Shown here: positions 1-64,000 of the stretch, one piece after another | How positions within the stretch are numbered: the stretch's first letter is position 1 | Layout: each line of letters opens with the position of its first letter | From: Hemiscyllium ocellatum | Taxonomy: Eukaryota | Assembly: GCF_020745735.1 (NCBI RefSeq) | Contig: NC_083429.1 | Location: forward strand, 30,857,877-30,921,876 | DNA length: 64,000 nucleotides | Direction: 5' to 3' | Notes under the pieces: model-generated | Told to the model about the DNA's origin: nothing | The model's database searches: none | What the model saw: the letters and a program-made list of their open reading frames with translations, nothing else | Program-made: the position numbers and the translations under genes

Positions 1-2299
1 TCCAATATCAGACCAGGGATTGGTTGGAGTTATATTGCACATGGAGTCAGTGCCTCTGCAGTGCAGAGAATGTGTCTCAGTCAGTCCTTTGCTTTCATAG
101 TGCTTCCAGTGGTTCTTGTTAATGTAGTCTGGGAGATGTCTATCCACCAGACATGGGTTTGAGTACAGCTTGCCGAGGGTTGTCCAGTCACCTTGGTCCC
201 TGGGCCAGTCCACCAAAGTGGGGATGTAAGTACAGCCGTTGTCATGGGATCAAGAATCGGAGTGTTACTCTCTTCACACTCTAGATAAGTTTGCAGAACA
301 TGGGCAGCAAGATTTGAAAAAAGGAGGACATACAGAGAAGCATGGCTGAGAAGTATGTAAAATGGGAGGGAAAGTTGTCAATGGTTAGGAGCACCATGGC
401 TTCAAGGAGTGGCAGTGTATGACCAGACCATGCATGGTCAGCTCACCTTCTTTCCCTCTCTCTCCTATTTATCTTATTGTTCCGTAGAAGGAGCAGAGGG
501 AGCTCGCTCAATTTAAGCTCATTGACCCTAAGTGTTTGGTGGAGCAGCTCCAGGGTGCTTCTGTGTAGTCAGACCAGATGAGCTGAGGGTTGTCCTTTTA
601 GAGAAAAGTTAAACCTCCTCAGCTTGAACTTCCAATGATCGATTGGAGGCAGGCAGGGTTGAAGTGGAGGGCCTAGCCACCTTTGCAGTGATCCCGAGTG
701 GAAAGTGTCCAGTGGCTTGGTTCCACCTCTGGAATGGTGTCTCCTTACAAGGTCCCGTCTCCTTGTAAGGAGGAGGCACCTGCACTGCAGTCAAAGCTTT
801 AAAGACCCTGACCCAATTCTGTCACCAGGTCTTCCATCCTGATGACCAACATGTGCCCATCTCCAGCAATCTCTATTGGTATTGGGCCTGGTTCTGTGTG
901 ACAGCTGCCAACTTGTCCATGATAGCAGTCAGGCAGTTGGATGATTCGCTGCAATGGGGCATTAAGGGCCATTGTGCTCCACATGCTTATCTGCTGCTCC
1001 TGTTCCTCCCTGACTGCCGACACCACAGATTCCTCTCTTGCCTGGGGCTGACTAGTCTCTGGCAGTCTGTTGCTGGATCAAATGTCCTGGAATTTCCACC
1101 ATAATGGCATTGTGAGCTTACCTACCACATGTTTGCTACAGCCGTTCAGGAAGGCAGCTCACCACAAGCATCCACAGGTCAGCTAGGGACGGGCAATAAA
1201 TGTTGGATCAGCCAATAACACCCACATCTCATGAGTGAATGAGAAAAGCCCACTTAGTGGAAAAAATATTCTGGAAATGTGTGTGGCAAGATGGAATTGA
1301 AATTGGATGTGAGAGTGACTTTTGGGGTGGGGTGGGGTAGATGAGTCTGGTCAGATAGAAAGAGAAGACTCACCAGGTCTCATGACAAACAGCCCTCTAA
1401 AAACCATAATATAACTTGGACTTGGCTAAATAAAGTTTTGAGTATCAACCTTTATTATTAATTCTGACTGTTTCTGATTCCATATTGGGAAACAGTCCAA
1501 ATGAACACTCTCGATGGGGTGAGGATGAGGTTTAATAATGTCACCCTACCTCTGTGGCTCGAGTCACATAGGCAGAAACAAATATTCATCCCTTTGGGCC
1601 CAGAGTTTTCATTCCATTGTCAACAAATGATAGGCATTTAGGTACATGTTACAGCTGTACAAATAACATTATATACTCTTATCAATGATGTAAACTGTTG
1701 CAGGCAATTCACACAAACCAATCCCAAGAACACTAAGGAGCAGATGTTAGTTGTAATTACATGTGTTTTATTATAAAGATATGGTTAATAGATATTAGCA
1801 TTAGGAAACCTAAATCTAATTCACATTTGTTGGTTCTTGTTTAACTGATATTAAAGAAGCTGCACTGACTTCAAACAATGGTGTTTGAAAGCTTTACTTA
1901 TTCATTTATATCTGACGGAAAGGCTTTGCAGTTTATAGAGCATATTTAATGAGTGTAATTAAAAATGACCGTGGCCCCTTTAAGCCAGACAAACTGATAA
2001 CTTTGTCTTTCAGAAAGAGCAGCTGTTCATGAGCAAGCTAGTTTGCCTGTTACAGACTCACCCAGCACTGAACACATTGGAGAATCTGGGCCTACATAGT
2101 TTTCACTGTGACTGAATCCAATCACAAATTTAAACCTACTGAACTGTAGGTTTTTCAAATGGTGGAAAAGGCTAAATCCTGAATGGTCTCTTCAAGGCAA
2201 TGGAGAATCCTGTATTTCGTAATAAGCAGCAGCAGTGGGAGTGGTGACAGTGAGGACCAGGGGCTGCCAGGCTGGTAAATTTCCCAATTAAATAATTAC

Positions 2300-5200
2300 C
2301 TCATGGAATCACTGGCCGCCATTTTGCAGCATTAGCAGGAGCGATGAGAATGAGGAGCTGAGTGAGAGCAGTCAAATTGCACACTGGGAAGGTGAGTGAA
2401 CTGATATATTTGGGAAGTGGATAAACCCAAGACACTACATGTGTAATGTTTCCCACCTGCCTGCCTCCTCTAACTGAAAAAAAAAGACCCTATGGTTGTG
2501 TTGATAAGGTTTTTCTTTTTCTTTTTCATCATTTGCTGGTAGTGTCATTGGTAATTTTTAATTTCATTTATCTACTATTTGATATTATGGTTAGCCTAAG
2601 TTAAACTTAAGAGCAAAACTGGCAGGGGTTTGCAGACCTGTGTTATGCTCCCTTGCTCATTGTGGGAGCTCAGGAACACAGCTGATGTTCCTGACTCCTT
2701 CATGTGCAGAAGTGTGTCCAGCTGCATCTCTTGTTAAGCCTCATGATGGTGCTGGAATTGCAGATGAACTCAGTTTGGAGCATCTGCGATGCTGAGGATG
2801 TCGTAGATATTGAGCGAGTTGGACGCACTGCAGATTGGGATTGCTGAGGGAGAAAGAGAATGGGTGACCAAAAGGCAGAGAATGAGCAGGAAGATAGTGC
2901 AGGTATCCCCTGCATTCATCTCCATCCAAAACAGGTATGCTGTTAGGGATACTATATGGGATACTATATGGCTCACCAGGGGAAGGCAGCAATAGCCAGC
3001 TTCATGGCACCGTGTCTGGCTCTGCTGTACAGAAGGCTGGGAAAAAGAGTGGAAGGGCTATAGACACAGGGGATTCAATTGTAAGGGAAGTAGATAGGTG
3101 CTTCTGTGGACAAAAACATGACTCCTGAATGGTATGCTGCCTCTCAGGTGCATAGGTCAGGGATGTCTCGGATTGACTGCAGAACATTCTCAAGGGGTAG
3201 GGTGAACAGCCAATTGTCATGGTGCATGTAGGCGCCAATGATATAGGTAAAAAACGGGATGAGATCCTACAAGCAGAATTTAGGGAGTTAGAAGCCAAGT
3301 TAAAAAGTAGGACCTCAGAGGTAGAAATCTCAGGATTGTGACCAGTACCACACGCTAGTCAGAATAGAAATGAAAGGATAGGCAGGATGAATGTGTGGTT
3401 TGAGAGATGGTGCAAGAGGGAGCAGTTCAGATTTTTGGGAAATTCAGACCAGCTCTGGGGGAGGTGGGACTATTACAAATTGGGCAGTCTACGCTTGAGC
3501 TGAACTGGAATCAATATCCGAGGGAGTGCTTTTGCTAACACTGTAGTGAAGGGTTTAAACGAATGTGACAGGGGGAATGGGACCCAAATGAGGAAGTTAG
3601 TGGACAGTAAGAAGATAGTAACTAAAGCCTGTAAGGAAGGAGGTAATGAAATCAGCATGATTAAAGGGAAGAGTAGGTCGGGAGCAGATGATGAACGCAA
3701 ATGGATAGGTGATCTGAGGTGCATTTGTTTTAATGGGAGAAGTGTAGTTGGTAAGGCAGATGAACTTAGGGCTTGGATTAGTACCTGGGAGTATGATGTT
3801 ATTGTTATTACTGATACTTGGATGAGGGAAGGGCATGATTGGCAACTAAGTATCCCAGGATACTGATGCTTGAGGTGGGATAGAGAGGAAGGCAGAAGGG
3901 GTGGAGGAGTTGCATTCCTGGACAGAAAAGTTATCACAGCTGTGCTGAAGGAGGACATTATGGAGGACTTGAGCAGTGAGGCAATATGGGCAGAGCTCAG
4001 AAATAGGAAAGGTGCGGTAACAATGTTAGGTCTATACTACAGGCCTCCCAAAAGAGAACGTGAGATAGAGGTGCAAATATATCGACATGTTATGGAAAGA
4101 TGTAGGAGCAAAAGTGTGGTGGTGATGGCAGGTTTTAATTTTCCAAACATTGACTAGGATTTACTTAGTGTTGGTGGTTTAGATGGAGCAGAATTTGGAA
4201 GGAGCATCCAGGAGGGTTTTATAGAGCAGTATGTAAATAGTCCAATTCAGTAAGGGGTCAGACTGTACTTGATGTTGGGGAATGAGCCCGGCCAAGTGAC
4301 TGAAGTTTCAGTAGGGAATTTCTTTGGGAATAGTGATCATAATTCTGTAAGTTTTAGAATATTAATGGACAAAGATGAGAGTGGCCCTAAAGGAAGAGAG
4401 CTAAATTGAGGAAAGGCCAACTATAGCAAATTTTGGCAGGAGCTGGGGAATGTGGATTGGGAGCATCTGTTTGAGGGTAAATCCACATTTGATATGTGGG
4501 AGGCTTATAAAGAGAGGTTGATTAGAGTGCAGGACAGACATGTCCCTGTGAAAATAAGGGATAGAAATGGCAAGGTTAAGGAACCATGGATATCAGGTGA
4601 AATTGTGAGACTAGCTAAGAGCATACATAAGGTCTAGGCAACTGACAACAGACAAAGCTTTGAAAGAATATTGGAAAAGTAGGACCAGTCTGAAATGAGG
4701 GCTAAAAGGGGTCATGAAATATCTTTAGCAAATAGGGTTAAGGAAAATCTCAAAGCCTTTTATTCTTATATAAGGAGCAAGAGGGTAACTTGAGAAAGGG
4801 TCGGCCCACTCAAGGACAAAGGAGGGAAGTTATGTGTGGAGTCAAAGAAAATGGTTGAGATTCTCGATGCGTACTTTACGACAGTATTCACTGAGGAGAG
4901 GGACATGACGGATGTTGAGGTTAGGGATAGATGATTAATTACTCTAGATCAAGTTGGCATAAGGAGGGGGGGAGCTGGTGGGTATTCTAAAAGGCATTAA
5001 GGTGGACAGGTCCCCAGGTCCGTATGGGATCTATCCCAGGTTACTGAGGGAAGGGAGAGAGGAAATAGCTGTGGCCTTAGCTGATATGTTTTCAGAATCC
5101 TTGAACACGGGTGAGGTTCTGGAGGACTGGAGAGTTGCTCATGTTGTCCCCTTGTTTCAGAAGGGTAGCAAGGATAATCCCAGTAATTATAGATTGGTGA

Positions 5201-6838
5201 GCCTGACGTCAGTGGTAGGGAAGCTGCTAGAGAAAATACTAAAGGATAAGCTCTATTTACATTTGGAAGAAAATGGGTTTATGTACAGGGAAGATTATGT
5301 CTTATCACCTTAATAGAATTTTTTGAAGAAGTGACAAAGTTGATTGATGAGGGAAGGGCTTCAGATATCATATATATGAACTTCAGTGAGGTAATGATAA
5401 GGTTCCCCCATGGTAAGCTGATGGAGAACGTGAAGTCACATGGGGTCTAGGGATATATTGATAGAGAACTGGCTGGGCAACAGGAGACTGAGAGTAGTAG
5501 TCGAAGGAAGTTTCTCAAACTGGAGAATTGTGACCAGTGGTGTTCCACAGGGATCTATGTTGTTTGTGATATACATAAATGATCTGGAGGAAGTATAGCT
5601 GGTCTGATTAACAAGTTTGCAGATTAGATTCCCTATAGTGTGGAAACAGTCCCTTCAGCCCTACAAGTCCATACCGACCCTCCAAACAGCAACCTACCCA
5701 GACGCTATATTTACCCTTGACTAATGCACTGAGGACTATGGGCAATTTAGCATGGCCAATTACACCTGACTAGCACACCTTTGGATTGTGGGAGGAAACC
5801 AGAGCACCCAGAGGAAACCCACGCAGACACGGGGAGAATGTGCAAACTCGGCACAGTTTTCCAAGGCTGGAATTGAACCCAGGTCCCTGGCACTGTGAGG
5901 CAGCAGTGCTAACCACTGAGCCACCGTGCTGTCCCTTGGCACTAAGATTGATGGAGTAGCAGATAATGAAGGGGTCTGTCAGAAAATACAGAAGAATATA
6001 GATATATTGGAGAGTTGGATAGAGAAATGGCAAATGGAGTTCAATCCAGGCAAATGCGAGGTGATGCATTTTGGAAGATCCAATTCAAGAGCGAACTATC
6101 CAGTAAATGGAAAAGCAATGGGGAAAATTGATGTATAGAGAGCTCTGGGTGTTCAAGACCATTGTACCCTGAAGGTGGCAACACAGATCAATAAAGTAGT
6201 CAAAAATGCATATGGCATGCTTTCCTTCATCAGACGGGGTATTGAGTACAAGAGTTAGCAGGTCATGTTACAGTTGTATAGGACTTTGGTTCTGCCACAT
6301 TTAGAATACTGCATACAGTTCTGGTCACCACATTAACAGAAGGATGTGGATGCTTTGGAAAGTGTTCAGAGGAGGCTCACCAGGATGTTGCCTGGTATGG
6401 AGAATGCTAGCTATGAGGAGAGGTTGAGTGGATTAGGATTATTTTAATGAGAAAGATGGATGTTGAGTGGGGACCTGAACAAGGTCTACAAAATCATGAG
6501 AGGTATAGACAGGGTGGGTGGCAAGAAGCTTTTTCCCAGAGTGGGGGACTCAATTACTAGGGGTCACAAGTTCAAGGTGAGAGGGAAAGTGTTTAAGGGA
6601 AATATGCATGGAAAGTTCTTTATGCAGAAGGTGGTGAGTGCCTGGAATGCATTGCCAGTAGAGGTGGTAGAGGAGGGCACAAGATGTCATTTAAGATGTA
6701 CCTAGACAGATACATCAGTGGGCAGGGAGCAGAGGGATACAGATCCTTGGAAAATAGGTGACAGGTTTAGATCAAGGATTTGGATTTGCACAGGCAGAAG
6801 GACCTGTTCCTGTGCTGTAATTTTCTTTGTTTTTTTGT
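2300..6838 (+). mobile_element. Near full-length degenerate CR1-clade LINE: ORF1 zinc finger plus SGNH esterase, ORF2 APE endonuclease plus RT
   Basis: ORF1 GDSIVR..D..FCG and VHVGANDIG; APE FNGRS, ITDTW, GGGVA, YYRPP; RT KVDRSPGPYGIYPRLLRE, NYRLVSLTSVVGKLLE, KFAD/GTKI; CR1-type 3' tail. Many stops; the 5' boundary is approximate. Confidence 0.9.
5625..5936 (-). mobile_element. HE1-like tRNA-derived SINE inserted in the CR1 RT
   Basis: Reverse complement starts GCACGGTGGCTCAGTGGTTAGCACTGCTGCCTCACAG (A box) with a B box GGTTCAATTCC; (AATCT)-type tail. Confidence 0.85.
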
Positions 6839-7194
6839 TCTTTACTCTCAAAATCTTACAGGAGGAAAAGATTGTTTGACTAGGTGGGATGGAGGGGACA
6901 TATCACTGGAGGCAGATGATAATACCCCCAGATTCAGCAACCTTTTTAAAGCCAAAAATTGAACAGCGAGATGATTTAAAATACCCTGTAGGAAACAGCA
7001 CTCACCACCTTCTGCATAAAGAACTTTCCATGCATATTTCCCTTAAACACTTTCCCTTAAACATTATCACCACCACCTGTCAGGCGTGGAGAGACGACAT
7101 CAGCCTTGTTATCAGGACAGTTGTATGATAATGGCGATGTTGTCATTAAACACATTGTTAATATGTTAAAATGCAATATACTTATGTTGGCCAT

Positions 7195-7760
7195 AAACAA
7201 ATGTCAGAAGGTTCGCAGAAAAGTCCTTTCCACAGAAATGGCCCTGAGCTTCCAGTTGCCTGTCACTTCAAACACCACCATGTTCCCCGGCCAACATCTC
7301 TGTCTCTGGCTTGCTGCAGTGCTCTAGTGAAGCTCAGTGGAAGCTGGAAGAACATTATTTCAGTTTCTGGGAACCCTGCAGTCTTCAGGCCTCAATATCG
7401 AGTTCAGTAATGATAGAGCCAGTACACCTTCACTCATGTCCTTATCCCCAAGCTCACACACCAGGCCATGTCATCCCATGGACTACTACCACACACAAAC
7501 TGTTGTCCATTGTTAATAGCCCACATTAAGAGCTATTCATTCTCCCCTGGCTGAACTCTGACCACCCAATTGTTCTCTTTCTCTGTGCTCCATCTCCACA
7601 TATCATTTAATCCTCTTCCCTTCCCCTACCCCATCTCCGGCATACATACTAATCTTTTCTGAGTTATAGTCAGTTCTGAAGAAAAGTCACTGGATCTGGA
7701 ATGTTAACTTTGCTTTCTTTCCACAGATGTTGCCACATGTCTGTGGAGAGAAAGCAAATA
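7195..7760 (+). mobile_element. Penelope-like 3' remnant (end of GIY-YIG region)
   Basis: LPVACHF...LLQCSSEAQ.KLEEH-like translation, followed by a tail like other PLE fragments in the window. Confidence 0.5.
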
Positions 7761-8649
7761 TAACGTTTCACTGCCACATCTGTGGAGATTTTCCAGCATT
7801 TTCTGTTTATTTGCCAGAAAGTCTGATTTCATGTCATCACACGTTGACAAATATAATAAATGCTACAAAAGAGCATTGAAATGACAGAAGGATGCCAAAA
7901 TCCTGAACAAATTGAGCTCTACTATCTGCCTGTGCTGCCACCAAGTGTACAAGCCAGTAGCAGCAATTGTATTGACTGCTAAGGATTAGCTTCTTTTCAT
8001 TGTACAAGAGACAGTCTGCTCATGTGAACTGCATCACGTGAAAAACACCCATATTATGCCAACATTTATGGGCGTGATCAACAATGTGGCAACCCCCTTT
8101 GAATTCACCATCCAATCTGAGCAATGAATTTTCGCTCAGCTGAAACTTACATCAGTTTCCACGACTGAGATACAGATAGGTCCTGGGTAATGTTGCACAA
8201 CATCTGGTTGTTTGAACAGATGGCAGCTGCATGACTTCAAAAATGTCGCAATATTTGTAAACCTAATTTATGCGTTTCAATAGCCCAAATATTCTGGTAA
8301 AGGGGCGGATGAGGAAATATGTTCCTGGCAAATGCATACGAGGTGGATGGGTGTGGGGAGTTAGTTCTTGCTCTTCTGCCTACACTGGCAATGGGATGAG
8401 ATATTAACTCAAAGCCATGCCTGTATTGTGCATGCAAATGCAAATGTCCCAGGGCATTATTTAAAGCAGGGCAGGGGATCCCAATATCTATCCCTCAATC
8501 GACGTCACAAGAGGCAGATTATCTAATCATTACTACTTGTTTATCACACCCATAAATATTGATGGAATATGACAATGGATCTATATTGTAACAAACCAAA
8601 GTAGAGGCAGAATATTGATACATTGCCAAGTTAATCAGTCTGGATATTT

Positions 8650-9245
8650 TCGAACCAACCTATTCAGGTTATTACATATGTCTGGAGCAGGCGGAACTTG
8701 AACGCATGGCCTCCTGACTCACAAGTAGAGATGCTACCACTGCACCACTAAACCATCCCAATTTGACACAGAAATGTGAATTAACCTGTTCAGAGATGTT
8801 ATTACACATCTTTGGGACAGGTAGGGACTTGAATAGATATCTTCTGACTCGAAGGTAGGAGCATGAGCAATGCACCACACCAGCCTTCCAAACCGCTGTA
8901 GATATTTTCTAACCAACCTGCTCAGGGGTTTTATGATACAACTTTGGATCAGGTGAAGTTGAGCCTCCTGGTCTGGAGGTAGAGATGCTATCATTTCATC
9001 CCAAAAACCCTCCCAAATTTGCAGTTGTTATTTTCCAATGAACCGGTTCAGAGATGTTACTACACTCCGCTGGAACAATTGGGACTTGAACCAGAGTGTC
9101 CCTGCTCAGATGTATGGACACTATCCCGGGGCCACAAGAACCCACCTCTCAGAGATTTTCTAAATCAATCTGTAGAGGTGGGTTTTGAACTTTGGTCTCC
9201 TTCTCCAGAGGTAGGGTCACTACCATTGCCAGACAAGAGGCCTCC
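8650..9245 (-). repeat. Degenerate tandem array of about five ~120-nt tRNA/SINE-head-like units
   Basis: Recurrent AACC(T)GTTCAGAGATGTTA.TACAC...GGACTTGAA...GGTAG.GA...CTACCA.TGCACCAC motif at about 8650, 8780, 8910, 9040 and 9165. Confidence 0.55.
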
Positions 9246-9604
9246 CCAATTTGGTCTATCATTGATTTGTATAGGATGCAACAAGTGAACTTGTATGTCT
9301 CAATAGCTAATTGCTTGTTTAGATTTCTATTTTAAACCATCTGGCCAGTTTGTCTGATCACATTATATTGTTTATACATATCACAGGTCAAACTGAGTAT
9401 GTCATATAAATGATTCTGTCACCAGTTTAATTGACCTGCTTAAACTTCCACACTGAGATCAGATAGCAAACAAAAGGACAAATAAATGATAACAGTTCTT
9501 TAAAATTAACGCATAGCATCTGGTGTCCCTGGCAAGAATTTATTAGCCATAGCTAACAACTGAGAAGTTGCCTAGGTCATTATCTCAGAAGGTAAGAACC
9601 TTGG

Positions 9605-9794
9605 AATATCTACAATGTGGAACCAAGCCATTTGGTCCAACAAGTCCACACTGACCCTCTGAAGAGCAACCCACCCAGAGCCATTCCCCTCCCTCTTACT
9701 CTACATTTACCCTAACTAATGCACCTAACCCACACATCTCTGAACACTATGGGCAATTTAGCACGGCCAATTCACCTAACCTGTACATCTTTGG
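9605..9794 (-). mobile_element. 3' half of an HE1-like SINE split by a Penelope insertion
   Basis: Continues at 13373; TSD TGTACATCTTTGG / TGTGCATCTTTGG. Confidence 0.8.
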
Positions 9795-9886
9795 GTTGAT
9801 TTGGAGATGCCGGTGTTGGACTGGGGTGTACAAAGTTAAAAATCACACAACACCAGGTTATAGTTCAACAGGTTTAATTGGAAGCA

Positions 9887-9921
9887 CACTAGCTTTCGGA
9901 GCGACACTCCTTCATCAGGTG
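9887..9921 (-). ncRNA. Minimal hammerhead ribozyme motif in the inverted pseudo-LTR
   Basis: CAC-CUGAUGA-A-GGAGU(GUC)GCUCC-GAAAGCUA-GUG on the minus strand. Confidence 0.75.
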
Positions 9922-10347
9922 ATAGTGGAGGGCTCGATCGTAACACAGAATTTATAGCAAAAAATTGCAGTGTGATGTAACTGAAAGTATACATTGAAAA
10001 ATTGATTGTCTGTTAAGCCTTTCATCTGTTAGAATACAGTGATAGTTTCACTTCTTTCATGAGTAAATCACAAAACCTTTTTTTTAAAGTTGCATTCTCG
10101 GGTTAGCTGTTAACAATGGTGATAGCTAGACAATATGTTGAAGGTGTTTGCCCCCTGTGTTCTCTGTCTATGACCTGATATTTAGATTGATTCTAATCTA
10201 AAAAGTGAGATAACAGAGTTTTACATAAATTCATACAGTTTTTGAGCTCAGAGCTCTACATGAATGTATGCAGTTTTTGAGCAAAGTGCAATGTAACTCT
10301 GCAAATACAAATTCACCCCACAAAATATATGTGTGCATGTGGGTCTT

Positions 10348-10378
<31 letters not shown>

Positions 10379-13283
10379 CTGTCTGGGTTGGGGGTTGTGA
10401 GTGTGAGAAAGTGTGTGTGTGTAGTGAGTGCAGAGTGTCTTAAATCTGTGAAGGGGTGTATATGTGAGTGTGGGAGTGTGTGTGTCTATAAAGGTGTATG
10501 TGGGTGTCTGTATGCGCATCTGTGCGTACTGTGTCCGTGTGTATGTGAGAGTGTGTGTGTGTGTAGTAATATCTGTGTGTGTGTGTGTGTGTAGTGCAAT
10601 GGTGATCACCTGTAATGTGACATGAACCCAAGATCCCGGTTGAGGCCCTTCCTATGGGTACCGAACTTAGCTTATACATGGACCCCAGGGCCGCTGCCCA
10701 GGGCTTGACATGTATGCTCAAACTGTCAGGAAATATATAAATGCCAGATTCATCAGCTGTACCCACAAGGCAGAGCAAAACATCACCCGTTCACAACGCA
10801 ATGCCATCCAGGCTCTCAAAACCAATCACAACATTGTCATCAAACAGCAGATAAAGGAGGAGCCATTGTCATTCAGAATAGAACAGATTACTGCAAGGAA
10901 GTGTACCGACAACTGAACAACCAGGAACACTACAGGCAACTACTAGTTGATCCGACCAAAGAACACACCCGAGAATTAAACACACTGATCAGAACTTTGG
11001 ATCCAGTCCTTCAGAGTTCCTACGCGCTCTCAACCCATGTACTTCTCGTCTAGGCGACTTCTACTGCCCTCCAAAGGTACACAAAGCCAACACACCGGGA
11101 CGTCCCATTGTGTCGGGCAGTGGGACCCTATGTGAGAATCTCTCTGGCTATGTGGAAGGCATCTTGAAACCTATTGTACAGGGGATCTCCAGCTTCTGTC
11201 GTGACACTACGGATTTCTTACAGAAACTCAGCACCCACGGACCAGTCGAACTGGGAACATTCCTCATCACAATGGACGTTTCCGCACTCTACACCAGCAT
11301 CCCCCACAAGGATGGCATTGCAGATACAGCCTCAGTACTCAACACCAACAACTGCCAGTCTCCAAACACCATCCTATAACTCATCCGCTTTATCCTCGAT
11401 CATAATGTCCTCACCTTTGACAACCAATTCTTCATCCAGACACACGGAACAACCATGGGGACCAAATTTGCACCCCAATATGCTAATATTTTTATGCACA
11501 GGTTCAAACAAAATTTCTTCTCTTTGCAGGATCTCCGACCAACATTGTACACCAGGTACATTGATGACATTTTCTTCCTCTGGACCCATGGCAAGGAGTC
11601 ACTGATAAAACTACACAGTGACATCAACAAGTTTCATCCCACCATCAAACTCACCATGGACTACTCTCGACTGCCTATCTCATTCTTGGGCATGTGCGTC
11701 TCCATCAAGGATGGACACCTCAGCACCACACTCTATAGCAAACCCACAGACAACCTCACAATGCTACACTTCTCCAGCTTCCACCCAAAACATATTAAAT
11801 CAGCCATTCCCTGTGGACAAGCCCTACGCATATACCGGATTTGCTCAGATGAAAAGGAATGTGACGGACACCTGGAAGTACTCAAGGATGCCCTCACAAG
11901 AACGGGGTACGATGCTCAACTCATCGACTGCCAGCTCCAACGTGCCACAGCAAGGAACTGTAATGACCTCCTCAGGAGACAGACACGTGCTGCAATTGAG
12001 AGGGTACACTTTGTTGTTCAGTACTTCCAGGGGCTGAAAAAGTACGCCATGTTCTTCGTGACCTGCAACACATTATCAATGAGGATGAGCACCTCACCAA
12101 GACCTGCCCCACACTTCCACTACTTGCCTTTAAACAACCGCCAAACCTCAAACAGATCATTGTTCGTAGCAAACTGCCCGGCTCTCAGGACAACTCCATA
12201 CAACCCTGTCACGGTGGACTCTGCAAGATGTGTCAGATTGTGGACATAGATACCACTATTACGCGTGGAAACACCTCCTATCTTGTACATGGCAGGTAAT
12301 CATGTGACTCAGCCAACGTTGTCTATCTTATACGTTGCAGGCAAAATGCCCGGAGGCATGGTACATTGGGGAAACCGAGCAAAGGCTACGACAACGGATG
12401 AATGGGCACCGCACAACAATCAACAGACAGGAGGGTTCCCTTCCAGTTGGGGAACACTTCAGTGGTCCAGGACATTCAGCCTCGGACCTTCTGGTGACCA
12501 TCCTCCAAGGTGGACTTCAGGACAGGCAGCAGAGGAAAGTGGCCGAGTAGAGGCTGATAGCTAAGTTCGGTACCCATAGGGAGGGCCTCAACCGGGACCT
12601 TGGGTTCATGTCACATTACAGGTGATCACCATTGCACTACACCCACACACAAATATTCCTACACACACACACTCTCACATAAACACGGACAAACAGGGAC
12701 ACACACATGCGCACACAGACACCCACACACACCCTTACAGATACACACACTCCCACACTCACACATATACCCCCTCACAGACTCTGCACTCACTACACAC
12801 ACACACTTTCTCACACTCACAACCCCCACCCCAGACAGACACACACACACACAGACAAAGACCCACATGCACACATATATTTTGTGGGGTGAATTTGTAC
12901 TTGCAGAGTTACATTGTAATTTGCTCAAAAACTGCATACATTCATGTAGTGCTCTGAGCTCAAAAACTGCATGAATTTATGTAAAACTCTATTATCTCAC
13001 TTTTTAGATTAGAATCAATCTAAACATCAGGTCATAGACAGAGAACACAGGGGGCTAACACCTTCAACACATTGTCTAGCTATCACCGTTATTAACAGCT
13101 AACCTGAGAATGCAACTTTAAAAAAAAGGTTTTGTGATTTACACATGGAAGAAGTGAAACTATCACTGTATTCTAACAGATGAAAGGCTTAACAGACAAT
13201 CAATTTTTCAATGTATACTTTCAGTTACATCACACTGCAATTTTTTGCTATAAATTCTGTGTTATGATCGAGCTCTCCAAAAT

Positions 13284-13318
13284 CACCTGATGAAGGAGCA
13301 TGGCTCCGAAAGCTAGTG
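13284..13318 (+). ncRNA. Minimal hammerhead ribozyme motif in the pseudo-LTR
   Basis: CAC-CUGAUGA-A-GGAGC(AUG)GCUCC-GAAAGCUA-GUG: intact core, stem II, palindromic AGCU stem III, stem I CAC/GUG; predicted cleavage after 13315. Confidence 0.75.
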
Positions 13319-13372
13319 TGCTTCCAATTAAACCTATTGGACTATAACCTGGTACTATGTGATTTTTAACTT

Positions 13373-13538
13373 TGTGCATCTTTGGATTGTGGGAGAAAAC
13401 CAGAGCATCCGGAGGAAACTCATGTAGACATGGGGAGAAAGTGCAAATCTACACAGACAGTTGCCCAAGGATGGAATAGAACCCAGGTCCCTGGCGTTGT
13501 GAGGCAGTAGTGCTAACTACTGAGCCATTGTGCTGCCC
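13373..13538 (-). mobile_element. 5' half of the same split SINE
   Basis: Contains the SINE head; joins to 9605..9794. Confidence 0.8.
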
Positions 13539-14374
13539 TTAAAGCATTAACTCTGTTTCTCTCTCCACAGATGCTGCCAGATCTGCCATGTGTGTTCAGC
13601 ACTTTCTGCTTTTATATCAGATTTCCAGCATTTGCTGTATTTTGCTCTTATTTAAATGGTAATGATCCTTAGTCCATCATGTAAGGCACTTTGAAAAGCT
13701 GACAAGAAATTCCTCAGATGCTATTTGTCAGGTACATCCCAGCATTGGTTTTAAATGCTTAAGGATTGTTTAAAGAAGAAGAAAAAGTCTGCAATGTTGC
13801 ATAATTTGAAGGTGTTTCCAAAGATTAAGTTTGATCGGGGAACAATATGATAAATTTTGATTCCAGACAAGATATAAAAGGAAGTGTTTTCAAAATGTCA
13901 TATGTTCAACTTAAATGCATAATGAATTATGTCTTTGGAAATTACCATTGGTTGAATGAATGTCATGAATTTAGCTACAAGAGATAATTCAAATTAATCA
14001 TGAGGTGAACAAATGATTAATTTCTTTATCAATTAACTATTTGGCAAATATTAATTAGCACACTGAGTATGTCACAGCTTATTCTCAAATGGAGCCAAGT
14101 CAGTTTCAAAATGGTCTTGAACCAGCAGACAGGATAATGTTTAAACATGAAGGGTATCCCCAGCCAAAGTAACTCATTCTCAGTATTACGTGCAAGTTCA
14201 GTCTGGACTATGAGTTCATGTTCATGCCTTAACTTTCTTGTGCCGCTAATTAAAGGAAGCTTACAAAATCAAAAACCACAAACTAAAGAGGAATTGCTTT
14301 TCTGGGCAGGAGCGTTTTCCTTTGGACTGTGAGCCAATCCTGATAAAAGCAACAGTGTTGAAGAGACTACTGAC

Positions 14375-14669
14375 GTATAACATCTCATTTGGTCTCATCT
14401 GTTATTGGTTGTTTGAAAGTGACATATTTTTTCAGACACCTACAGACAGTGCTATGATGGGTTACTTAAGGGATGATCTCAAGTTTGCTGCTGGCAATGG
14501 AGTTGCAATTGACAGTAAAGGGTGGGCAGATATATTTCCGATAATTTTTGCTCCAACACAGGTCCAAGTAAAGTAGATATTCTCATGGTACACCCCCCAG
14601 ACAGAGCAGGTCAGTTAGATCTACATCCAGTAACCAAAGCACCATCCACACTGGAAACATCACGGAGTC
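14375..14669 (-). pseudogene. Inverted paralogous C2 exon 3 pseudogene
   Basis: Reverse complement aligns to 40282..40584 (LTC...FTWTC...LEIIP*V..H.TVCRC...TFKQP). It has a 1-nt deletion near 14615, TAA and TGA stops and a weakened donor (GTCAGT). Flanking introns are also homologous. Confidence 0.8.
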
Positions 14670-15734
14670 CTGAAAGAAAGGGAAAAAAAATCATGAATGT
14701 AATTACATATCCTGTGAAGTGTAATAATATCAAGTCCATTGAAGTTCAGGGTAACATTACTGGAGATTTACTGACAGTTTATGCAGTATTATGTCATTGC
14801 CAGACCAGGTGTGTCCTCAGAATGATTCACGAACTGTAAATGTACATAACTACATGAGCCTCTTTTGCTTTTTCAAGTATTGTAATTTAAAAACAACCAG
14901 CAGCCATGCAATGCTTAATTATTAAAGGAGGTCAGATGTTTGTTTATTGTAAACTATTGCTGAAAAGTGATTAATTAGAAAATGATACAGTTACCAACTA
15001 AAATACAGAAACAAAGATTAAAGACAGATCAATATAAAAGATACTGAACAAGATGGAAGTATGATTGGTCTGCTAATGTTACACACTTGCTCAAACATTC
15101 TCTTACTGAAGACAATGGCTTGAAAACTGGATCTCAGAAGTTAGTAACTGTCATGGTTTCTGTGGTCATATAACTGGTGGTAGCTTCCAAAGCTGAACTG
15201 AGCAGGTCAGATTGTGGGATGGTGGGAGTGAGAACTCCTTTGCTTTACTTTGTATAACAATGGACTGTACTGATTCAGAATCACAGAAACTCTACAGTAT
15301 AGAAAGATACCATTTGGTCCATTGAGTCTGCACTAACCCTCCAGTGGGTGAGACAAATCTTTCAGGCTTTCTTCTCTGAAGAAAGGTCATGGGACACAAA
15401 ACACCAACTCTGTTTACTCTCCACAGATACTGTCAAACTTGTTGAGTTTCTCTAGCAGTTTCTGTTTTTGATTCAGGCCTCCAGCAAATTAGACAGAAGA
15501 AAGAGGAACAGGAATAGGCATTCGTCACGACAAGCCTGCTCAGTCATTCAATAAGATCAAGGCTGATCTGACATTCCTCATGATTACCTCCCACCCTTTC
15601 CCTGTTACCTTTGATTCTCATACTAATCAACATCCTTACAAAAGAGAACCTAACTATCGCCCACGATTTTCAACCATCACTGATTTTGCTCATTATCATG
15701 CTATGGGTTGCTATTAATAATCAGTCAGCACAAA

Positions 15735-15816
15735 TAGCAGCAGTGGGATTCTGATCCATATCTCCTTAGAGACTGGAACCTGAATCCAGTGCCTTAGATT
15801 GCTCAGCCACACTACC
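15735..15816 (-). pseudogene. Decayed tRNA-Leu copy, plus a 3'-half copy at 15846..15880
   Basis: GGTAGTGTGGCTGAGCAATCTAAGGCACTGGATTCAGGTTCCAGTCTCTAAGGAGATATGGATCAGAATCCCACTGCTGCTA, 82 nt. Matches the vertebrate tRNA-Leu (AAG/TAG-type) body with a CAG anticodon; CpG-type decay; damaged D and T arms. Confidence 0.7.
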
Positions 15817-16459
15817 AGATACACTTGATAGTCAGTCAGCACAAGTGGCAGCGGTGGGATTTGAACCCATGTCTCCTTAGTCAATAATCAGTCAGCACAA
15901 GTGGATTCCTGATGAAGGGCTTATGCCTGAAACACCGATTCTCCTGCTCCTCGGATGCTGCCTGACCTGCTGTGCTATTCCAGTATCACCCTCTCAACTC
16001 TGATCTCCAGCATCTGCAGTCCTCACTTTCTCCTCTAATTACTATTGACCAGAAACTGATTCAGCAATATAAATACAGCGTCCACATGAACTTGTGAAAT
16101 TCCAGGAATTCTGCAATGGGTAACACGCTGTGCATCTCCCCAAGGTTAGTCCCTCAGCTGCAAGCAAAAAAGTCAGGAATGAAATGGATTATCTTGTGCT
16201 CACTTCTTGAGTTCAACTCCAAGATCATTCAATAAGCTTGACACAAATCAGAACAAAGCAGCCCATTGGATTGATATCCTCTCTACTGTCACGCTGCATT
16301 GGTTCCCATTCCCCTACATTTTAGTTTACACCATCCCATACTTTACATAAGAACATAAAACATACTTCAGTTGAGGCCGAACCAGTGTTTTCTAAAGGTT
16401 TGCAATTTTGTCAGTTTTGTTTCTCTATGCCTCTATTTACAAAATTCCATGTACTTTTA

Positions 16460-17780
16460 GAACACAGAACATAGAACTTTAGAGCGCAGCATAGGCCTTC
16501 GATGTTGTGCCAACCTGTGAAACCAATCTAAAGCCCATCTGCCCTCCACTATTCCATTTTCATCCATATGTTTATTCAATGACCATTTAAATGCCCTTAA
16601 TGTTAGCAAGTCTACTACTGTTGCAGGCAGTATGTTTCATGCCCTTACTATTCTCTGAGTAAAGAAACTACCTCTGTTATCTGTCCTATATCTATCACCC
16701 CTCAATTTAAAGCTCCGTCCTCTCATGCTAGCCATCACCATCCAAGGAAAAAGGCCCTCACTGCCCACCCTATCTAACCCTCAGATTATCTTATATGTTT
16801 CAATTAAGTCACCTCTCAACCTTCTTCTCTCTAACAAAAACAGCCTCAAATCCCTCAGCATTACCTCGTAAGACCTATCCTCTGTACCAGGCACCATCCA
16901 AATAAATGTCCTCTGAATCCTTTCCAAAGCTTCCACATCTTTCATATAGTGCGGTGACCAGACTGTATGCAATACTCCAAGTGCGGCCGCATGACCTCAA
17001 GGCTCTGAAACTCCAAAACAACTTTTGTAACAGCTTGACTTATTTTCAGTGATTATACAATCGAAATACAGAAAAAAGAAGCAGAAATAGATGTTGAAAG
17101 GTTGGTTCCACTTGAGGGAAATTCTTAAACCATAGGGCATAGTTACAGAATAAGCAGATCGAGGCAAAGAAATGTTATTACTGAGAGGGTAATATTTGGA
17201 ATCCTCTCCTCTGGAGGCTAGATCTTTGAAAATATTTAAAGAGAATGTAGATAGCTTTTTGAAATAGTATGAGTGTAATATGGTAGAATAATGTGAGGAG
17301 CTGGTATGAATGAAGAGTTGAAACCTGGGGCAGATCAGCTGAGGTCTTAATGAGAAGCAGGGCCGACATGAGGGACTGAATGGTTTGCTCCTCTTCTGTT
17401 TTTATGTTCTCAGTAGCTGTTTGGCTCTGTTGAGCATGCTCTGCCATTTGGCATAATCTGAGTTGATCTTCTATCTCAACGTCTTAGTCCCACTCACCCT
17501 ACATCTCTCGACATTTTTAGCTTAAAGAAATCTATCTATTTCTTTCTTAAGTATACTCAGTGATTTCATCTCCCCAGCCTTCAATAGAAGAGAATTTTAT
17601 AGTTTACCACTCTCTGAATGAAGAAATTTCTCTTCATCTCAGACCAAAATGGCCGATTGCCTAACCTGGACCCAAGGCCCTTCGTTCTGTATCTTGGGAA
17701 ACATCACCCTTATAACCAGCCCGGTCAGATTTTTATACATTTCAATGAGATCCCACTCATCCCAGGAACTATCTCTATGG
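16460..17780. mobile_element. Cluster of CR1 3' fragments (16460..17000 -, 17080..17410 +, 17440..17780 -)
   Basis: VWSPHY.KDVEALER.QR and RRLRGDLIETYKI translations; CR1 tails. Confidence 0.7.
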
Positions 17781-18150
17781 GGACTATAAGATATTATAGC
17801 AGTCCAACTGATTTGAATGAGAACAAATTAGTTTCACTTATCCTTCCAGCACATTAAATGTGCAAGTGAAACATTATCAAATTAATACACAGTTTGTGGC
17901 ATTTTCCTTAAACTTTCTGGCTACTTGAAAATAAAGTAGTTCCAATTAGCCTGTCTCTGTGAGTTGCAATAACCCCATATGGTTTCCTGGAAGTTGCGAG
18001 GCTGCAAGTTTGATTTGACCTTACCGGAAAATGTCTGCAGTGGGCAGGAACCTTGTCCTCAACAACTGTTTCTCTGAGACTGTCAGAAAGCAGTTTGCAG
18101 CCCCTATTAAATGGCAATGTACTCCTGTCACTTTTCTGATACGAACCATG

Positions 18151-18441
18151 GAGGTGGCATGGTGGCTCAGTGGCTAGCACTGCTGCCTTGCAGCATCAGG
18201 GTTCCAGGTTCGATTCCAGCCTTGAGCGAGTGTCTGTGTAGAGTTTGCACATTTTCCCCATGTTTGCATGGGTTTCCTCCAGGCGCTACGATTTCCTCCC
18301 ATAGTCCAAAGATGTGCAGGTCAGATGAATTGGCCAGCTAAATTGCCCATAGTGTTACGTGCATTAGTCAGAGGGAAATGGGTTGGTGAGGGCTTGTTGG
18401 ACCTAAGGGTCTGTTGCCACACTGTAGGGAATCTAATCTAA
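18151..18441 (+). mobile_element. HE1-like SINE
   Basis: GGCATGGTGGCTCAGTGGCTAGCACTGCTGCC head, GGTTCGATTCC B box, AATCTAATCT tail. Confidence 0.85.
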
Positions 18442-19163
18442 ACACTTCCAACAGATAGGGAGAGTCTCTTCATTTGCTCTTCTCTTTTGTCTGGAGCTGG
18501 CACAGCATTGAGAATGGCACTGCATTCAGAATTCTTCATTCATCCTCTTGCCCATTCTAATATTCAATTAGATCACAGCTGACCTGTATTGTAACTTCAT
18601 CCAACCACAATTTGTTCATGTGCACAGAAGAATCACTCATTATGAAGCAGAACGGACCAACAGAACCTATCATGTCAATTTTGATATCTCAGTTGCCAGT
18701 TTGTCTATGAATTTGAGAATAGGGTCACCTATTTATTGAGTAAAAAATGAGGTCTGCAGATGCTGGAGATCACAGCTGCAAATGTGTTGCTGGTCAAAGC
18801 ACAGCAGGTTAGGCAGCATCTCAGGAATTTTGATTTATTATTGTCACATATACCTTGGTACAGTGAGAAGTTTTGTTTTGTGTGCAGTACAGACAGACCC
18901 CATGATACAAACTACATCAGGATTGCAGAACAGGGTGAGGATTACAATGTTAAGGTTGCAGAGAAGGTGCACACACTTTCAGCTCATATCTCATATCTTA
19001 TTTGCAAATGTTGATTAAAACAATTGTTTTCATCAGTCAAAAATATTAGTGAGTCAGGGGGTGAGTTCCTCCTTGTAGGATTTGTAGCCACTTTCCAGTA
19101 GCCACTATTTTCATGTGTCTCGCCAAGTTCAACTTTGGTCAATGGCATCTCCAGTGTGTGGAG

Positions 19164-19206
19164 TGATGATGGTGATGATGATGATGATGATGATGGTGAT
19201 GATGAG
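19164..19206. repeat. (GAT)n microsatellite
   Basis: About 14 TGA/TGG units. Confidence 0.9.
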
Positions 19207-19652
19207 ATTGAATGTCAAAGCAGATGGCTAGATTCTCTCTTGTTGGAGATATTTCTTCCTACTCATCAGCTCAAGCCAGGAATGAAGAAGGACTCATGCC
19301 CGAAACGTCGATTCTCCTGTTCCATTGATGCTGCCTGACCTGCTGCGTTTTTCCAGCAGCACATTTTCAGCTCTAATCTCCAGCATCTGCAGTCCTCATT
19401 TCTCCTAGAAGATATGAGATATGTCCAAGCTACACAAACAGGGGAAGTATACATTTATTTTTATCATTAGAGGTAACAGAAGCATTGATCCATAAGATTT
19501 CCAAGCTATCAAAACTTTGACAGAAAGCACAAACTATTGTAAAATGGCTGAAGACCAATAAATGCTAACAAAGTTGCCTTTCACTTCAATGCCATATTCA
19601 AACTTTGGAAAAGGTTCAAAAACACTGACAACTTAAACTTTAAATTACATTT

Positions 19653-20108
19653 GGGGTGGCATGGTGGCTGAGTGGTTAGCACTATTTCCACACAATGCCA
19701 GGGACCCAGGTTTGATTCCAGCCCTGGGTCCCTGTCTGTGAGGAGTTTGTACATTCTCCCCATATCTGTGTGTGATTCCTCCCACAGTCCAAAGATGTAT
19801 AGGGCAAAAATGAGGACTGCAGATGCTGAATATCAGAGTCTAGATTAGAGTGGTGCTGGAAAAGCACAGCAGGTCAGGCAGCATCCAAGGAGCAGGAAAA
19901 CCAACTTTTCGGGCAAAACGTTGAATCCTGATGAATCCAAAGATGTGTAGCTCAGGTGAATTGGCCATGCTAAATTGTTCAGGGATGTGTAGGTTAGGTG
20001 CACTAGTCGTAGGATAGGGGGAATGGGTCTGGGTAGGTTACTCTTCGGAGGGTCGGTATGGACTTGTTGGGCTGAAGGGCCTGTTTTCACACTGTACGGA
20101 CTCTATGG
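19653..20108 (+). mobile_element. HE1-like SINE interrupted by a Penelope pLTR fragment (19799..19935)
   Basis: TSD TCCAAAGATGT at 19788..19798 and 19936..19946. Confidence 0.75.
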
Positions 20109-20187
20109 TTTTAGCTATTTTAGTACTCTGAAAGCTGCAACAGATGTTATTCAATGACATCAGACAGTGTTTTCTTCTCAAATGCAG

Positions 20188-20258
20188 AGAAGATAGGAAA
20201 TCTCTTTAGAGATTATGCTTTACCAGATAAATCTGGCATTTCATTCACCAAGCAATAG
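20188..20258 (+). pseudogene. Orphan candidate terminal exon (E-KIGNLFRDYALPDKSGISFTKQ*) within a block homologous to 43.9-44.4 kb
   Basis: 19460..19650 plus 20105..20400 align by eye with 43915..44390 once the SINE is removed; same TCAAATGCAG acceptor. Confidence 0.3.
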
Positions 20259-20639
20259 TTTGGAAGTAGCAATAATATAAGTGACTTGGATTCGATGGTT
20301 CCCTGTGGTTATAAAATGTGTTTGTGAACAGAAGAATGCTGCTGTTTTATTTACTGTTAATGATATTAAGGGTATCTGCAACATCACGGTCTGAATAAAG
20401 GGTTGCCTCGACAGTATTCAGTGTTCAGCATCAAAGCAGCAACAGGACTCAGGTAATATGACCTTAAAAGGAAAGTAAGGGATGAAGGTAGAGAGAACTT
20501 TCAAATCTGCAACATTTATAGTTATCCCTCAATGTTTCATAGTTGAACATTCCCTTGCACCACCGATTGGTGTCCTTCAGTGGTTAATTGATGGCCACTT
20601 AATAACCTCATTACAGTGTTGTTTGTATTAACCCCAGGT

Positions 20640-22135
20640 AGACTTTTGACATGCAATTGCTCTCTACACCCAGATTGTCATCTCCCATGCGGAGATCAGG
20701 GGTAGAGTGATGCAGCAGTGTGATCTCTTGACAAAATTCCTGATCAATTCCTGATCAAAGGATGTGACATTGTCAAGGGAGGCAGACTGCAAAGCACCCC
20801 ACTGCCCTTTATAATGGAATACTGTTCTTCCTTTGATCTACACCCAGCAACATCTTCTCAATATTAAATCATCATTGCCTACATTAATGTTATGGACTAG
20901 ATCAGAACAGCTCAAAGCATTTCAAGAAAGTACAAGCCTCACTTAACATCTTTGCAGAAGCACACTGGAAAAAAGATTTAAGCGTCAACTTCAAGAAGAT
21001 TCAAGTCTTTTGCCGAACCATCCCAGGACAGGTCCTGTTTTACTCCTTCATCTAAAACAACAGAGAAATTGTCCCAAACATGGAAAATGTCTCTTACCTG
21101 GGAATTACCTCTCATCTAAGACTGACATCAATGAAGAGGTTCAACTTTGCACACAGTCCACAAGTGCCATCTTTGGACACTTAAGAAGGAGAGTCATCAA
21201 TGCCAGTAGTATCTAGTTTTGACACAAAGGTCCTTATATATAAGGCAGTCATGCTTCCTATTCTTTGACATGACTCCAAACCTCAGACTAACAATAGACA
21301 CCAGCTCGATATCATTCAGAAATACCATTAGCATTGTTCTCCACATCAGTTGGAAGGCCAGAGAGACTATGATCAGCATCCTTGAAGCAGGTAATAACAC
21401 CAGCATCAAGGCCATGATCATCTGAACCTATGTCTGTTGGGCTGACCAGTGCTTAAGATGCTTGAGATCTGGCTGTCAAAGCAAATCTTCTTTTCCCAGG
21501 TCAACGTAGGTGCTTTAACAAGAAGTGGACAAAGAAAATGCATCAAAAACTCCCTGAAGGTTTTCCTCAACATAGATGTGATTGCATGAGATGCCCTCGG
21601 CACGGTGGCTCAGTGGTTAGCACTGCTGCCTCACAGCGCTAGAGACCCGTGTTCAATTCCCGCCTCAGGCGACTGACTGTGTGGAGTTTGCACATTCTCC
21701 CCGCATCTGCGTGGGTTTCCTCCGGGTGCTCCGGTTTCCTCCCACTGTCCAAAATTGTGCAGGTTAGGTGAATTGGCCACGCTAAATTGCCCGTAGTGTT
21801 AGGTGCAGGGGTAAATGTAGGGGAATGGGTCTGGTTGGGTGCACTTGGTGGGTCAGTGTAGACTTGTTGGGCTAAAGGGCCTGATTACACATGTAAGTAA
21901 TCTAAAAAAAACTTAGAAGAAACTCCTGTATGAAGGAACACAATTCTTCTAAAACACCCATCTGCAAAAGGAAGTAAAACCAGTGAAAGGAATCCTAGTG
22001 ATTTCAAGATGAAGAACCAGCTCCACCCCCTGGAAACACATACCAGGTGTACCAGAGGAGGCACAACTCCAGGATCGGACTCATCAGCCACACAAGGACC
22101 CACATAGCACATGACCAGTGACACATAATTTCCAT
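20640..22135 (+). mobile_element. Degenerate RTE-clade LINE 3' portion, interrupted by a SINE
   Basis: YLSSKTDINEEVQ...SAIFGHLRRRV; terminal SRIGLISH.RTH-like motif near 22075..22105. Confidence 0.55.
21598..21910 (+). mobile_element. HE1-like SINE
   Basis: GGCACGGTGGCTCAGTGGTTAGCACTGCTGCCTCACAGCG head with A and B boxes. Confidence 0.9.
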
Positions 22136-22419
22136 GGTGGACAATCATACTGTTGTTGTCAAAGACCGTAAATTTGAATCAATATAAGCCATGTTTCTAA
22201 ATCTTGACTCTCACTCTCACACACACACACACACATTAGTTGAAGCGTTCGAGGTGGAATTGAAGTCATTCCCAGCAACATTCAGAGCCCCTGGATCAGC
22301 TTCTCTGATGCACAATAAAATTTAGTTCTCTTTAATCCTGAACTTTCATGTTCTCCAAATACATTTGTCACCACGTCAGAGTTAACAGAACCCACAAAGG
22401 GAAAAATAAACTTTCTTTG

Positions 22420-22510
22420 CTTCCTACGTAACTTCCTTCCTGACAGCAGCTAAAACCCATGGCATTCCGCAGTTGCTTCCGGTTTCGAGCTGAAATATAA
22501 ATTATTCCCC
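22420..22510 (+). promoter_or_regulatory. Putative promoter of copy A: ETS-like TTCC cores and TATAAAT at 22496
   Basis: ACTTCCTTCCTG and GCTTCCGG motifs, TATA about 120 nt upstream of the ATG; block conserved at 53683..53770. Confidence 0.35.
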
Positions 22511-22616
22511 AGGCAGAGCATCTGGACTGATGTCTGAAACCCTCTCAAGGACAACACTCTTCCTGCTTCAGGTCTGGAGCTGAAACAGTTTTCAGAACAT
22601 TCGGAAACTCTGAAAG

Positions 22617-22665
22617 ATGCAGCAGCTGCTGAAACTGTTTTTCATTTTGCAAACAGCTGTTCGAG
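22617..22665 (+). CDS. Copy A leader exon
   Basis: Same 49 nt as the gene B leader; donor G|GTAAGA. Confidence 0.75.
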
Positions 22666-23232
22666 GTAAGATGTTCTGCTCAGGACATTCACTCGGCGCT
22701 GGCGCTGTAGGGATAGGATTCCCCCTTTTCGGGTATTTCAGCTTTTCTATATAGTGTGGAACTGCAGAGAGAGCAAGTGAAACATCACCATGTCACTTGG
22801 ACAATTTCTGCACTGTTCAAATATCCACATCATGGTGGTTGGGTTAAACCTCCTGTGTAAAAGTTACATTCCAGTTGAGACGATACTTTGGATACTGATC
22901 GTGAATCCTAATGCTCATAGAATTCAGAATATTTAAAGTTTTTTTTTAAGATCTTCAGAAAAAGGGTGGCCTTTCTTTGCCAGTTGTTCAAGTTGATAGC
23001 AGCAGCTTCAGAAAACTGGAAACAAAGATCTCCAAAAGATTTTGAATCTTGTTTCATAAAAAGAAGCAAATTCAGACCAGGAAAAAGAAACCCACCATTT
23101 TAACAAAAACTAGGAAACAAACATCGCAAATCAGAGAAAAGACACGTAAAATTATCATGTTTTTCACAGATAATCCAATGGGTAGAAAATTTCAAATGAT
23201 GTTGATAATGGTGAACTGCTTTATTCCATCAG

Positions 23233-23577
23233 GTGAACCATTCATTGGAGAGGTGACTCAACCGCGTCTGCTCAGTGTCTTGACAGGAGAATCAGTCACA
23301 ATAAACTGTACATGGATTTATAATGGAACTAATCATGAATGGATCCATGCTAATTTCCAGAGGGAGCCACTACTGGGAAATAAGAACTCCTGCATTAAGA
23401 AGCTGACCTGTGTTCGCGATGTTACTCTGGGTAGTTTCGGTCGCTGTTTCACATCACTGGAGATTGAAAACGTTTCTATTGATCATTCTCAGAACAAATA
23501 TACCCACATGGTGAAGCTACCGAAAGTCTATCCTCCATTAGAGAGTAAAGGACAAGGAACAAGGTTGCAGATTTACG
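23233..23577 (+). CDS. Copy A Ig V-set exon; open, but F-strand Cys replaced by His
   Basis: 345 nt, 17 nt differences from 54498..54842 (hand count); YTHMV versus YICMV; splice sites intact. Confidence 0.85.
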
Positions 23578-25344
23578 GTAAAGTATTTACATTTCAAGTG
23601 ATAAGTAGAAAGACATTGATGTACTGAAGAGTGACAGTACTGACTTTACATTCATGATGGATACAGCAACATTTGCACCAAATTATTTATGGAGTAATTC
23701 ATTATTAGCACACACATACAATATGGAGGAGACAGTGAGGACTGGAGATGCTGGAGAGTCACAGTCAAAACGTTAGACACTGGAAAAGCACAGCAGATCA
23801 GGCAGTATCTGAGGAGCAAGAGTGTGATGAAGAGCTTATGCTCAAAACATCGACTCGCCTGCTCCTCGGATGCTGCCTGACCTGCTGTGCTTTTCCAGCA
23901 CTGCACTTTTCCACATACAATATAAAACTACATTATTTAAAGCATTGCTAATGAGAAGAATATAAACTAATTCAGTGCTTGTGTTAATGTCTGAAACAGG
24001 TTGCATTTAAAATTCAATGCATATATCATTGTTCCATTATTTCACAAAACAGCCACAGAAATGAAATGAATAATGCAACAACATTTTAAGACAACAAGTG
24101 TCAGAAATGAACAGCAGCCCACACGGCATCGATGAGAGAAAACAGAAATGTTCTTCAGCAAATCAAATCATGCAATCATCAAACCACAATGAAATTAGAA
24201 ACTGCTGTGAGAAGTTGCAATGAAATATCAAACAGGGGATTTCAGAAAGTAAATGTGACAAAATCTCAAGTAAAGAGTACAGCGTCAGGCTGAAAAATCA
24301 TCCAGAGAATCACAGCTTGTTTACAGTGTAGTGTACCCCGGTTCCTGATACAGGAGGATTGATTCACTAAGGAATAATGAAACAGTGCAGAAGTGTGCTT
24401 TATTATGCCACAAATGCAGATGAAAATCTCAGACCTCAGAGAAACAATGAATTTTCAGAATATGTTTTTTTGATGATAATTATAGTTATTACGAATCTCT
24501 TTTCTTTGGGATAATTATTTTATTCCAAGTTTCATACCTTCAAGTGAACTATTTGAATCACATTTATTTTCTCTTGTTTATTCATTGATACTGTTGTGAG
24601 TGAATCATCACAAGTTACCTTTAATTGGGCCACTTATCAAGAATGCTCACAGTCAGTCGAGTGCTGAAAAATGGTCTAAACTTTATTGCATGTAGCAACC
24701 AAACCAAGACCTCTAATGTCAGCAAGTTAAGCCTCACAACCCAGTTGGCTATTATCTGCTTAATGATGGAACATGGTCAGATTTCACCAAGGTGTCTCTG
24801 GAACTGTCCATGGTTTCATCCTTATGCAGTGCTGTTCTTCAAAGTTCTGCTATGGGGGAGTTCTGATGTTTGATTCTTGTCAGATTTTTGTCCTTTGGTC
24901 TATTTGTGATGTTGCTGATGATATTTTGAAAATCCTTTCATCCAAATTGCTGGAAGTCTTTGTTACTTGTTACATTTGGCATTGACTGTCTGTTTGAAGA
25001 CACAGCTTTTCTGTGATTAACTCCTTAAATGCTGCAGGACAATCCTTGTCCTTTGTGACAATAGACCATCCAGTTACTCAAGCAGGTGTTAAAGCAGTTG
25101 TGTTCATGTGGTTTCAACTCCTAGGCACAGCTAATTGCTTTCAATTCCTGTAAAGATTTCTCCTTTTCCTTAATCATTTCTTCCTGACAGAATTATTACT
25201 GCTGTGTTCCATGTGCAATTGTTTTTTGTTGATTCATTCAATCCATGAACATTTATTAAAGGTCTAAATTTTATAATATCACAGCACTTTGAGCAAAACT
25301 GTTATCTTATTGGTTACATTGTCTACTTCAAATACACATACAGC

Positions 25345-26550
25345 ATGACTTTTCAGCACAGACATCTATTTCAAACCCACTGCTACCTGAACTACACCTC
25401 CTTCCACAGCCCCCCTACTGCCAAAACATTATTCCTCACTCCCAATTCTTCTGCCTCCACCATATCTGCTCCCAGGAGGAGAAATTCCACGCTGGACATC
25501 CCAGATGTCCTCCTATTTCAGGAACTGCAATTTCCCCTCCCAAGTGCTCCCTCGAGCACATCTCCTCCATTTCCTGCACCTCCGCTTTTGAACCCCACCC
25601 CTCAAACCGCAAAGCATGTAGACCCCCCGGCTCCTCCCCCAACCACCCCTGCCCACTAATATCCGGACATGGCATATTATCCTCTGCCATTTCCACCACC
25701 TACAGATAGACACCGCCACCAGAGATATATTTCCCTCCACACCCCTGTCTATATTCCACAAAGACAAATTCCTGAGCAAATCCCAATTCCGGTCTACACT
25801 CCCTACCAATTCACCCTCTACTCCTGGCTCCTTCCCTTGCTGCCGCAAGAAGTGTAAAGCCTGTGCCCACAGCTCCCCGCTCACCTGTGTCCAAGGCCCC
25901 AAAGGATCCTTCCACATCTGGCAGAGATTTTCCTGCACATTCAAACAACTCATCTACTGCATCTGTTGCTCTTCATGTGGTCTCCTCTCTATTAGGGAGA
26001 AAGAACGTCAACTCGCAGAGCAATTCAGAGAGCATCTCTGGGACATACACAGCCCCATTGCTCTGTGGCCAACCACTCTACCTCCCCCTCTCACTCCCCC
26101 AGTTATATGTCAGTCCTGGGCCTCCTCTACCTCTGAATCAAAGCTACCAGTCAACTGGAGGAAGAAAGTCTCAATTTCTGCCTTTGAATCCTTCAACCAC
26201 ACAGCATCAACATTGACTTCGCTAGTTCCCAAATTTACCCACCCCACACCTCATCCCGGATCCAACCCTCCAACTTGGCACCGTTGTCTTGACCTGTCCA
26301 CCTGTCCATCTTCTTTCCCACCTATCCCCTCCACTCTCCCCACCAACCTATCACAATTAGCCCCTACTTGCATCTACCCATCACCTTTCCAGCTACCTTC
26401 CCTCCAGCTGCATCCCCACCCCCACCCCTTATTTATCTCTCATCCCCATTCCCTCTCCAAACTCCTAATGAAGGACTTATGTCTGAATTGTCAACTCTTC
26501 TGCTCCTTGGATGCTGCCTGAATTGCTGTTCTTTTCTAGCTTTACACTTT
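25345..26550 (+). mobile_element. Degenerate Penelope-like element (RT C-terminus, GIY-YIG, pLTR)
   Basis: STDIYFKPT-like motif, GPKGSFHI.QRFSC and H.IYCI-like segments, ending in the pLTR family found across the window. Confidence 0.65.
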
Positions 26551-26661
26551 TCAATTATTTTCAGTGCATATCCCAATTCACACCAAATTCCTTCTAGCCA
26601 TAACCCGCTGATCAATACGGCCTCCCAGTTCATTAATGTCTTGAAATTTAAAGTTCTTCAA

Positions 26662-27870
26662 GGGAATTGAATTGAATTGAATTTATTGTCATGTGTACTG
26701 TGGCACAGTCTTGCAAGCAATCCAGGTAGATCATAGAGTTAAGTAGCAAAAACAAAATACAGGTACAGGTGAATGTTAAGAGTTTGTCAGTCCATTCAGT
26801 ATTCTAACAACAGCACAGTAGGAATTGTTTTGAAACTAGCTGGTGCATGTGTTCAGGCTTCTGTACCTTTTCCCTGATGGTAGAGGTTGTAGAAACAAAT
26901 TGACAGGGAGGGATGGATCTTGGAGAATGTTGGCGACCTTTCCTTGACAACGGGCCTGGTAGGTGGGTTCTATAGATGTGGGGTTAGCCTTTGTGATCAT
27001 CCAGGCCGAGTTCACCACTCTCTGTAACCGTCTCCGATCTTGAATGGTACAGTTGCCATACCAGGTAGTGATACATTCTGACAGAATGGCACACCTATAA
27101 AAGTTGGCAAGGGTATTCGCCATCATGCCAACTTTCGTCAGCTGCCTGAGGAAGAAGAGACGTTGTTGGGCCTTTGTAACCTGTGCGTTCACATGAAGAG
27201 TCCTAGAAAGTTTGTTGTGGATGACCATTCCCAGGAACCTGACACTCTTCACTTGTTTCATCTCTGTGCTGTAAATGTGCAGGGGGGCATGAGTAACATC
27301 CCACCGAAAGTCACTAATAAGTTTCTTGGTTTTGTTGGCATTGAGAGCTAGGTTGTTCTCAGTGCACTGTTTTTCCAGGTCTTCCACCTCCCGTCTGTAG
27401 TCTGTTTCATCGCCATCTGAGATTCGACTGACTATGGTGGTGTCATCAGCGATGTAAATGGCATTAGTCTGGTATTTGGTGATGCAGTCATGGGTATACA
27501 GTGAGTACAGTAGGGGGTTGAGTACACACTCCTGGGGGACTCCAGTGTTGAGTGTTAGTGAGGATGAAATATTGTCCCCAGTCTTCACTGATGGTGGCTT
27601 GTGGGTCAGGAAACTGAGGATCCAGTTGCAGAGAATGGAGTTTAGTCCAAGGTCATTAAGTTTCGTAATTAGCCTTGAGGGGATAATAGTGTTGAAAGCT
27701 GAACTGTAGTCAATGACTAGGATTCTTAAGTAGTTGTTCTTGGTGTCAAGATGTTCTAAGGAGAAGTGAAGGGCATGTGATATGGCATTTGACGTGGATC
27801 TGTTGGTCCAATAAGCAAATTGGAGTGAGTCAAGAGTAGTGGAGAGACTGGAGTTGCTCTCTCTGGCAGA
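26662..27870 (-). mobile_element. Rex1/Babar-clade LINE, RT-containing 3' part
   Basis: LDSLQFAY..NRST, DYSSAFNTIIP, TGVPQECVLNPLLYSLYTHDC, IADDTTIV, NNLALNANKTK; (CAATT)n 3' tail. Confidence 0.85.
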
Positions 27871-27924
27871 CTGGCTTTCAATTCTCCCCAGACCATCAGC
27901 ACTCAGTATCTCAGGGTTCTTTTC

Positions 27925-28820
27925 ATAAGACCATAAGACCATGACACAAAGGAATGGAAGAAGGCCATTCAGCCCATTGAGTCCACTTCACCATTCAATC
28001 ATGGCTGATGGACATTTAAATTCCACTTACCTGCACTCTCCCCATATTCCCTTAATTCCTTGCGAGATCAAGAATATATCAATCTCTGCCTTGAAGACAT
28101 TTAACGTCCCAGCCTCCACTGCACTCTGTGGCAGTGAATTCCACAGGCCCACCACTCTCTGACTGAAGTAATGTCTCCTCATTTCCATTCCAAATTGACC
28201 CCCTCTAATTCTAAAGCTGTGCCCTAGATCCTAGTCTCCCTGCCTAATGGAAACAACTTCCCAGCATCCACCCTTTCTCAGCCATGCATTACCTTGTAAG
28301 TTTCTATTAGGTCTCCCCTAAACTTCTTACCTCTAATGAATACAATCCCAGAATCCTCAGCCGTTCATCATATGTTAGACTTACCATTCCTGCGATCATC
28401 CGTGTGAATCTCCGCTGGACACGCTCCAGTGCCAGTATGTCCTTCCTGAGGTGTGGGGCCCAAAATTGGACACAGTATTCTAAATGGGACCTAACTTAAG
28501 CTTTATAAAGTCTCAGTAGCACATCACTGCTTTTATATTCCAACCCTCTTGAAATAAATGACAACAAACCACGGACTCAACATGCAAGTCAACTTTTAGA
28601 GAATTCTGGTCTAGCACTCCTAGATCCCTTTGTACTTTGGCTTTATGAATTTTCTCACCTTTTAGAAAATTTTCATGCCTGTATTCTTTTTTCTGAAGTA
28701 CAAGCCCTCACATTTACTCAAGCTGAATTTCATCAACCATTTCCTGGACCACTCTCCTAAACTGGCTAAATCTTTCTGCAGCCTCCCCACCTCCTCAGAA
28801 TTACCTGCCTGTCCGCCTGA
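27925..28820 (-). mobile_element. CR1 3' fragment
   Basis: CATAAGAC tail repeats and CR1 RT C-terminal similarity. Confidence 0.7.
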
Positions 28821-29860
28821 CTTTCAAATTTAACTACTTATTTATCTAGTGTTGACTTGCTTCACCATTGAAGATGGAGTTTCGTTTTTCTAGGGTCTTA
28901 ATTCTGGAAGTTTCTTCCTAATCTTCTCCAGCCCTTCTTCCTTCTCCTCGAAAACATGTTTAAAACAGGCTTCTTTGATGCTGATATTGATAATCTGTCC
29001 TCAAAACTATGTGTCTCAATGTCAAATGTTGATTCAATGTTGTGGTATGTAAGATACCTAGGGGAGGAGAGCAAAATCTCACATACCACCATCTGAAAAT
29101 TTATTTGGATATGAGAGTGCGATGTCAGGCACATTTTCGTGTACTGGCACTTTGTTCTTGACACCTTACTGTGAGTGAATTCATAAAATCCATCCTAAAA
29201 GAAATTTAACGGAAGAGACAGAGTGTAACCGGAAAAGAGGCATGCAAAGATTTTATGTCATTCTTTCCTCAAATGTACAGCTCCTGAGCTGAAGTTACGA
29301 TGGATAAACAAGAGAATTGCATGGAAATCCACGCCATTCTTCTTGAATATATAGATGTTCTGTTTTGTTCTGTTTTCTGGTTCGTACATAAATCACCAAC
29401 AGAGATATCGAAACTTAAACTACAATTGTGGTTAGTCTGTCTTGGTCATACTACCTCTGAATCACCAGAGTGAATATGAACAATCTGCAGATTGATATTA
29501 CGATATGGATCTAACCGAATGTTATAATTAGCTTGAGGGGCTGAATGAGGAATTCCTGTTTCATTCTGAATATTGTGCCGACCCAAGAATAAATCCTACA
29601 TCTCAGTGAAGAGCAAAAAAGTGAATCAACCCATTGGAAGTATTCTTACCACACCCAGAACAATGATGGGAGGAGGTTGTTTGTATAAAATAACCAGAAA
29701 GTTAACAACAGTTGCAAACTACATTCTTAGAGACCACAGGAGCAAATGTTCAGGGCCAGTTTCCTGTCCGTTATTTCCAGTAAGGTCAAGTTAAACAGGC
29801 AATAACCCAATTGGCAGGAAACCACAGTGGTTACTGCAGTTCACAAGGATAGGCTAATTA

Positions 29861-31764
29861 AAACATAAAACATAAACCATTACAGTAGACCAACACAGTA
29901 CAGGCCCTTCGGCCCTCGCTATTGCACCAACCTGTGAAAACAATCTGAAGCTCATGTAACCTACACTATTTCATTCTCGTCCTTACACCATTAGTAACTG
30001 AACTCCAGGATGAATATTTCCCATCAACCACCATCCTCTTCTCCTTTCAGCTAGCCAATTTCTGATCCAAACCACTAAATCCCCCTCAATCTCATGCCTC
30101 CGTATTTTGTGCAATAGCCTACTGTGGAGAACCTTATCAAATGTCTTACTGAAATCCATATACACCACATCAACCGTTTTACCCTCACCGACCTTTCTGG
30201 TCACCTTCTCAAAGAACTCAATAAGGTTTGTGAGGCACAACTTACTTTTCATGAAACCATGTTGACGATCCCTAATCAACTTATTCATTTCTAGATGATT
30301 ATAAATCCGATCTCTTTTAACCCTTTCCAACACTTTACCCACAACTGAAGTAAGGTTTACTGGTCTATAATTACCAGGGATGTGTCTACTCCCCTTCTTG
30401 AACAAGGGGACAATGTTTGCTATCCTCCAGTATTCTAGCACTATTCCTGTAGACACAGACGCCATAAAGATCAAAGCCAAAAGCTCGGCAATCTCCTCCG
30501 TGGTTTCCCAGAGAATCTTCGGATAAATCCCAAACAGCCCAGGGAATTTATCTATTTTTACACTTTCCAGAATTGTTAATCCCTTCTAGTCTAGTTTCCT
30601 GTATCTCAGTATTCTCCTTAACAATATTGTCTTTTTCTATTTTGAATATTAATGAAAAATATTCATTTAGTGCCTCCCCATCTCCTCTGACTCTACGTAC
30701 AACTTCCTACTACTATCCTTGATTGGCCCTAATCTTACTCTAATCATTCTTGTATTCCTGTTATACCTATAGAAAGCCTTCGGATTTTCCTTGCTCCTAT
30801 TTGCCAATGACTTCTCACGTCCCGTCCTGGCTCTTCTTAACTCTCTCTTTTGGTCTTTCCTGGATAACCGAGTACCTTAACTGAGCCATCACATCTCATC
30901 CTAACATGAACCTTCTTCTTCGTCTAGACAAGTGACTGCACTTCCTTAGTAAACTATGGTTCCCATGCAGCACAACTTCCTCCCTGCCTGACCAGTACAT
31001 ACTTACGAAGGATCCGCAGGAGCTGTTCCTTGAATAAGCTCCACATTTCAATTGTGCCCATCCTTTGCAGTTTACTTTCCCATTCTATGCATCCTAAAGC
31101 TTGCCTAATCACATTGTAATTGCCTTTCCCCCAGCTGTAACTCTTGCCCTGTGATATACCTATCCCCTTCCATCACTAAAGTAAACCTAACCGAATTGTT
31201 GTCACTATCACCAAAGTGCTCACCTACCTACAAATCTAACACGTAACTGGGTTCATTAGCCAGTAAAAAACCTAATGTGGCCTCGCCCCTTGTTGGCCTA
31301 TCTACATACTGTGTCAGGAAACCCTCCTGCACACATTGGACAAAAACTGACCCATCTAAAGTAGTTGAACTATAGCAGTCCCAGTTAATATTAAGAAAGT
31401 TAAGGCCCTAATAGCAACCAGCTGTCACTCTCGCTCCTATCAAGGATCATCTTTGCCAACCTTTCCTCTACATTCTGGAACTATTCAGAGGTCTACAGAA
31501 AACTCCCAACAGGGTGATCTCCTTTCCTGTTTCTAATCTTAGCCCATACTGCCTCAGTAGATGAGTCCTCAAACGTCCTTTCTGCAACTGTAATGCTGTC
31601 CTTGATTAACAATGCCACATCACCCCCATTTTAAACATTTTCTCTGTTCTTACTGAAACATTGAAATCCAGGAACCTGCCATAACCATTCCTGTCCCTGC
31701 TCTACCAATGTCTCTGAAATGGCCACAACATCGAAATCCCAGGTACCAACCCATGCTGCAAGTT
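29861..31764 (-). mobile_element. Internally deleted CR1 LINE (end of endonuclease, RT, tail)
   Basis: WRIANIVPLFKKG..PGNYRPVNLTSVVGKVLE, QHGFMK, CLTNLIEFFE, VDVVYMDFSKTFDKV; abrupt jump to the 3' tail near 29985. Confidence 0.85.
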
Positions 31765-31849
31765 GTAGCTACTTTATTTTCAATGTACTCATAAAGCTTG
31801 GGCAAAACTTCGGAAACTGTGCCTCAATTTGGAACTGTTTCATTTACAT

Positions 31850-32092
31850 AGTTGGAGGAAAGTATAGAGGAGATGTCAGAGGCGGGTTCTTTACACAGAG
31901 AGCTGTGAGAGCATGGAATGCGCTGCCAGCAGCAGTTGTGAAAGCAAGGTCATTGGGGATACTTAAGAGACTGCTGGACATGCATATGGTGACTGAAATT
32001 TGAGGGTGCATACATGAGGATCAATAGTTGGCACAACATCATGGGCTGAAGGGCCTGTTCTATGTTGTACTGATCTATATTCTATATTCTAT
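31850..32092 (+). mobile_element. CR1 3' fragment
   Basis: FFTQRAVRAWNALP; (CTATATT)n tail. Confidence 0.7.
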
Positions 32093-32094
32093 AA

Positions 32095-35000
32095 GGAGAT
32101 ATGTACCTTAGACTATTGTCAGAAAAGGTAAGAGTAACAGGAATTCACGGTAAAACATGAAGAGCTTAATTATTTGGAGTGAGGTTAGAGGGTCCAGTGA
32201 AGATTGGAGAAGTTATAGTAGGAATATGGACAAACTCTCAGCTCCAGGAAAACAATTTGTCTTTGCTAATGATATAGCTGATTCACCAGCAGGAGTACTG
32301 CCTACTATGGTCATAAAGCCAATGGAAACTCAGACAACTGAACTATTGCAGGACACACGTCCTGGGATTTTTCCTGACTATGTGGTAACAAGGTCACAAA
32401 GTCACCAGTTGAAACAGGAGAGATTAAAGAGCACAGATAAGAAAGTTGAAGTGGAATTAACAGAGACCCTGTTTGATCAAATAGTTGACACAAACCAGGA
32501 GCAGATGGATGACAGAGCAGACATCTTTAGATCAGATAAATTAACTGAGTTATAACAGAAAGATGAAAATTTAAAGCGATTGTAGCAAAAGGCACACAGA
32601 AAATGAATGTGAATGTATCACTGAATGAAGTCTTAAGGAGGAAATGGAGACCATCACATATTCAGGCGGATAAGAAATAGGCAGATGTTCATCATGTCAG
32701 ATTGCCAGTGGGCTGTAGAAACGAGGTTTTGCGAGTGGCGCTTGAGCTACCACTACGGGGTCATTTAGGAATGAGAAAAACTCAAGCTAAAATGCAAAAA
32801 CATTGTTAGTGGCCTGGACTGCACAAGGATGCAGTTGAATTTTGCCAGATGAGTCATACATATCAGGTAATTGAAAAACCACAGGCAGTAATAAAACCCA
32901 CAACTTTAATACTTTTTACACGGTTCTTAATTGATTGTGCAGGACCATTACCTCAAGCAAAACAATGGGAATCAGAATTTGTTAACAATAATGGATGTAT
33001 CCACTAGATTTCCCGAGGCCGTTCCATTATGCATTATCACAGCTAAAAGGATTGTAGAGGAATTACTCAAGTTTTTCACTAGATACGGAGTACCCACAGA
33101 GATACAAACAGATCAAGAGTCAAACTTTAAATCAAAATTATTCAAGGAAGTTATAGATAGACAGGAATAAAACAATCTAAATCTGCCATGTGTTATTGAG
33201 AATCGCAGGGCGCACTTGAAAGTTGTCTTTGGACATTAAAGACAAAGTTGAGGGCTTATGATCAAGACTTTCCAGGAGATTGGGATAAGACAATTCCATT
33301 TGTACTTCTTGTGATCAGAGATGCACCAAATAAATCAATTAAATTCAGTCCATTTGAATTAATTTTTGGGCATGAAATGAGAGGAGAGCTAAAATTGATT
33401 GAGGAGAAATTGATAAGTCAGAATTCAGAAACCACATATTTGGACTATGTGTCAAATTTTCAGGAATGAGTGGAGGAGTTGGGGGAGTGGGGGAGTTGGC
33501 TGGACAGTATTTAAAAGCCTCACAGCATACAATGAAATGGGAAGCAGAAAACAATATTTCCAATTTTGCTATTGGTGATGAGGTGTTAGTGTAAATTCCA
33601 GTAGTAGGTGAACCTTTAAAAGAAAGGTTTAGCGGACCTTATCAAGTCAAAATGAAGTTAAGTGGTGAACTATTTGATAAGGACTCCAAACAGAAAGAAA
33701 TCTCACAGAGTGTGTCATGACAATATGCTCAAAAGGTATTTTGACACAGAACGAAAGCAAGAGGAGAATGTGTTATTGGTTGCAACATAGAGGGAAGAAT
33801 CAAGTTCAGAGCATTCTGAATTGGACAAGCCTCAAAATAAATTGGACAATGAGGAAATTATCAAAAATTGGGATAAATTATTGAGTTAACTTAGAGAGGA
33901 AAATCAAAATTACCTGAAAGACTTATTACTATTACACTGGGAGATACGTGGAATTAAGCTGGGAAATAGATATAACAGATGCTGCTCCAATTAAGCAACA
34001 TCCCAATAAGCATAGCCCTCTAAAGTTGATACAGGTTCAAAAGGAGTTTGAATGCATACTACAAGACAACATAATTGAAGTGAGTTACAGTGACTGGAGC
34101 TCACCTACAGCAGTGGTGTCAAAACCAATTGGTACCCGATGGTTATGTGTAGACTCTCGGAAAGTCAACGCAGTTACAAAGGCTGATGCATATCCAATTC
34201 TACATTTGGAAGACTGTGTTGAAAAGGTGGGATGATCAACTTTTATTTCTAAGTTGGACTTGCTCAGAGGTACCTTTGTCAGAAAGAGTGAAGGCCAAAT
34301 GGACTGTACCAGTTTAAAGTCATGCCATTTGATATTAAAAAAATGCCAAACATATTTCAGAGACTAAGCAATGAGGTCATTGCTGGATTACCCAACATTG
34401 TCGTATGTATCGATGACCTGGTGATTTTTAGTCACACATAGAAAGAACATTTGCAACATTTATCAGAATTGTTTGATCAACTTCAGGAAGAAGGCTTGGT
34501 GATAAACCTGGCTAAAAGTGAATTTACCAATGCGGCCCAAGTCACCTTCCTGGGCCATGTTGCAGGACATGGTCAAATGGCCCCATGGGATGCAAAACAA
34601 AAGAAATTGGGAAATTCCTGTAGCATCGACATAAAGAGATCCCTATGATTCCAGGGATTGAGTGGATTTTATCGAAAATGCTTACCAAATGTTAGTAGTG
34701 TGGCTGCTCCACTCACTGAAATGCTAAAGAAAGGCAAGAAGTTTCAGTGGACAGCAGATTGTCAGAAGTCATTTGACAGCCTGAAAGCTGTGAAAATCAC
34801 TGCCCTGGTGTTAGCCACACCCAGTTACACAAAGCCATTCAAGGAGGCTATTGATTGCAAGTGATGTTGGTGTGCTGCTCACTTGCAAGAAGACAACGAG
34901 AAGATAGAAAGGCCTATTGGGTATTTCTCCAGGAAATTGAACATTCATCAGCAAAAATATTCAATGATTGAGAAGGAGACGCTGAGCTTGGTGTTGGCAT

Positions 35001-36020
35001 TACAACATTTTAATGTCTATGTTACCAGTAACATATCTGAGACAATCATATACACTGACCATAACCCATTGAAGTTTGTGAGGGAATTTAAGGACAAGAA
35101 TGCCAGACTGTTTAGATGGAGCTTGTTGTTACAGCTATTCAATTTGAAAATTGGGCACGTAGCAGGTCAGGAAAACATGATTGCCGACATGTTGATGAGG
35201 CTTTAATGAGAAACAGAGGCATTTGATGGCAGGAGTACAACAGACTGAAACAAAATGTAGCTGTGCGTGTTTATAGTTAATATAATGTATATGTCTGTTG
35301 TAGAGTACTAACAATTTAAGACTAAGGAGTTTAAAATGAAGCTATCTTTGGATATTGATGGTTCACTTTTTTGAAGGGGGAGGTGTGATGATGCTGCTCC
35401 TTTAACAAACTTATGTTGCTCTTGGTATTTTTTCAGAAAGGGCATGAAAGACACAGATCCTGAAAAGTCTTAAGTTGAAGGGTTTTAGGACCAGTTTGAA
35501 AATAGCTAACAAATACTGCCTCAGGCAGCAGGCTTTCAAGTTATTGAAAAAATAACACACTTGTATAATGAAAGGGGAATGGCCTGTTCTCCCAAAACAG
35601 CTCCTCTGTGGTTTGGTTTGGTTTTTAGCAGAATTGCTGGAAAGCTGCTGGAGCCAAAAAAGCAGGTCCAGGCTGTTCCTCCTCTCTCTCTCTCTGACAT
35701 CTCTCCTGTAAGACCCTGTGTTTGATTTTACATTTTGTGCCAAGGGGTCTTTATTGAGATTGTTACAAGTATTTGGAACAGCATGATTAAGTTGGGATAA
35801 TCTGTTGAGCTTTCGGATCGATTAAGTCCTTCTGTATTCTGTTTGTGTTTCATTCGGTAATCCTGTAAATAAATTCTATGTTGTTTACAACTAAGTGGTC
35901 TGACCAATTGCATGTTTCCTGGGATATCCACATTAAACCTGCTTAAAACAACTAGCAAAGTTAGGGTCTGGGCTACCCTCTTGAAATGCTTTGTGAAGGG
36001 TTCTGGCCTGGTCCATCACA
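32095..36020 (+). mobile_element. 5'-truncated Gmr1-like LTR retrotransposon (integrase-RT-RNase H order) with PPT and 3' LTR 35384..36020
   Basis: Integrase LTIMDVSTRFPEAVPL...EIQTDQ.SNF (about 32.9-33.3 kb) precedes RT PIKQHP...WSSP...RWLCVD.RKVN and IDDLVIFS (about 34.0-34.5 kb) and RNase H RPIGYFSRKL...EKETL...YTDHNPL (about 34.9-35.2 kb). PPT GAAGGGGGAGG; LTR TGTGATG...CATCACA. Confidence 0.9.
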
Positions 36021-36029
36021 GAAGGTACA

Positions 36030-36600
36030 CTTATGTTAGCCATCATAGTGAGAGGATTCAAGTACAGAAATGAGGATGTCTTGATGTAATTATATAATAT
36101 TGTCACATCTGTAATAGTGCATGGAGTTTTGTTATCTCAGAAAGGATGTTCTTGCAAGAGAGTGAGAGCAGCAAAGTGATGCCTATGATTTACGATAGAC
36201 TGAATTGGTTAGGATGGTATTCACTGGAAATTAGAAGAATGAGGGGGATCTCATAGAAACCTATAAAACTCTAGCAGGGATGGGACACGTTAGATGCAGT
36301 AATGATGCTCCTGTTGTTTGGGGCAGTCCAGAACCAGAGGTCAGTGTTTAATGATAAGTGATAGACATTGTAGGGCTGAGATGAGGAGAAATGTTTTCAA
36401 CCAAAGATTAGTGAGTCTGTGGAATTCACTTCCACAGAAAGTGGTTCAGGCCAAAACACTGTGTTTGAAGAAAGTGGTTGATATGCATCTTGTGGCTAAA
36501 GTGATGGATTAGAGTATTTACCTTAGTGATCACCGATAATCACATTGAATGGTGACGGAGATTTGAGGGGTCAAATGTTCTATCCCTGTTCCTATCTTCT
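36030..36600 (+). mobile_element. CR1 3' fragment
   Basis: RRMRGDLIETYK and FNQRLVSLWNSLPQ translations. Confidence 0.7.
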
Positions 36601-38463
36601 GTGTTATGTTTCTGTGTAAATAAAGGTGTAGCAATAAAAAACAATGACATTATAAAACTGGGGAATCAGGAATCAGCAATAGATGTTGGCCCAAATAGCA
36701 ATTCCCTCATCATGTGAATGAATACAAGAAAATAGTTGGAGAAGGAAAGTAAATTTAAACATGGTGGGTAGTGTGTGGATGAAGTGATCTGCTTTCAACA
36801 GGATTGTGTCAAACTTATTCAAAGGAGACAAAAGGACTTAAGGTGGCAGGACAGGGGAAGGAGACTGCTCAAAGTCCAGGAGGAACCAGTCATTTCATAA
36901 AGAAGGCTACCTATGACATCATATAAAAACTTTTTATTGAAGTATTGTTGTAAAGTAAAAGCTGCATAAATGTACAATAACCATTTTGCAGTAACCTTTT
37001 TAATTCAGGTGTGCTACATGATGACATAGACAAAGAGGAAAAGAGTTAGGAATAAGGTCCAACCCAACTTTATTGAACGCTTTATCAAGGAAAGACAACC
37101 ATTTATCAGCATCTACAGTTATCCTTTAATTAAATTCTATAAAACTTTATCAGTCTGTTTTCAGGATTATTCAGCAGGAGTCTTAAATCTCAAAGTAACC
37201 AGTCTGAAAACTACATTTATTATCTACTCTGACATGCATTTCTGAGGATTCACTGCAGCCTATCCACAGGTCCCTATTATAATATTTTAATTACTTTTCT
37301 GAAGACTGGTAATACCTATTTAATAAGGCTGGGACATGCAGTTCCTCAGTCTTTGAGATTTGGCTGATATTTTTTCAGGATCTGCAGTCATTGATTTGAG
37401 CTTCCCCTTTCGTCTCTGGCTGGTTCTGGTCTTCAGGTTGTCTCACAGAGGTGGTATTCTGCATTTGGTCAGTCAGAGGATGTTCACCAGTTACAAGGGG
37501 CTTGAGATGCTGTGCAACATGGCTGCCAGTCGATGGTGATCTCTGGAGATGCCTTTTAAGGAGGTGCAAAAGCAGAGTGAGTTGGGGCTCCAGGTTACCC
37601 CTGTTATTTACCTCTTTGTGGTCTTCTTGAAGACTAGTTGACCTGTGTCCACGGGCAGCATCGGGCAGGGGCAGGAAGATCCAATGAGGCGACTGCTTTC
37701 TACATTTGGAAGTCGCAGAATATCATTTTGAATCAGCTGGGTGCCACCAAGTCTGCATAGCATTCTCCTAACAAAGCAGCTTCACTGGAGATGTACTCAA
37801 GAGAGCATTCTCAAACAATGTGGCTATTAGCATCTGGCCAGACAGTTTCAGACCTGATGGGCTTCAACCAGAAGCTGATTGTTCAAAGCCTGGCTTCATG
37901 AATACTGTCTGTTCCAGGTTGCAGATTCTGGCCAGGTTTAAACTTAGCTTCAATAGTTGAGTTTTTATCTTTGCTCATGACCAAATTCGATATTTCTGTA
38001 ACAATCCAGGTGGTCATGGGTTACCTGACCGCAGCTTTTCTGTTAGTGTGGGTAGATAATGGGGAATTACATTTCCTGCATTGTAGAGTTGTAGGTGTCT
38101 GATAAGTAGCTTAGTTGTTCCCATAAAAAAGTCTGAAAAGTGACATTTTCAATAGCAATTCTTTCCGTTAGTAAAGAGGAAATGCATTTATTTTTTAAAA
38201 AAATAATAATCTCTATGAGGAGTGGATTTTTTTTTAACAGAACTACTTGAGTTCCCCTTGATGGCACCATCTATCATTTTTCTGATGATTGAGAGAGGAG
38301 TGATAGTGCAGTAATTGGCAACTATGGACTTGTCTTGATTTCTGTGGGCAGTACATGCTGGGGAACATGTGCAGCAGTGTTTCTTCAAATTTTGAGTAAA
38401 CTGTTCATTCAGATGTCAATGAATGTACAGTATCATCATCACAATTGTGTAATTAAATTATAT

Positions 38464-38673
38464 GAGGAGAAAGTGAGGTCTGCAGAGAGGGAGGAAAAGA
38501 GCTTCTTCAAGGAAGGCATCCTTGCAAGAGGATTCGCAGTAGGTTAAAATCTTCGAGGAGAAAGTGAGGTCTGCAGAAGGGCCTGATGAAGGGCTTATGC
38601 CCGAAACGTCGAATTTCCTGTTCCTTGGATGCTGCCTGACCTGCTGCGTTTTAACCAGCAACACATTTTCAGC
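38464..38673. mobile_element. Composite short Penelope pLTR insertion
   Basis: 14-nt TSD TAATTAAATTATAT at 38450..38463 and 38674..38687; contains CUGAUGA-GGGC(UUAU)GCCC-GAAACGUC. Confidence 0.8.
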
Positions 38674-39115
38674 TAATTAAATTATATACTTTGTGAAAAA
38701 GGCTAAATTTTCTTCTTAAAATGGACTTGCCATTTCGCAAAACATGATTGTTCTTGTTAATTCACTGAGGTCAGGAAAAGCACAGACTGATATTTTATGT
38801 CAGAATTATCGAGAATTTGATTAACGTTTGGTCATCACAATGAGCGTTGCAAAAGGTGAGAATGTTAAACTTCTCACAAAAGTAAACCAGAAGGACATCC
38901 CAAGGGATGCTAGTGCAATTAACAAGTTTCTGTTCCTAATGGAACATTTGTTTAATCAAAACTGACAACACTGCCATTTTGCTTTGCTTTCCCTAAGGCA
39001 GGCTTATTACAGAACATCGAGAAGAACATTACAAGACACTATTAGAGACAGATTACTCAACAATGAAATAGAATAATGGAAAACAGTTAAAGGACCGGAA
39101 CAACACAGTGCAATG

Positions 39116-39724
39116 TGTTATGACATGGCAATGAACCCTTCTGTTAATTGAACCAAACACCCCAAAAAGCTCACCTTGCCTTGTAATCTGTTAGATGGCA
39201 AAGAATGGCAAAATTCCACTATTTAAAGAAAATCATATAAATTTATTCCTTAACTCTTAAAAGTGAACATTAAATAAAAACTATTTACAACTTGAAGCCC
39301 CTGCTTGTTTTCTGTTTCCAATTATATAACAATATATTGATCCAATAAAAACCCGTATTAAAATTACATCAACTTAATTTCAAAACCACACAGCAGCTGT
39401 TGTCGTCGGTGTCTTTCTTCTTACCACTGAACATATCATCCCATTGGTTCGAGGTTGGCAAAAACAATAAAACATTAACAATTAACTCAATTGTGTTTTA
39501 GTATCCTGGGGCATCATTTAAATTGATTGGCTAAATTTGAATTGTTGTCAAAACAGTAACCAAAACTCAGGCATCCATTTCACAGTCAAATATTACATAT
39601 TTTCAATTTTCCAGTACACTCTGAGACTGCTCGCTAGTCATACGACAGATGGTCATAAGCTCGCAGTGCAAATCAGCATTCACTCTCTTTTAAAGGTACA
39701 GTACACGCCTTCAACTTCATAACA
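39116..39724. mobile_element. Solo LTR, 609 nt
   Basis: Termini TGTTATGA...TCATAACA (8-nt inverted repeat); perfect 4-nt TSD AATG. Confidence 0.85.
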
Positions 39725-40281
39725 AATGGCATAAAAAAACCAAAATCAAGGCACCCTCGCCACCTCCTTCCACTGCTCCACTCAGTTCTCCTGTGGAAAT
39801 AACTTGCAACTTTTTCATATCAGCTGCTGATTTCTGACTTCCAGTTTTCAACCTAGGAATCGTCAAGCACGTATCAGTGTGGCAGCATTACCAGACTTGT
39901 CATATTTTCATTTTTAGAAGTAGCTGTTACATCTGTCTATCTTTCATTTTTATACCTGTGTTTAACTAATAACTATCACTTTCTAGTCATTTAATCATCT
40001 TTCAGCAGACGTTGTGCTATAACCTACCATTGGATCTTGGTTTAGGCTGGAGCCATGGTGCAAATTATTTTTGAATTGGATAACTTGAAAAATTAAAGTG
40101 GGCTGAAGGAGTTATACAAATGTACAGTTCATGGACCACTCTGAGGTGTTGTTGTGACATGCGACTGAGTACGCTTTCAGAATGCTAGCACTAAACATTG
40201 CCAGTGTTTTACCATTGTCTTCAACGGACTGTATTTGTTTAAATTCACAATGACAAAGATGATGTTTTCCCTCTCTCTTAG

Positions 40282-40584
40282 AACTCCCTGAAATTTCCAT
40301 TGTAGATGGTAGTTTGGTTGCTGGGCAAAAGTCTATCCTGACCTGCCCTGCCTAGGAGTTGGACTCTGAGAACATCTCCTTTACCTGGACCTTTAGTGCA
40401 ACAAACATGATGACAAACATCACTGTCCCAAACCTGAAAGGAATGGTTAATGGTAAACCTGTTGCCACCAGTGAATTTGAGATCATTTCTCAAGTGGCTG
40501 ACCATGGAACTCTCTGTACATGTCAGATAAATCATATTACTTTCAAAAAGCCAGTAATAAAAAAGATCAATCTAGATGTTATGT
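40282..40584 (+). pseudogene. Paralogous C2 exon 3 with in-frame TAG
   Basis: 303 nt, 43 differences from 57624..57926 (hand count); TAG at 40353..40355 where gene B has CAA; splice sites intact. Confidence 0.85.
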
Positions 40585-41568
40585 GTGAGTATTAACCTCA
40601 ATGCTATTGCTATTTCCTCTTTGACTTGGGCTAAATGTTGTGCACGCTTCATTAGAATGGCAGCACTTTCACCTCCTTACAAGAAAGTTCTGTTTTGAAC
40701 TTCACCCCAGACATGAACTCTAATCCAGACTGAAATTGAATGTGAAGATCAATGTGGATGTTGTATGAGCATTCTCCTCAACAATGTTGCTGTTTTCAGA
40801 AATGGTAAACAAAGTATAAGTAAAATGCTCCATCGTATAATGCTGAGAATACGGAGAATGGGCTACATTGCTGGTGTTGCCCTCCATATTAAAACATGCT
40901 CACACCTGCTCATTTAAATGAATTTTTAAAGTGAGTTTGTTTCATTTAAGTAGAAGCAGAGGGTTATCCAGTGTGCTGACTAACATTTACAGAAGTAGCA
41001 AAAACCATTGATAAAGGAATCAATCACTTCTTCACCAGTGGTTTGTATGGGTCACCTCTGGCATTTGCTACATCAATGAATCCACAGTATTCTAAAAGCA
41101 TCATTCAGTTTTCATTTAAGTTGAAAATATGGCATTCAGCAGACACTCCCTTCTGTACATATATTCCATTTGGAAATAAAACCTATCACATTGTCCCCTG
41201 GTCTGACTCCGTCTCAGGCAGCATCTCCAAGTTGTGTAACATTGCAGATATTTTCTCCTCCTAACACAATCTTTAAGCTTTTGATGCCAAAGCTTGGCCT
41301 TACCTGACAATTTGATTAATTGTTTTCCAGGCTTTCCAAACCTACTCATGAGCAAGATTAGGCACTTTGCCCATTCAGCCAATTTTTGCACATAAACAAA
41401 TAGTGCTGCTGTGTAAAATATCACCCTGAAGTAATTTACCAATACTGTGTTCATATAAATGTAGTCAATTTTGCATTTATTGTGCAATTAATTTTATTTA
41501 TAATTGTTCTAACCATAACCTTAATCCCAATGCTGTTACACAAAATCTTTTATTCTGTTTTACTTTAG

Positions 41569-41889
41569 ATGTTCCACAATTTCTCACAATAACATACTGG
41601 TTAAACCGCAGTGATATTTACCATACAGGGACCAGTAACTCCATCACTGTCAATACAAATTCATCACTGCAATTGAGATGCTCTGCATATAGTAACACTG
41701 CCTCGACTGTGATCTGGCTAAAGGATGGGGAAAAGTCCACTGAAATGGTACAAATGGCAACTGGATTACACAGCTCAAAATTACAGAAAATTAATTTCCA
41801 GTTTGAAGATGCAGGAATCTATTGGTGTATGACGAACAAAAGTTATGGTTGGAGAAATGCAAGTGTTTGGTTGAAAACTGTTCAAAAAG
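41569..41889 (+). pseudogene. Paralogous C2 exon 4; open frame, part of the disabled copy
   Basis: Acceptor TTTAG; LRCSAYSN...TVIWLKDG...DAGIYWC...SYGWRN; donor G|GTATGT; about 50% aa identity to gene B exon 4. Confidence 0.8.
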
Positions 41890-42602
41890 GTATGTTTTGG
41901 GTTCCTATGCATGTATAAAGCTCTCAAAAAATGTAACAGGACAATTAATTATGAGCAGCTTTCAGTGGAAAAGGGGTCTCTTCTTAAGCAATGAGGAGAA
42001 AGAAATGATTGATCTTGTGAAATTAGACATATAAAATCTCCAACAAACATTGACTTCCAGAATGAAAAATAGCCCACACTTAATTGTCAATGCCATCCAC
42101 AAGATAGTTTGATGGTCAGTTTTTAATTGTTGACCTGGTGATCACATTGCCATTATCTTTTAGCTACAAAAGTATGCCTCTGTCTGAAAGTTACTTGACA
42201 TTTAATGAGCAATTGGAGCAACACCATGAAGATGATGGGAGGTGAAGGATGGGTTTCAACTTCTATAACTGTAATGAGGGAATAGATCTCCAGTCTGTGA
42301 ATATTTGTATTTGATGAGAAATGTTCTCTTTGATCTACACCAATGGCCAACTTGCATATTAATAATATTATATCTTGTTCAGTTGCTGTTATTTTTGAGT
42401 ACACTTTGAATCAGTATTTTCTCAAATTTAAAAGGACTGGGAAAAAAAATAATGCTTCCCTCTTCTTAAAACTGATGGGAGAGGTCTGATTGATTGAATT
42501 TATACCAACTATGCAATAAACTAATGGAATATTTAGCATCTGAACCATGCAAAAGTATTTAATGTAAAAATGCCATGATGAAGTTTTACAAATTTCTTTC
42601 AG

Positions 42603-42704
42603 GTGACATGTGGTTGTGGATTTTGATTGGGTGATCCATTGCTGTTGCTGCATTCATTTTGATTCTAACCACACTAAGCTGCTTAGTTAATTGCTGAATA
42701 ACAG
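42603..42704 (+). pseudogene. Paralogous TM exon with two in-frame TGA codons
   Basis: Acceptor TTTCTTTCAG, donor G|GTAACG, 102 nt and phase 1 like the gene B TM exon. Reads GDMWLWILIG*SIAVAAFILILTTLSCLVNC*IT; TGA at 42632 and 42695. Confidence 0.75.
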
Positions 42705-43007
42705 GTAACGAGTGAAGCTTAAATCTCCAAGAAATGTTAAATTATGAATATTTTCATTGATATCTGTAATGGTAAAATCATTCAATTTCAATCTCAGTAA
42801 ACAAATTGCTTTATTGGGCATGAATTCTTTCATGTTATTATACAAAACTCTACTAAATTTCATCACTAAAGATATATGCATGCAGCAATATACAATTAGC
42901 CAGAGGAACAGTGACCATTTTGTTATTCTATGTCTATAAAACTGCCTCAAAATAAACATTATGACAGCAGAAAAAGGAAGACTATATGTGCATTTGAAAA
43001 TAGACTT

Positions 43008-43880
43008 CGATACAGTTCTGGACATAGGTTTGCTCGCTGAGTTGGAAGGTTTACTTCCAGACGTTTTGTCACCCTGCTAGGTAATATCTTCAGTGGGCGA
43101 AGCACTGTTGATAATTCCTGCTTTCTATTTATATGTTTGGGTTTCTTTGGGTTGGTGCTGTCATTTCCTGTGGTGATAGTCATACAGTCACAGAGGATAT
43201 AGGATGGAAACAAACCTTTCGGTCCAACTCATCTCTGTCAACCAGAAATCTAGTCCTATTTGCCAACATTTGGCTCATATCCCTCTAAATTTCTCCTATT
43301 TATATACCCATCCAAAAGCCTTTTAAATGTTGTAATTGTACTAGCCTTCACCACTTTCACTGGCGGCTCATTCCATATATACATCACCCTCTGCATGAAA
43401 AATTTGCCCCTCAGATCCCTTTTAAATCTTTCCCCTGACATCTTAAACCTATGCCATCCAGTTTTGGACTCTGTTATGCTGGGGAAAATACCTTGACTAT
43501 ATACCATATCCATGCCCTTTCAGATTTTCTAAACCCCTATAAGGTCTCCCCTCAATCTCCAATGCTTGAGGGAAAATAGCCCCAGTCTACTCAGCCTCTC
43601 CCTATAGCTGAAGCCCTCCAACACTGGCAATATCTTTGTAAAGGTTTTCTGAACCCTTGCAAGTTTCACAACATTCATTCAATAACAAGGAGACCAGAAT
43701 TTACGTAGAATTCCAAAAGTGGCCTGACTAATGTATACCAGCAACATGACCTCCCAACTCCTATACTCAATGCATTGGCCAATAAAGGCAAGCATCCAAA
43801 CATCCATCCCATCTACCAGCAACTCCACTTTCAAGAAACTATGAACCTGCACTCCAAGATTTCTTTTGTTCAGCAATACT
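43008..43880 (-). mobile_element. Penelope pLTR fragment (third family, about 43020..43170) plus CR1 3' fragment
   Basis: Degenerate CUGAAGA...AAAACGUC motif on the minus strand; FKRDLRGKFFMQRV..IWN translation. Confidence 0.65.
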
Positions 43881-44180
43881 CCTGAAGTCCTGACCTATAA
43901 GTTCTGTTTCCATTGAAAACAGGCAGAGGCACTGATCAGTATGTTTCCTAGGCTCGGGAATATTCATCAAACATCACAACATGTCATAAAATGAGTCAGA
44001 CTCAAAATTATCTTTTGCTTTCATGTTATTTTCTATCTGAAAAAGCTTTCCATACAAAGAAGCTTCAATTTTAAATGCTTGTTTAGCGTTTCTTTTCTAA
44101 GTACTTTGAAAGCTGCAAGACAATCACACAATTAATGATGTTGGCTGGCTTCAGAATTTGGCTCTTTTATTCAAATGCAG

Positions 44181-44221
44181 AGGAGACAGGATTTGTTGGA
44201 ATTAATCCTTTGGAAGATTAA
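44181..44221 (+). pseudogene. Candidate short terminal cytoplasmic exon (E-ETGFVGINPLED*)
   Basis: Acceptor TCAAATGCAG, conserved in the paralogous block at 20178..20187; phase-1 frame closes after 13 residues; lies downstream of the TM exon. Confidence 0.35.
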
Positions 44222-44514
44222 CTTTGCCTTTAATTTTACATCCAACAGTTTGAAAGAAGTCTGCATCTGAAGTGATTTGGATTATTTAATCATAGTACGG
44301 TTGTATGAACAAAAACGAGTGCTGCTGTTAAATTTACTGGTAAATATCCTGAAAACATCTGCAACATTGACAAGAAGTAAATAAATTACCAAAGGAATTG
44401 AAACAAGTGATCATTTTCAAAGTTTGAACAGGGAATGAAATGCCTCATTGGACACTTGTAACTTAAAATGATTTGTTTAGCACAATAGAACATTGTCAAT
44501 GTAATATCCTAAGT

Positions 44515-46515
44515 ATGTAAGTTAGCTCGCTGAGCTGGAAGGTTTGTTTTCAGACATTTCAGCACCATACTATGTAACATCATCAGTTACAAGTCTCTGT
44601 TGAAGTGCTGGTGGCATGTCCCACCTCTCTATTTATAGGTCTTGGTTTCTTAAGGTGGGTCATGTCATTTCCAGTTCTTTTTTTTAAGGAAGGTCGATAG
44701 GATCGAAATTGATGTGTTTATTGATGAAGTTCTGGTTAGACTGCCATGCCTCTAAGAATTCTTGTGTGTGTCTTTGTTTTGCCTACCCTAGGATGTGTGT
44801 GCTGACCTAGTGAAAGTGGTGGCCTTTTTTGTCTGTATGTATGGAAACCAGTGATAGTAGGTCATGTCTTTCGGTGGCCCATTGGTGTTCGTGTATCCTG
44901 GTGGCAAGTTCCTTTTTTGTTTGTCCACTGCAGTGTTTTTTACAGTTCTTGCATAGTATCTTGTAAATGACGTTAGTTTTGCTGGTTGTATCTAATGGAT
45001 CCTTTAGGTTCATTAGTCGCTGTTTACGTGTGTTGGTAGGTTTGTAGGTGACCATGATGCTAATGGGTCTCAGTATTTTGGAAGTCATTTCTGATATGTC
45101 TTTGATGTAAGGTAATGTGGTTTTCCTTTTTGGTGTGTCTGCTTATTTGGGTTTGTTTCTGAGGAATTGGCGGATTGTGTTTATTGGGTATCCATTTTTC
45201 TTGAAAACATTGTACAAATATTTTTCTTCTGCTTTTTATAGTTCTTGGGCACTGCAGTGCGATATAGCTTGTTGAAATAATGTCTTGATGCAACTCCGTT
45301 TGTGGGTGTTGGGATGATTGCTTCTGAAGTTAAGTATTTATTGTTTTTCTGCAGATGCCGGTTTGAAGCTCTCTGTTAACTGTATGTTCAACTGTCATGT
45401 CTAGGAGCGGGAATCTGTTGTCGTTCTCCTCCTCTTTTGTGGGTTTCATGCCTGTCAGGATGTTGTTGATGGTGTTGTATGTTTCCTCTAATTTGTTCCA
45501 TTTTGTGATGACAAAGGTGTCATCCATGTAGCGGACCCAAAGTTTGGGTTGGATAGATGGGAGGGCAGCTTGTCAAAGTCTCTGCATTACTGCTTCTGCT
45601 ATGGGCCCTGATATTTGTGATCCCATGTGTGTTCCGTTGATTTGGTTGTAGGTTTTGTGATTGAATATGAAGTGGGTGGTAAGGCACAGGTCAACTAGTT
45701 TGAGGATGTTGTCTTTGCTGATGAAGTTGGTGCTGTCTTGTGTTTGTGGTCCTGGTTTTCCTAGTGGTGATGCCAGTGTTTCTTTGGCCAGGTCGATGTT
45801 AATTGATGTGAAAAGGGCTGTTACGTCAAAGGAGACCATTGTTTTGTCCTCTTCTGTCTTGGTGTCTTTGATGGTATTCAGGAATTCTGGGGTGGAGTGA
45901 ATGGAGTGGCATGAGTCTTCAATTAGATGCTTTAGTTTTTGGTGGAGTTCCTTGGGTAGCCTGTGCGTTGGTGAACCAGATAGGGAGGCTATTGGTCTTG
46001 GGGGTGGTGGTGGGGGGTGGGGGGCAGGTTTATGTATTTTTGGTAATCTGTAGAAGCGTGGATTATTGGACCCATCTGGTTTCATATTTTGGAAGTCTGT
46101 CCTGTTTAATTCTTCTGATTTTTTTAAGTACTGTTAGAAAGGATGAGATTCTGTTTTGTAGTTGTGGGGGTTGGGTTATCGCCACCTGCTGGTAAGTGTC
46201 AGTATCTGCAAGCAGAGCATTTGCCTTTTTAAGATATTTAAAATAACGGTCATGCATCCCTTATCTGCAGGAGTTATTACAACGATTTTGTATTTTTTAA
46301 CTCTTTCTAAGGCTTTATTTTCTTGAGCATTAAGTGTGTTTCCTTCCTTTTCTCGGCCTAACGTATGTGCAATAGCTTGTCTTATGACCTGCTGTGTTTC
46401 GCCTGAAAGACCATTATTTTTTAATATGGATTCAAATGCTGCGAGGAAGTCCTTTTTACTCACGTCTTTGTAATTGTAGCTTAATCCTCTGAGTAGGACT
46501 GCTTTTTTCTGTATC
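44515..46515 (-). mobile_element. Penelope-like element (third family), disrupted and internally deleted
   Basis: ITPADKG.MTV.LN, RFYRLPKIHK, MVSFDVTALFTSI, NGTHMGS.ISG.IAE, YMDDTFVI, NVIYKI.CKNC and TRIHEHQ motifs. Confidence 0.85.
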
Positions 46516-46913
46516 AGGAAGCAATATCCTGCTGAACTTGTGAACAGTTTTGCTGTAATTCTCAGATTTTGGCGTTGAGTTTTCAAATATTCATCCAGTG
46601 GAAACAGTTTATATTTATCTACCCTATCTTTTCCTCTTAAAATCTTGAAGACTTCAAAGACTATAGGAACAGGTTGATTGTATTGTTCACACCAAGTAAA
46701 GATGATAGTGTTTAATTGAACTTTGAGTGTTACCTCATTATTCGTACTAATTCTCATATCTGAATATTAGAGAGATGTATCAATAGTAAAAGGTTATATT
46801 TTACACAGTAATTCCATTGTTAGAGAATGAGAAAAAGGTTTGATGCAAAATTCCCACTAGGTAAACATCAACAATTTCTTTTGTTAATAATACTTGTGCT
46901 CAAGTTCAGAGAA

Positions 46914-47103
46914 GAAAATGTGTTGCTGGTTAAAGCACAGCAGGTTAGGCAGCATCCAAGGAACAGGAAATTCAACGTTCCGGGCCAGAGCCCTTCATCA
47001 GGAATCGAATTTCCTGTTCCTTGGATGCTGCCTGACCTGCTGCGCTTTAACCAGCAACACATTTTCAGCTCTGATCTCCAGCATCTGCAGACCTCACTTT
47101 TTA
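46914..47103. mobile_element. Hairpin-forming inverted pLTR dimer insertion
   Basis: 15-nt TSD CTCAAGTTCAGAGAA at 46899 and 47104; ~62-nt arms at 46914..46975 and 47007..47068. Confidence 0.85.
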
Positions 47104-50100
47104 CTCAAGTTCAGAGAATTAAGGTTGCAATTTTCAATGTGTTTCACATCTCTGTCAATATCCATTGTAGCGTTTATGGTTAGATTCCTGGTGTACAAAA
47201 CATAGTACAGCATGTGGCACATCCTGACAGATGAGGTGAGGCGATTTGTCATCCCTCTTTTGAATCCTCCTATTCAATTGCGACAAAATATTTTTATTTA
47301 TTTTAAGAATGCTGCTCTCAGACTCCAATGTAAATATCGTTCACTGTGAAAATGAAAGAGACAATCACCAATATTTTCTTGAATAAAAGAAAAATAAATT
47401 TTATGACCTGCTAACTCCAAGAAAATTGTAATAAAGTGCAACATCAAACACATACTCACAGACATAAAAGTAATGAGTTCAAAAGAGAGAATATCTGATG
47501 GAGACAGTGAGGATTAGAGGTTGCATAGTTTAAAAGTCCTGAGAAATTCAGAAATTCTTAGTCGTGAAAGGACTTGATTTAAGGTCAGAAGGGAAAGATT
47601 TAAAAGACTTGGGGCAATCTTTTCATGCGGAGAGTCATGCGTTGTTCAGCAGAGATAGTATAGGCAGGTACAATTCCAACACTTAAAAGACATCTGGATG
47701 GTTAGGAACATTTTAGAGAGATATAGGCCAAATGCTGGCAAATGGGATTAGATTAATTTGGGATATCTGGTTGGCATGGACTGAATACACTGAAGGGTGT
47801 ATTTCTGTGCTTATATAACTCTGTGGCTAAAATACATATTCATGATGTTTCCTCGTTAAGATAGTGTGAATGTTTGTATCACAAAATTCAGTCTGAAACA
47901 AGAGATGAACAGTTCACAAAACTGGAGTGGACGACAGTGCTGCACAGACTGTCCTGTAATCACAAATAAGTGAGAAGTTGTGGCAAACAACTACACATAA
48001 TTTTAATGAAGGTGCTTCAATTGTGTCAGGGTCAACTCTAATACTTGGTAAAGCAAACCTCTTGACCATTCAGGCTCTAGGACTATAATCTGCAGACTTT
48101 AGTCAGCATGGATTACATCCATCTCTGTCCTATGCTATGTCCTGTTTTTAAGAGTCGGAGTTCTTTCTTTCACAAGCAGTGGCAGGAATTCCACATTAAA
48201 ACAGGCATTTATGTGGAGTGGACATGACAGTGCCCAAGGCATTAAGGTATAAATAGCACACAAGGAGACATGATCCTAAAGGGAAAGTGATGGAACGATG
48301 GTGTAAAGGTGTCTTAATGCCTTCAACATTAATAGTTATCACTGACGATTTCCTGGATGTGTTATCCCACCACCACTCAGAGCCTTCAGTGGACATTGAT
48401 GACTCATTGAATGCCTCATCAAAGTGCTTTTGGTATTAACCCAGCAGCAGACAAACTGTCAACATACAACCTGTACCACACTGGCAGCTTGTTATCTTTT
48501 GTGGTGAGGTTGGAAGTGGAATGCGTACTAGTGCAATACTATGATTAAAATTATCAATTCCCAATCAAACAATTAACCAATGCAAGGTGGCAGTCTGAAT
48601 CCTTGCTCACCACCACTGCTCTTCCCTTTGGTGCCCACATGGCGTTAACCACCTATCACCTTGGTTGCTCCTCAATTCTCTACTAAACTCTACTTGATGT
48701 TTCAGCAGGAACCATGGCTCCTACAGTGGAGTTGCTGAGCAAAAGAGTAGATGATGTGTGATTGGCTGGCAGCTTTCAGCAGGTATTATCTTTGCCATAG
48801 GCTTTTGATTCTGGTCAATAGTCTGGTACTGATCTTACCATCATTCATCAACCAGCCAACAACACCCTGCAGTCCACAGCAACTTCCCATCAACATTTCA
48901 GCTCAGTGACCTTTTGTCAAAACAGAATCAGATAAAAAGTCATAGACCTTAAACATTAGCTGTTTCTCTCTATCAAGATTGCAGGATGTGCTCAGTTTTT
49001 ATTGTTGTTTTTATTCTTATTAATAGTTTCCAGCATCAATATGTGATCTCATGGTTCAGGGTGATCCTCTGGTTCACAGAGTTGAGGGCTAACATGCATG
49101 TTGGGAAATTATGTCACGTTCACACAAACACCAGATCAACGTGCTGTGAAAGGAAGAACTGAAACCAGATTGCTGACTCAAGCAAAAGGTTAATGCTAAA
49201 GGTCATTTAATCTCTATGGTTATAAAAAGGGATGAAATAAAGAGTGCCAAGAGGAACCGTGAACTCAGATGTCTCAGTTTACACGACTCTTGGAAAATTG
49301 TGCTCAGATCCACGTTTCTTATGCAAGGGTGCAGGAAATCAAGAGTCTGGAGGACAGGGAGAAACTGCACATCGAGACATCAGCAGCAACAATTCAAGTG
49401 ACAACCTGAAACTAACCAGTGCTAAGATGAGAAACTGACTTTGAAACTCAAAAAAAAGCCTCATTATGGTGAACCTGAAATAGCATTTCTGATTTGGTCT
49501 GTCACAAATCTTGTGCCTTGTTGCTTAATTGTGACCAATCAAAATGATATCAGCTGGTTGGAAGGCTACTGTGGAGGTTAAAGTGAGCAGAATGTAAGAA
49601 GGTGCCAAGTGTGTATTTTGCCATTAGTACCCGGAAAATTGTGTAGAATAAGTAATGGAGAACACATGGATTAGGAGCAGTGTCAGCCATTCGGCACCTT
49701 GACCCTGCTGTTCTATTCAGTAGGTTGTGGCTGATCAGACACAAACATCGAAATACCTGGGATTCAATAAGTCCAAACCTACTTGACGCCATCCCTTTAG
49801 TTGATGGGACAGATACATTTCAGTGGTCTGTAGTAAACTATTTCCAACAAAAGCACTCAGTAGAACAATCAGATTGGCACACAATACATGATGAAAAATT
49901 CAATTTTTGGCCTTGGGACTATTTTATCTACAAATTTACAAACATTCACCTATTAAGGATGCATGAATGGAAATGTCGGATCTGATATTTGGCACCTGTC
50001 TAAAGGCTCAAAAGTAAATCACACAAGTAAAAGTAAATGGTCCTGAAATGCATGAATTTGGAATTTGTTGGTTCTCTCTGTCATATAGCTCAGTTCCACT

Positions 50101-52286
50101 ATTGAGTTTGATGGTGTCAGCTGGCGATCTGACCTGGTGCTAGTTTCCATCCACAGTTAAAAATGAGAGAGAGTTAAAACAGAATTCTCTAATGGAGTGG
50201 ATATTTTAACAAGTTTATTATGTCTCAGAATGGAACTGTGATTTTAATTAAATACAATTTATTTGCCCTGAATGCAAAAGTTTAAAGCACATGTCTTGGC
50301 AATTTGATGACATAAGGCTTATGATTACTTGATAAAGGAAAAAGTAATTTGAAACCAGCATTTTCTCCAGATCAAGCATCTTAACTGATCCCCTATTTCA
50401 GCTCAATCAGCATTTCAAGCAACTATCTAACCAAATATCTAAACAACTCACTTTGGAGTGAAACAACACAAAAAAAAGTTTATGCTGAATAACGCATAGA
50501 GAAAAAGCATAGTTTAGAGCTGTGGCACATTAAGAGTCAATACAGAAGTTGTTTAGTCACTGCCTGTTCAATCACAGAAATTAATTTTAATGCTTTCTAA
50601 CATTCGGCTACCTCAGGTCAATTGTAACAGAATTAACCAGACCAGAAGTGAAGAAGCTGATTATAAAGTTTTCTTGAGTGGAAGAAAAAAGAATTTTATT
50701 AGATGTTGTCTGCTCCAAAAATAATTAAAATGTGTCAATAAATAGTGTTGGTGAAACCAATGTGAATTACTTTTGTGCTGAATAGCAAAAAGTTATGCAA
50801 TTTGTTCACCTTGTCTTTTAAATTGGGTGTTTACAATCTTGTGATGGATTGGGGCTTGATTATCAATGCTCACTTCCCTGGTAAGTCATAACATGAGTTG
50901 TTAGACCAAATCCCTGTCTAGTGGTTTCCATTGGTGTGAAATATGCAATGGTGTTTTATTGAAGAGTAGCAGGGGATATATCCCTGATATTGTTTTCAGT
51001 GCTTGTTTTTCAATCATCATCACAAACCAAATAGATTATCGAGTCATTAACATTTTGCTGTTTCATTTATAAAATGTTGGTGGAATACAGAAGTTAGTTA
51101 CTGACATAGATTCAAACACCACAGAAACAGAACATTTAGGCCCATCACTCAATCAGAAATCTTAACAGTGTAATGTTACAGTTATGCACCAGGTGGAGCT
51201 CTCGTTACCAACATGGGGAAAAGTGTGGACAATCACTGTGTAAGAAGCAGTAATGTTAAATTCTGTGAGTGATAGGGTTTCAGATGTGCATGGATGGCCG
51301 ACGTTACTGTAAATAAAGGGTCAACTCACAGTTTGACCCGTGACTGTACAAAAGGCATGTGTTTGAAAACCTGAGCTAAAAGCAATGTCCAATGCTTTGA
51401 ATTTGCACGAAGAAAGTTTCGGATCAGGTGAAAACCCAGTTTTTACAATTTAACATGGATCCTTGGTGTCTTAGGGTTCCAAACAAACATGAGGCTAAAT
51501 TTTACTATGAGCTCAAGGGATGCATAAAGGCTGGTACAGCTGTTCCATAGCTGAGCCTTAGCATGATGGGGAGTGATGGACTTGGAGTTTGACAGTTAGA
51601 TTCTTAATTCCAAGACTCAGGTAATGGGTCATTGGATCCTGGTTCAAATCTTGTCCATGGCAGATGGTAGAATTTGAATTCAATTTTAAAAATCTGTAGT
51701 TAGGGATTTAATGATGACTATGAAACTACTGTTGTATGTCAGGGAAATCTATTTATTTTCCTATTGTTCTTAAAAGAAGGAAACTCTGTGGGTCTGGCCT
51801 ACATGTGGCTGTTGACCTACAGTAATGTGGTTGTCCTTTGACTGCCCTCTGACCCACAAGAAAGCTGACCCAACCAGTAACACCCACGTCCAATGAATGA
51901 TGTAAAATCTAATCTGCATGCTTGAGCCTGAGCTAATAGAGGGAGCTGTGTTTTTGTAACTTAAACAAGAAAATGTTACTACTAAAATGTTATTCTATGT
52001 AGTTTACAGAATCACAGAATTATTAGAGTGAAAGGAAGCCAATCGGCCCATTGTCCCTACTTGCACCAGCTGCATCATCTAGTGCCTATATCCTGCCTTT
52101 GCCCCAATTGTTTGATACTATAACTATCAAAAATGACATCCAATGGCCTTTTGAAAGCATCAGTTGATCCAGGCAGTGCATTCCATGTTCTAACTCCTTA
52201 CTGGGAGTTACAAAAGCCTAGTTCACTCCCCCCTTGCTTCATGTATACATCTCTTTAAATCTATGCTCTCCCATTCTTGTAACTTG

Positions 52287-52484
52287 CTGAAAATGTGTTG
52301 CTGGAAAAGCGCAGCAGGTCAGGCAGCATCCAAGGAACAGGAGATTCGACGTTTCGGGCATAAGCCCTTCTTCCTGAAAGGTCGAATCTCCTGTTCCTTG
52401 GATGCTGCCTGACCTGCTGTGCTTTTCCAGCAACACATTTTCAGCTCTGATCTCCAGCATCTGCAGACCTCACTTTCTCCTTTT
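52287..52484. mobile_element. Hairpin-forming inverted pLTR dimer insertion inside a CR1 fragment
   Basis: 15-nt TSD CATTCTTGTA(A/G)CTTG at 52272 and 52485; same architecture as 46914..47103. Confidence 0.85.
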
Positions 52485-52786
52485 CATTCTTGTAGCTTGT
52501 AAATGTCACCTTATCCAGTCATCCCAGCCTTCTATTGATTTTGAAAACCTCAATCTGATGTTCCCTCAGTCTGCTTCTTTCCAGGGACAACTGCCCCAAC
52601 ATTCCAATCTGTCCTTATCGCTGGCATTTCTCATTCCTGCAACAATTATTATAAACCGTTTCTGCACTCCCTCAAACACATTCACATCCATTCTGTGATA
52701 TGGTGTACACAACTATACGCAATACTCCAGCTGATGTCTAAAAGGAGACTTGTCCAAGTTCAAAATCGCTTTGCTCTTGTATATTA

Positions 52787-52915
52787 TTCCTGAAGAAGGG
52801 CTTATGCCCGAAACGTCGAATCTCCTGCTCCTTGGATGCTGCCTGACCTGCTGCGCTTTTCCAGCAACGCATTTTCAGCTCTGATCTCCAGCATCTGCAG
52901 ACCTCACTTTCTCCC
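52787..52915 (+). mobile_element. Short Penelope pLTR-derived element (second family) with a hammerhead-like motif
   Basis: AUUC-CUGAAGA-A-GGGC(UUAU)GCCC-GAAACGUC-GAAU, then the common pLTR body. Related copies at about 13560, 15905, 18745, 19270, 19805, 23730, 26465 and 57240. Confidence 0.7.
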
Positions 52916-53682
52916 CTTGTATACTATGCCTCTTTCAACATGGCCAAGAGCACAGGATGCTTTACTTACTGCTCTCTCCCCCCGTTCAGCTCCTTCAATG
53001 ATCTGTGCATATGTCCCCGAAAATCCCTCTGCTCCTGCTTCCTTTTTGAATTATAAGCCTTATTTTATATTGTCTCTGGGTGTTCTTCCAACTAAAGTGC
53101 ACCACCTTCCACTTCTCTGCGTCGAACCTCATCTGCCACCTCTCCGTCCGCTCTACAAATCTTTCAATGTTATTTTGAAGTTGCACTAGTCACAATTTAT
53201 AATTCTCCCAAATGCAGTGTCATCTGCAAACTTGGAAATTCTCCCCTGCATCCCGAGCTCCAGAACACCTGGAAATACAATGGATCCCCAGTGCCAATCC
53301 TGGGGAACTGCACTACGATGTTTCTTTAGCCTGAAAAATATCAAATTAATTATTACTGTTTTTCTGATCTAATTGATAGATCAGTTCAAGCAAATAAGGG
53401 GTTTTGTTTGTACAGTTAGAAATTAATAATCAATTTCACCCACGGTTTTAAGTCTTCTCATGTACCCAGACGGTTCTAACTGGAGTGTTCAAAGTGGGAT
53501 TTGAAATCATTCCGAGCAACATTCAAAGGCGGGATCAGCTACTGGGCAGCACAAATACAACGGCAGCATTCAGCTCCTTTTAACCCAAGCTTTCAGCTTT
53601 TAATTTCTCCAAAATAGTTCTCACACGTCACAACGTCAGAATTGTCTGAACACAGGTAGAGAGGGGAAAAAAAACCTCTTCA

Positions 53683-53770
53683 CTTCCCACGTAACTTCCT
53701 TCCTGACAGCAGCTAAAACCCATGGCATTCCGCAGTTGCTGCCGGTTTCGAGCTGAAATATAAATTATTC
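53683..53770 (+). promoter_or_regulatory. Putative promoter of gene B
   Basis: CACTTCC and ACTTCCTTCCTG motifs plus TATAAAT; near-identical to 22420..22510. Confidence 0.35.
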
Positions 53771-53879
53771 CCCGGGCGGGGCATCTGGACTGATGTCTGA
53801 AACCCTCTCAAGGTCAACACTCTTCCTGCTTCAGGTCTGGAGCTGAAACAGTTTTCAGAACGTTCAGAAACTCTGAAAG

Positions 53880-53928
53880 ATGCAGCAGCTGCTGAAACTG
53901 TTTTTCATTTTGCAAACAGCTGTTCGAG
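53880..53928 (+). CDS. Gene B exon 1, signal peptide (MQQLLKLFFILQTAVR-G)
   Basis: ATG at 53880, hydrophobic core, donor G|GTAAGA, phase 1; identical to 22617..22665. Confidence 0.8.
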
Positions 53929-56900
53929 GTAAGATGCTCTGCTCAGGACATTCACTCGGCGCTGGCGCTGTAGGGATAGGATTCCCCCTTTTCGGGTATT
54001 TCAGCTTCTCTATATAGTGTGGAACTGCAGAGAGAGCAAGTGAAACATCACCATGTCACTTGGACAATTTCTGCACTGTTCAAATATCCACATCATGGTG
54101 GTTGGGTTAAACCTCCTGTGTAAAAGTTACATTCCAGTTGAGACGATACTTTGGATACTGATCGTGAATCCTAATGCTCATAGGATTCAGAATATTTAAA
54201 GTTTTTTTTAAGATCTTCAGAAAAAGGGTGGCCTCTCTTTGCAAATTGTTCAAATTGATAGCAGCAGCTTCAGAGAACTGGAAACAAAGATCTCCAAAAG
54301 ATTTTGAATCTTGTTTCATTAAAAGAAGCAAATTCAGACCAGGGGAAAAAAAACACCATTTTAACACAGAAAACTAGGAAACAAACCACCGCAAATCAGA
54401 GAGAAGACACATAAAATTATCATGTTTTTCATAGATGATCCAATGGGTAGAAAATCTCAAATGATGTTGATAATGGTGAACTGCTTTATTCCATCAGGTG
54501 AACCATTCATTGGAGAGGTGACTCAGCCGCGTCTGCTCAGTGTCTTGACAGGAGAATCAGTCACAATAAACTGTACATGGATTTATAATGGAACCAATAA
54601 TGAATGGATCCATGCTAATTTCCAGAGGGAGCCACTACTGGGAAATAAGAACTCCAGTAATAAGAAGTTGACCTGTGTTCGTGATGTTACTCTGGGTAGT
54701 TTCGGTCGCTGTTTCACATCACTGGAGATTGAAAACGTTTCTTTTGATCATTCTCAGTACAATTATATCTGCATGGTGAAGCTACCGAAAGTCTACCCTC
54801 CATTAGAGAGAAGAGGACAAGGAACAAGGTTGCAGATTTACGGTAACGTATTTACATGACAAGTAACAAATAGAAAAACAGTGATAGTACTGAGTTTTCA
54901 TTCATTACGGACACAGCAACATTTGCATCAAGCAATAAGAACATTCAATATCAGACAAAACTATTCAAACAAGCTATTGCTAGCTCAAAAAATGCAGGAA
55001 GTATTCATTGCATGTTTGTAATATTGTTCTCTGAATCAGGTTTGTGATATCTCACCACTGTGAAATTAATGGGGATATATAAAGTTAAGGTTCAGGTTAT
55101 AGTCCAACAGGTTTATTTGGAAGCGACATTTAAACCAACACCGGCATCTCCAAATCATGGAGATATATAGGCCATCACTGATATAAATTTTGCATTTCTG
55201 CCACATTCATTACCTATTCTATTTATTCCATAAGGTATTACCTCCCTCGATTTTATGGAAATTCCTTAAGCTTTATACCTGTTTATCTTTATATGCTCAT
55301 GTAGCTTTTCACAACTTTGTCATCCATTGCTTTGCAATTCCATATAAAATTGAGTACATCTGAAGTTGTTCTACTATTTCAAATGAAAACCAATTATACG
55401 GAATCGATATTTTTTTAACACAGCTAGTAAATGTTGAAAATAGAAAGCCAGTTATTCTGTAAAAGAGGTAGATCTATGGTTTGTTTTAAACCCTTCATCA
55501 AAACCAAATGACATATCAATAGACTACAAATAAATTGGACAAAGCTGTGATAAACTATAAGGATATATCAAATAGAGATTTCAGAAAGTGATTGTGAGAA
55601 TTTCTGTGTAAAGAATGCAATTTCAGGCTAAAAAGGGTTTTCGCAGGAATCACACCCTGTTTTTTGTACTTAATGACATTATATAATATTGATCTAGACA
55701 CAGGAGAGCAATGCCCTAAAGAATAACAAAAAAAGTGTGCAACAATATGTCTTATTATGTCACATATGAAATGAGAAACTTAGTTTGCAGAGAAACAATA
55801 AATTTTGAGGATAGTTTTGTTGATATTATTCACAGTCATTTATGATTCTCAAAAAATTATTTGGGATAATTATTTTCCTCTTGAGTTTCATACCTTGCAG
55901 TGTACTATTTGTGTTGTTATTTTTCTGCTAGTTGTTAATTGACACTCCATAAAAATATTTTATTAATTACATTGTCCAAAGTTATTGCACAAGAAAAGCT
56001 CATACTCCATTAACCTATCAACCATGTGCTCACTGATCAACCCTACTTCCCAATTCTTCAATGCCAAGAATTCTAAATGTTCATTCCTTTTTTCAAATCC
56101 CTCATTGACCAGACCCTCTCTATCTCGGTGATTTTCTCCATCCCAACAATACTCAGATTCTTACATTTCACTTGTTTACCTTGAGTTGCTTTGCCTCACC
56201 ATTGGCAGCTGTATTTTCAACTGCCCAGAATCTGAATTCTAAAGATTTCTCCCCAAACGTCTTATTTTTTAATCTCTCCTCTATTAAAATTCATTCAAAA
56301 CAAACCTCTTTGGTGAAGCTAATGATCTCTTGGCTTCATAGCTATATGCCTCAGTGTCAAATATGTCTAGTATTATTCTGTGAGATACATAGGAGGTTTT
56401 GCTTTATTAAAGGTGCTGTATTATTATAAGTGGGAATAATGTGAAAACCCCTATTGAAATCAATGAAAACACCTGGAAAGAAGCCCACAATACTTGACTC
56501 ATGATTATGACATGTGAATAAAAAGAGCATAAACTCACACACCACCAACTAAACGTTAGCTCAGGACTCTGAATCACATATAGTTTTGTGTCTTGACCCA
56601 CTGTTCCATTAGTGACCGATGTGTGATATGTTTTTGGTCTGCAGACCAATTAGTGCTGAGGATATCCTCTGAAGGCATAGCAACAATGTAAAATTTGAAA
56701 GAGACTCTGCCTGACAGACTATCATTGTGCAGTGGGAGCCACAAAGAGATTGGTGCTCAAAAAGAGATGAAGGGTTGGCTCTATGATGCACTAGGATGAT
56801 GCCTGAGCTGGTAGTTGAATTCTACTAAAGGACAGATTTTTTTCAACACTAAGTAACATTGATGAAGCCTTACATATAACATGTGATACTGAGGCAAATT

Positions 56901-59900
56901 GTAAATTACACACAATTTCTGTCCAATGATATTATTGATTGGAAGCCAGTAGCAGTATCATGAAGATTTCCAATAGCTTCAGTGTCTTCAGCTCTAACTC
57001 CTCTAAATGGCCTTGGACATTCCTGTATGTGTGCCTGTTGTTGATGTCACTACAGTAGAACTACAATATGTAGCCCCAGGGAAATGGGCCCAAAACAGCT
57101 GTTCACAGGCAAACATGAAGAAATGTTACAAAGAGTGACTGAAATATACAATCGACAATTTTGGAAGCATGTTACATTGACCTGGTGCTAATCTCAGCAA
57201 GGAATCTGAAAATGCGTTGATCAACATAAACTCATTTAGGAGGAGAAAGTGAGGTCTGCAGTTGCTGGAGATCACAGCTGAAAATGTGTTGCTGGAAAAG
57301 CGCAGCAGGTCACGCAGCATCCAAGGAACAGGAAATTCGACATAATGCACTATTGAGTTGTCTTACAGTGGCATGACAGTTACCTTATAAGTAAAAGAGA
57401 GGATAGGGATGTGGTATGTGAGTCATTCTGACCAGACAATTGCTATCAAAAAATTGCACTGAAAGCTCCTGACACAGCAGCAAGGTAAAATGATATTAGT
57501 GTAATTCTCTAACACACATTTTGATTTTTGATTCCTTTAACCTAGACAAAAAGCTACTTAACTACAGATGTGTCACTATTTTACCAAAATGACAAATTGT
57601 GTTTCTTTTCTTCTCTATCTCAGAAATGCCTGAAATTTCCATTATTGGTGGTAGTTTGGTTGCTGGACAAAAGTCTGTTCTGACCTGCTCTGCCCAAGGG
57701 TTGTACTCTGAGAATATCTCCTTTACCTGGACCTGTAATGGAATAAACATGATGACAAACATCCCTGTCCCAACCTTGAAAGGAATGGTTCATGGTAAAC
57801 CTAATGCTACCAGCAAATTTGAGATCATCCCTCAAGTGATTGATCATGGAACTGTCTGTACATGTCAGATAAATCATGTTACTTTTAAACAGCCATTAAC
57901 AGAACGGATCAAACTAGATGTTAAGTGTGAGTATGATCTTTAGCATTGTTACCATTTCACAAAAGGTTATGATAAATATATTTACTTTAGATTTTGTCTT
58001 CCTCTTTTTATCTCCTCATCAGTCTCTGCTTACAACTGTGCCATACCCCATACTGTATTGTGAATTTCCCCCGTGTCCGTTTGTCTGTGGTTCCAGATCA
58101 AGTCCCTTCACACTGTTTTGCCTCGTACTAAAGTATTTCTGAATATGCCTTCCATCACCTGACCCATCAAAAATGCCAGTGTAACAGCTTCGTGCTTATC
58201 ACCAAATTTCAGTAATGTCTGTCCACTCACATCTCTGGCATGTTTTGCCCTTTATCTTTATTACCCCTCTTATCTATCCCGTAAAAGCTCCATGCTCTCT
58301 CACCTTTCAAACCTCCACTTATTTTATTGAAACAGAGAAAACAGGAACAAGAGTAGGCCACTGAGCTTGCTTTGCCATTCAATAATCCCTTCAAAAGCTT
58401 TTTGCACTGAGCAGTTTCTCATCTTTGATGATTTTGACCTTCATTGCATTCTTGACCTTTCTCCACCGATTTCACTGCCCTCATGTTGTCTGTTAGCCTT
58501 TCAATTCTGTATATTCCACAATCCATATTCACAGTTGCCAGTCACACTTTCCTGTCTTATGTAACCTCCCTATTTCCCTATCTCGATCACAGGCAATGTA
58601 ATCTCATATTATTTACTTGTATCGCACAATATGTCCACCTTATTTCCACTTCCAGTCTGGTAACCCAATCCTTCTTTTATGGAGAAACGTTCACTTTCGG
58701 TATTGCAATGGCAGTTCCAACTCCTCATTGTCCAAACTTTGTCCTTACATTATTTATCTATTTATGCAGCCAAAAGTCTGATCAGTTATTCCTTCAACTA
58801 TGCCTTTGATGATTATCTTCTCAATACTGTTTTCCACCTTGGTGGTTTCGACAAAGCACCTTCACTGCTTTAAATCCAAAAGGTACAGGTACAAACACAT
58901 AAAATGCACAATTTGTTCAGCTATTCATTGTTAAATGTGATGGCGTCACCATTTCTCAAAAATCTACGTGTCTTCCAATTCCCTTTCTTCTGCGTCAAAC
59001 TATGTCCATCTTTCATATTGCTCCTTGTTTGAACTTTTTCAATTGGGTTTCAATGCCACAGCATGGAATTAAGCCGAATGACAGTCACAAATAACATCGT
59101 TTGTATCTCTCACTCTGGTGTACTCCTCCACTTCAACCTTGTCAACCTTCATGAAGCATGTGACAGCAGCCAGCCACACTAGACTCCTCAAATAGCTTTC
59201 CTCTTTTAGCTAGGTTAGTGTAACTGCCTTCACTTATGCTCACTTGTATCTGTTCTACACCATTATTTCTGGTATTCTCATGAATCTATCTTTGAATTTC
59301 TCCCATCTCTCACCGACACTGCTGACATTATCCTGAGAAACAATGTTAACTTCAAATGTATGCTAACAATATCCAAATTTGGATTGCCATCGCTCACCTA
59401 ACTCCCCCGTGTCCATTTTTTTTTAGTGGTCTACATATCTGAGCTCCAGTTCTGAAAGGGCTGCAATAACCTCGAATTAAAAATTTGAAAGACTTGATTC
59501 CAAGTTTATTAAATTCCATCTATCTTCCCTGATCATTGCCTCATTTTGTTCTATTTTATGCTGACAAGAGTCAGCAGTCCACTCCTGTATCCTTTCCATC
59601 AGAATGACATCTTACTCACAGACTGGTAATATTGTCCATCTCTACTATATATATATATATATATATATATATCCTAACCACACCAAGTTCCACACTCCCA
59701 TGGTGTCACTGCTTACTAACTTTCTTTGGTTTCTAATTCGCCAATCTCTTGATTTTAAAATTCTCATCCTTGCATTCCACTGACTCCGCAGCCTTGTTTC
59801 ACCCCAGCTTTACAATCTCTTACAGCTCTACATCCCTCTAACTTTACCCTCTCCAACCCATAATTGATGCAAAGTCTGCAAGATCACAGAATCATAGAGT

Positions 59901-60407
59901 CATGCAATACAGAAGAGGGCCTCCATCAAGTCTGCACTAGCAAAAAAAATCTATGCTAAATCTTAACTCGTCCCACTTTCCAGCACTAGATCCATAGCCT
60001 GGAATGTTTGAAATTTCAAGTGTTCATCCAAATACTTTTTCAAAGTGCTTTACAAGATTATCTACCTCAACTGCCATCCCAGGTAGTGCAGGCTTCCACT
60101 ACCTTCTAGTAAAAACAAAAATTCCTCAAATCCCTTCTGAACTTCTGCATATTGCCTAAAAAATGGTCCCCTTCTTACTAACATTTTAACTAATCTGAAC
60201 AGCTGCTTTCTATCTGCTCTGTCACTGCCCCTCATAATCTAGCTAGTGTGCTTCCATTTAAACCTGTCGGACTGTAACCTGGTGTTGTGTGATTTTTAAC
60301 TTTGTACCCCAGTCCAACACCGGCATCTCCAAATCATGACCTCATAATCTGATACACCTTATATATCTTGTAGCTGTTAAAGTATGGAATTCCCTCAATG
60401 AACACCC

Positions 60408-60454
<47 letters not shown>

Positions 60455-61608
60455 TTAAGATAACCCTGTCAATCTGCTTCTTTGAACACATTTTTGGGTA
60501 TTGTTCCTTATACTTTCTTCCCTGGCTCAGTCGTTATGTTTGTCTGATTGGACTTCTGTAAAGCAATTTGAAATGTTTTCCTTTTATAGATGCATTATGT
60601 CAATGAAGAATCTTGTTAATTGGCCAGAATGTACCTGCATGTGTGAGAGTAATTATTTATACAAAAAATTAAGTTTGTATTTTCTTTACGTACAGATGGG
60701 CCACTGGAACCAACAATAATGTACAAGTTGAAAGACACTTACCATGTGAAGGCCAGTAACGGTGTAACTGTCCCCAGTAACTCACCTGTGGAACTGAGAT
60801 GCTCTGTGGATAGTAATCCAGTCGCCACTGTAATATGGCTGAAGAATGGAAAAAATTTAACTTCTATGATAGAAAACATAATTCGATTAAACAGTTCGAT
60901 ATTAACGATACCACACTTCCAGCCTAAAGATGCAGGAGTCTATTGGTGTGTGGCAAATAATAGCTATGGCTGGAGAAATGGCAGTGTTTCGTTGATGGCT
61001 TTTCAGAAAGGTAAGAATCCATGTACTAATGCAGGTGTAAATTGTTACAGAATAATTAATTTTACGAAATGGGAGCACAGATTGATTATAGTTAAGATTT
61101 TCTTTATTGATTTCAGAATTTGAAAAATTGAAATATTCATTTACTTAAAGCTGCAGTAAATAATACAGCCTATTCCAGATGGTTAAATATTTACAAATTA
61201 ATAACAATTGACTGTGAATCAATCAATTTTAGCTGTCTGTTTTTTCTGCAGTGGTTTGGAATGTAGTGCAAAGATAATAGACAACTAATATGATGCAGTT
61301 TTATCCATTAACTGCAGTTAGGCATAAAACTTGCAATGTTTTCTGAAGAAATTGACAATGTTTTGTCAAACAAAAATTTAAAGTTTGTAACCTTCTAACA
61401 TTCTCAGAAATATATCCAACCATTTCAAAGATTATACTTGATGTTTAAATTTTATGTCTGTTGCCATTCATCATTACTTCATTTTTAATTATTATTTCAT
61501 TCACAGATCATTTGTTGCTTTACATTCTATCTTCAATCATTGGTGTTATTGGGTTAATCGGTATGATAGCAATATACGTTTGTCTGATCTGGAAGAGACA
61601 ATTGAAAG
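53880..61608 (+). CDS. Gene B: IgSF type I membrane receptor, leader-V(J-like)-C2-C2-TM; join(53880..53928,54498..54842,57624..57926,60696..61010,61507..61608); cytoplasmic exons not located
   Basis: Five exons, each with AG/GT boundaries and phase-1 junctions (49+345+303+315+102 nt). They splice into one stop-free frame: MQQLLKLFFILQTAVRG-EPFIGEVTQPRLL...GQGTRLQIY-EMPEISII...DHGTVCTCQINH...-YGPLEP...LRCSVDSNP...DAGVYWC...-DHLLLYILSSIIGVIGLIGMIAIYVCLIWKRQLK. Confidence 0.85.
54498..54842 (+). CDS. Gene B exon 2, Ig V-set domain with J-like G strand
   Basis: Acceptor CCATCAG. B-strand Cys (INCTW), E-strand SLEIENV, F-strand YIC, G-strand GQGTRLQIY; donor G|GTAACG. Confidence 0.9.
55082..55156. 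mobile_element. 75-nt 5'-inverted Penelope terminus in gene B intron 2
   Basis: 13-nt TSD ATGG(G/A)GATATATA; ends in the family-1 terminus CCGGCATCTCCAAATC. Confidence 0.75.
57624..57926 (+). CDS. Gene B exon 3, Ig C2-type domain resembling Siglec domain 2
   Basis: Acceptor TATCTCAG; VLTCSA...FTW...PQVIDHGTVCTCQINH; donor T|GTGAGT; open frame. Confidence 0.9.
59646..59672. repeat. (TA)n microsatellite
   Basis: Direct reading. Confidence 0.95.
60241..60339 (+). mobile_element. 99-nt Penelope terminal fragment in gene B intron 3
   Basis: 11-nt TSD CCTCATAATCT; sequence matches the family-1 pLTR from AGCTAGTGTG to CATCTCCAAATC. Confidence 0.85.
60411..60452. repeat. (TC)n microsatellite
   Basis: Direct reading. 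Confidence 0.95.
60696..61010 (+). CDS. Gene B exon 4, Ig C2/I-type domain resembling Siglec domain 3
   Basis: Acceptor TACAG; LRCSVDSNPVATVIWLKNG...DAGVYWCVANNSYG; donor G|GTAAGA. Confidence 0.9.
61507..61608 (+). CDS. Gene B exon 5, transmembrane segment with no charged residue
   Basis: Acceptor TTCACAG; LLLYILSSIIGVIGLIGMIAIYVCLIW followed by basic KRQLK; donor G|GTAAAC. Confidence 0.85.
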
Positions 61609-62929
61609 GTAAACATAAAGTAAGTCTTTGGTTATTGGTGTTAACCTTACCATTGACATCAATAGCGAGCTGTAAAAGAATGTGGTTTTCACTAGCCAGT
61701 GTGACAATAGTCATTTGTAGTCATGTGTTTGTAAGTGTTCTTGCTCCCTATGTTATTTTACATGTTCCATTCTCTTCACCATCTCATTTATTCTTTTCAA
61801 ATAAGGCTAAGCTTTACAGATCTTTTGACCAACATTTGAGCCAGACTTTCATTTGTGGGTCGGGTGTAAAGAAGAAGGCAAAGCCCCAGCTCTGAATCTA
61901 ACCTTTAAATAGGTGGCCGTGCATTTCTGATTTTTGCTTGGGGATGTCGGCTGGATTGGGAATTAGGCTGGGTTTCCCAGGAAGAGGTTGCAATTCTTGA
62001 GTTGGACTGGGCAGAAAGCCTGCCCCAGGATGCTGTTGTTGCCAACATTTAAAGATAGAGTTTGACACATAAAGTATCTCTTCTGTTTACCACTGCCCAC
62101 CCCCATCATCCCAGACAGTCTAAGCCCCACCAATGCCATTCTTTGCAACTTAATGCCCTCTACCAATATTTGATGGCCTTCCGTCCCAAGAGTTCCAAGT
62201 TCATGCTTACTTCCACCCACCACTTTTTCCCTCTTTTACAATCATATCAACTCATTGACCATCCACAATGCCCATGCCCAAAGGGAAAATGTAATATTAT
62301 TTAAAGTTCAATGTCAAAGATTACACTGTAGTTAGTAAAGCACTCACACTAATGAAACTATATTTTAACGCACCTTGTCAGGTTTATCCTTGTTGAACTC
62401 CTCATCACTTCTTGAAACTTTTTGACATATCTGGGACATTTTGACAGGTTGACATCTTTTGATAGGTTGGCACTTCTAGATGCCGGCTGACAGCTCTAGA
62501 CACTAATTGACATCCCTTAACAATTCTTTACGAACCCTTGATGCACACCTTCCTCCCCTGCTGATATTCCCAAAGGACTCCTCTGACACCTACACCAATG
62601 ACCAAAAGATCCCCGACTCCACACCTAACGTGTCGACAGTCCATAACTGTAAGGTGTATCTCAGTTCTCCAAAGGGGAAATCATGGCTATCTAAAGGAAA
62701 TACACTGAGGGCACAAATACGCTCTCATGGTCAGCCTCTACAGACTGGGTCCCATATTTCACTGACCCCAAATTTCTATTTCAGTGAGGCATCTGGTTAT
62801 TTAAATGCCCAGCTGCTTCCAGAATCTGCATAAGCATGGTGACTGAACTGAGGCCACTCTGCCACCTGGAGAGATGAGTAGTAACAGATTTGAGTGCAGT
62901 ACTTGTGATGGCAGGCTGCTTCAGCCAGA

Positions 62930-63440
62930 CATATTGGCACTGGAGTGTGTCCACCAGAGATTCACAAGGATGATCCCTGGAATGGTAGGCCTAACATGCG
63001 ATGAACGGCTGAGGATCCTGGGATTGTGTTTGTTATAGTTCAGAAGGTTGAGGGGAGATCTAATATAAACTTACAAGATAATGCATGGCTTAGAAAGGAT
63101 GGACGCAGGGAAATCGTTTCCGTCAGGCGGGGAGACTCGGACCCGTGGGCACAGCCTTTGAATTAGAGGGGGTCAATTTAAAACAGAAATGAGGAGACAT
63201 TTCTTCAGCCAGAGAGTGGTGGGCCTGTGGAATTCACTGCCATGGAGCGCAGTGGAGGCCGGGACGTTAAATGTCTTCAAGGCAGAGATTAATAAATTCT
63301 TAATCTCGCTAGGAATTAAGGGGTACAGGGAGAGTGTGAGTAAGTGGCGTTGAAATGCCCATCAGCTGTCATTGAATGGCAGAGTGGACTGGATGGGCCG
63401 AATGGCCTTGCTTCCACTCCTATTTCTTATGGTCATGGTC
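62930..63440 (+). mobile_element. CR1 3' fragment
   Basis: RFTRMIPGMVGL, FFSQRVVGLWNSLP; CTTATGGTC tail. Confidence 0.8.
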
Positions 63441-64000
63441 TTCTTTTATTTTCGGCACATCAGAAATGCTCAATAACGTGCCGAAAATCTAATGCTCTGA
63501 ATGTCATCACTTGTGTTATGGCTATTGAAACCTGAGTGATTATTTGCTAAACCAGGAAATGAAGTGATAAATTGAATTATTGACAAAATGAGAAATACCA
63601 CATGATTTTGCAAATACTGTATAGTAACATTTTCTATTAATTACAAATTATTTTGCAGCTATGATTGGATTATGGTGCAAGAGGTGACTCTGACCATGCA
63701 CCAATTTACTTTTATTTCAGTAACTTTCAAACTTCATTCATGGGTTAGGGGCATTACTGGCTGCATCAGCATTTCTTACCTCTCCCTAAATGCCCTTGAG
63801 AAAGTGATAGTCACTGCCTTCTTGAACCACTGCAGTCCATTTGATGTAGGGTGATCCACATATTGTTACGGGGGGAGTTCTGGAATTTTGACCCAGCAAA
63901 ACAACGATATATTTCCAAGTGAATTGAATTGAGCTGAATGAACTTTATTGTCACAGGTACTCAAATGAGGACAGTGAAAAGGTAACAGTCGTCATTTACA

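What the first reader, a model, noticed from the sequence alone, without database searches (positions are those of the whole stretch)
22617..61608. Candidate paired activating/inhibitory Ig-receptor locus in a cartilaginous fish
Seen: two plus-strand sets of leader-V-C2-C2-TM exons with matching phases. Leader and V are nearly identical, but the 102-nt TM exons are essentially unrelated. Gene B has a neutral TM; the other set has a TM with a stop at the position where an Arg could sit, followed by a candidate 13-aa tail with no tyrosine. Established: paired receptors (SIGLEC5/14, SIGLEC11/16, LILRA/B, PILRA/B, SIRP) share a ligand-binding end but differ in TM and tail, and the activating member often becomes a pseudogene. 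Inference: this is such a pair, and I do not recognise the family by name. The ITIM tail expected for gene B was not found in the window.
Basis: partly seen in the sequence, partly recalled or inferred. Interest (0 to 1): 0.8.

Follow-up and report, generated by a model that had tools for sequence, protein, structure and literature searches.

The report
Shark paired receptor, dead activating twin
This epaulette-shark DNA holds the start of an intact "stop-signal" immune receptor gene and, just upstream, the decayed remains of its "go-signal" twin; the twin is still intact in three other shark lineages, so this is an old two-gene system that public databases mislabel as Siglecs.

Summary

- **Exon sets.** Two plus-strand five-exon sets (A 22617-42704, B 53880-61608) share splice phases. 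The layout is leader, VJ-type V, C1-set (not C2), I-set and a 102-nt TM exon.
- **Gene B.** B matches residues 132-486 of Hemiscyllium ocellatum XP_060702838 exactly. That model's 125-residue tail lies outside the window and carries TIYAFV, VSYADI and SEYSVV. These motifs are conserved in sharks and rays; VSYADI and SEYSVV also have close counterparts in paddlefish.
- **Gene A.** A is a pseudogene with three lesions: the canonical V Cys is His, a TAG sits in the C1 exon, and a TGA sits in the TM exon.
- **The TM stop.** That TGA falls in the column where intact relatives in Heptranchias, Pristiophorus and Scyliorhinus have Arg.
- **The "13-aa tail".** A's second TGA is the family's native stop codon, so this tail is not real.
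- **Other species.** In Heptranchias the Arg-TM gene lies 9 kb upstream of the ITIM gene on the same strand, as A lies upstream of B here. Whale shark and zebra shark lack A's last three exons.
- **Pattern of evolution.** TM exons are orthologous across species, whereas ectodomains are homogenised within species.
- **Family.** It is not a Siglec. Its V-C1 unit is closest to lambda light chains, UrIg2 and SIRPα.

The scan has noted similar paired VJ-C1 systems elsewhere in this genome.

The parts
22241..23681 (+). Block of gene A homologous to gene B's 53481-54931: upstream region, leader, intron 1 and V exon. It looks like a gene-conversion tract laid over an older duplication.
   Evidence: BLASTN gives 89.8% over 1471 columns. 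Divergence per segment is 26% at the 5' edge, 4% in the promoter/5'UTR, 0/49 in the leader, 3.4% in intron 1 and 5% in the V exon, then it collapses.
22617..22665 (+). Gene A leader exon (MQQLLKLFFILQTAVR, phase 1)
   Evidence: Identical to B's leader. The GT donor is present. It forms residues 1-16 of public model P0173.
23233..23577 (+). Gene A V exon. It is VJ-type with a GQGTRLQIY motif. The canonical F-strand Cys is replaced by His (CAC at 23505-23507).
   Evidence: Translation. The Pfam V-set score drops from 25.8 bits in B to 14.3 bits in A. This Cys is invariant in 21 family members.
40282..40584 (+). Gene A C1-set exon with an in-frame TAG at 40353-40355 (...LTCPA*ELDSEN...)
   Evidence: Sequence and translation. 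It is 73% identical in protein to B's C1.
41569..41889 (+). Gene A I-set exon, with an open reading frame
   Evidence: Pfam Ig_3, I-set and ig. It is 51% identical to B's I-set. In the domain tree it falls outside the orectolobiform B clade.
42603..42704 (+). Gene A TM exon: GDMWLWILIG*SIAVAAFILILTTLSCLVNC*. The TGA at 42632-42634 replaces Arg. The TGA at 42695-42697 is the native stop.
   Evidence: The alignment columns match the Heptranchias TM exon at 87%. Heptranchias has AGA (Arg) where A has TGA, and both share the terminal TGA. The protein alignment includes P0169, P0170 and P0177.
53880..53928 (+). Gene B leader exon
54498..54842 (+). Gene B V exon (VJ-type, with the canonical Cys-Trp-Cys pattern)
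   Evidence: Pfam V-set at 25.8 bits, just under Pfam's cut-off of 26. It forms residues 132-246 of P0173.
57624..57926 (+). Gene B C1-set exon
   Evidence: Pfam C1-set at 30.7 bits. PDB hits are IgA constant domains, SIRPγ, UrIg2 and MHC II β. It is 77% identical to whale-shark P0002.
60696..61010 (+). Gene B I-set exon
   Evidence: Pfam Ig_3 and I-set. It matches P0158 residues 349-452 at 100%.
61507..61608 (+). Gene B TM exon (DHLLLYILSSIIGVIGLIGMIAIYVCLIWKRQLK), uncharged, phase 1 out. The tail exons lie beyond the window.
   Evidence: In whale shark the next coding exon lies about 35 kb downstream of the TM exon.
14376..14676 (-). Frameshifted relic of a third C1-set exon of the same family, with about 460 bp of the following intron (13725-14187, similar to 40848-41310)
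   Evidence: tBLASTn hits fall in three different frames. DNA alignment. Self-BLASTN.

Best explanation
The window holds a tandem pair of genes from an old, unnamed immunoglobulin-superfamily receptor family of cartilaginous fish. The architecture is leader, germline-joined VJ-type V, C1-set, I-set and TM.

Gene B (from 53880 onward) is the intact inhibitory member. Its tail lies outside the window and carries one ITSM-type and two ITIM motifs. After tyrosine phosphorylation these would recruit SH2 phosphatases of the SHP-1/SHP-2 type; this step is inferred.

Gene A (22617-42704) is the decayed copy of the family's second member. In intact relatives that member has an Arg in the outer third of the membrane span and stops right after the span, with no tail. 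A receptor like that can signal only through a partner chain, most likely an ITAM adaptor with a membrane Asp, such as an FcRγ or DAP12 type. This too is inferred.

A and B arose by a duplication older than the split between galeomorph and squalomorph sharks. Since then the TM exons have stayed distinct, while parts of the ectodomain have been homogenised repeatedly within each species. In this shark the homogenised part is the promoter-leader-V block.

The Arg-TM member has been lost in the orectolobiform sharks examined. In the epaulette shark it was lost through three point lesions. In whale shark and zebra shark its last three exons are missing.
For: **Shown**
- Exon structure and lesions.
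- The first 486 residues of P0173 equal A's leader and V followed by B's V-C1-I-TM exactly, and a 125-residue tail with the three tyrosine motifs follows.
- The Chiloscyllium orthologues have a single V. They are 91% identical to B, and their genes span 53.5-55.5 kb. B alone would span the same length.
- Arg-TM relatives P0169, P0170 and P0177 align with Arg at A's TGA. A's TM is 59-67% identical to theirs and 33-37% identical to inhibitory TMs.
- In the DNA alignment of the TM exon (87% column identity), Heptranchias has AGA where A has TGA, and the terminal stop and the downstream GT are shared.
- In Heptranchias the Arg-TM gene (10001-24301) lies upstream of the ITIM gene (starting at 33376) on the same strand.
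- In the domain trees V_A is sister to V_B. C1_A lies within the orectolobiform clade but outside both of its subclades. I_A lies outside the orectolobiform B clade. The Heptranchias and Pristiophorus pairs group by species.
- In Rhincodon and Stegostoma the flanks of window 38.2-43.7 kb are collinear, but the segment holding A's C1, I and TM exons is absent.

**Inferred**
- Phosphatase recruitment by B's tail and adaptor pairing by the Arg-TM member, from general knowledge of ITIM receptors and of Arg/Lys-TM receptors.
Against: - No expression, binding or signalling data exist for any member.
- The ITIM tail is known only from a predicted public protein, and its exons could not be read here.
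- The public gene model splices A's V exon onto B's V exon. If that is real, A's 5' part is not simply dead.
- Arg-TM members were found in only three species, and one of those models (P0177) is partial.
- I could not show that sharks express a matching adaptor.
- The absence in whale shark and zebra shark could be an insertion or transfer in the Hemiscyllium lineage rather than a deletion. The age of the TM exon argues against that.
Confidence: 0.8

Rival explanations
1. One gene, not two. As in the public model (LOC132829591, 84.7 kb), A's leader and V exon are the true first exons of gene B. This would give a V-V-C1-I-TM-ITIM receptor, and A's C1, I and TM exons would be skipped relics inside a long intron.
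For: Both annotated isoforms (P0173, P0158) contain V_A followed by V_B. The V exons are phase 1 at both ends, so the splice keeps the frame. A's promoter, leader and intron 1 are kept 96-100% identical to B's.
Against: V_A lacks the invariant Cys. B has its own identical leader exon with intact splice sites and near-identical upstream sequence. All orthologues have one V. The Chiloscyllium genes span 53.5-55.5 kb, which fits B starting at its own leader. Automatic models often merge tandem duplicates. This rival does not contradict the pseudogene status of A's 3' exons.
Confidence: 0.2
2. The Arg-TM member is not an activating receptor. It could be a tail-less decoy, a co-receptor, or a form that is released or degraded. 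In that case 'paired activating/inhibitory' overstates the system.
For: There are no functional data. The protein ends directly after the membrane span. It has been lost without replacement in three orectolobiform genomes. Other family variants lack signalling ends, for example Mustelus P0168, which appears secreted, and Rhinoraja P0005, which has a short tail.
Against: An Arg at one fixed membrane position, inside a TM exon that is 56-69% identical between the Arg-TM genes of three shark orders, implies selection for a polar membrane contact. From general knowledge, this is how FcαRI, NKp46, LILRA and OSCAR bind FcRγ.
Confidence: 0.15
3. These are true Siglecs, as the public names say (Siglec-8/12/13/14, MAG-like), and they bind sialic acid.
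For: The whole-ectodomain fold search ranks CD22 d1-3, MAG Ig1-3 and CD33-related Siglecs first, at E about 1e-15 to 1e-17 and about 20% identity. From memory, the tail motifs resemble Siglec tails.
Against: The V domain has the canonical B-strand Cys, Trp and F-strand Y-x-C, plus a J-like G-x-G-T motif. No Arg is invariant or nearly invariant in the V domain across 21 members. Domain 2 is C1-set. The V-C1 profile matches lambda light chains, UrIg2 and SIRPα, and no Siglec appears among the best 60. CADM, nectin and SIRPα score almost as well in the fold search, so that search only recognises a three-Ig rod.
Confidence: 0.07
4. Gene A is functional, and the stops are assembly errors or rare alleles.
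For: All ten splice sites are intact and the I-set exon is open.
Against: There are three independent lesions in three exons, one of them a two-base change of the invariant Cys codon. The V-C1 intron has grown to 16.7 kb and is filled with LINE and LTR elements. Sister lineages lack the 3' exons altogether.
Confidence: 0.03

Closest known systems
SIRP family (SIRPα inhibitory, SIRPβ activating through DAP12)
   Same: It is a paired system with near-identical ligand-binding ends and opposite signalling ends. The V domain has a J-like strand and is followed by a C1-set domain. The V-C1 profile aligns to SIRPα d1-d2 as one stretch (E 5.9e-12). The C1 exon hits SIRPγ (E 8.7e-6). From memory, the tail has several tyrosine motifs of the same style (xSYADI, SEYSVV).
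   Different: The third domain is I-set, not C1. The membrane charge is Arg in the outer third of the span rather than a central Lys. The Arg-TM member has no tail at all. Identity is only about 20%, and orthology is not shown. The ligand is unknown.
CD33-related Siglec pairs (Siglec-5/14, Siglec-11/16) and CD22/MAG
   Same: These are the best whole-ectodomain fold matches. They include pairs homogenised by gene conversion in which the activating member is often a pseudogene (general knowledge). They are also the source of the public names for this family.
   Different: There is no sialic-acid Arg. The V domain has the canonical Cys pattern with a J motif. Domain 2 is C1-set.
Non-rearranging VJ-C1 genes of sharks (UrIg, UrIg2; PMC12227049)
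   Same: The VJ exon is germline-joined and followed by a C1-set domain. UrIg2 is among the top PDB matches.
   Different: UrIg and UrIg2 carry only C1-type constant domains (nine in nurse-shark UrIg2), and neither ITIM nor paired receptors are mentioned in the paper. The family here is V-C1-I with ITIM or Arg-TM ends.
Nectin / CADM (Necl) family
   Same: It has a V, C1-like, I/C2 three-domain ectodomain. Necl-4 gives the highest TM-score, 0.60.
   Different: There is no sequence-level match in the PDB searches. The tails and the paired organisation differ.

Membership tests
Paired activating/inhibitory receptor locus (functional class) | Two adjacent genes whose ligand-binding domains are nearly identical | tested here: met
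   A and B lie on the same strand 11 kb apart. The V domains are 91% identical and the leaders are identical.
Paired activating/inhibitory receptor locus (functional class) | One member has ITIM/ITSM motifs in its tail | tested here: met
   The tail of P0173 carries TIYAFV, VSYADI and SEYSVV. Its first 486 residues equal the window's exons. The tail exons themselves lie outside the window.
Paired activating/inhibitory receptor locus (functional class) | The other member has a basic residue in the TM and a short tail | tested here: met
   This holds in intact relatives P0169, P0170 and P0177. In this genome the Arg codon is TGA, so the gene is a pseudogene.
Paired activating/inhibitory receptor locus (functional class) | Opposite signalling shown (phosphatase recruitment against ITAM adaptor) | not testable with these tools
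   This needs cell assays.
Siglec | Conserved F-strand Arg that binds sialic acid, in a V-set domain with a B-E intrasheet disulfide | tested here: not met
   The invariant V residues are Q10, G19, C26, W37, C60, C72, L76, C92 and P101. The F strand reads Y-x-C. No Arg is invariant or nearly invariant in the V domain.
Siglec | C2-set domains follow the V domain | tested here: not met
   Domain 2 passes the Pfam C1-set cutoff and fails C2-set_2. In the model the putative C and D strands are 13 residues apart and D-E forms a tight hairpin, which fits C1 topology.
SIRP | V-C1-C1 ectodomain | tested here: not met
   V-C1 matches SIRPα d1-d2, but domain 3 is I-set.
SIRP | Orthology or synteny with SIRP genes, and CD47 binding | not tested
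   No neighbouring genes could be read. Only the gene itself was listed within ±10 kb.
UrIg/UrIg2 | VJ followed only by C1-type domains, with no ITIM | tested here: not met
   An I-set third domain and an ITIM tail are present.
Rearranging antigen receptors | Separate V and J segments with recombination signals | tested here: not met
   V and the J-like motif (GQGTRLQIY) lie in one uninterrupted exon in both copies.

The most novel reading that the evidence does not exclude
This VJ-C1-I receptor pair, whose inhibitory form reaches back to the common ancestor of sharks and ray-finned fish (paddlefish and arowana relatives), may represent the ancestral stock from which the SIRP and/or CD33-related Siglec paired receptors of tetrapods arose. 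Its head resembles an antigen receptor, and its stalk and multi-ITIM tail resemble those of Siglecs. That would link antigen-receptor-like VJ-C1 units directly to today's myeloid checkpoint receptors.
Probability: 0.12. Interest if true: 0.75.

Novelty: new member of a known kind. Interest (0 to 1): 0.5.

Why it matters
Paired activating/inhibitory receptors are a hallmark of mammalian innate immunity and are thought to be driven by pathogens that exploit inhibitory receptors. Very few have been traced in cartilaginous fish.

This locus shows the full evolutionary pattern in sharks:
- signalling exons that are orthologous across species;
- repeated homogenisation of the ectodomain within species;
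- loss of the activating partner in some lineages, by a different route in each.

It also shows that the public 'Siglec/MAG-like' names are misleading, and that the epaulette-shark gene model probably fuses a pseudogene's V exon to its neighbour. The intact pairs in Heptranchias, Pristiophorus and Scyliorhinus give ready material for testing adaptor use and ligand binding in a basal jawed vertebrate.

Tried and rejected
- **Positive selection on V.** dN/dS between V_A and V_B is 0.56 from 18 differences. By the counts the V exon (18/357) diverges only slightly more than intron 1 (19/562); no formal test was run. No claim is made.
- **Tail exons in 61.6-64 kb.** tBLASTn with six full-length relatives found none.
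- **Word search limited to the Arg-TM region of P0169.** It found only P0169 itself and its inhibitory neighbour. The Scyliorhinus member emerged only from the full-length search.
- **DNA of the Hemiscyllium, Chiloscyllium and Scyliorhinus loci.** It was not available, or the proteins were not on record. I could therefore not see A's status in the nearest relatives or read B's tail exons.
- **Literature.** Five searches found no paper on this family. The UrIg2 paper describes a different family. I did not pursue CEACAM: no CEACAM appears among the listed PDB matches of the V exon, and the V keeps its canonical disulfide cysteines.
- **Fold search.** It could not discriminate between Siglec, CADM/nectin and SIRP.
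- **Penelope-like elements.** I guessed this from motifs at 11.1-12.6 kb and 44.8-46.1 kb, but Pfam gave no hit.


Full report
**What is in the window**

Self-comparison and tBLASTn show two plus-strand copies of the same exon series. A broken third C1 exon lies on the minus strand.

Reading the DNA gives five exons per copy, all with AG/GT sites and phase 1 at every junction.
- Gene A: 22617-22665, 23233-23577, 40282-40584, 41569-41889, 42603-42704.
- Gene B: 53880-53928, 54498-54842, 57624-57926, 60696-61010, 61507-61608.

**Domain types**

Pfam calls the first domain V-set (25.8 bits, just under the 26-bit cut-off). It calls the second C1-set (30.7 bits against a cutoff of 21; C2-set_2 fails). 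It calls the third Ig_3/I-set.

The C1 exon's best solved relatives are IgA constant domains, SIRPγ d3, UrIg2 and MHC class II β2. The third domain resembles contactin, DSCAM and MAG I-set domains.

An AlphaFold model of B's ectodomain has mean pLDDT 80. In domain 2 it shows a strand pattern that fits C1 topology: a 13-residue gap after the third strand and a tight hairpin between the next two.

So the layout is leader, VJ-type V, C1, I-set and TM, not V-C2-C2. The V exon runs without interruption through a J-like GQGTRLQIY motif, so nothing rearranges.

**Species and public annotation**

A HMMER scan with B's C1 exon found close relatives with the domain at the same position.

The epaulette shark's own models are XP_060702838/9 (P0173 and P0158; Hemiscyllium ocellatum LOC132829591). 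They are named 'uncharacterized' or 'Siglec-8'. The first 486 residues of P0173 are exactly A's leader and V (131 residues) followed by B's V, C1, I-set and TM. This fixes the species.

It also shows that the public model threads A's V exon onto B's V exon. That model spans 84.7 kb. The single-V orthologues of two Chiloscyllium species are 91% identical to B and span 53.5 and 55.5 kb. That is the span expected if B starts at its own leader.

**Gene B is an ITIM receptor**

The 125 residues of P0173 that follow the TM exon are not encoded in the window. In whale shark the next coding exon lies about 35 kb beyond the TM exon.

The tail carries TIYAFV, VSYADI and SEYSVV. The same three positions are conserved in 15 or more shark and ray proteins. 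VSYADI and SEYSVV have close counterparts in paddlefish, VPYADI and SEYAVI.

Recruitment of SH2 phosphatases is inferred from general knowledge of such motifs.

**Gene A is a dead Arg-TM partner**

A has three lesions.
- The invariant F-strand Cys of the V domain is His (23505-23507).
- The C1 exon has TAG at 40353-40355.
- The TM exon has TGA at 42632-42634.

Three intact relatives end in a TM very like A's.
- Heptranchias perlo P0169: ...LIWIFVIRFIAVAAFIFILTTLSCLVNC
- Pristiophorus japonicus P0170: ...IWSFIIRSIAVAAYILILITLNCLV
- Scyliorhinus canicula P0177: ...DTWLWIFIVRSISVAAFILILVTLSYLLTAE

In the alignment their Arg falls in the column of A's TGA.

The DNA alignment of A's TM exon with the Heptranchias exon has 87% column identity. 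Heptranchias has AGA where A has TGA. Both share the terminal TGC-TGA and the GT donor that follows.

The second TGA is therefore the native stop codon.

A's TM is 59-67% identical to Arg-type TMs and 33-37% identical to inhibitory TMs. B's TM shows the reverse pattern.

**The pair is old and conserved in order**

In Heptranchias the Arg-TM gene (locus L001, 10001-24301) is followed on the same strand by the 498-residue ITIM gene, which starts at 33376. This is the same order as A then B.

Domain trees show ectodomains grouping by species rather than by type.
- The Heptranchias pair and the Pristiophorus pair are each sisters in the C1 tree, and the Pristiophorus pair in all three trees.
- V_A is sister to V_B.
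- C1_A lies inside the orectolobiform clade but outside both of its subclades.
- I_A lies outside the strongly supported orectolobiform B clade.

Identity within each pair differs by domain and by species:

| Species | V | C1 | I-set |
|---|---|---|---|
| Hemiscyllium | 91% | 73% | 51% |
| Heptranchias | 59% | 85% | 76% |
| Pristiophorus | 87% | 99% | 94% |

This is the signature of repeated gene conversion over different tracts, with the signalling exons kept apart.

In the window the converted tract covers about 22.44-23.6 kb. Divergence is 0-5% inside it. Older homology at 69-74% lies at both edges. I found no sign of positive selection in V (dN/dS 0.56).

**Loss in orectolobiform sharks**

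The whale-shark and zebra-shark loci (L002, L003) are collinear with window 43.7-64 kb and with 36.0-38.2 kb. In the zebra shark these two blocks are separated by only 14 bases. The 5.5 kb holding A's C1, I and TM exons is absent, and no Arg-type TM exon is found in the 10 kb upstream of their B genes.

Because the TM exon is shared with distant sharks, a deletion in that lineage is the simpler reading. The Arg-TM partner has thus been lost by point lesions in Hemiscyllium and by deletion in Rhincodon and Stegostoma.

**What the family is**

A profile of the V-C1 unit matches lambda light chains, UrIg2 and SIRPα over both domains in one stretch. No Siglec appears among the best 60 matches.

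Whole-ectodomain fold searches rank CD22, MAG and CD33-related Siglecs first, with CADM, nectins and SIRPα close behind. All are at about 20% identity. That says little more than 'three-Ig rod'.

The defining Siglec features are not met.
- There is no conserved F-strand Arg.
- The canonical B-strand Cys and F-strand Y-x-C are present.
- Domain 2 is C1-set, not C2-set.

UrIg and UrIg2 differ in having only C1 domains.

I file the family as unnamed. It works like SIRP or Siglec pairs but is a member of neither.

**Mechanism and confidence**

What is shown:
- the anatomy of both genes;
- the three lesions in A;
- the tail motifs, through the public protein model;
- orthology of the TM exons;
- conserved gene order;
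- the conversion pattern;
- the absence of A's last three exons in two related genomes.

What is inferred:
- B inhibits through phosphatases;
- the Arg-TM form activates through an ITAM adaptor. The Arg lies in the outer third of the span, as in FcRγ-coupled receptors (from memory).

Overall confidence is 0.8. The main open point is whether A's leader and V exon are spliced into B's transcript, as the public model claims.

**Novelty**

Five literature searches found no paper on this family. The proteins are already predicted in public annotation under misleading names.

Earlier notes of this scan describe similar paired VJ-C1 receptor systems on other pieces of this genome. The kind of system is therefore not new here, although this V-C1-I family and its history appear to be undescribed.

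I rate it as a new member of a known kind, with interest 0.5.

Noticed in passing
window 13725-14676, minus strand: A relic of a third C1-set exon of the same family. Its tBLASTn hits fall in three frames, so it is frameshifted. About 460 bp of the adjoining intron survives. No V, I-set or TM exon lies nearby. It is probably the remnant of an inverted partial duplication.
   Followed up: partly
window 22617-23577 and 54498 (public model XP_060702838/9): The public epaulette-shark gene model joins the pseudogene's leader and Cys-less V exon to the neighbour's V exon. This gives a 611-residue double-V protein, whereas all orthologues have one V. It is probably an annotation merge of tandem copies.
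   Followed up: partly
window 23578-40281: Gene A's V-C1 intron is 16.7 kb, against 2.8 kb in gene B and 3.5 kb in Heptranchias. It holds LINE reverse-transcriptase ORFs (26836-27942 and 29983-30480, minus strand) and an LTR-retroelement pol region with integrase and RNase H (32.9-35.2 kb, plus strand).
   Followed up: partly
window 15905-16045, 18736-18827, 19283-19405, 23726-23900, 38582-38674, 46897-47106, 52286-52481, 52786-52914, 57240-57341: A short interspersed repeat of about 100-190 bp occurs in ten or more copies at 80-97% identity, in both orientations. One copy sits right where A/B homology ends after the V exon.
   Followed up: no
window 9827-10672 and 12559-13378: An inverted repeat of about 850 bp at 91% identity, rich in TG/CA-type simple sequence. 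It flanks ORFs at 11.1-12.6 kb that look like a retroelement by motif only; the two tried in Pfam (11455-12249 and 12335-12550) gave no hit. Similar ORFs lie at 44.8-46.1 kb on the minus strand.
   Followed up: partly
L001 13935-14114 (Heptranchias perlo): An extra partial C1-like segment, 77% identical to residues 153-212 of the Arg-TM protein, lies about 330 bp upstream of that gene's real C1 exon.
   Followed up: no
P0122 (Pristiophorus japonicus, 'sialoadhesin-like', 408 aa): A more distant V-C1-I relative also has an Arg at the same TM column. Its TM is otherwise different, and it has a tyrosine-free tail of about 60 residues. It may be a second charged-TM lineage.
   Followed up: no

Follow-up and report, generated by a model that had tools for sequence, protein, structure and literature searches.

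A VJ domain directly adjoining a C1-set domain is the combination sought in tracing the origins of antigen receptors, and it is represented by UrIg, UrIg2 and SIRP. For this class, location near the MHC or the antigen-receptor complex is a further criterion of membership. SIRP ectodomains have the arrangement V-C1-C1, and their V ends in J-like fashion. The inhibitory tail carries four tyrosines in two pairs, and the family shows alpha/beta pairing, in which the charged transmembrane residue of SIRP-beta is a lysine. Siglecs likewise have paired inhibitory and activating forms. Their V domain requires an F-strand arginine, found in a Y-x-F-R context, and lacks the canonical B-F disulfide, having a B-E intrasheet and a d1-d2 interdomain disulfide instead. 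The tails of CD33-type Siglecs contain an ITIM together with an xEYSxx motif. In elasmobranchs, UrIg has solely C1-type domains after V and exists only as a secreted protein, the UrIg2 of nurse shark has nine C1-type domains followed by a transmembrane and cytoplasmic region, and both proteins form disulfide-linked dimers (PMC12227049).

We analyzed a window of 64,000 nucleotides from the epaulette shark, Hemiscyllium ocellatum, and found in it two related genes, designated A and B. Gene B probably encodes an immune receptor of inhibitory type, from a family of paired receptors in sharks and rays, that consists of a VJ-type V domain, a C1-set domain, an I-set domain, an uncharged transmembrane segment and an ITIM-bearing tail.

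Gene B and its decayed neighbor

Gene B comprises five phase-1 exons that encode the leader, the V domain, a second and a third Ig domain, and the transmembrane segment of a type I membrane protein (Table 1). The leader, V, domain 2 and domain 3 exons have AG/GT splice borders, and a GT donor read at 61609-61610 sets the end of the transmembrane exon. The leader is split, with its final signal residues encoded in the V exon, and the leader exon is identical to that of gene A at 49 of 49 nucleotides. The exons for the cytoplasmic ITIMs fall outside the window, past its 3' end, and the tail was read from P0012, a RefSeq model, and from orthologues. The spliced translation of gene B was identical to the RefSeq-derived P0012 at 371 of 371 residues, and the five-exon translation forms an exact part of the H. 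ocellatum RefSeq model "Siglec-8 isoform X2". This model also splices the gene A V exon in front of the gene B V exon, and the true transcript structure is therefore uncertain. The original prediction had covered 54498-61010 and described both stalk domains as C2; it was corrected on two points, with the V exon ending at 54842 and domain 2 assigned by Pfam to the C1-set.

Table 1. Exons of the receptor family in the window (positions are those of the window).
Feature	Positions	Strand	Description
Relic C1-set exon, same family	14351..14689	-	frameshifted
Gene A leader exon	22617..22665	+	identical to gene B leader
Gene A V exon	23233..23577	+	91% aa identical to gene B V; frame open, splice sites intact
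Gene A C1-set exon	40282..40584	+	73% aa identical to gene B; in-frame TAG at 40353
Gene A I-set exon	41569..41889	+	about 50% aa identical to gene B; frame open
Gene A terminal exon	42603..42697	+	activating-type transmembrane segment; TGA at 42632, natural stop at 42695
Gene B leader exon	53880..53928	+	MQQLLKLFFILQTAVR plus split Gly codon; GT donor
Gene B V exon	54498..54842	+	VJ-type V-set domain, J-like GQGTRLQIY
Gene B domain 2 exon	57624..57926	+	C1-set domain, C-Q-I-N-H
Gene B domain 3 exon	60696..61010	+	I-set/Ig_3 domain, LRCSVDSNP...YWCVANNSYG
Gene B transmembrane exon	61507..61608	+	uncharged transmembrane segment LLLYILSSIIGVIGLIGMIAIYVCLIW, then KRQLK

Gene A, located about 31 kb upstream of gene B, is a pseudogene, the decayed activating partner of gene B. 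Its terminal exon is 68-74% identical to those of P0023, P0024 and P0028, and comparison with these relatives places the TGA at 42632 at the position of their transmembrane arginine. A reading of both TGA codons in this exon as lesions was rejected, since P0023 likewise ends at the second one, which is the natural stop. In the V exon a His codon at 23505 replaces the F-strand Cys. The two genes differ at a dS of 0.08 in V versus 0.80 in domain 3, and their 5' blocks are 89.8% identical over 1471 bp. These results indicated that the leader-V block of gene A has recently been homogenized with that of gene B. No partner exons were found for the relic C1-set exon on the opposite strand.

The V head

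The V exon of gene B holds the INC, YIC-M and GQGTRLQIY motifs with no intron between them, and no RSS heptamer was found within or adjoining the exon. Gene B has the exon structure by which the non-rearranging VJ-C1 receptors UrIg, UrIg2 and SIRP are recognized: V and J share one exon, no RSS heptamer is present, the leader is split, and V adjoins a C1-set domain. The original prediction had described a germline VJ-type head without the sialic-acid Arg, citing an F-strand Cys, a J-like end and a Met after Y-x-C, and had noted motifs in the two stalk domains. All of these features were recovered in the exon translation, and the description of the head was upheld across the family. The domain has canonical B-F cysteines (Cys25 of the B strand and Cys91 of the F strand are invariant in the alignment of family V domains) and Met instead of Arg after Y-I-C, a position at which none of 17 members has Arg. 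The Pfam model PF24518 (Ig_CD22) matched 0 of 17 family V domains at E<=0.1, in contrast to 46.5 and 44.6 bits on the trout and wrasse Siglec-like proteins.

The best profile matches of the family V domains were Ig lambda and TCR V-alpha. The family V profile scored 37.8 bits on TCR V-alpha versus 5.5 and -0.7 bits on teleost Siglec-like V domains, and the best 60 sequence matches of the V domain and of domain 2 included no solved Siglec chain. Structural comparison of the V domain was less discriminating. A fold search of Swiss-Prot with the V domain alone placed IGSF6, NFAM1, PILR, NKp30 and CD8-beta nearest, amid V regions of TCR and Ig (E 5e-6 to 6e-5, 14-24% identity). Across this search and a wide VIA-align search of the PDB, the matches were generic Ig, TCR and I-set domains with no family prominent, and the outcome of an Atlas search with V was diffuse.

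A proposed replacement of the C-strand Trp by Phe was also borne out. The ANFQRE of gene B lies under a near-invariant W-Y-R-x-S-P-G in the family alignment, where the Trp is kept in 16 of 17 relatives, and the family profile aligns this W with the W-Y-Q-Q-R-P-G of a lambda chain. An alternative candidate from a single-sequence alignment, the invariant Trp at "NEW", was rejected because the family alignment and profile put the canonical Trp five residues later, at the Phe of gene B. Losing this Trp from its core could make the gene B V domain less stable, although Chiloscyllium (P0001) has the same Phe. The V domain also has an extra conserved Cys pair (LTC...GRC), as does domain 2 (W-T-C and V-C-T-C), and an additional disulfide is proposed in each from these cysteines.

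Paired forms in sharks and rays

The tail of P0012 contains three ITIM/ITSM-type tyrosines (TIYAFV, VSYADI and SEYSVV) and one ITIM-like motif (NEYSNL), and the family alignment shows these motifs to be conserved across sharks and rays. An Atlas search with the transmembrane segment plus tail scored below 0.8 and returned just generic leukocyte transmembrane adaptors. Members of the family take two forms with similar ectodomains, encoded by genes that lie side by side in Heptranchias and in the window. The inhibitory form has an uncharged transmembrane segment followed by the three ITIM/ITSM motifs and the ITIM-like motif (P0012, P0002, P0013, P0014 and others), and the activating form has a transmembrane arginine and no tail (P0023, P0024 and P0028). 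The activating gene lies upstream of the inhibitory gene on the same strand in Heptranchias, and likewise in the window, where the activating copy has decayed. Little skate has two tandem copies of the family gene, and no activating-type transmembrane segment was found among batoid members.

The family is restricted to sharks and rays. A search of 1.84 billion representatives with the V domain gave nine matches: seven from elasmobranchs (six clear relatives and a 154-aa catshark fragment, E 2.4e-4), one unnamed Logan sequence and one repeat artefact. Additional members came solely from sharks and batoids. Within 10 kb on either side of the orthologous loci of whale shark, little skate and sevengill shark, no genes outside the family were found. 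The family is already present in RefSeq, where it is misnamed: NCBI lists its members as Siglec-8/11/12/13/14-like, MAG-like and sialoadhesin-like. Literature on cartilaginous-fish Siglecs and SIRP, non-rearranging shark ITIM genes, skate MDIR and PRARP yielded no description of it. Because the head lacks the hallmarks of sialic acid binding, counts of Siglecs in early vertebrates that are taken from these catalogue names would mislead.

V is the fastest-evolving domain of the gene B protein. Identity to the whale shark protein is 57% in V, 75% in domain 2 and 70% in domain 3, with a V dN/dS of about 0.7; between the skate V paralogues dN/dS is 2.3, a value resting on few changes. With a fast head, homogenization at the exon level and an activating partner that one lineage has lost, the family shows clear paired-receptor dynamics in an early-branching lineage of jawed vertebrates.

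If gene B functions as its architecture suggests, the V head would bind a putative ligand, by means other than the canonical Siglec arginine, on the surface of what is presumably an immune cell. Engagement would lead to phosphorylation of the tail tyrosines, and the phosphorylated tail may then recruit SH2 phosphatases that damp cell activation. The activating form, which has the same ectodomain, a transmembrane arginine and no tail, presumably pairs with an ITAM adaptor. Such a family adds to cartilaginous fish a receptor type in which a germline-joined VJ domain stands beside a C1-set domain and is coupled to tyrosine motifs of the inhibitory kind, and in which there is also an activating twin. 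We regard it as unlikely that the family is, further, a surviving membrane-bound VJ-C1 lineage of the stock from which antigen receptors arose, its V nearer to the V domains of IgL and TCR than to that of any innate receptor and set beside a true C1 domain. Were this so, it would be an ITIM/ITAM-coupled signaling counterpart of UrIg and UrIg2 in elasmobranchs, and one more candidate relative of the V exon that the RAG transposon entered.

The stalk and comparison with known receptors

Domain 2 carries PQVIDHGTVCTCQINH and domain 3 carries LRCSVDSNPVATVIW. Pfam placed domain 2 of gene B in the C1-set (30.7 bits vs 14.9 for C2-set_2), as it did domain 2 of all 17 family members, and C-Q-I-N-H is a motif of the C-x-V-x-H type. 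On true C1 domains, those of a B7-H6/SIRP-like protein from coelacanth, a profile of domain 2 reached 46-53 bits, compared with 21-31 bits on domain 2 of Siglec-like proteins. The best PDB matches of this domain were IgA, SIRP-gamma, UrIg2 and MHC II, and its nearest Atlas cluster was SHPS1/SIRP (score 0.96). Domain 3 of gene B matched I-set and Ig_3 at 57 and 50 bits and C1-set at merely 12.9 bits, and it scored equally on the I-set domains of RTK, NCAM, CADM and Siglec proteins.

The original prediction had called this stalk Siglec-like and C2-C2. In favor of the name, domains 2 and 3 are colinear with d2 and d3 of the Siglec-like proteins from trout and wrasse (28% over 192 aa, E 8e-12, and 26% over 185 aa) and have the CSVDSxP and HHGT..TC motifs in common with them. 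Against it, domain 2 is C1-set, domain 3 belongs to the I-set in a generic way, and in a whole-ectodomain Foldseek search MAG, CD22 and CD33-type Siglecs were about level with CADM and nectins. "Siglec-like" is plausible as a label for the stalk, but not specific. Outside the family, word-indexed searches for homologues found only a few weak matches, whether the query was the whole protein, the ectodomain profile or the domain 2-3 region, and so give no ranking of Siglec, SIRP and CADM.

SIRP resembles the family in having a non-rearranging VJ-type V directly adjoining a C1-set domain, a multi-tyrosine inhibitory tail, and activating partners with a charged transmembrane residue. The family could on these grounds be an elasmobranch counterpart or close relative of SIRP whose third domain has been replaced by an I-set domain, and the evidence from domain 2 is consistent with this: besides the Atlas cluster, it matches SIRP-gamma d3 (E 1e-5 with a single sequence, 58 bits with a profile). 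SIRP-gamma also reached a TM score of 0.60 over the whole ectodomain, SIRP-beta1 V gives a weak alignment along the whole V domain (E 0.18), and both the arrangement of four tail tyrosines in two pairs and the alpha/beta style of pairing are alike. Yet domain 3 is I-set/Ig_3 and not C1. The V domain has no specific sequence affinity to SIRP V, which is absent from its best 60 profile matches, SIRP ranked below MAG, CD22, CADM and nectin by Foldseek E-value, and the activating form has Arg where SIRP-beta has Lys. We consider this relation to SIRP unlikely.

Somewhat less probable still is that the family are true but divergent Siglecs, as RefSeq names them, lectins in which some V residue different from the canonical F-strand arginine makes the contact with sialic acid. 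The likeness extends beyond the names and the colinear stalk to the order of V, C1-like/C2, I-set and transmembrane domains with a tyrosine-motif tail, and to the tail itself, where an ITIM and an xEYSxx motif occur together as in CD33-type Siglecs. MAG Ig1-3 was the top PDB match by Foldseek, the sole match of the ectodomain profile outside the family was a wrasse Siglec-10-like protein, and PILR, a sialic acid binder, is among the structural neighbors of V. These points are outweighed by the head, whose G strand is J-like and in which, across 17 members, the B-F cysteines are invariant and Y-x-C is never followed by Arg. Its profile reaches at most 5.5 bits on Siglec-like V domains, and it has no match to Ig_CD22, a model that teleost Siglec-like V domains match at 45-46 bits. 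Domain 2 fits true C1 domains above Siglec-like d2, and solved Siglec chains are absent from the best 60 matches of both domains.

A nectin/CADM-type adhesion molecule, as opposed to an immune receptor, has the identical order of V, C1-like and I-set domains and gave the best ectodomain matches (CADM1-4 top in Swiss-Prot by Foldseek, E 1e-16; Necl-4 top by TM score, 0.60/0.65), but is very improbable given the ITIM/ITSM tail, activating forms with a transmembrane arginine, a fast-evolving V, tandemly duplicated and homogenized genes, restriction to one lineage, and a sequence profile at or below -1.1 bits on domain 2 of an abalone CADM4-like protein.

IGSF6, NFAM1, PILR, NKp30 and CD8-beta are structural neighbors of the gene B V domain, none of which stands out, and they differ in being without a C1 plus I-set stalk. 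UrIg and UrIg2 share with the family an elasmobranch range, a single-exon VJ, a split leader and a C1-set domain adjoining V (PMC12227049), and the domain 2 profile matches the C domains of UrIg2 (PDB 9dmx) in three stretches (E 6.6e-21). UrIg2 V, in contrast, is absent from the best 60 matches of the family V profile, and the shark-and-ray family differs from both UrIg and UrIg2 in its I-set third domain, its ITIMs and its activating partner.

Structure of gene B and of its upstream partner

The vertebrate DNA of the window has long introns and is rich in retroelement ORFs. Gene B, the inhibitory-type receptor gene under study, is a single plus-strand gene of five exons within it (see table), and its phase-1 junctions were taken from direct reading of the sequence. 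Gene B already has a RefSeq model in Hemiscyllium ocellatum, P0012 (610 aa, "sialic acid-binding Ig-like lectin 8 isoform X2"), and the spliced translation was identical to part of that protein at 371/371 residues, which assigns the window to the epaulette shark. The cytoplasmic exons fall outside the window, beyond its 3' end; in the whale shark, 35 kb separate the TM exon from the first cytoplasmic exon. Isoform X2 carries the V exon of gene A (P0012 residues 18-132; frame open, AG/GT intact, phase 1-1) spliced 5' of the gene B V exon; as modelled, its product would have two V domains, the first of them without the F-strand cysteine.

Gene A (22617-42697, plus strand), an activating-type partner of gene B, has become a pseudogene. 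Lesions were found in its V exon (F-strand Cys to His at 23505), in its C1 exon (TAG at 40353) and in its TM segment, where a TGA at 42632 falls exactly at the TM arginine codon of relatives. The other TGA, at 42695, serves as the normal stop codon, as it does in P0023, an activating-form relative. The intron between the V and C1 exons spans 17 kb and is packed with retroelement ORFs. Long retroelement-like ORFs, with motifs such as Y-I-D-D and A-D-D-T, occupy introns and intergenic DNA of the window. No V, I-set or TM exon accompanies the lone minus-strand C1-set relic.

Features of the window
Feature	Position	Strand	Remarks
Gene B leader exon	53880-53928	+	AG/GT-bounded
Gene B V exon	54498-54842	+	AG/GT-bounded
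Gene B second Ig domain exon	57624-57926	+	AG/GT-bounded
Gene B third Ig domain exon	60696-61010	+	AG/GT-bounded
Gene B TM exon	61507-61608	+	donor read from sequence
Gene A leader	starts 22617	+	
Gene A V exon	23233-23577	+	
Gene A C1 exon	starts 40282	+	
Gene A I-set exon	starts 41569	+	
Gene A terminal exon	42603-42697	+	68-74% identity to activating-type TM
Lone C1-set exon of the family	14351-14689	-	frameshifted; about 71% nt identity to gene B exon
Retroelement-like or reverse-transcriptase ORFs	11455-12249, 32157-35206	+	
Retroelement-like or reverse-transcriptase ORFs	26836-27942, 29983-30480, 45573-46757	-	
(TG/CA)n-rich segments	10268-10778, 12600-12974		spurious long Cys/Val- or His/Thr-rich ORFs, both strands

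The V domain

The original prediction described gene B as a VJ-type head, without the Siglec arginine, on a Siglec-like C2-C2 stalk, and the sequence features that it listed were all confirmed in the translations of the V, domain 2 and domain 3 exons. The V exon encodes ...TINCTW..., ...YNYICMV... and ...RRGQGTRLQIY; the F-strand Cys is retained with Met following Y-I-C, and the J-like end lies in the V exon with no intron between the two parts. No RSS heptamer was found in or adjoining this exon. The proposed replacement of the C-strand Trp by Phe also held, as ANFQRE aligns under a near-invariant W-Y-R-x-S-P-G in the 17-member family alignment, and the family profile pairs this Trp with W-Y-Q-Q-R-P-G of a lambda light chain. 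A single-sequence alignment had spoken against the replacement but was overruled by the family alignment and profile. The closely related Chiloscyllium protein P0001 has Phe at the same position, so the residue is no assembly error. The family alignment shows no variation at the canonical B- and F-strand cysteines, nor at an additional cysteine pair of the V domain, LTC...GRC.

Pfam assigned the V domain to V-set only. Arg follows Y-x-C in 0/17 members and Ig_CD22, the V profile of the Siglec/CD22 type, was matched by 0/17 at E<=0.1, which supported the reading of a VJ-type head without the Siglec arginine; Siglec-like proteins of trout and wrasse scored 46.5 and 44.6 bits on Ig_CD22. The family V profile gave 5.5 and -0.7 bits on the V domains of these two teleost proteins. 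Its best matches in the PDB were Ig lambda chains and TCR V-alpha (37.8 bits, E 1.4e-8), a ranking tilted to antibody chains because these dominate the PDB; the alignments span FR3 (family C-I-P-D-V..G-G-F against G-V-P-D-R-F-S-G-S) and the J-like G-x-G-T. The V domain modelled alone (pLDDT 84) was predicted to lie nearest, among Swiss-Prot structures, to IGSF6, TCR-gamma V, TCR-alpha V, NFAM1, PILR, Ig kappa V, NKp30, horn-shark IgW VH and CD8-beta, a VJ-type mix in which no single neighbour stands out.

The C1 and I-set stalk

The motifs reported earlier for domain 2 (PQVIDHGTVCTCQINH) and domain 3 (LRCSVDSNPVATVIW) are both present. Pfam C1-set matched domain 2 in 17/17 members (best E 5.9e-15) and the related, CD80-like C2-set_2 in 15/17 (best 3.4e-8); domain 2 of gene B scored 30.7 bits on C1-set versus 14.9 on C2-set_2. 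The best PDB sequence matches of domain 2 were IgA constant domains, SIRP-gamma d3, UrIg2 (9dmx) and MHC class II beta-2, and the nearest Atlas cluster was SHPS1/SIRP (score 0.96). A coelacanth B7-H6/SIRP-like protein has two C1 domains, which scored 45.9 and 52.9 bits on the family domain 2 profile; the second domains of the two teleost Siglec-like proteins scored 31.3 and 21.2 bits. The trout Siglec-like second domain itself scored 37.6 bits on C1-set, and a C1-like class alone therefore cannot exclude a Siglec-type stalk. Domain 3 is of the I-set/Ig_3 class (Pfam), and its profile gave similar scores, between 30 and 38 bits, for the I-set domains of four kinds of protein: a receptor tyrosine kinase, a coral NCAM-like protein, a mollusc CADM4-like protein and the teleost Siglec-like proteins.

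Domains 2 and 3 of gene B aligned colinearly by BLASTP with those of the trout (28% over 192 aa, E 8e-12) and wrasse proteins (26% over 185 aa, E 1e-7); the V domain had no BLASTP partner in either. The motifs that the original prediction had likened to those of Siglecs, CSVDS-x-P and H-H-G-T/N..-T-C, are shared with these teleost Siglec-like sequences. The ectodomain model (pLDDT 82) gave predicted fold matches to MAG Ig1-3, CD22 d1-3, CD33-type Siglecs, CADM1-4, Necl-4 and nectins, with E-values of the several families within two orders of magnitude, and SIRP-alpha and SIRP-gamma ranked somewhat lower. A Siglec-type origin of the stalk thus agrees with its colinear domains, shared motifs and fold matches. 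Since domain 2 is C1-set and domain 3 is generic, it resembles Siglecs about as much as CADM and nectins. The description of a Siglec-like C2-C2 stalk therefore needs correction, and the evidence does not tell a Siglec-type stalk apart from those of V, C1-like, I-set receptors at large.

A paired receptor family of sharks and rays

A V-domain search of 1.84 billion representative proteins gave nine matches: seven from elasmobranchs (six clear relatives and a 154-aa catshark fragment, E 2.4e-4), one unnamed Logan sequence and one repeat artefact. P0007 (698 aa) consists of a unit of about 51 residues in exact tandem repeat, and its 14 matching stretches all cover a short N-C-T-W segment of the V query; it looks like a low-complexity or assembly artefact rather than a relative. 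Further protein searches added sharks (Rhincodon, Stegostoma, Scyliorhinus, Carcharodon, Cetorhinus, Mustelus, Heterodontus, Heptranchias, Pristiophorus) and batoids (Leucoraja, Rhinoraja, Narcine, Mobula), and found no close relatives outside these groups.

The inhibitory-form tail has three ITIM/ITSM-type motifs and one ITIM-like motif; P0012 and its orthologues carry TIYAFV (IIYAFV in whale shark), NEYSNL, an invariant VSYADI, and SEYSVV. The activating form has the same ectodomain and a TM with an arginine, without the tail (Heptranchias P0023, Pristiophorus P0024, Scyliorhinus P0028). The Heptranchias pair sits on one strand, with the activating gene upstream at a distance of 9 kb from the inhibitory gene, and the window has this same order, with gene A upstream of gene B. 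The locus of the little skate, Leucoraja erinacea, holds two copies in tandem: inside one annotated gene span lie two V-C1-I exon sets (11551-15993 and 30307-36585 of the skate sequence L002), the first of which yielded no TM exon.

Genes A and B have identical leaders and share 89.8% identity over a 1471-bp promoter-to-V block. Their amino acid identity falls from 91% (V) to 73% (C1) and about 51% (I-set), and dS rises from 0.08 in V to 0.80 in the I-set exon, a difference in keeping with a recent homogenisation of the 5' block. In Heptranchias the trend runs the other way (V/C1/I-set 59/85/76%), and the Leucoraja erinacea copies are nearly identical (87/96/97%), with a V dN/dS of about 2.3 on few changes. 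Between gene B and whale shark, V was most diverged (57% identity; domain 2, 75%; domain 3, 70%), and dN/dS was about 0.7 in both V and C1, against 0.37 in the I-set domain. This divergence pattern bears the usual marks of a paired receptor family, and changing ligand or pathogen pressure may lie behind it.

Of the defining features tested, gene B lacks three that mark Siglecs and one that marks SIRPs. Its best placement is in a separate family of paired VJ-C1-I receptors, so far undescribed and confined to elasmobranchs in the searches made; no publication describing this family was found in literature searches. The family is already present in RefSeq but misnamed, its automatic NCBI names being Siglec-8/11/12/13/14-like, MAG-like and sialoadhesin-like. 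Any relevance to antigen-receptor origins would rest on the placement of VJ next to C1, the arrangement used in the work on UrIg and UrIg2 (PMC12227049, PMC10751288).
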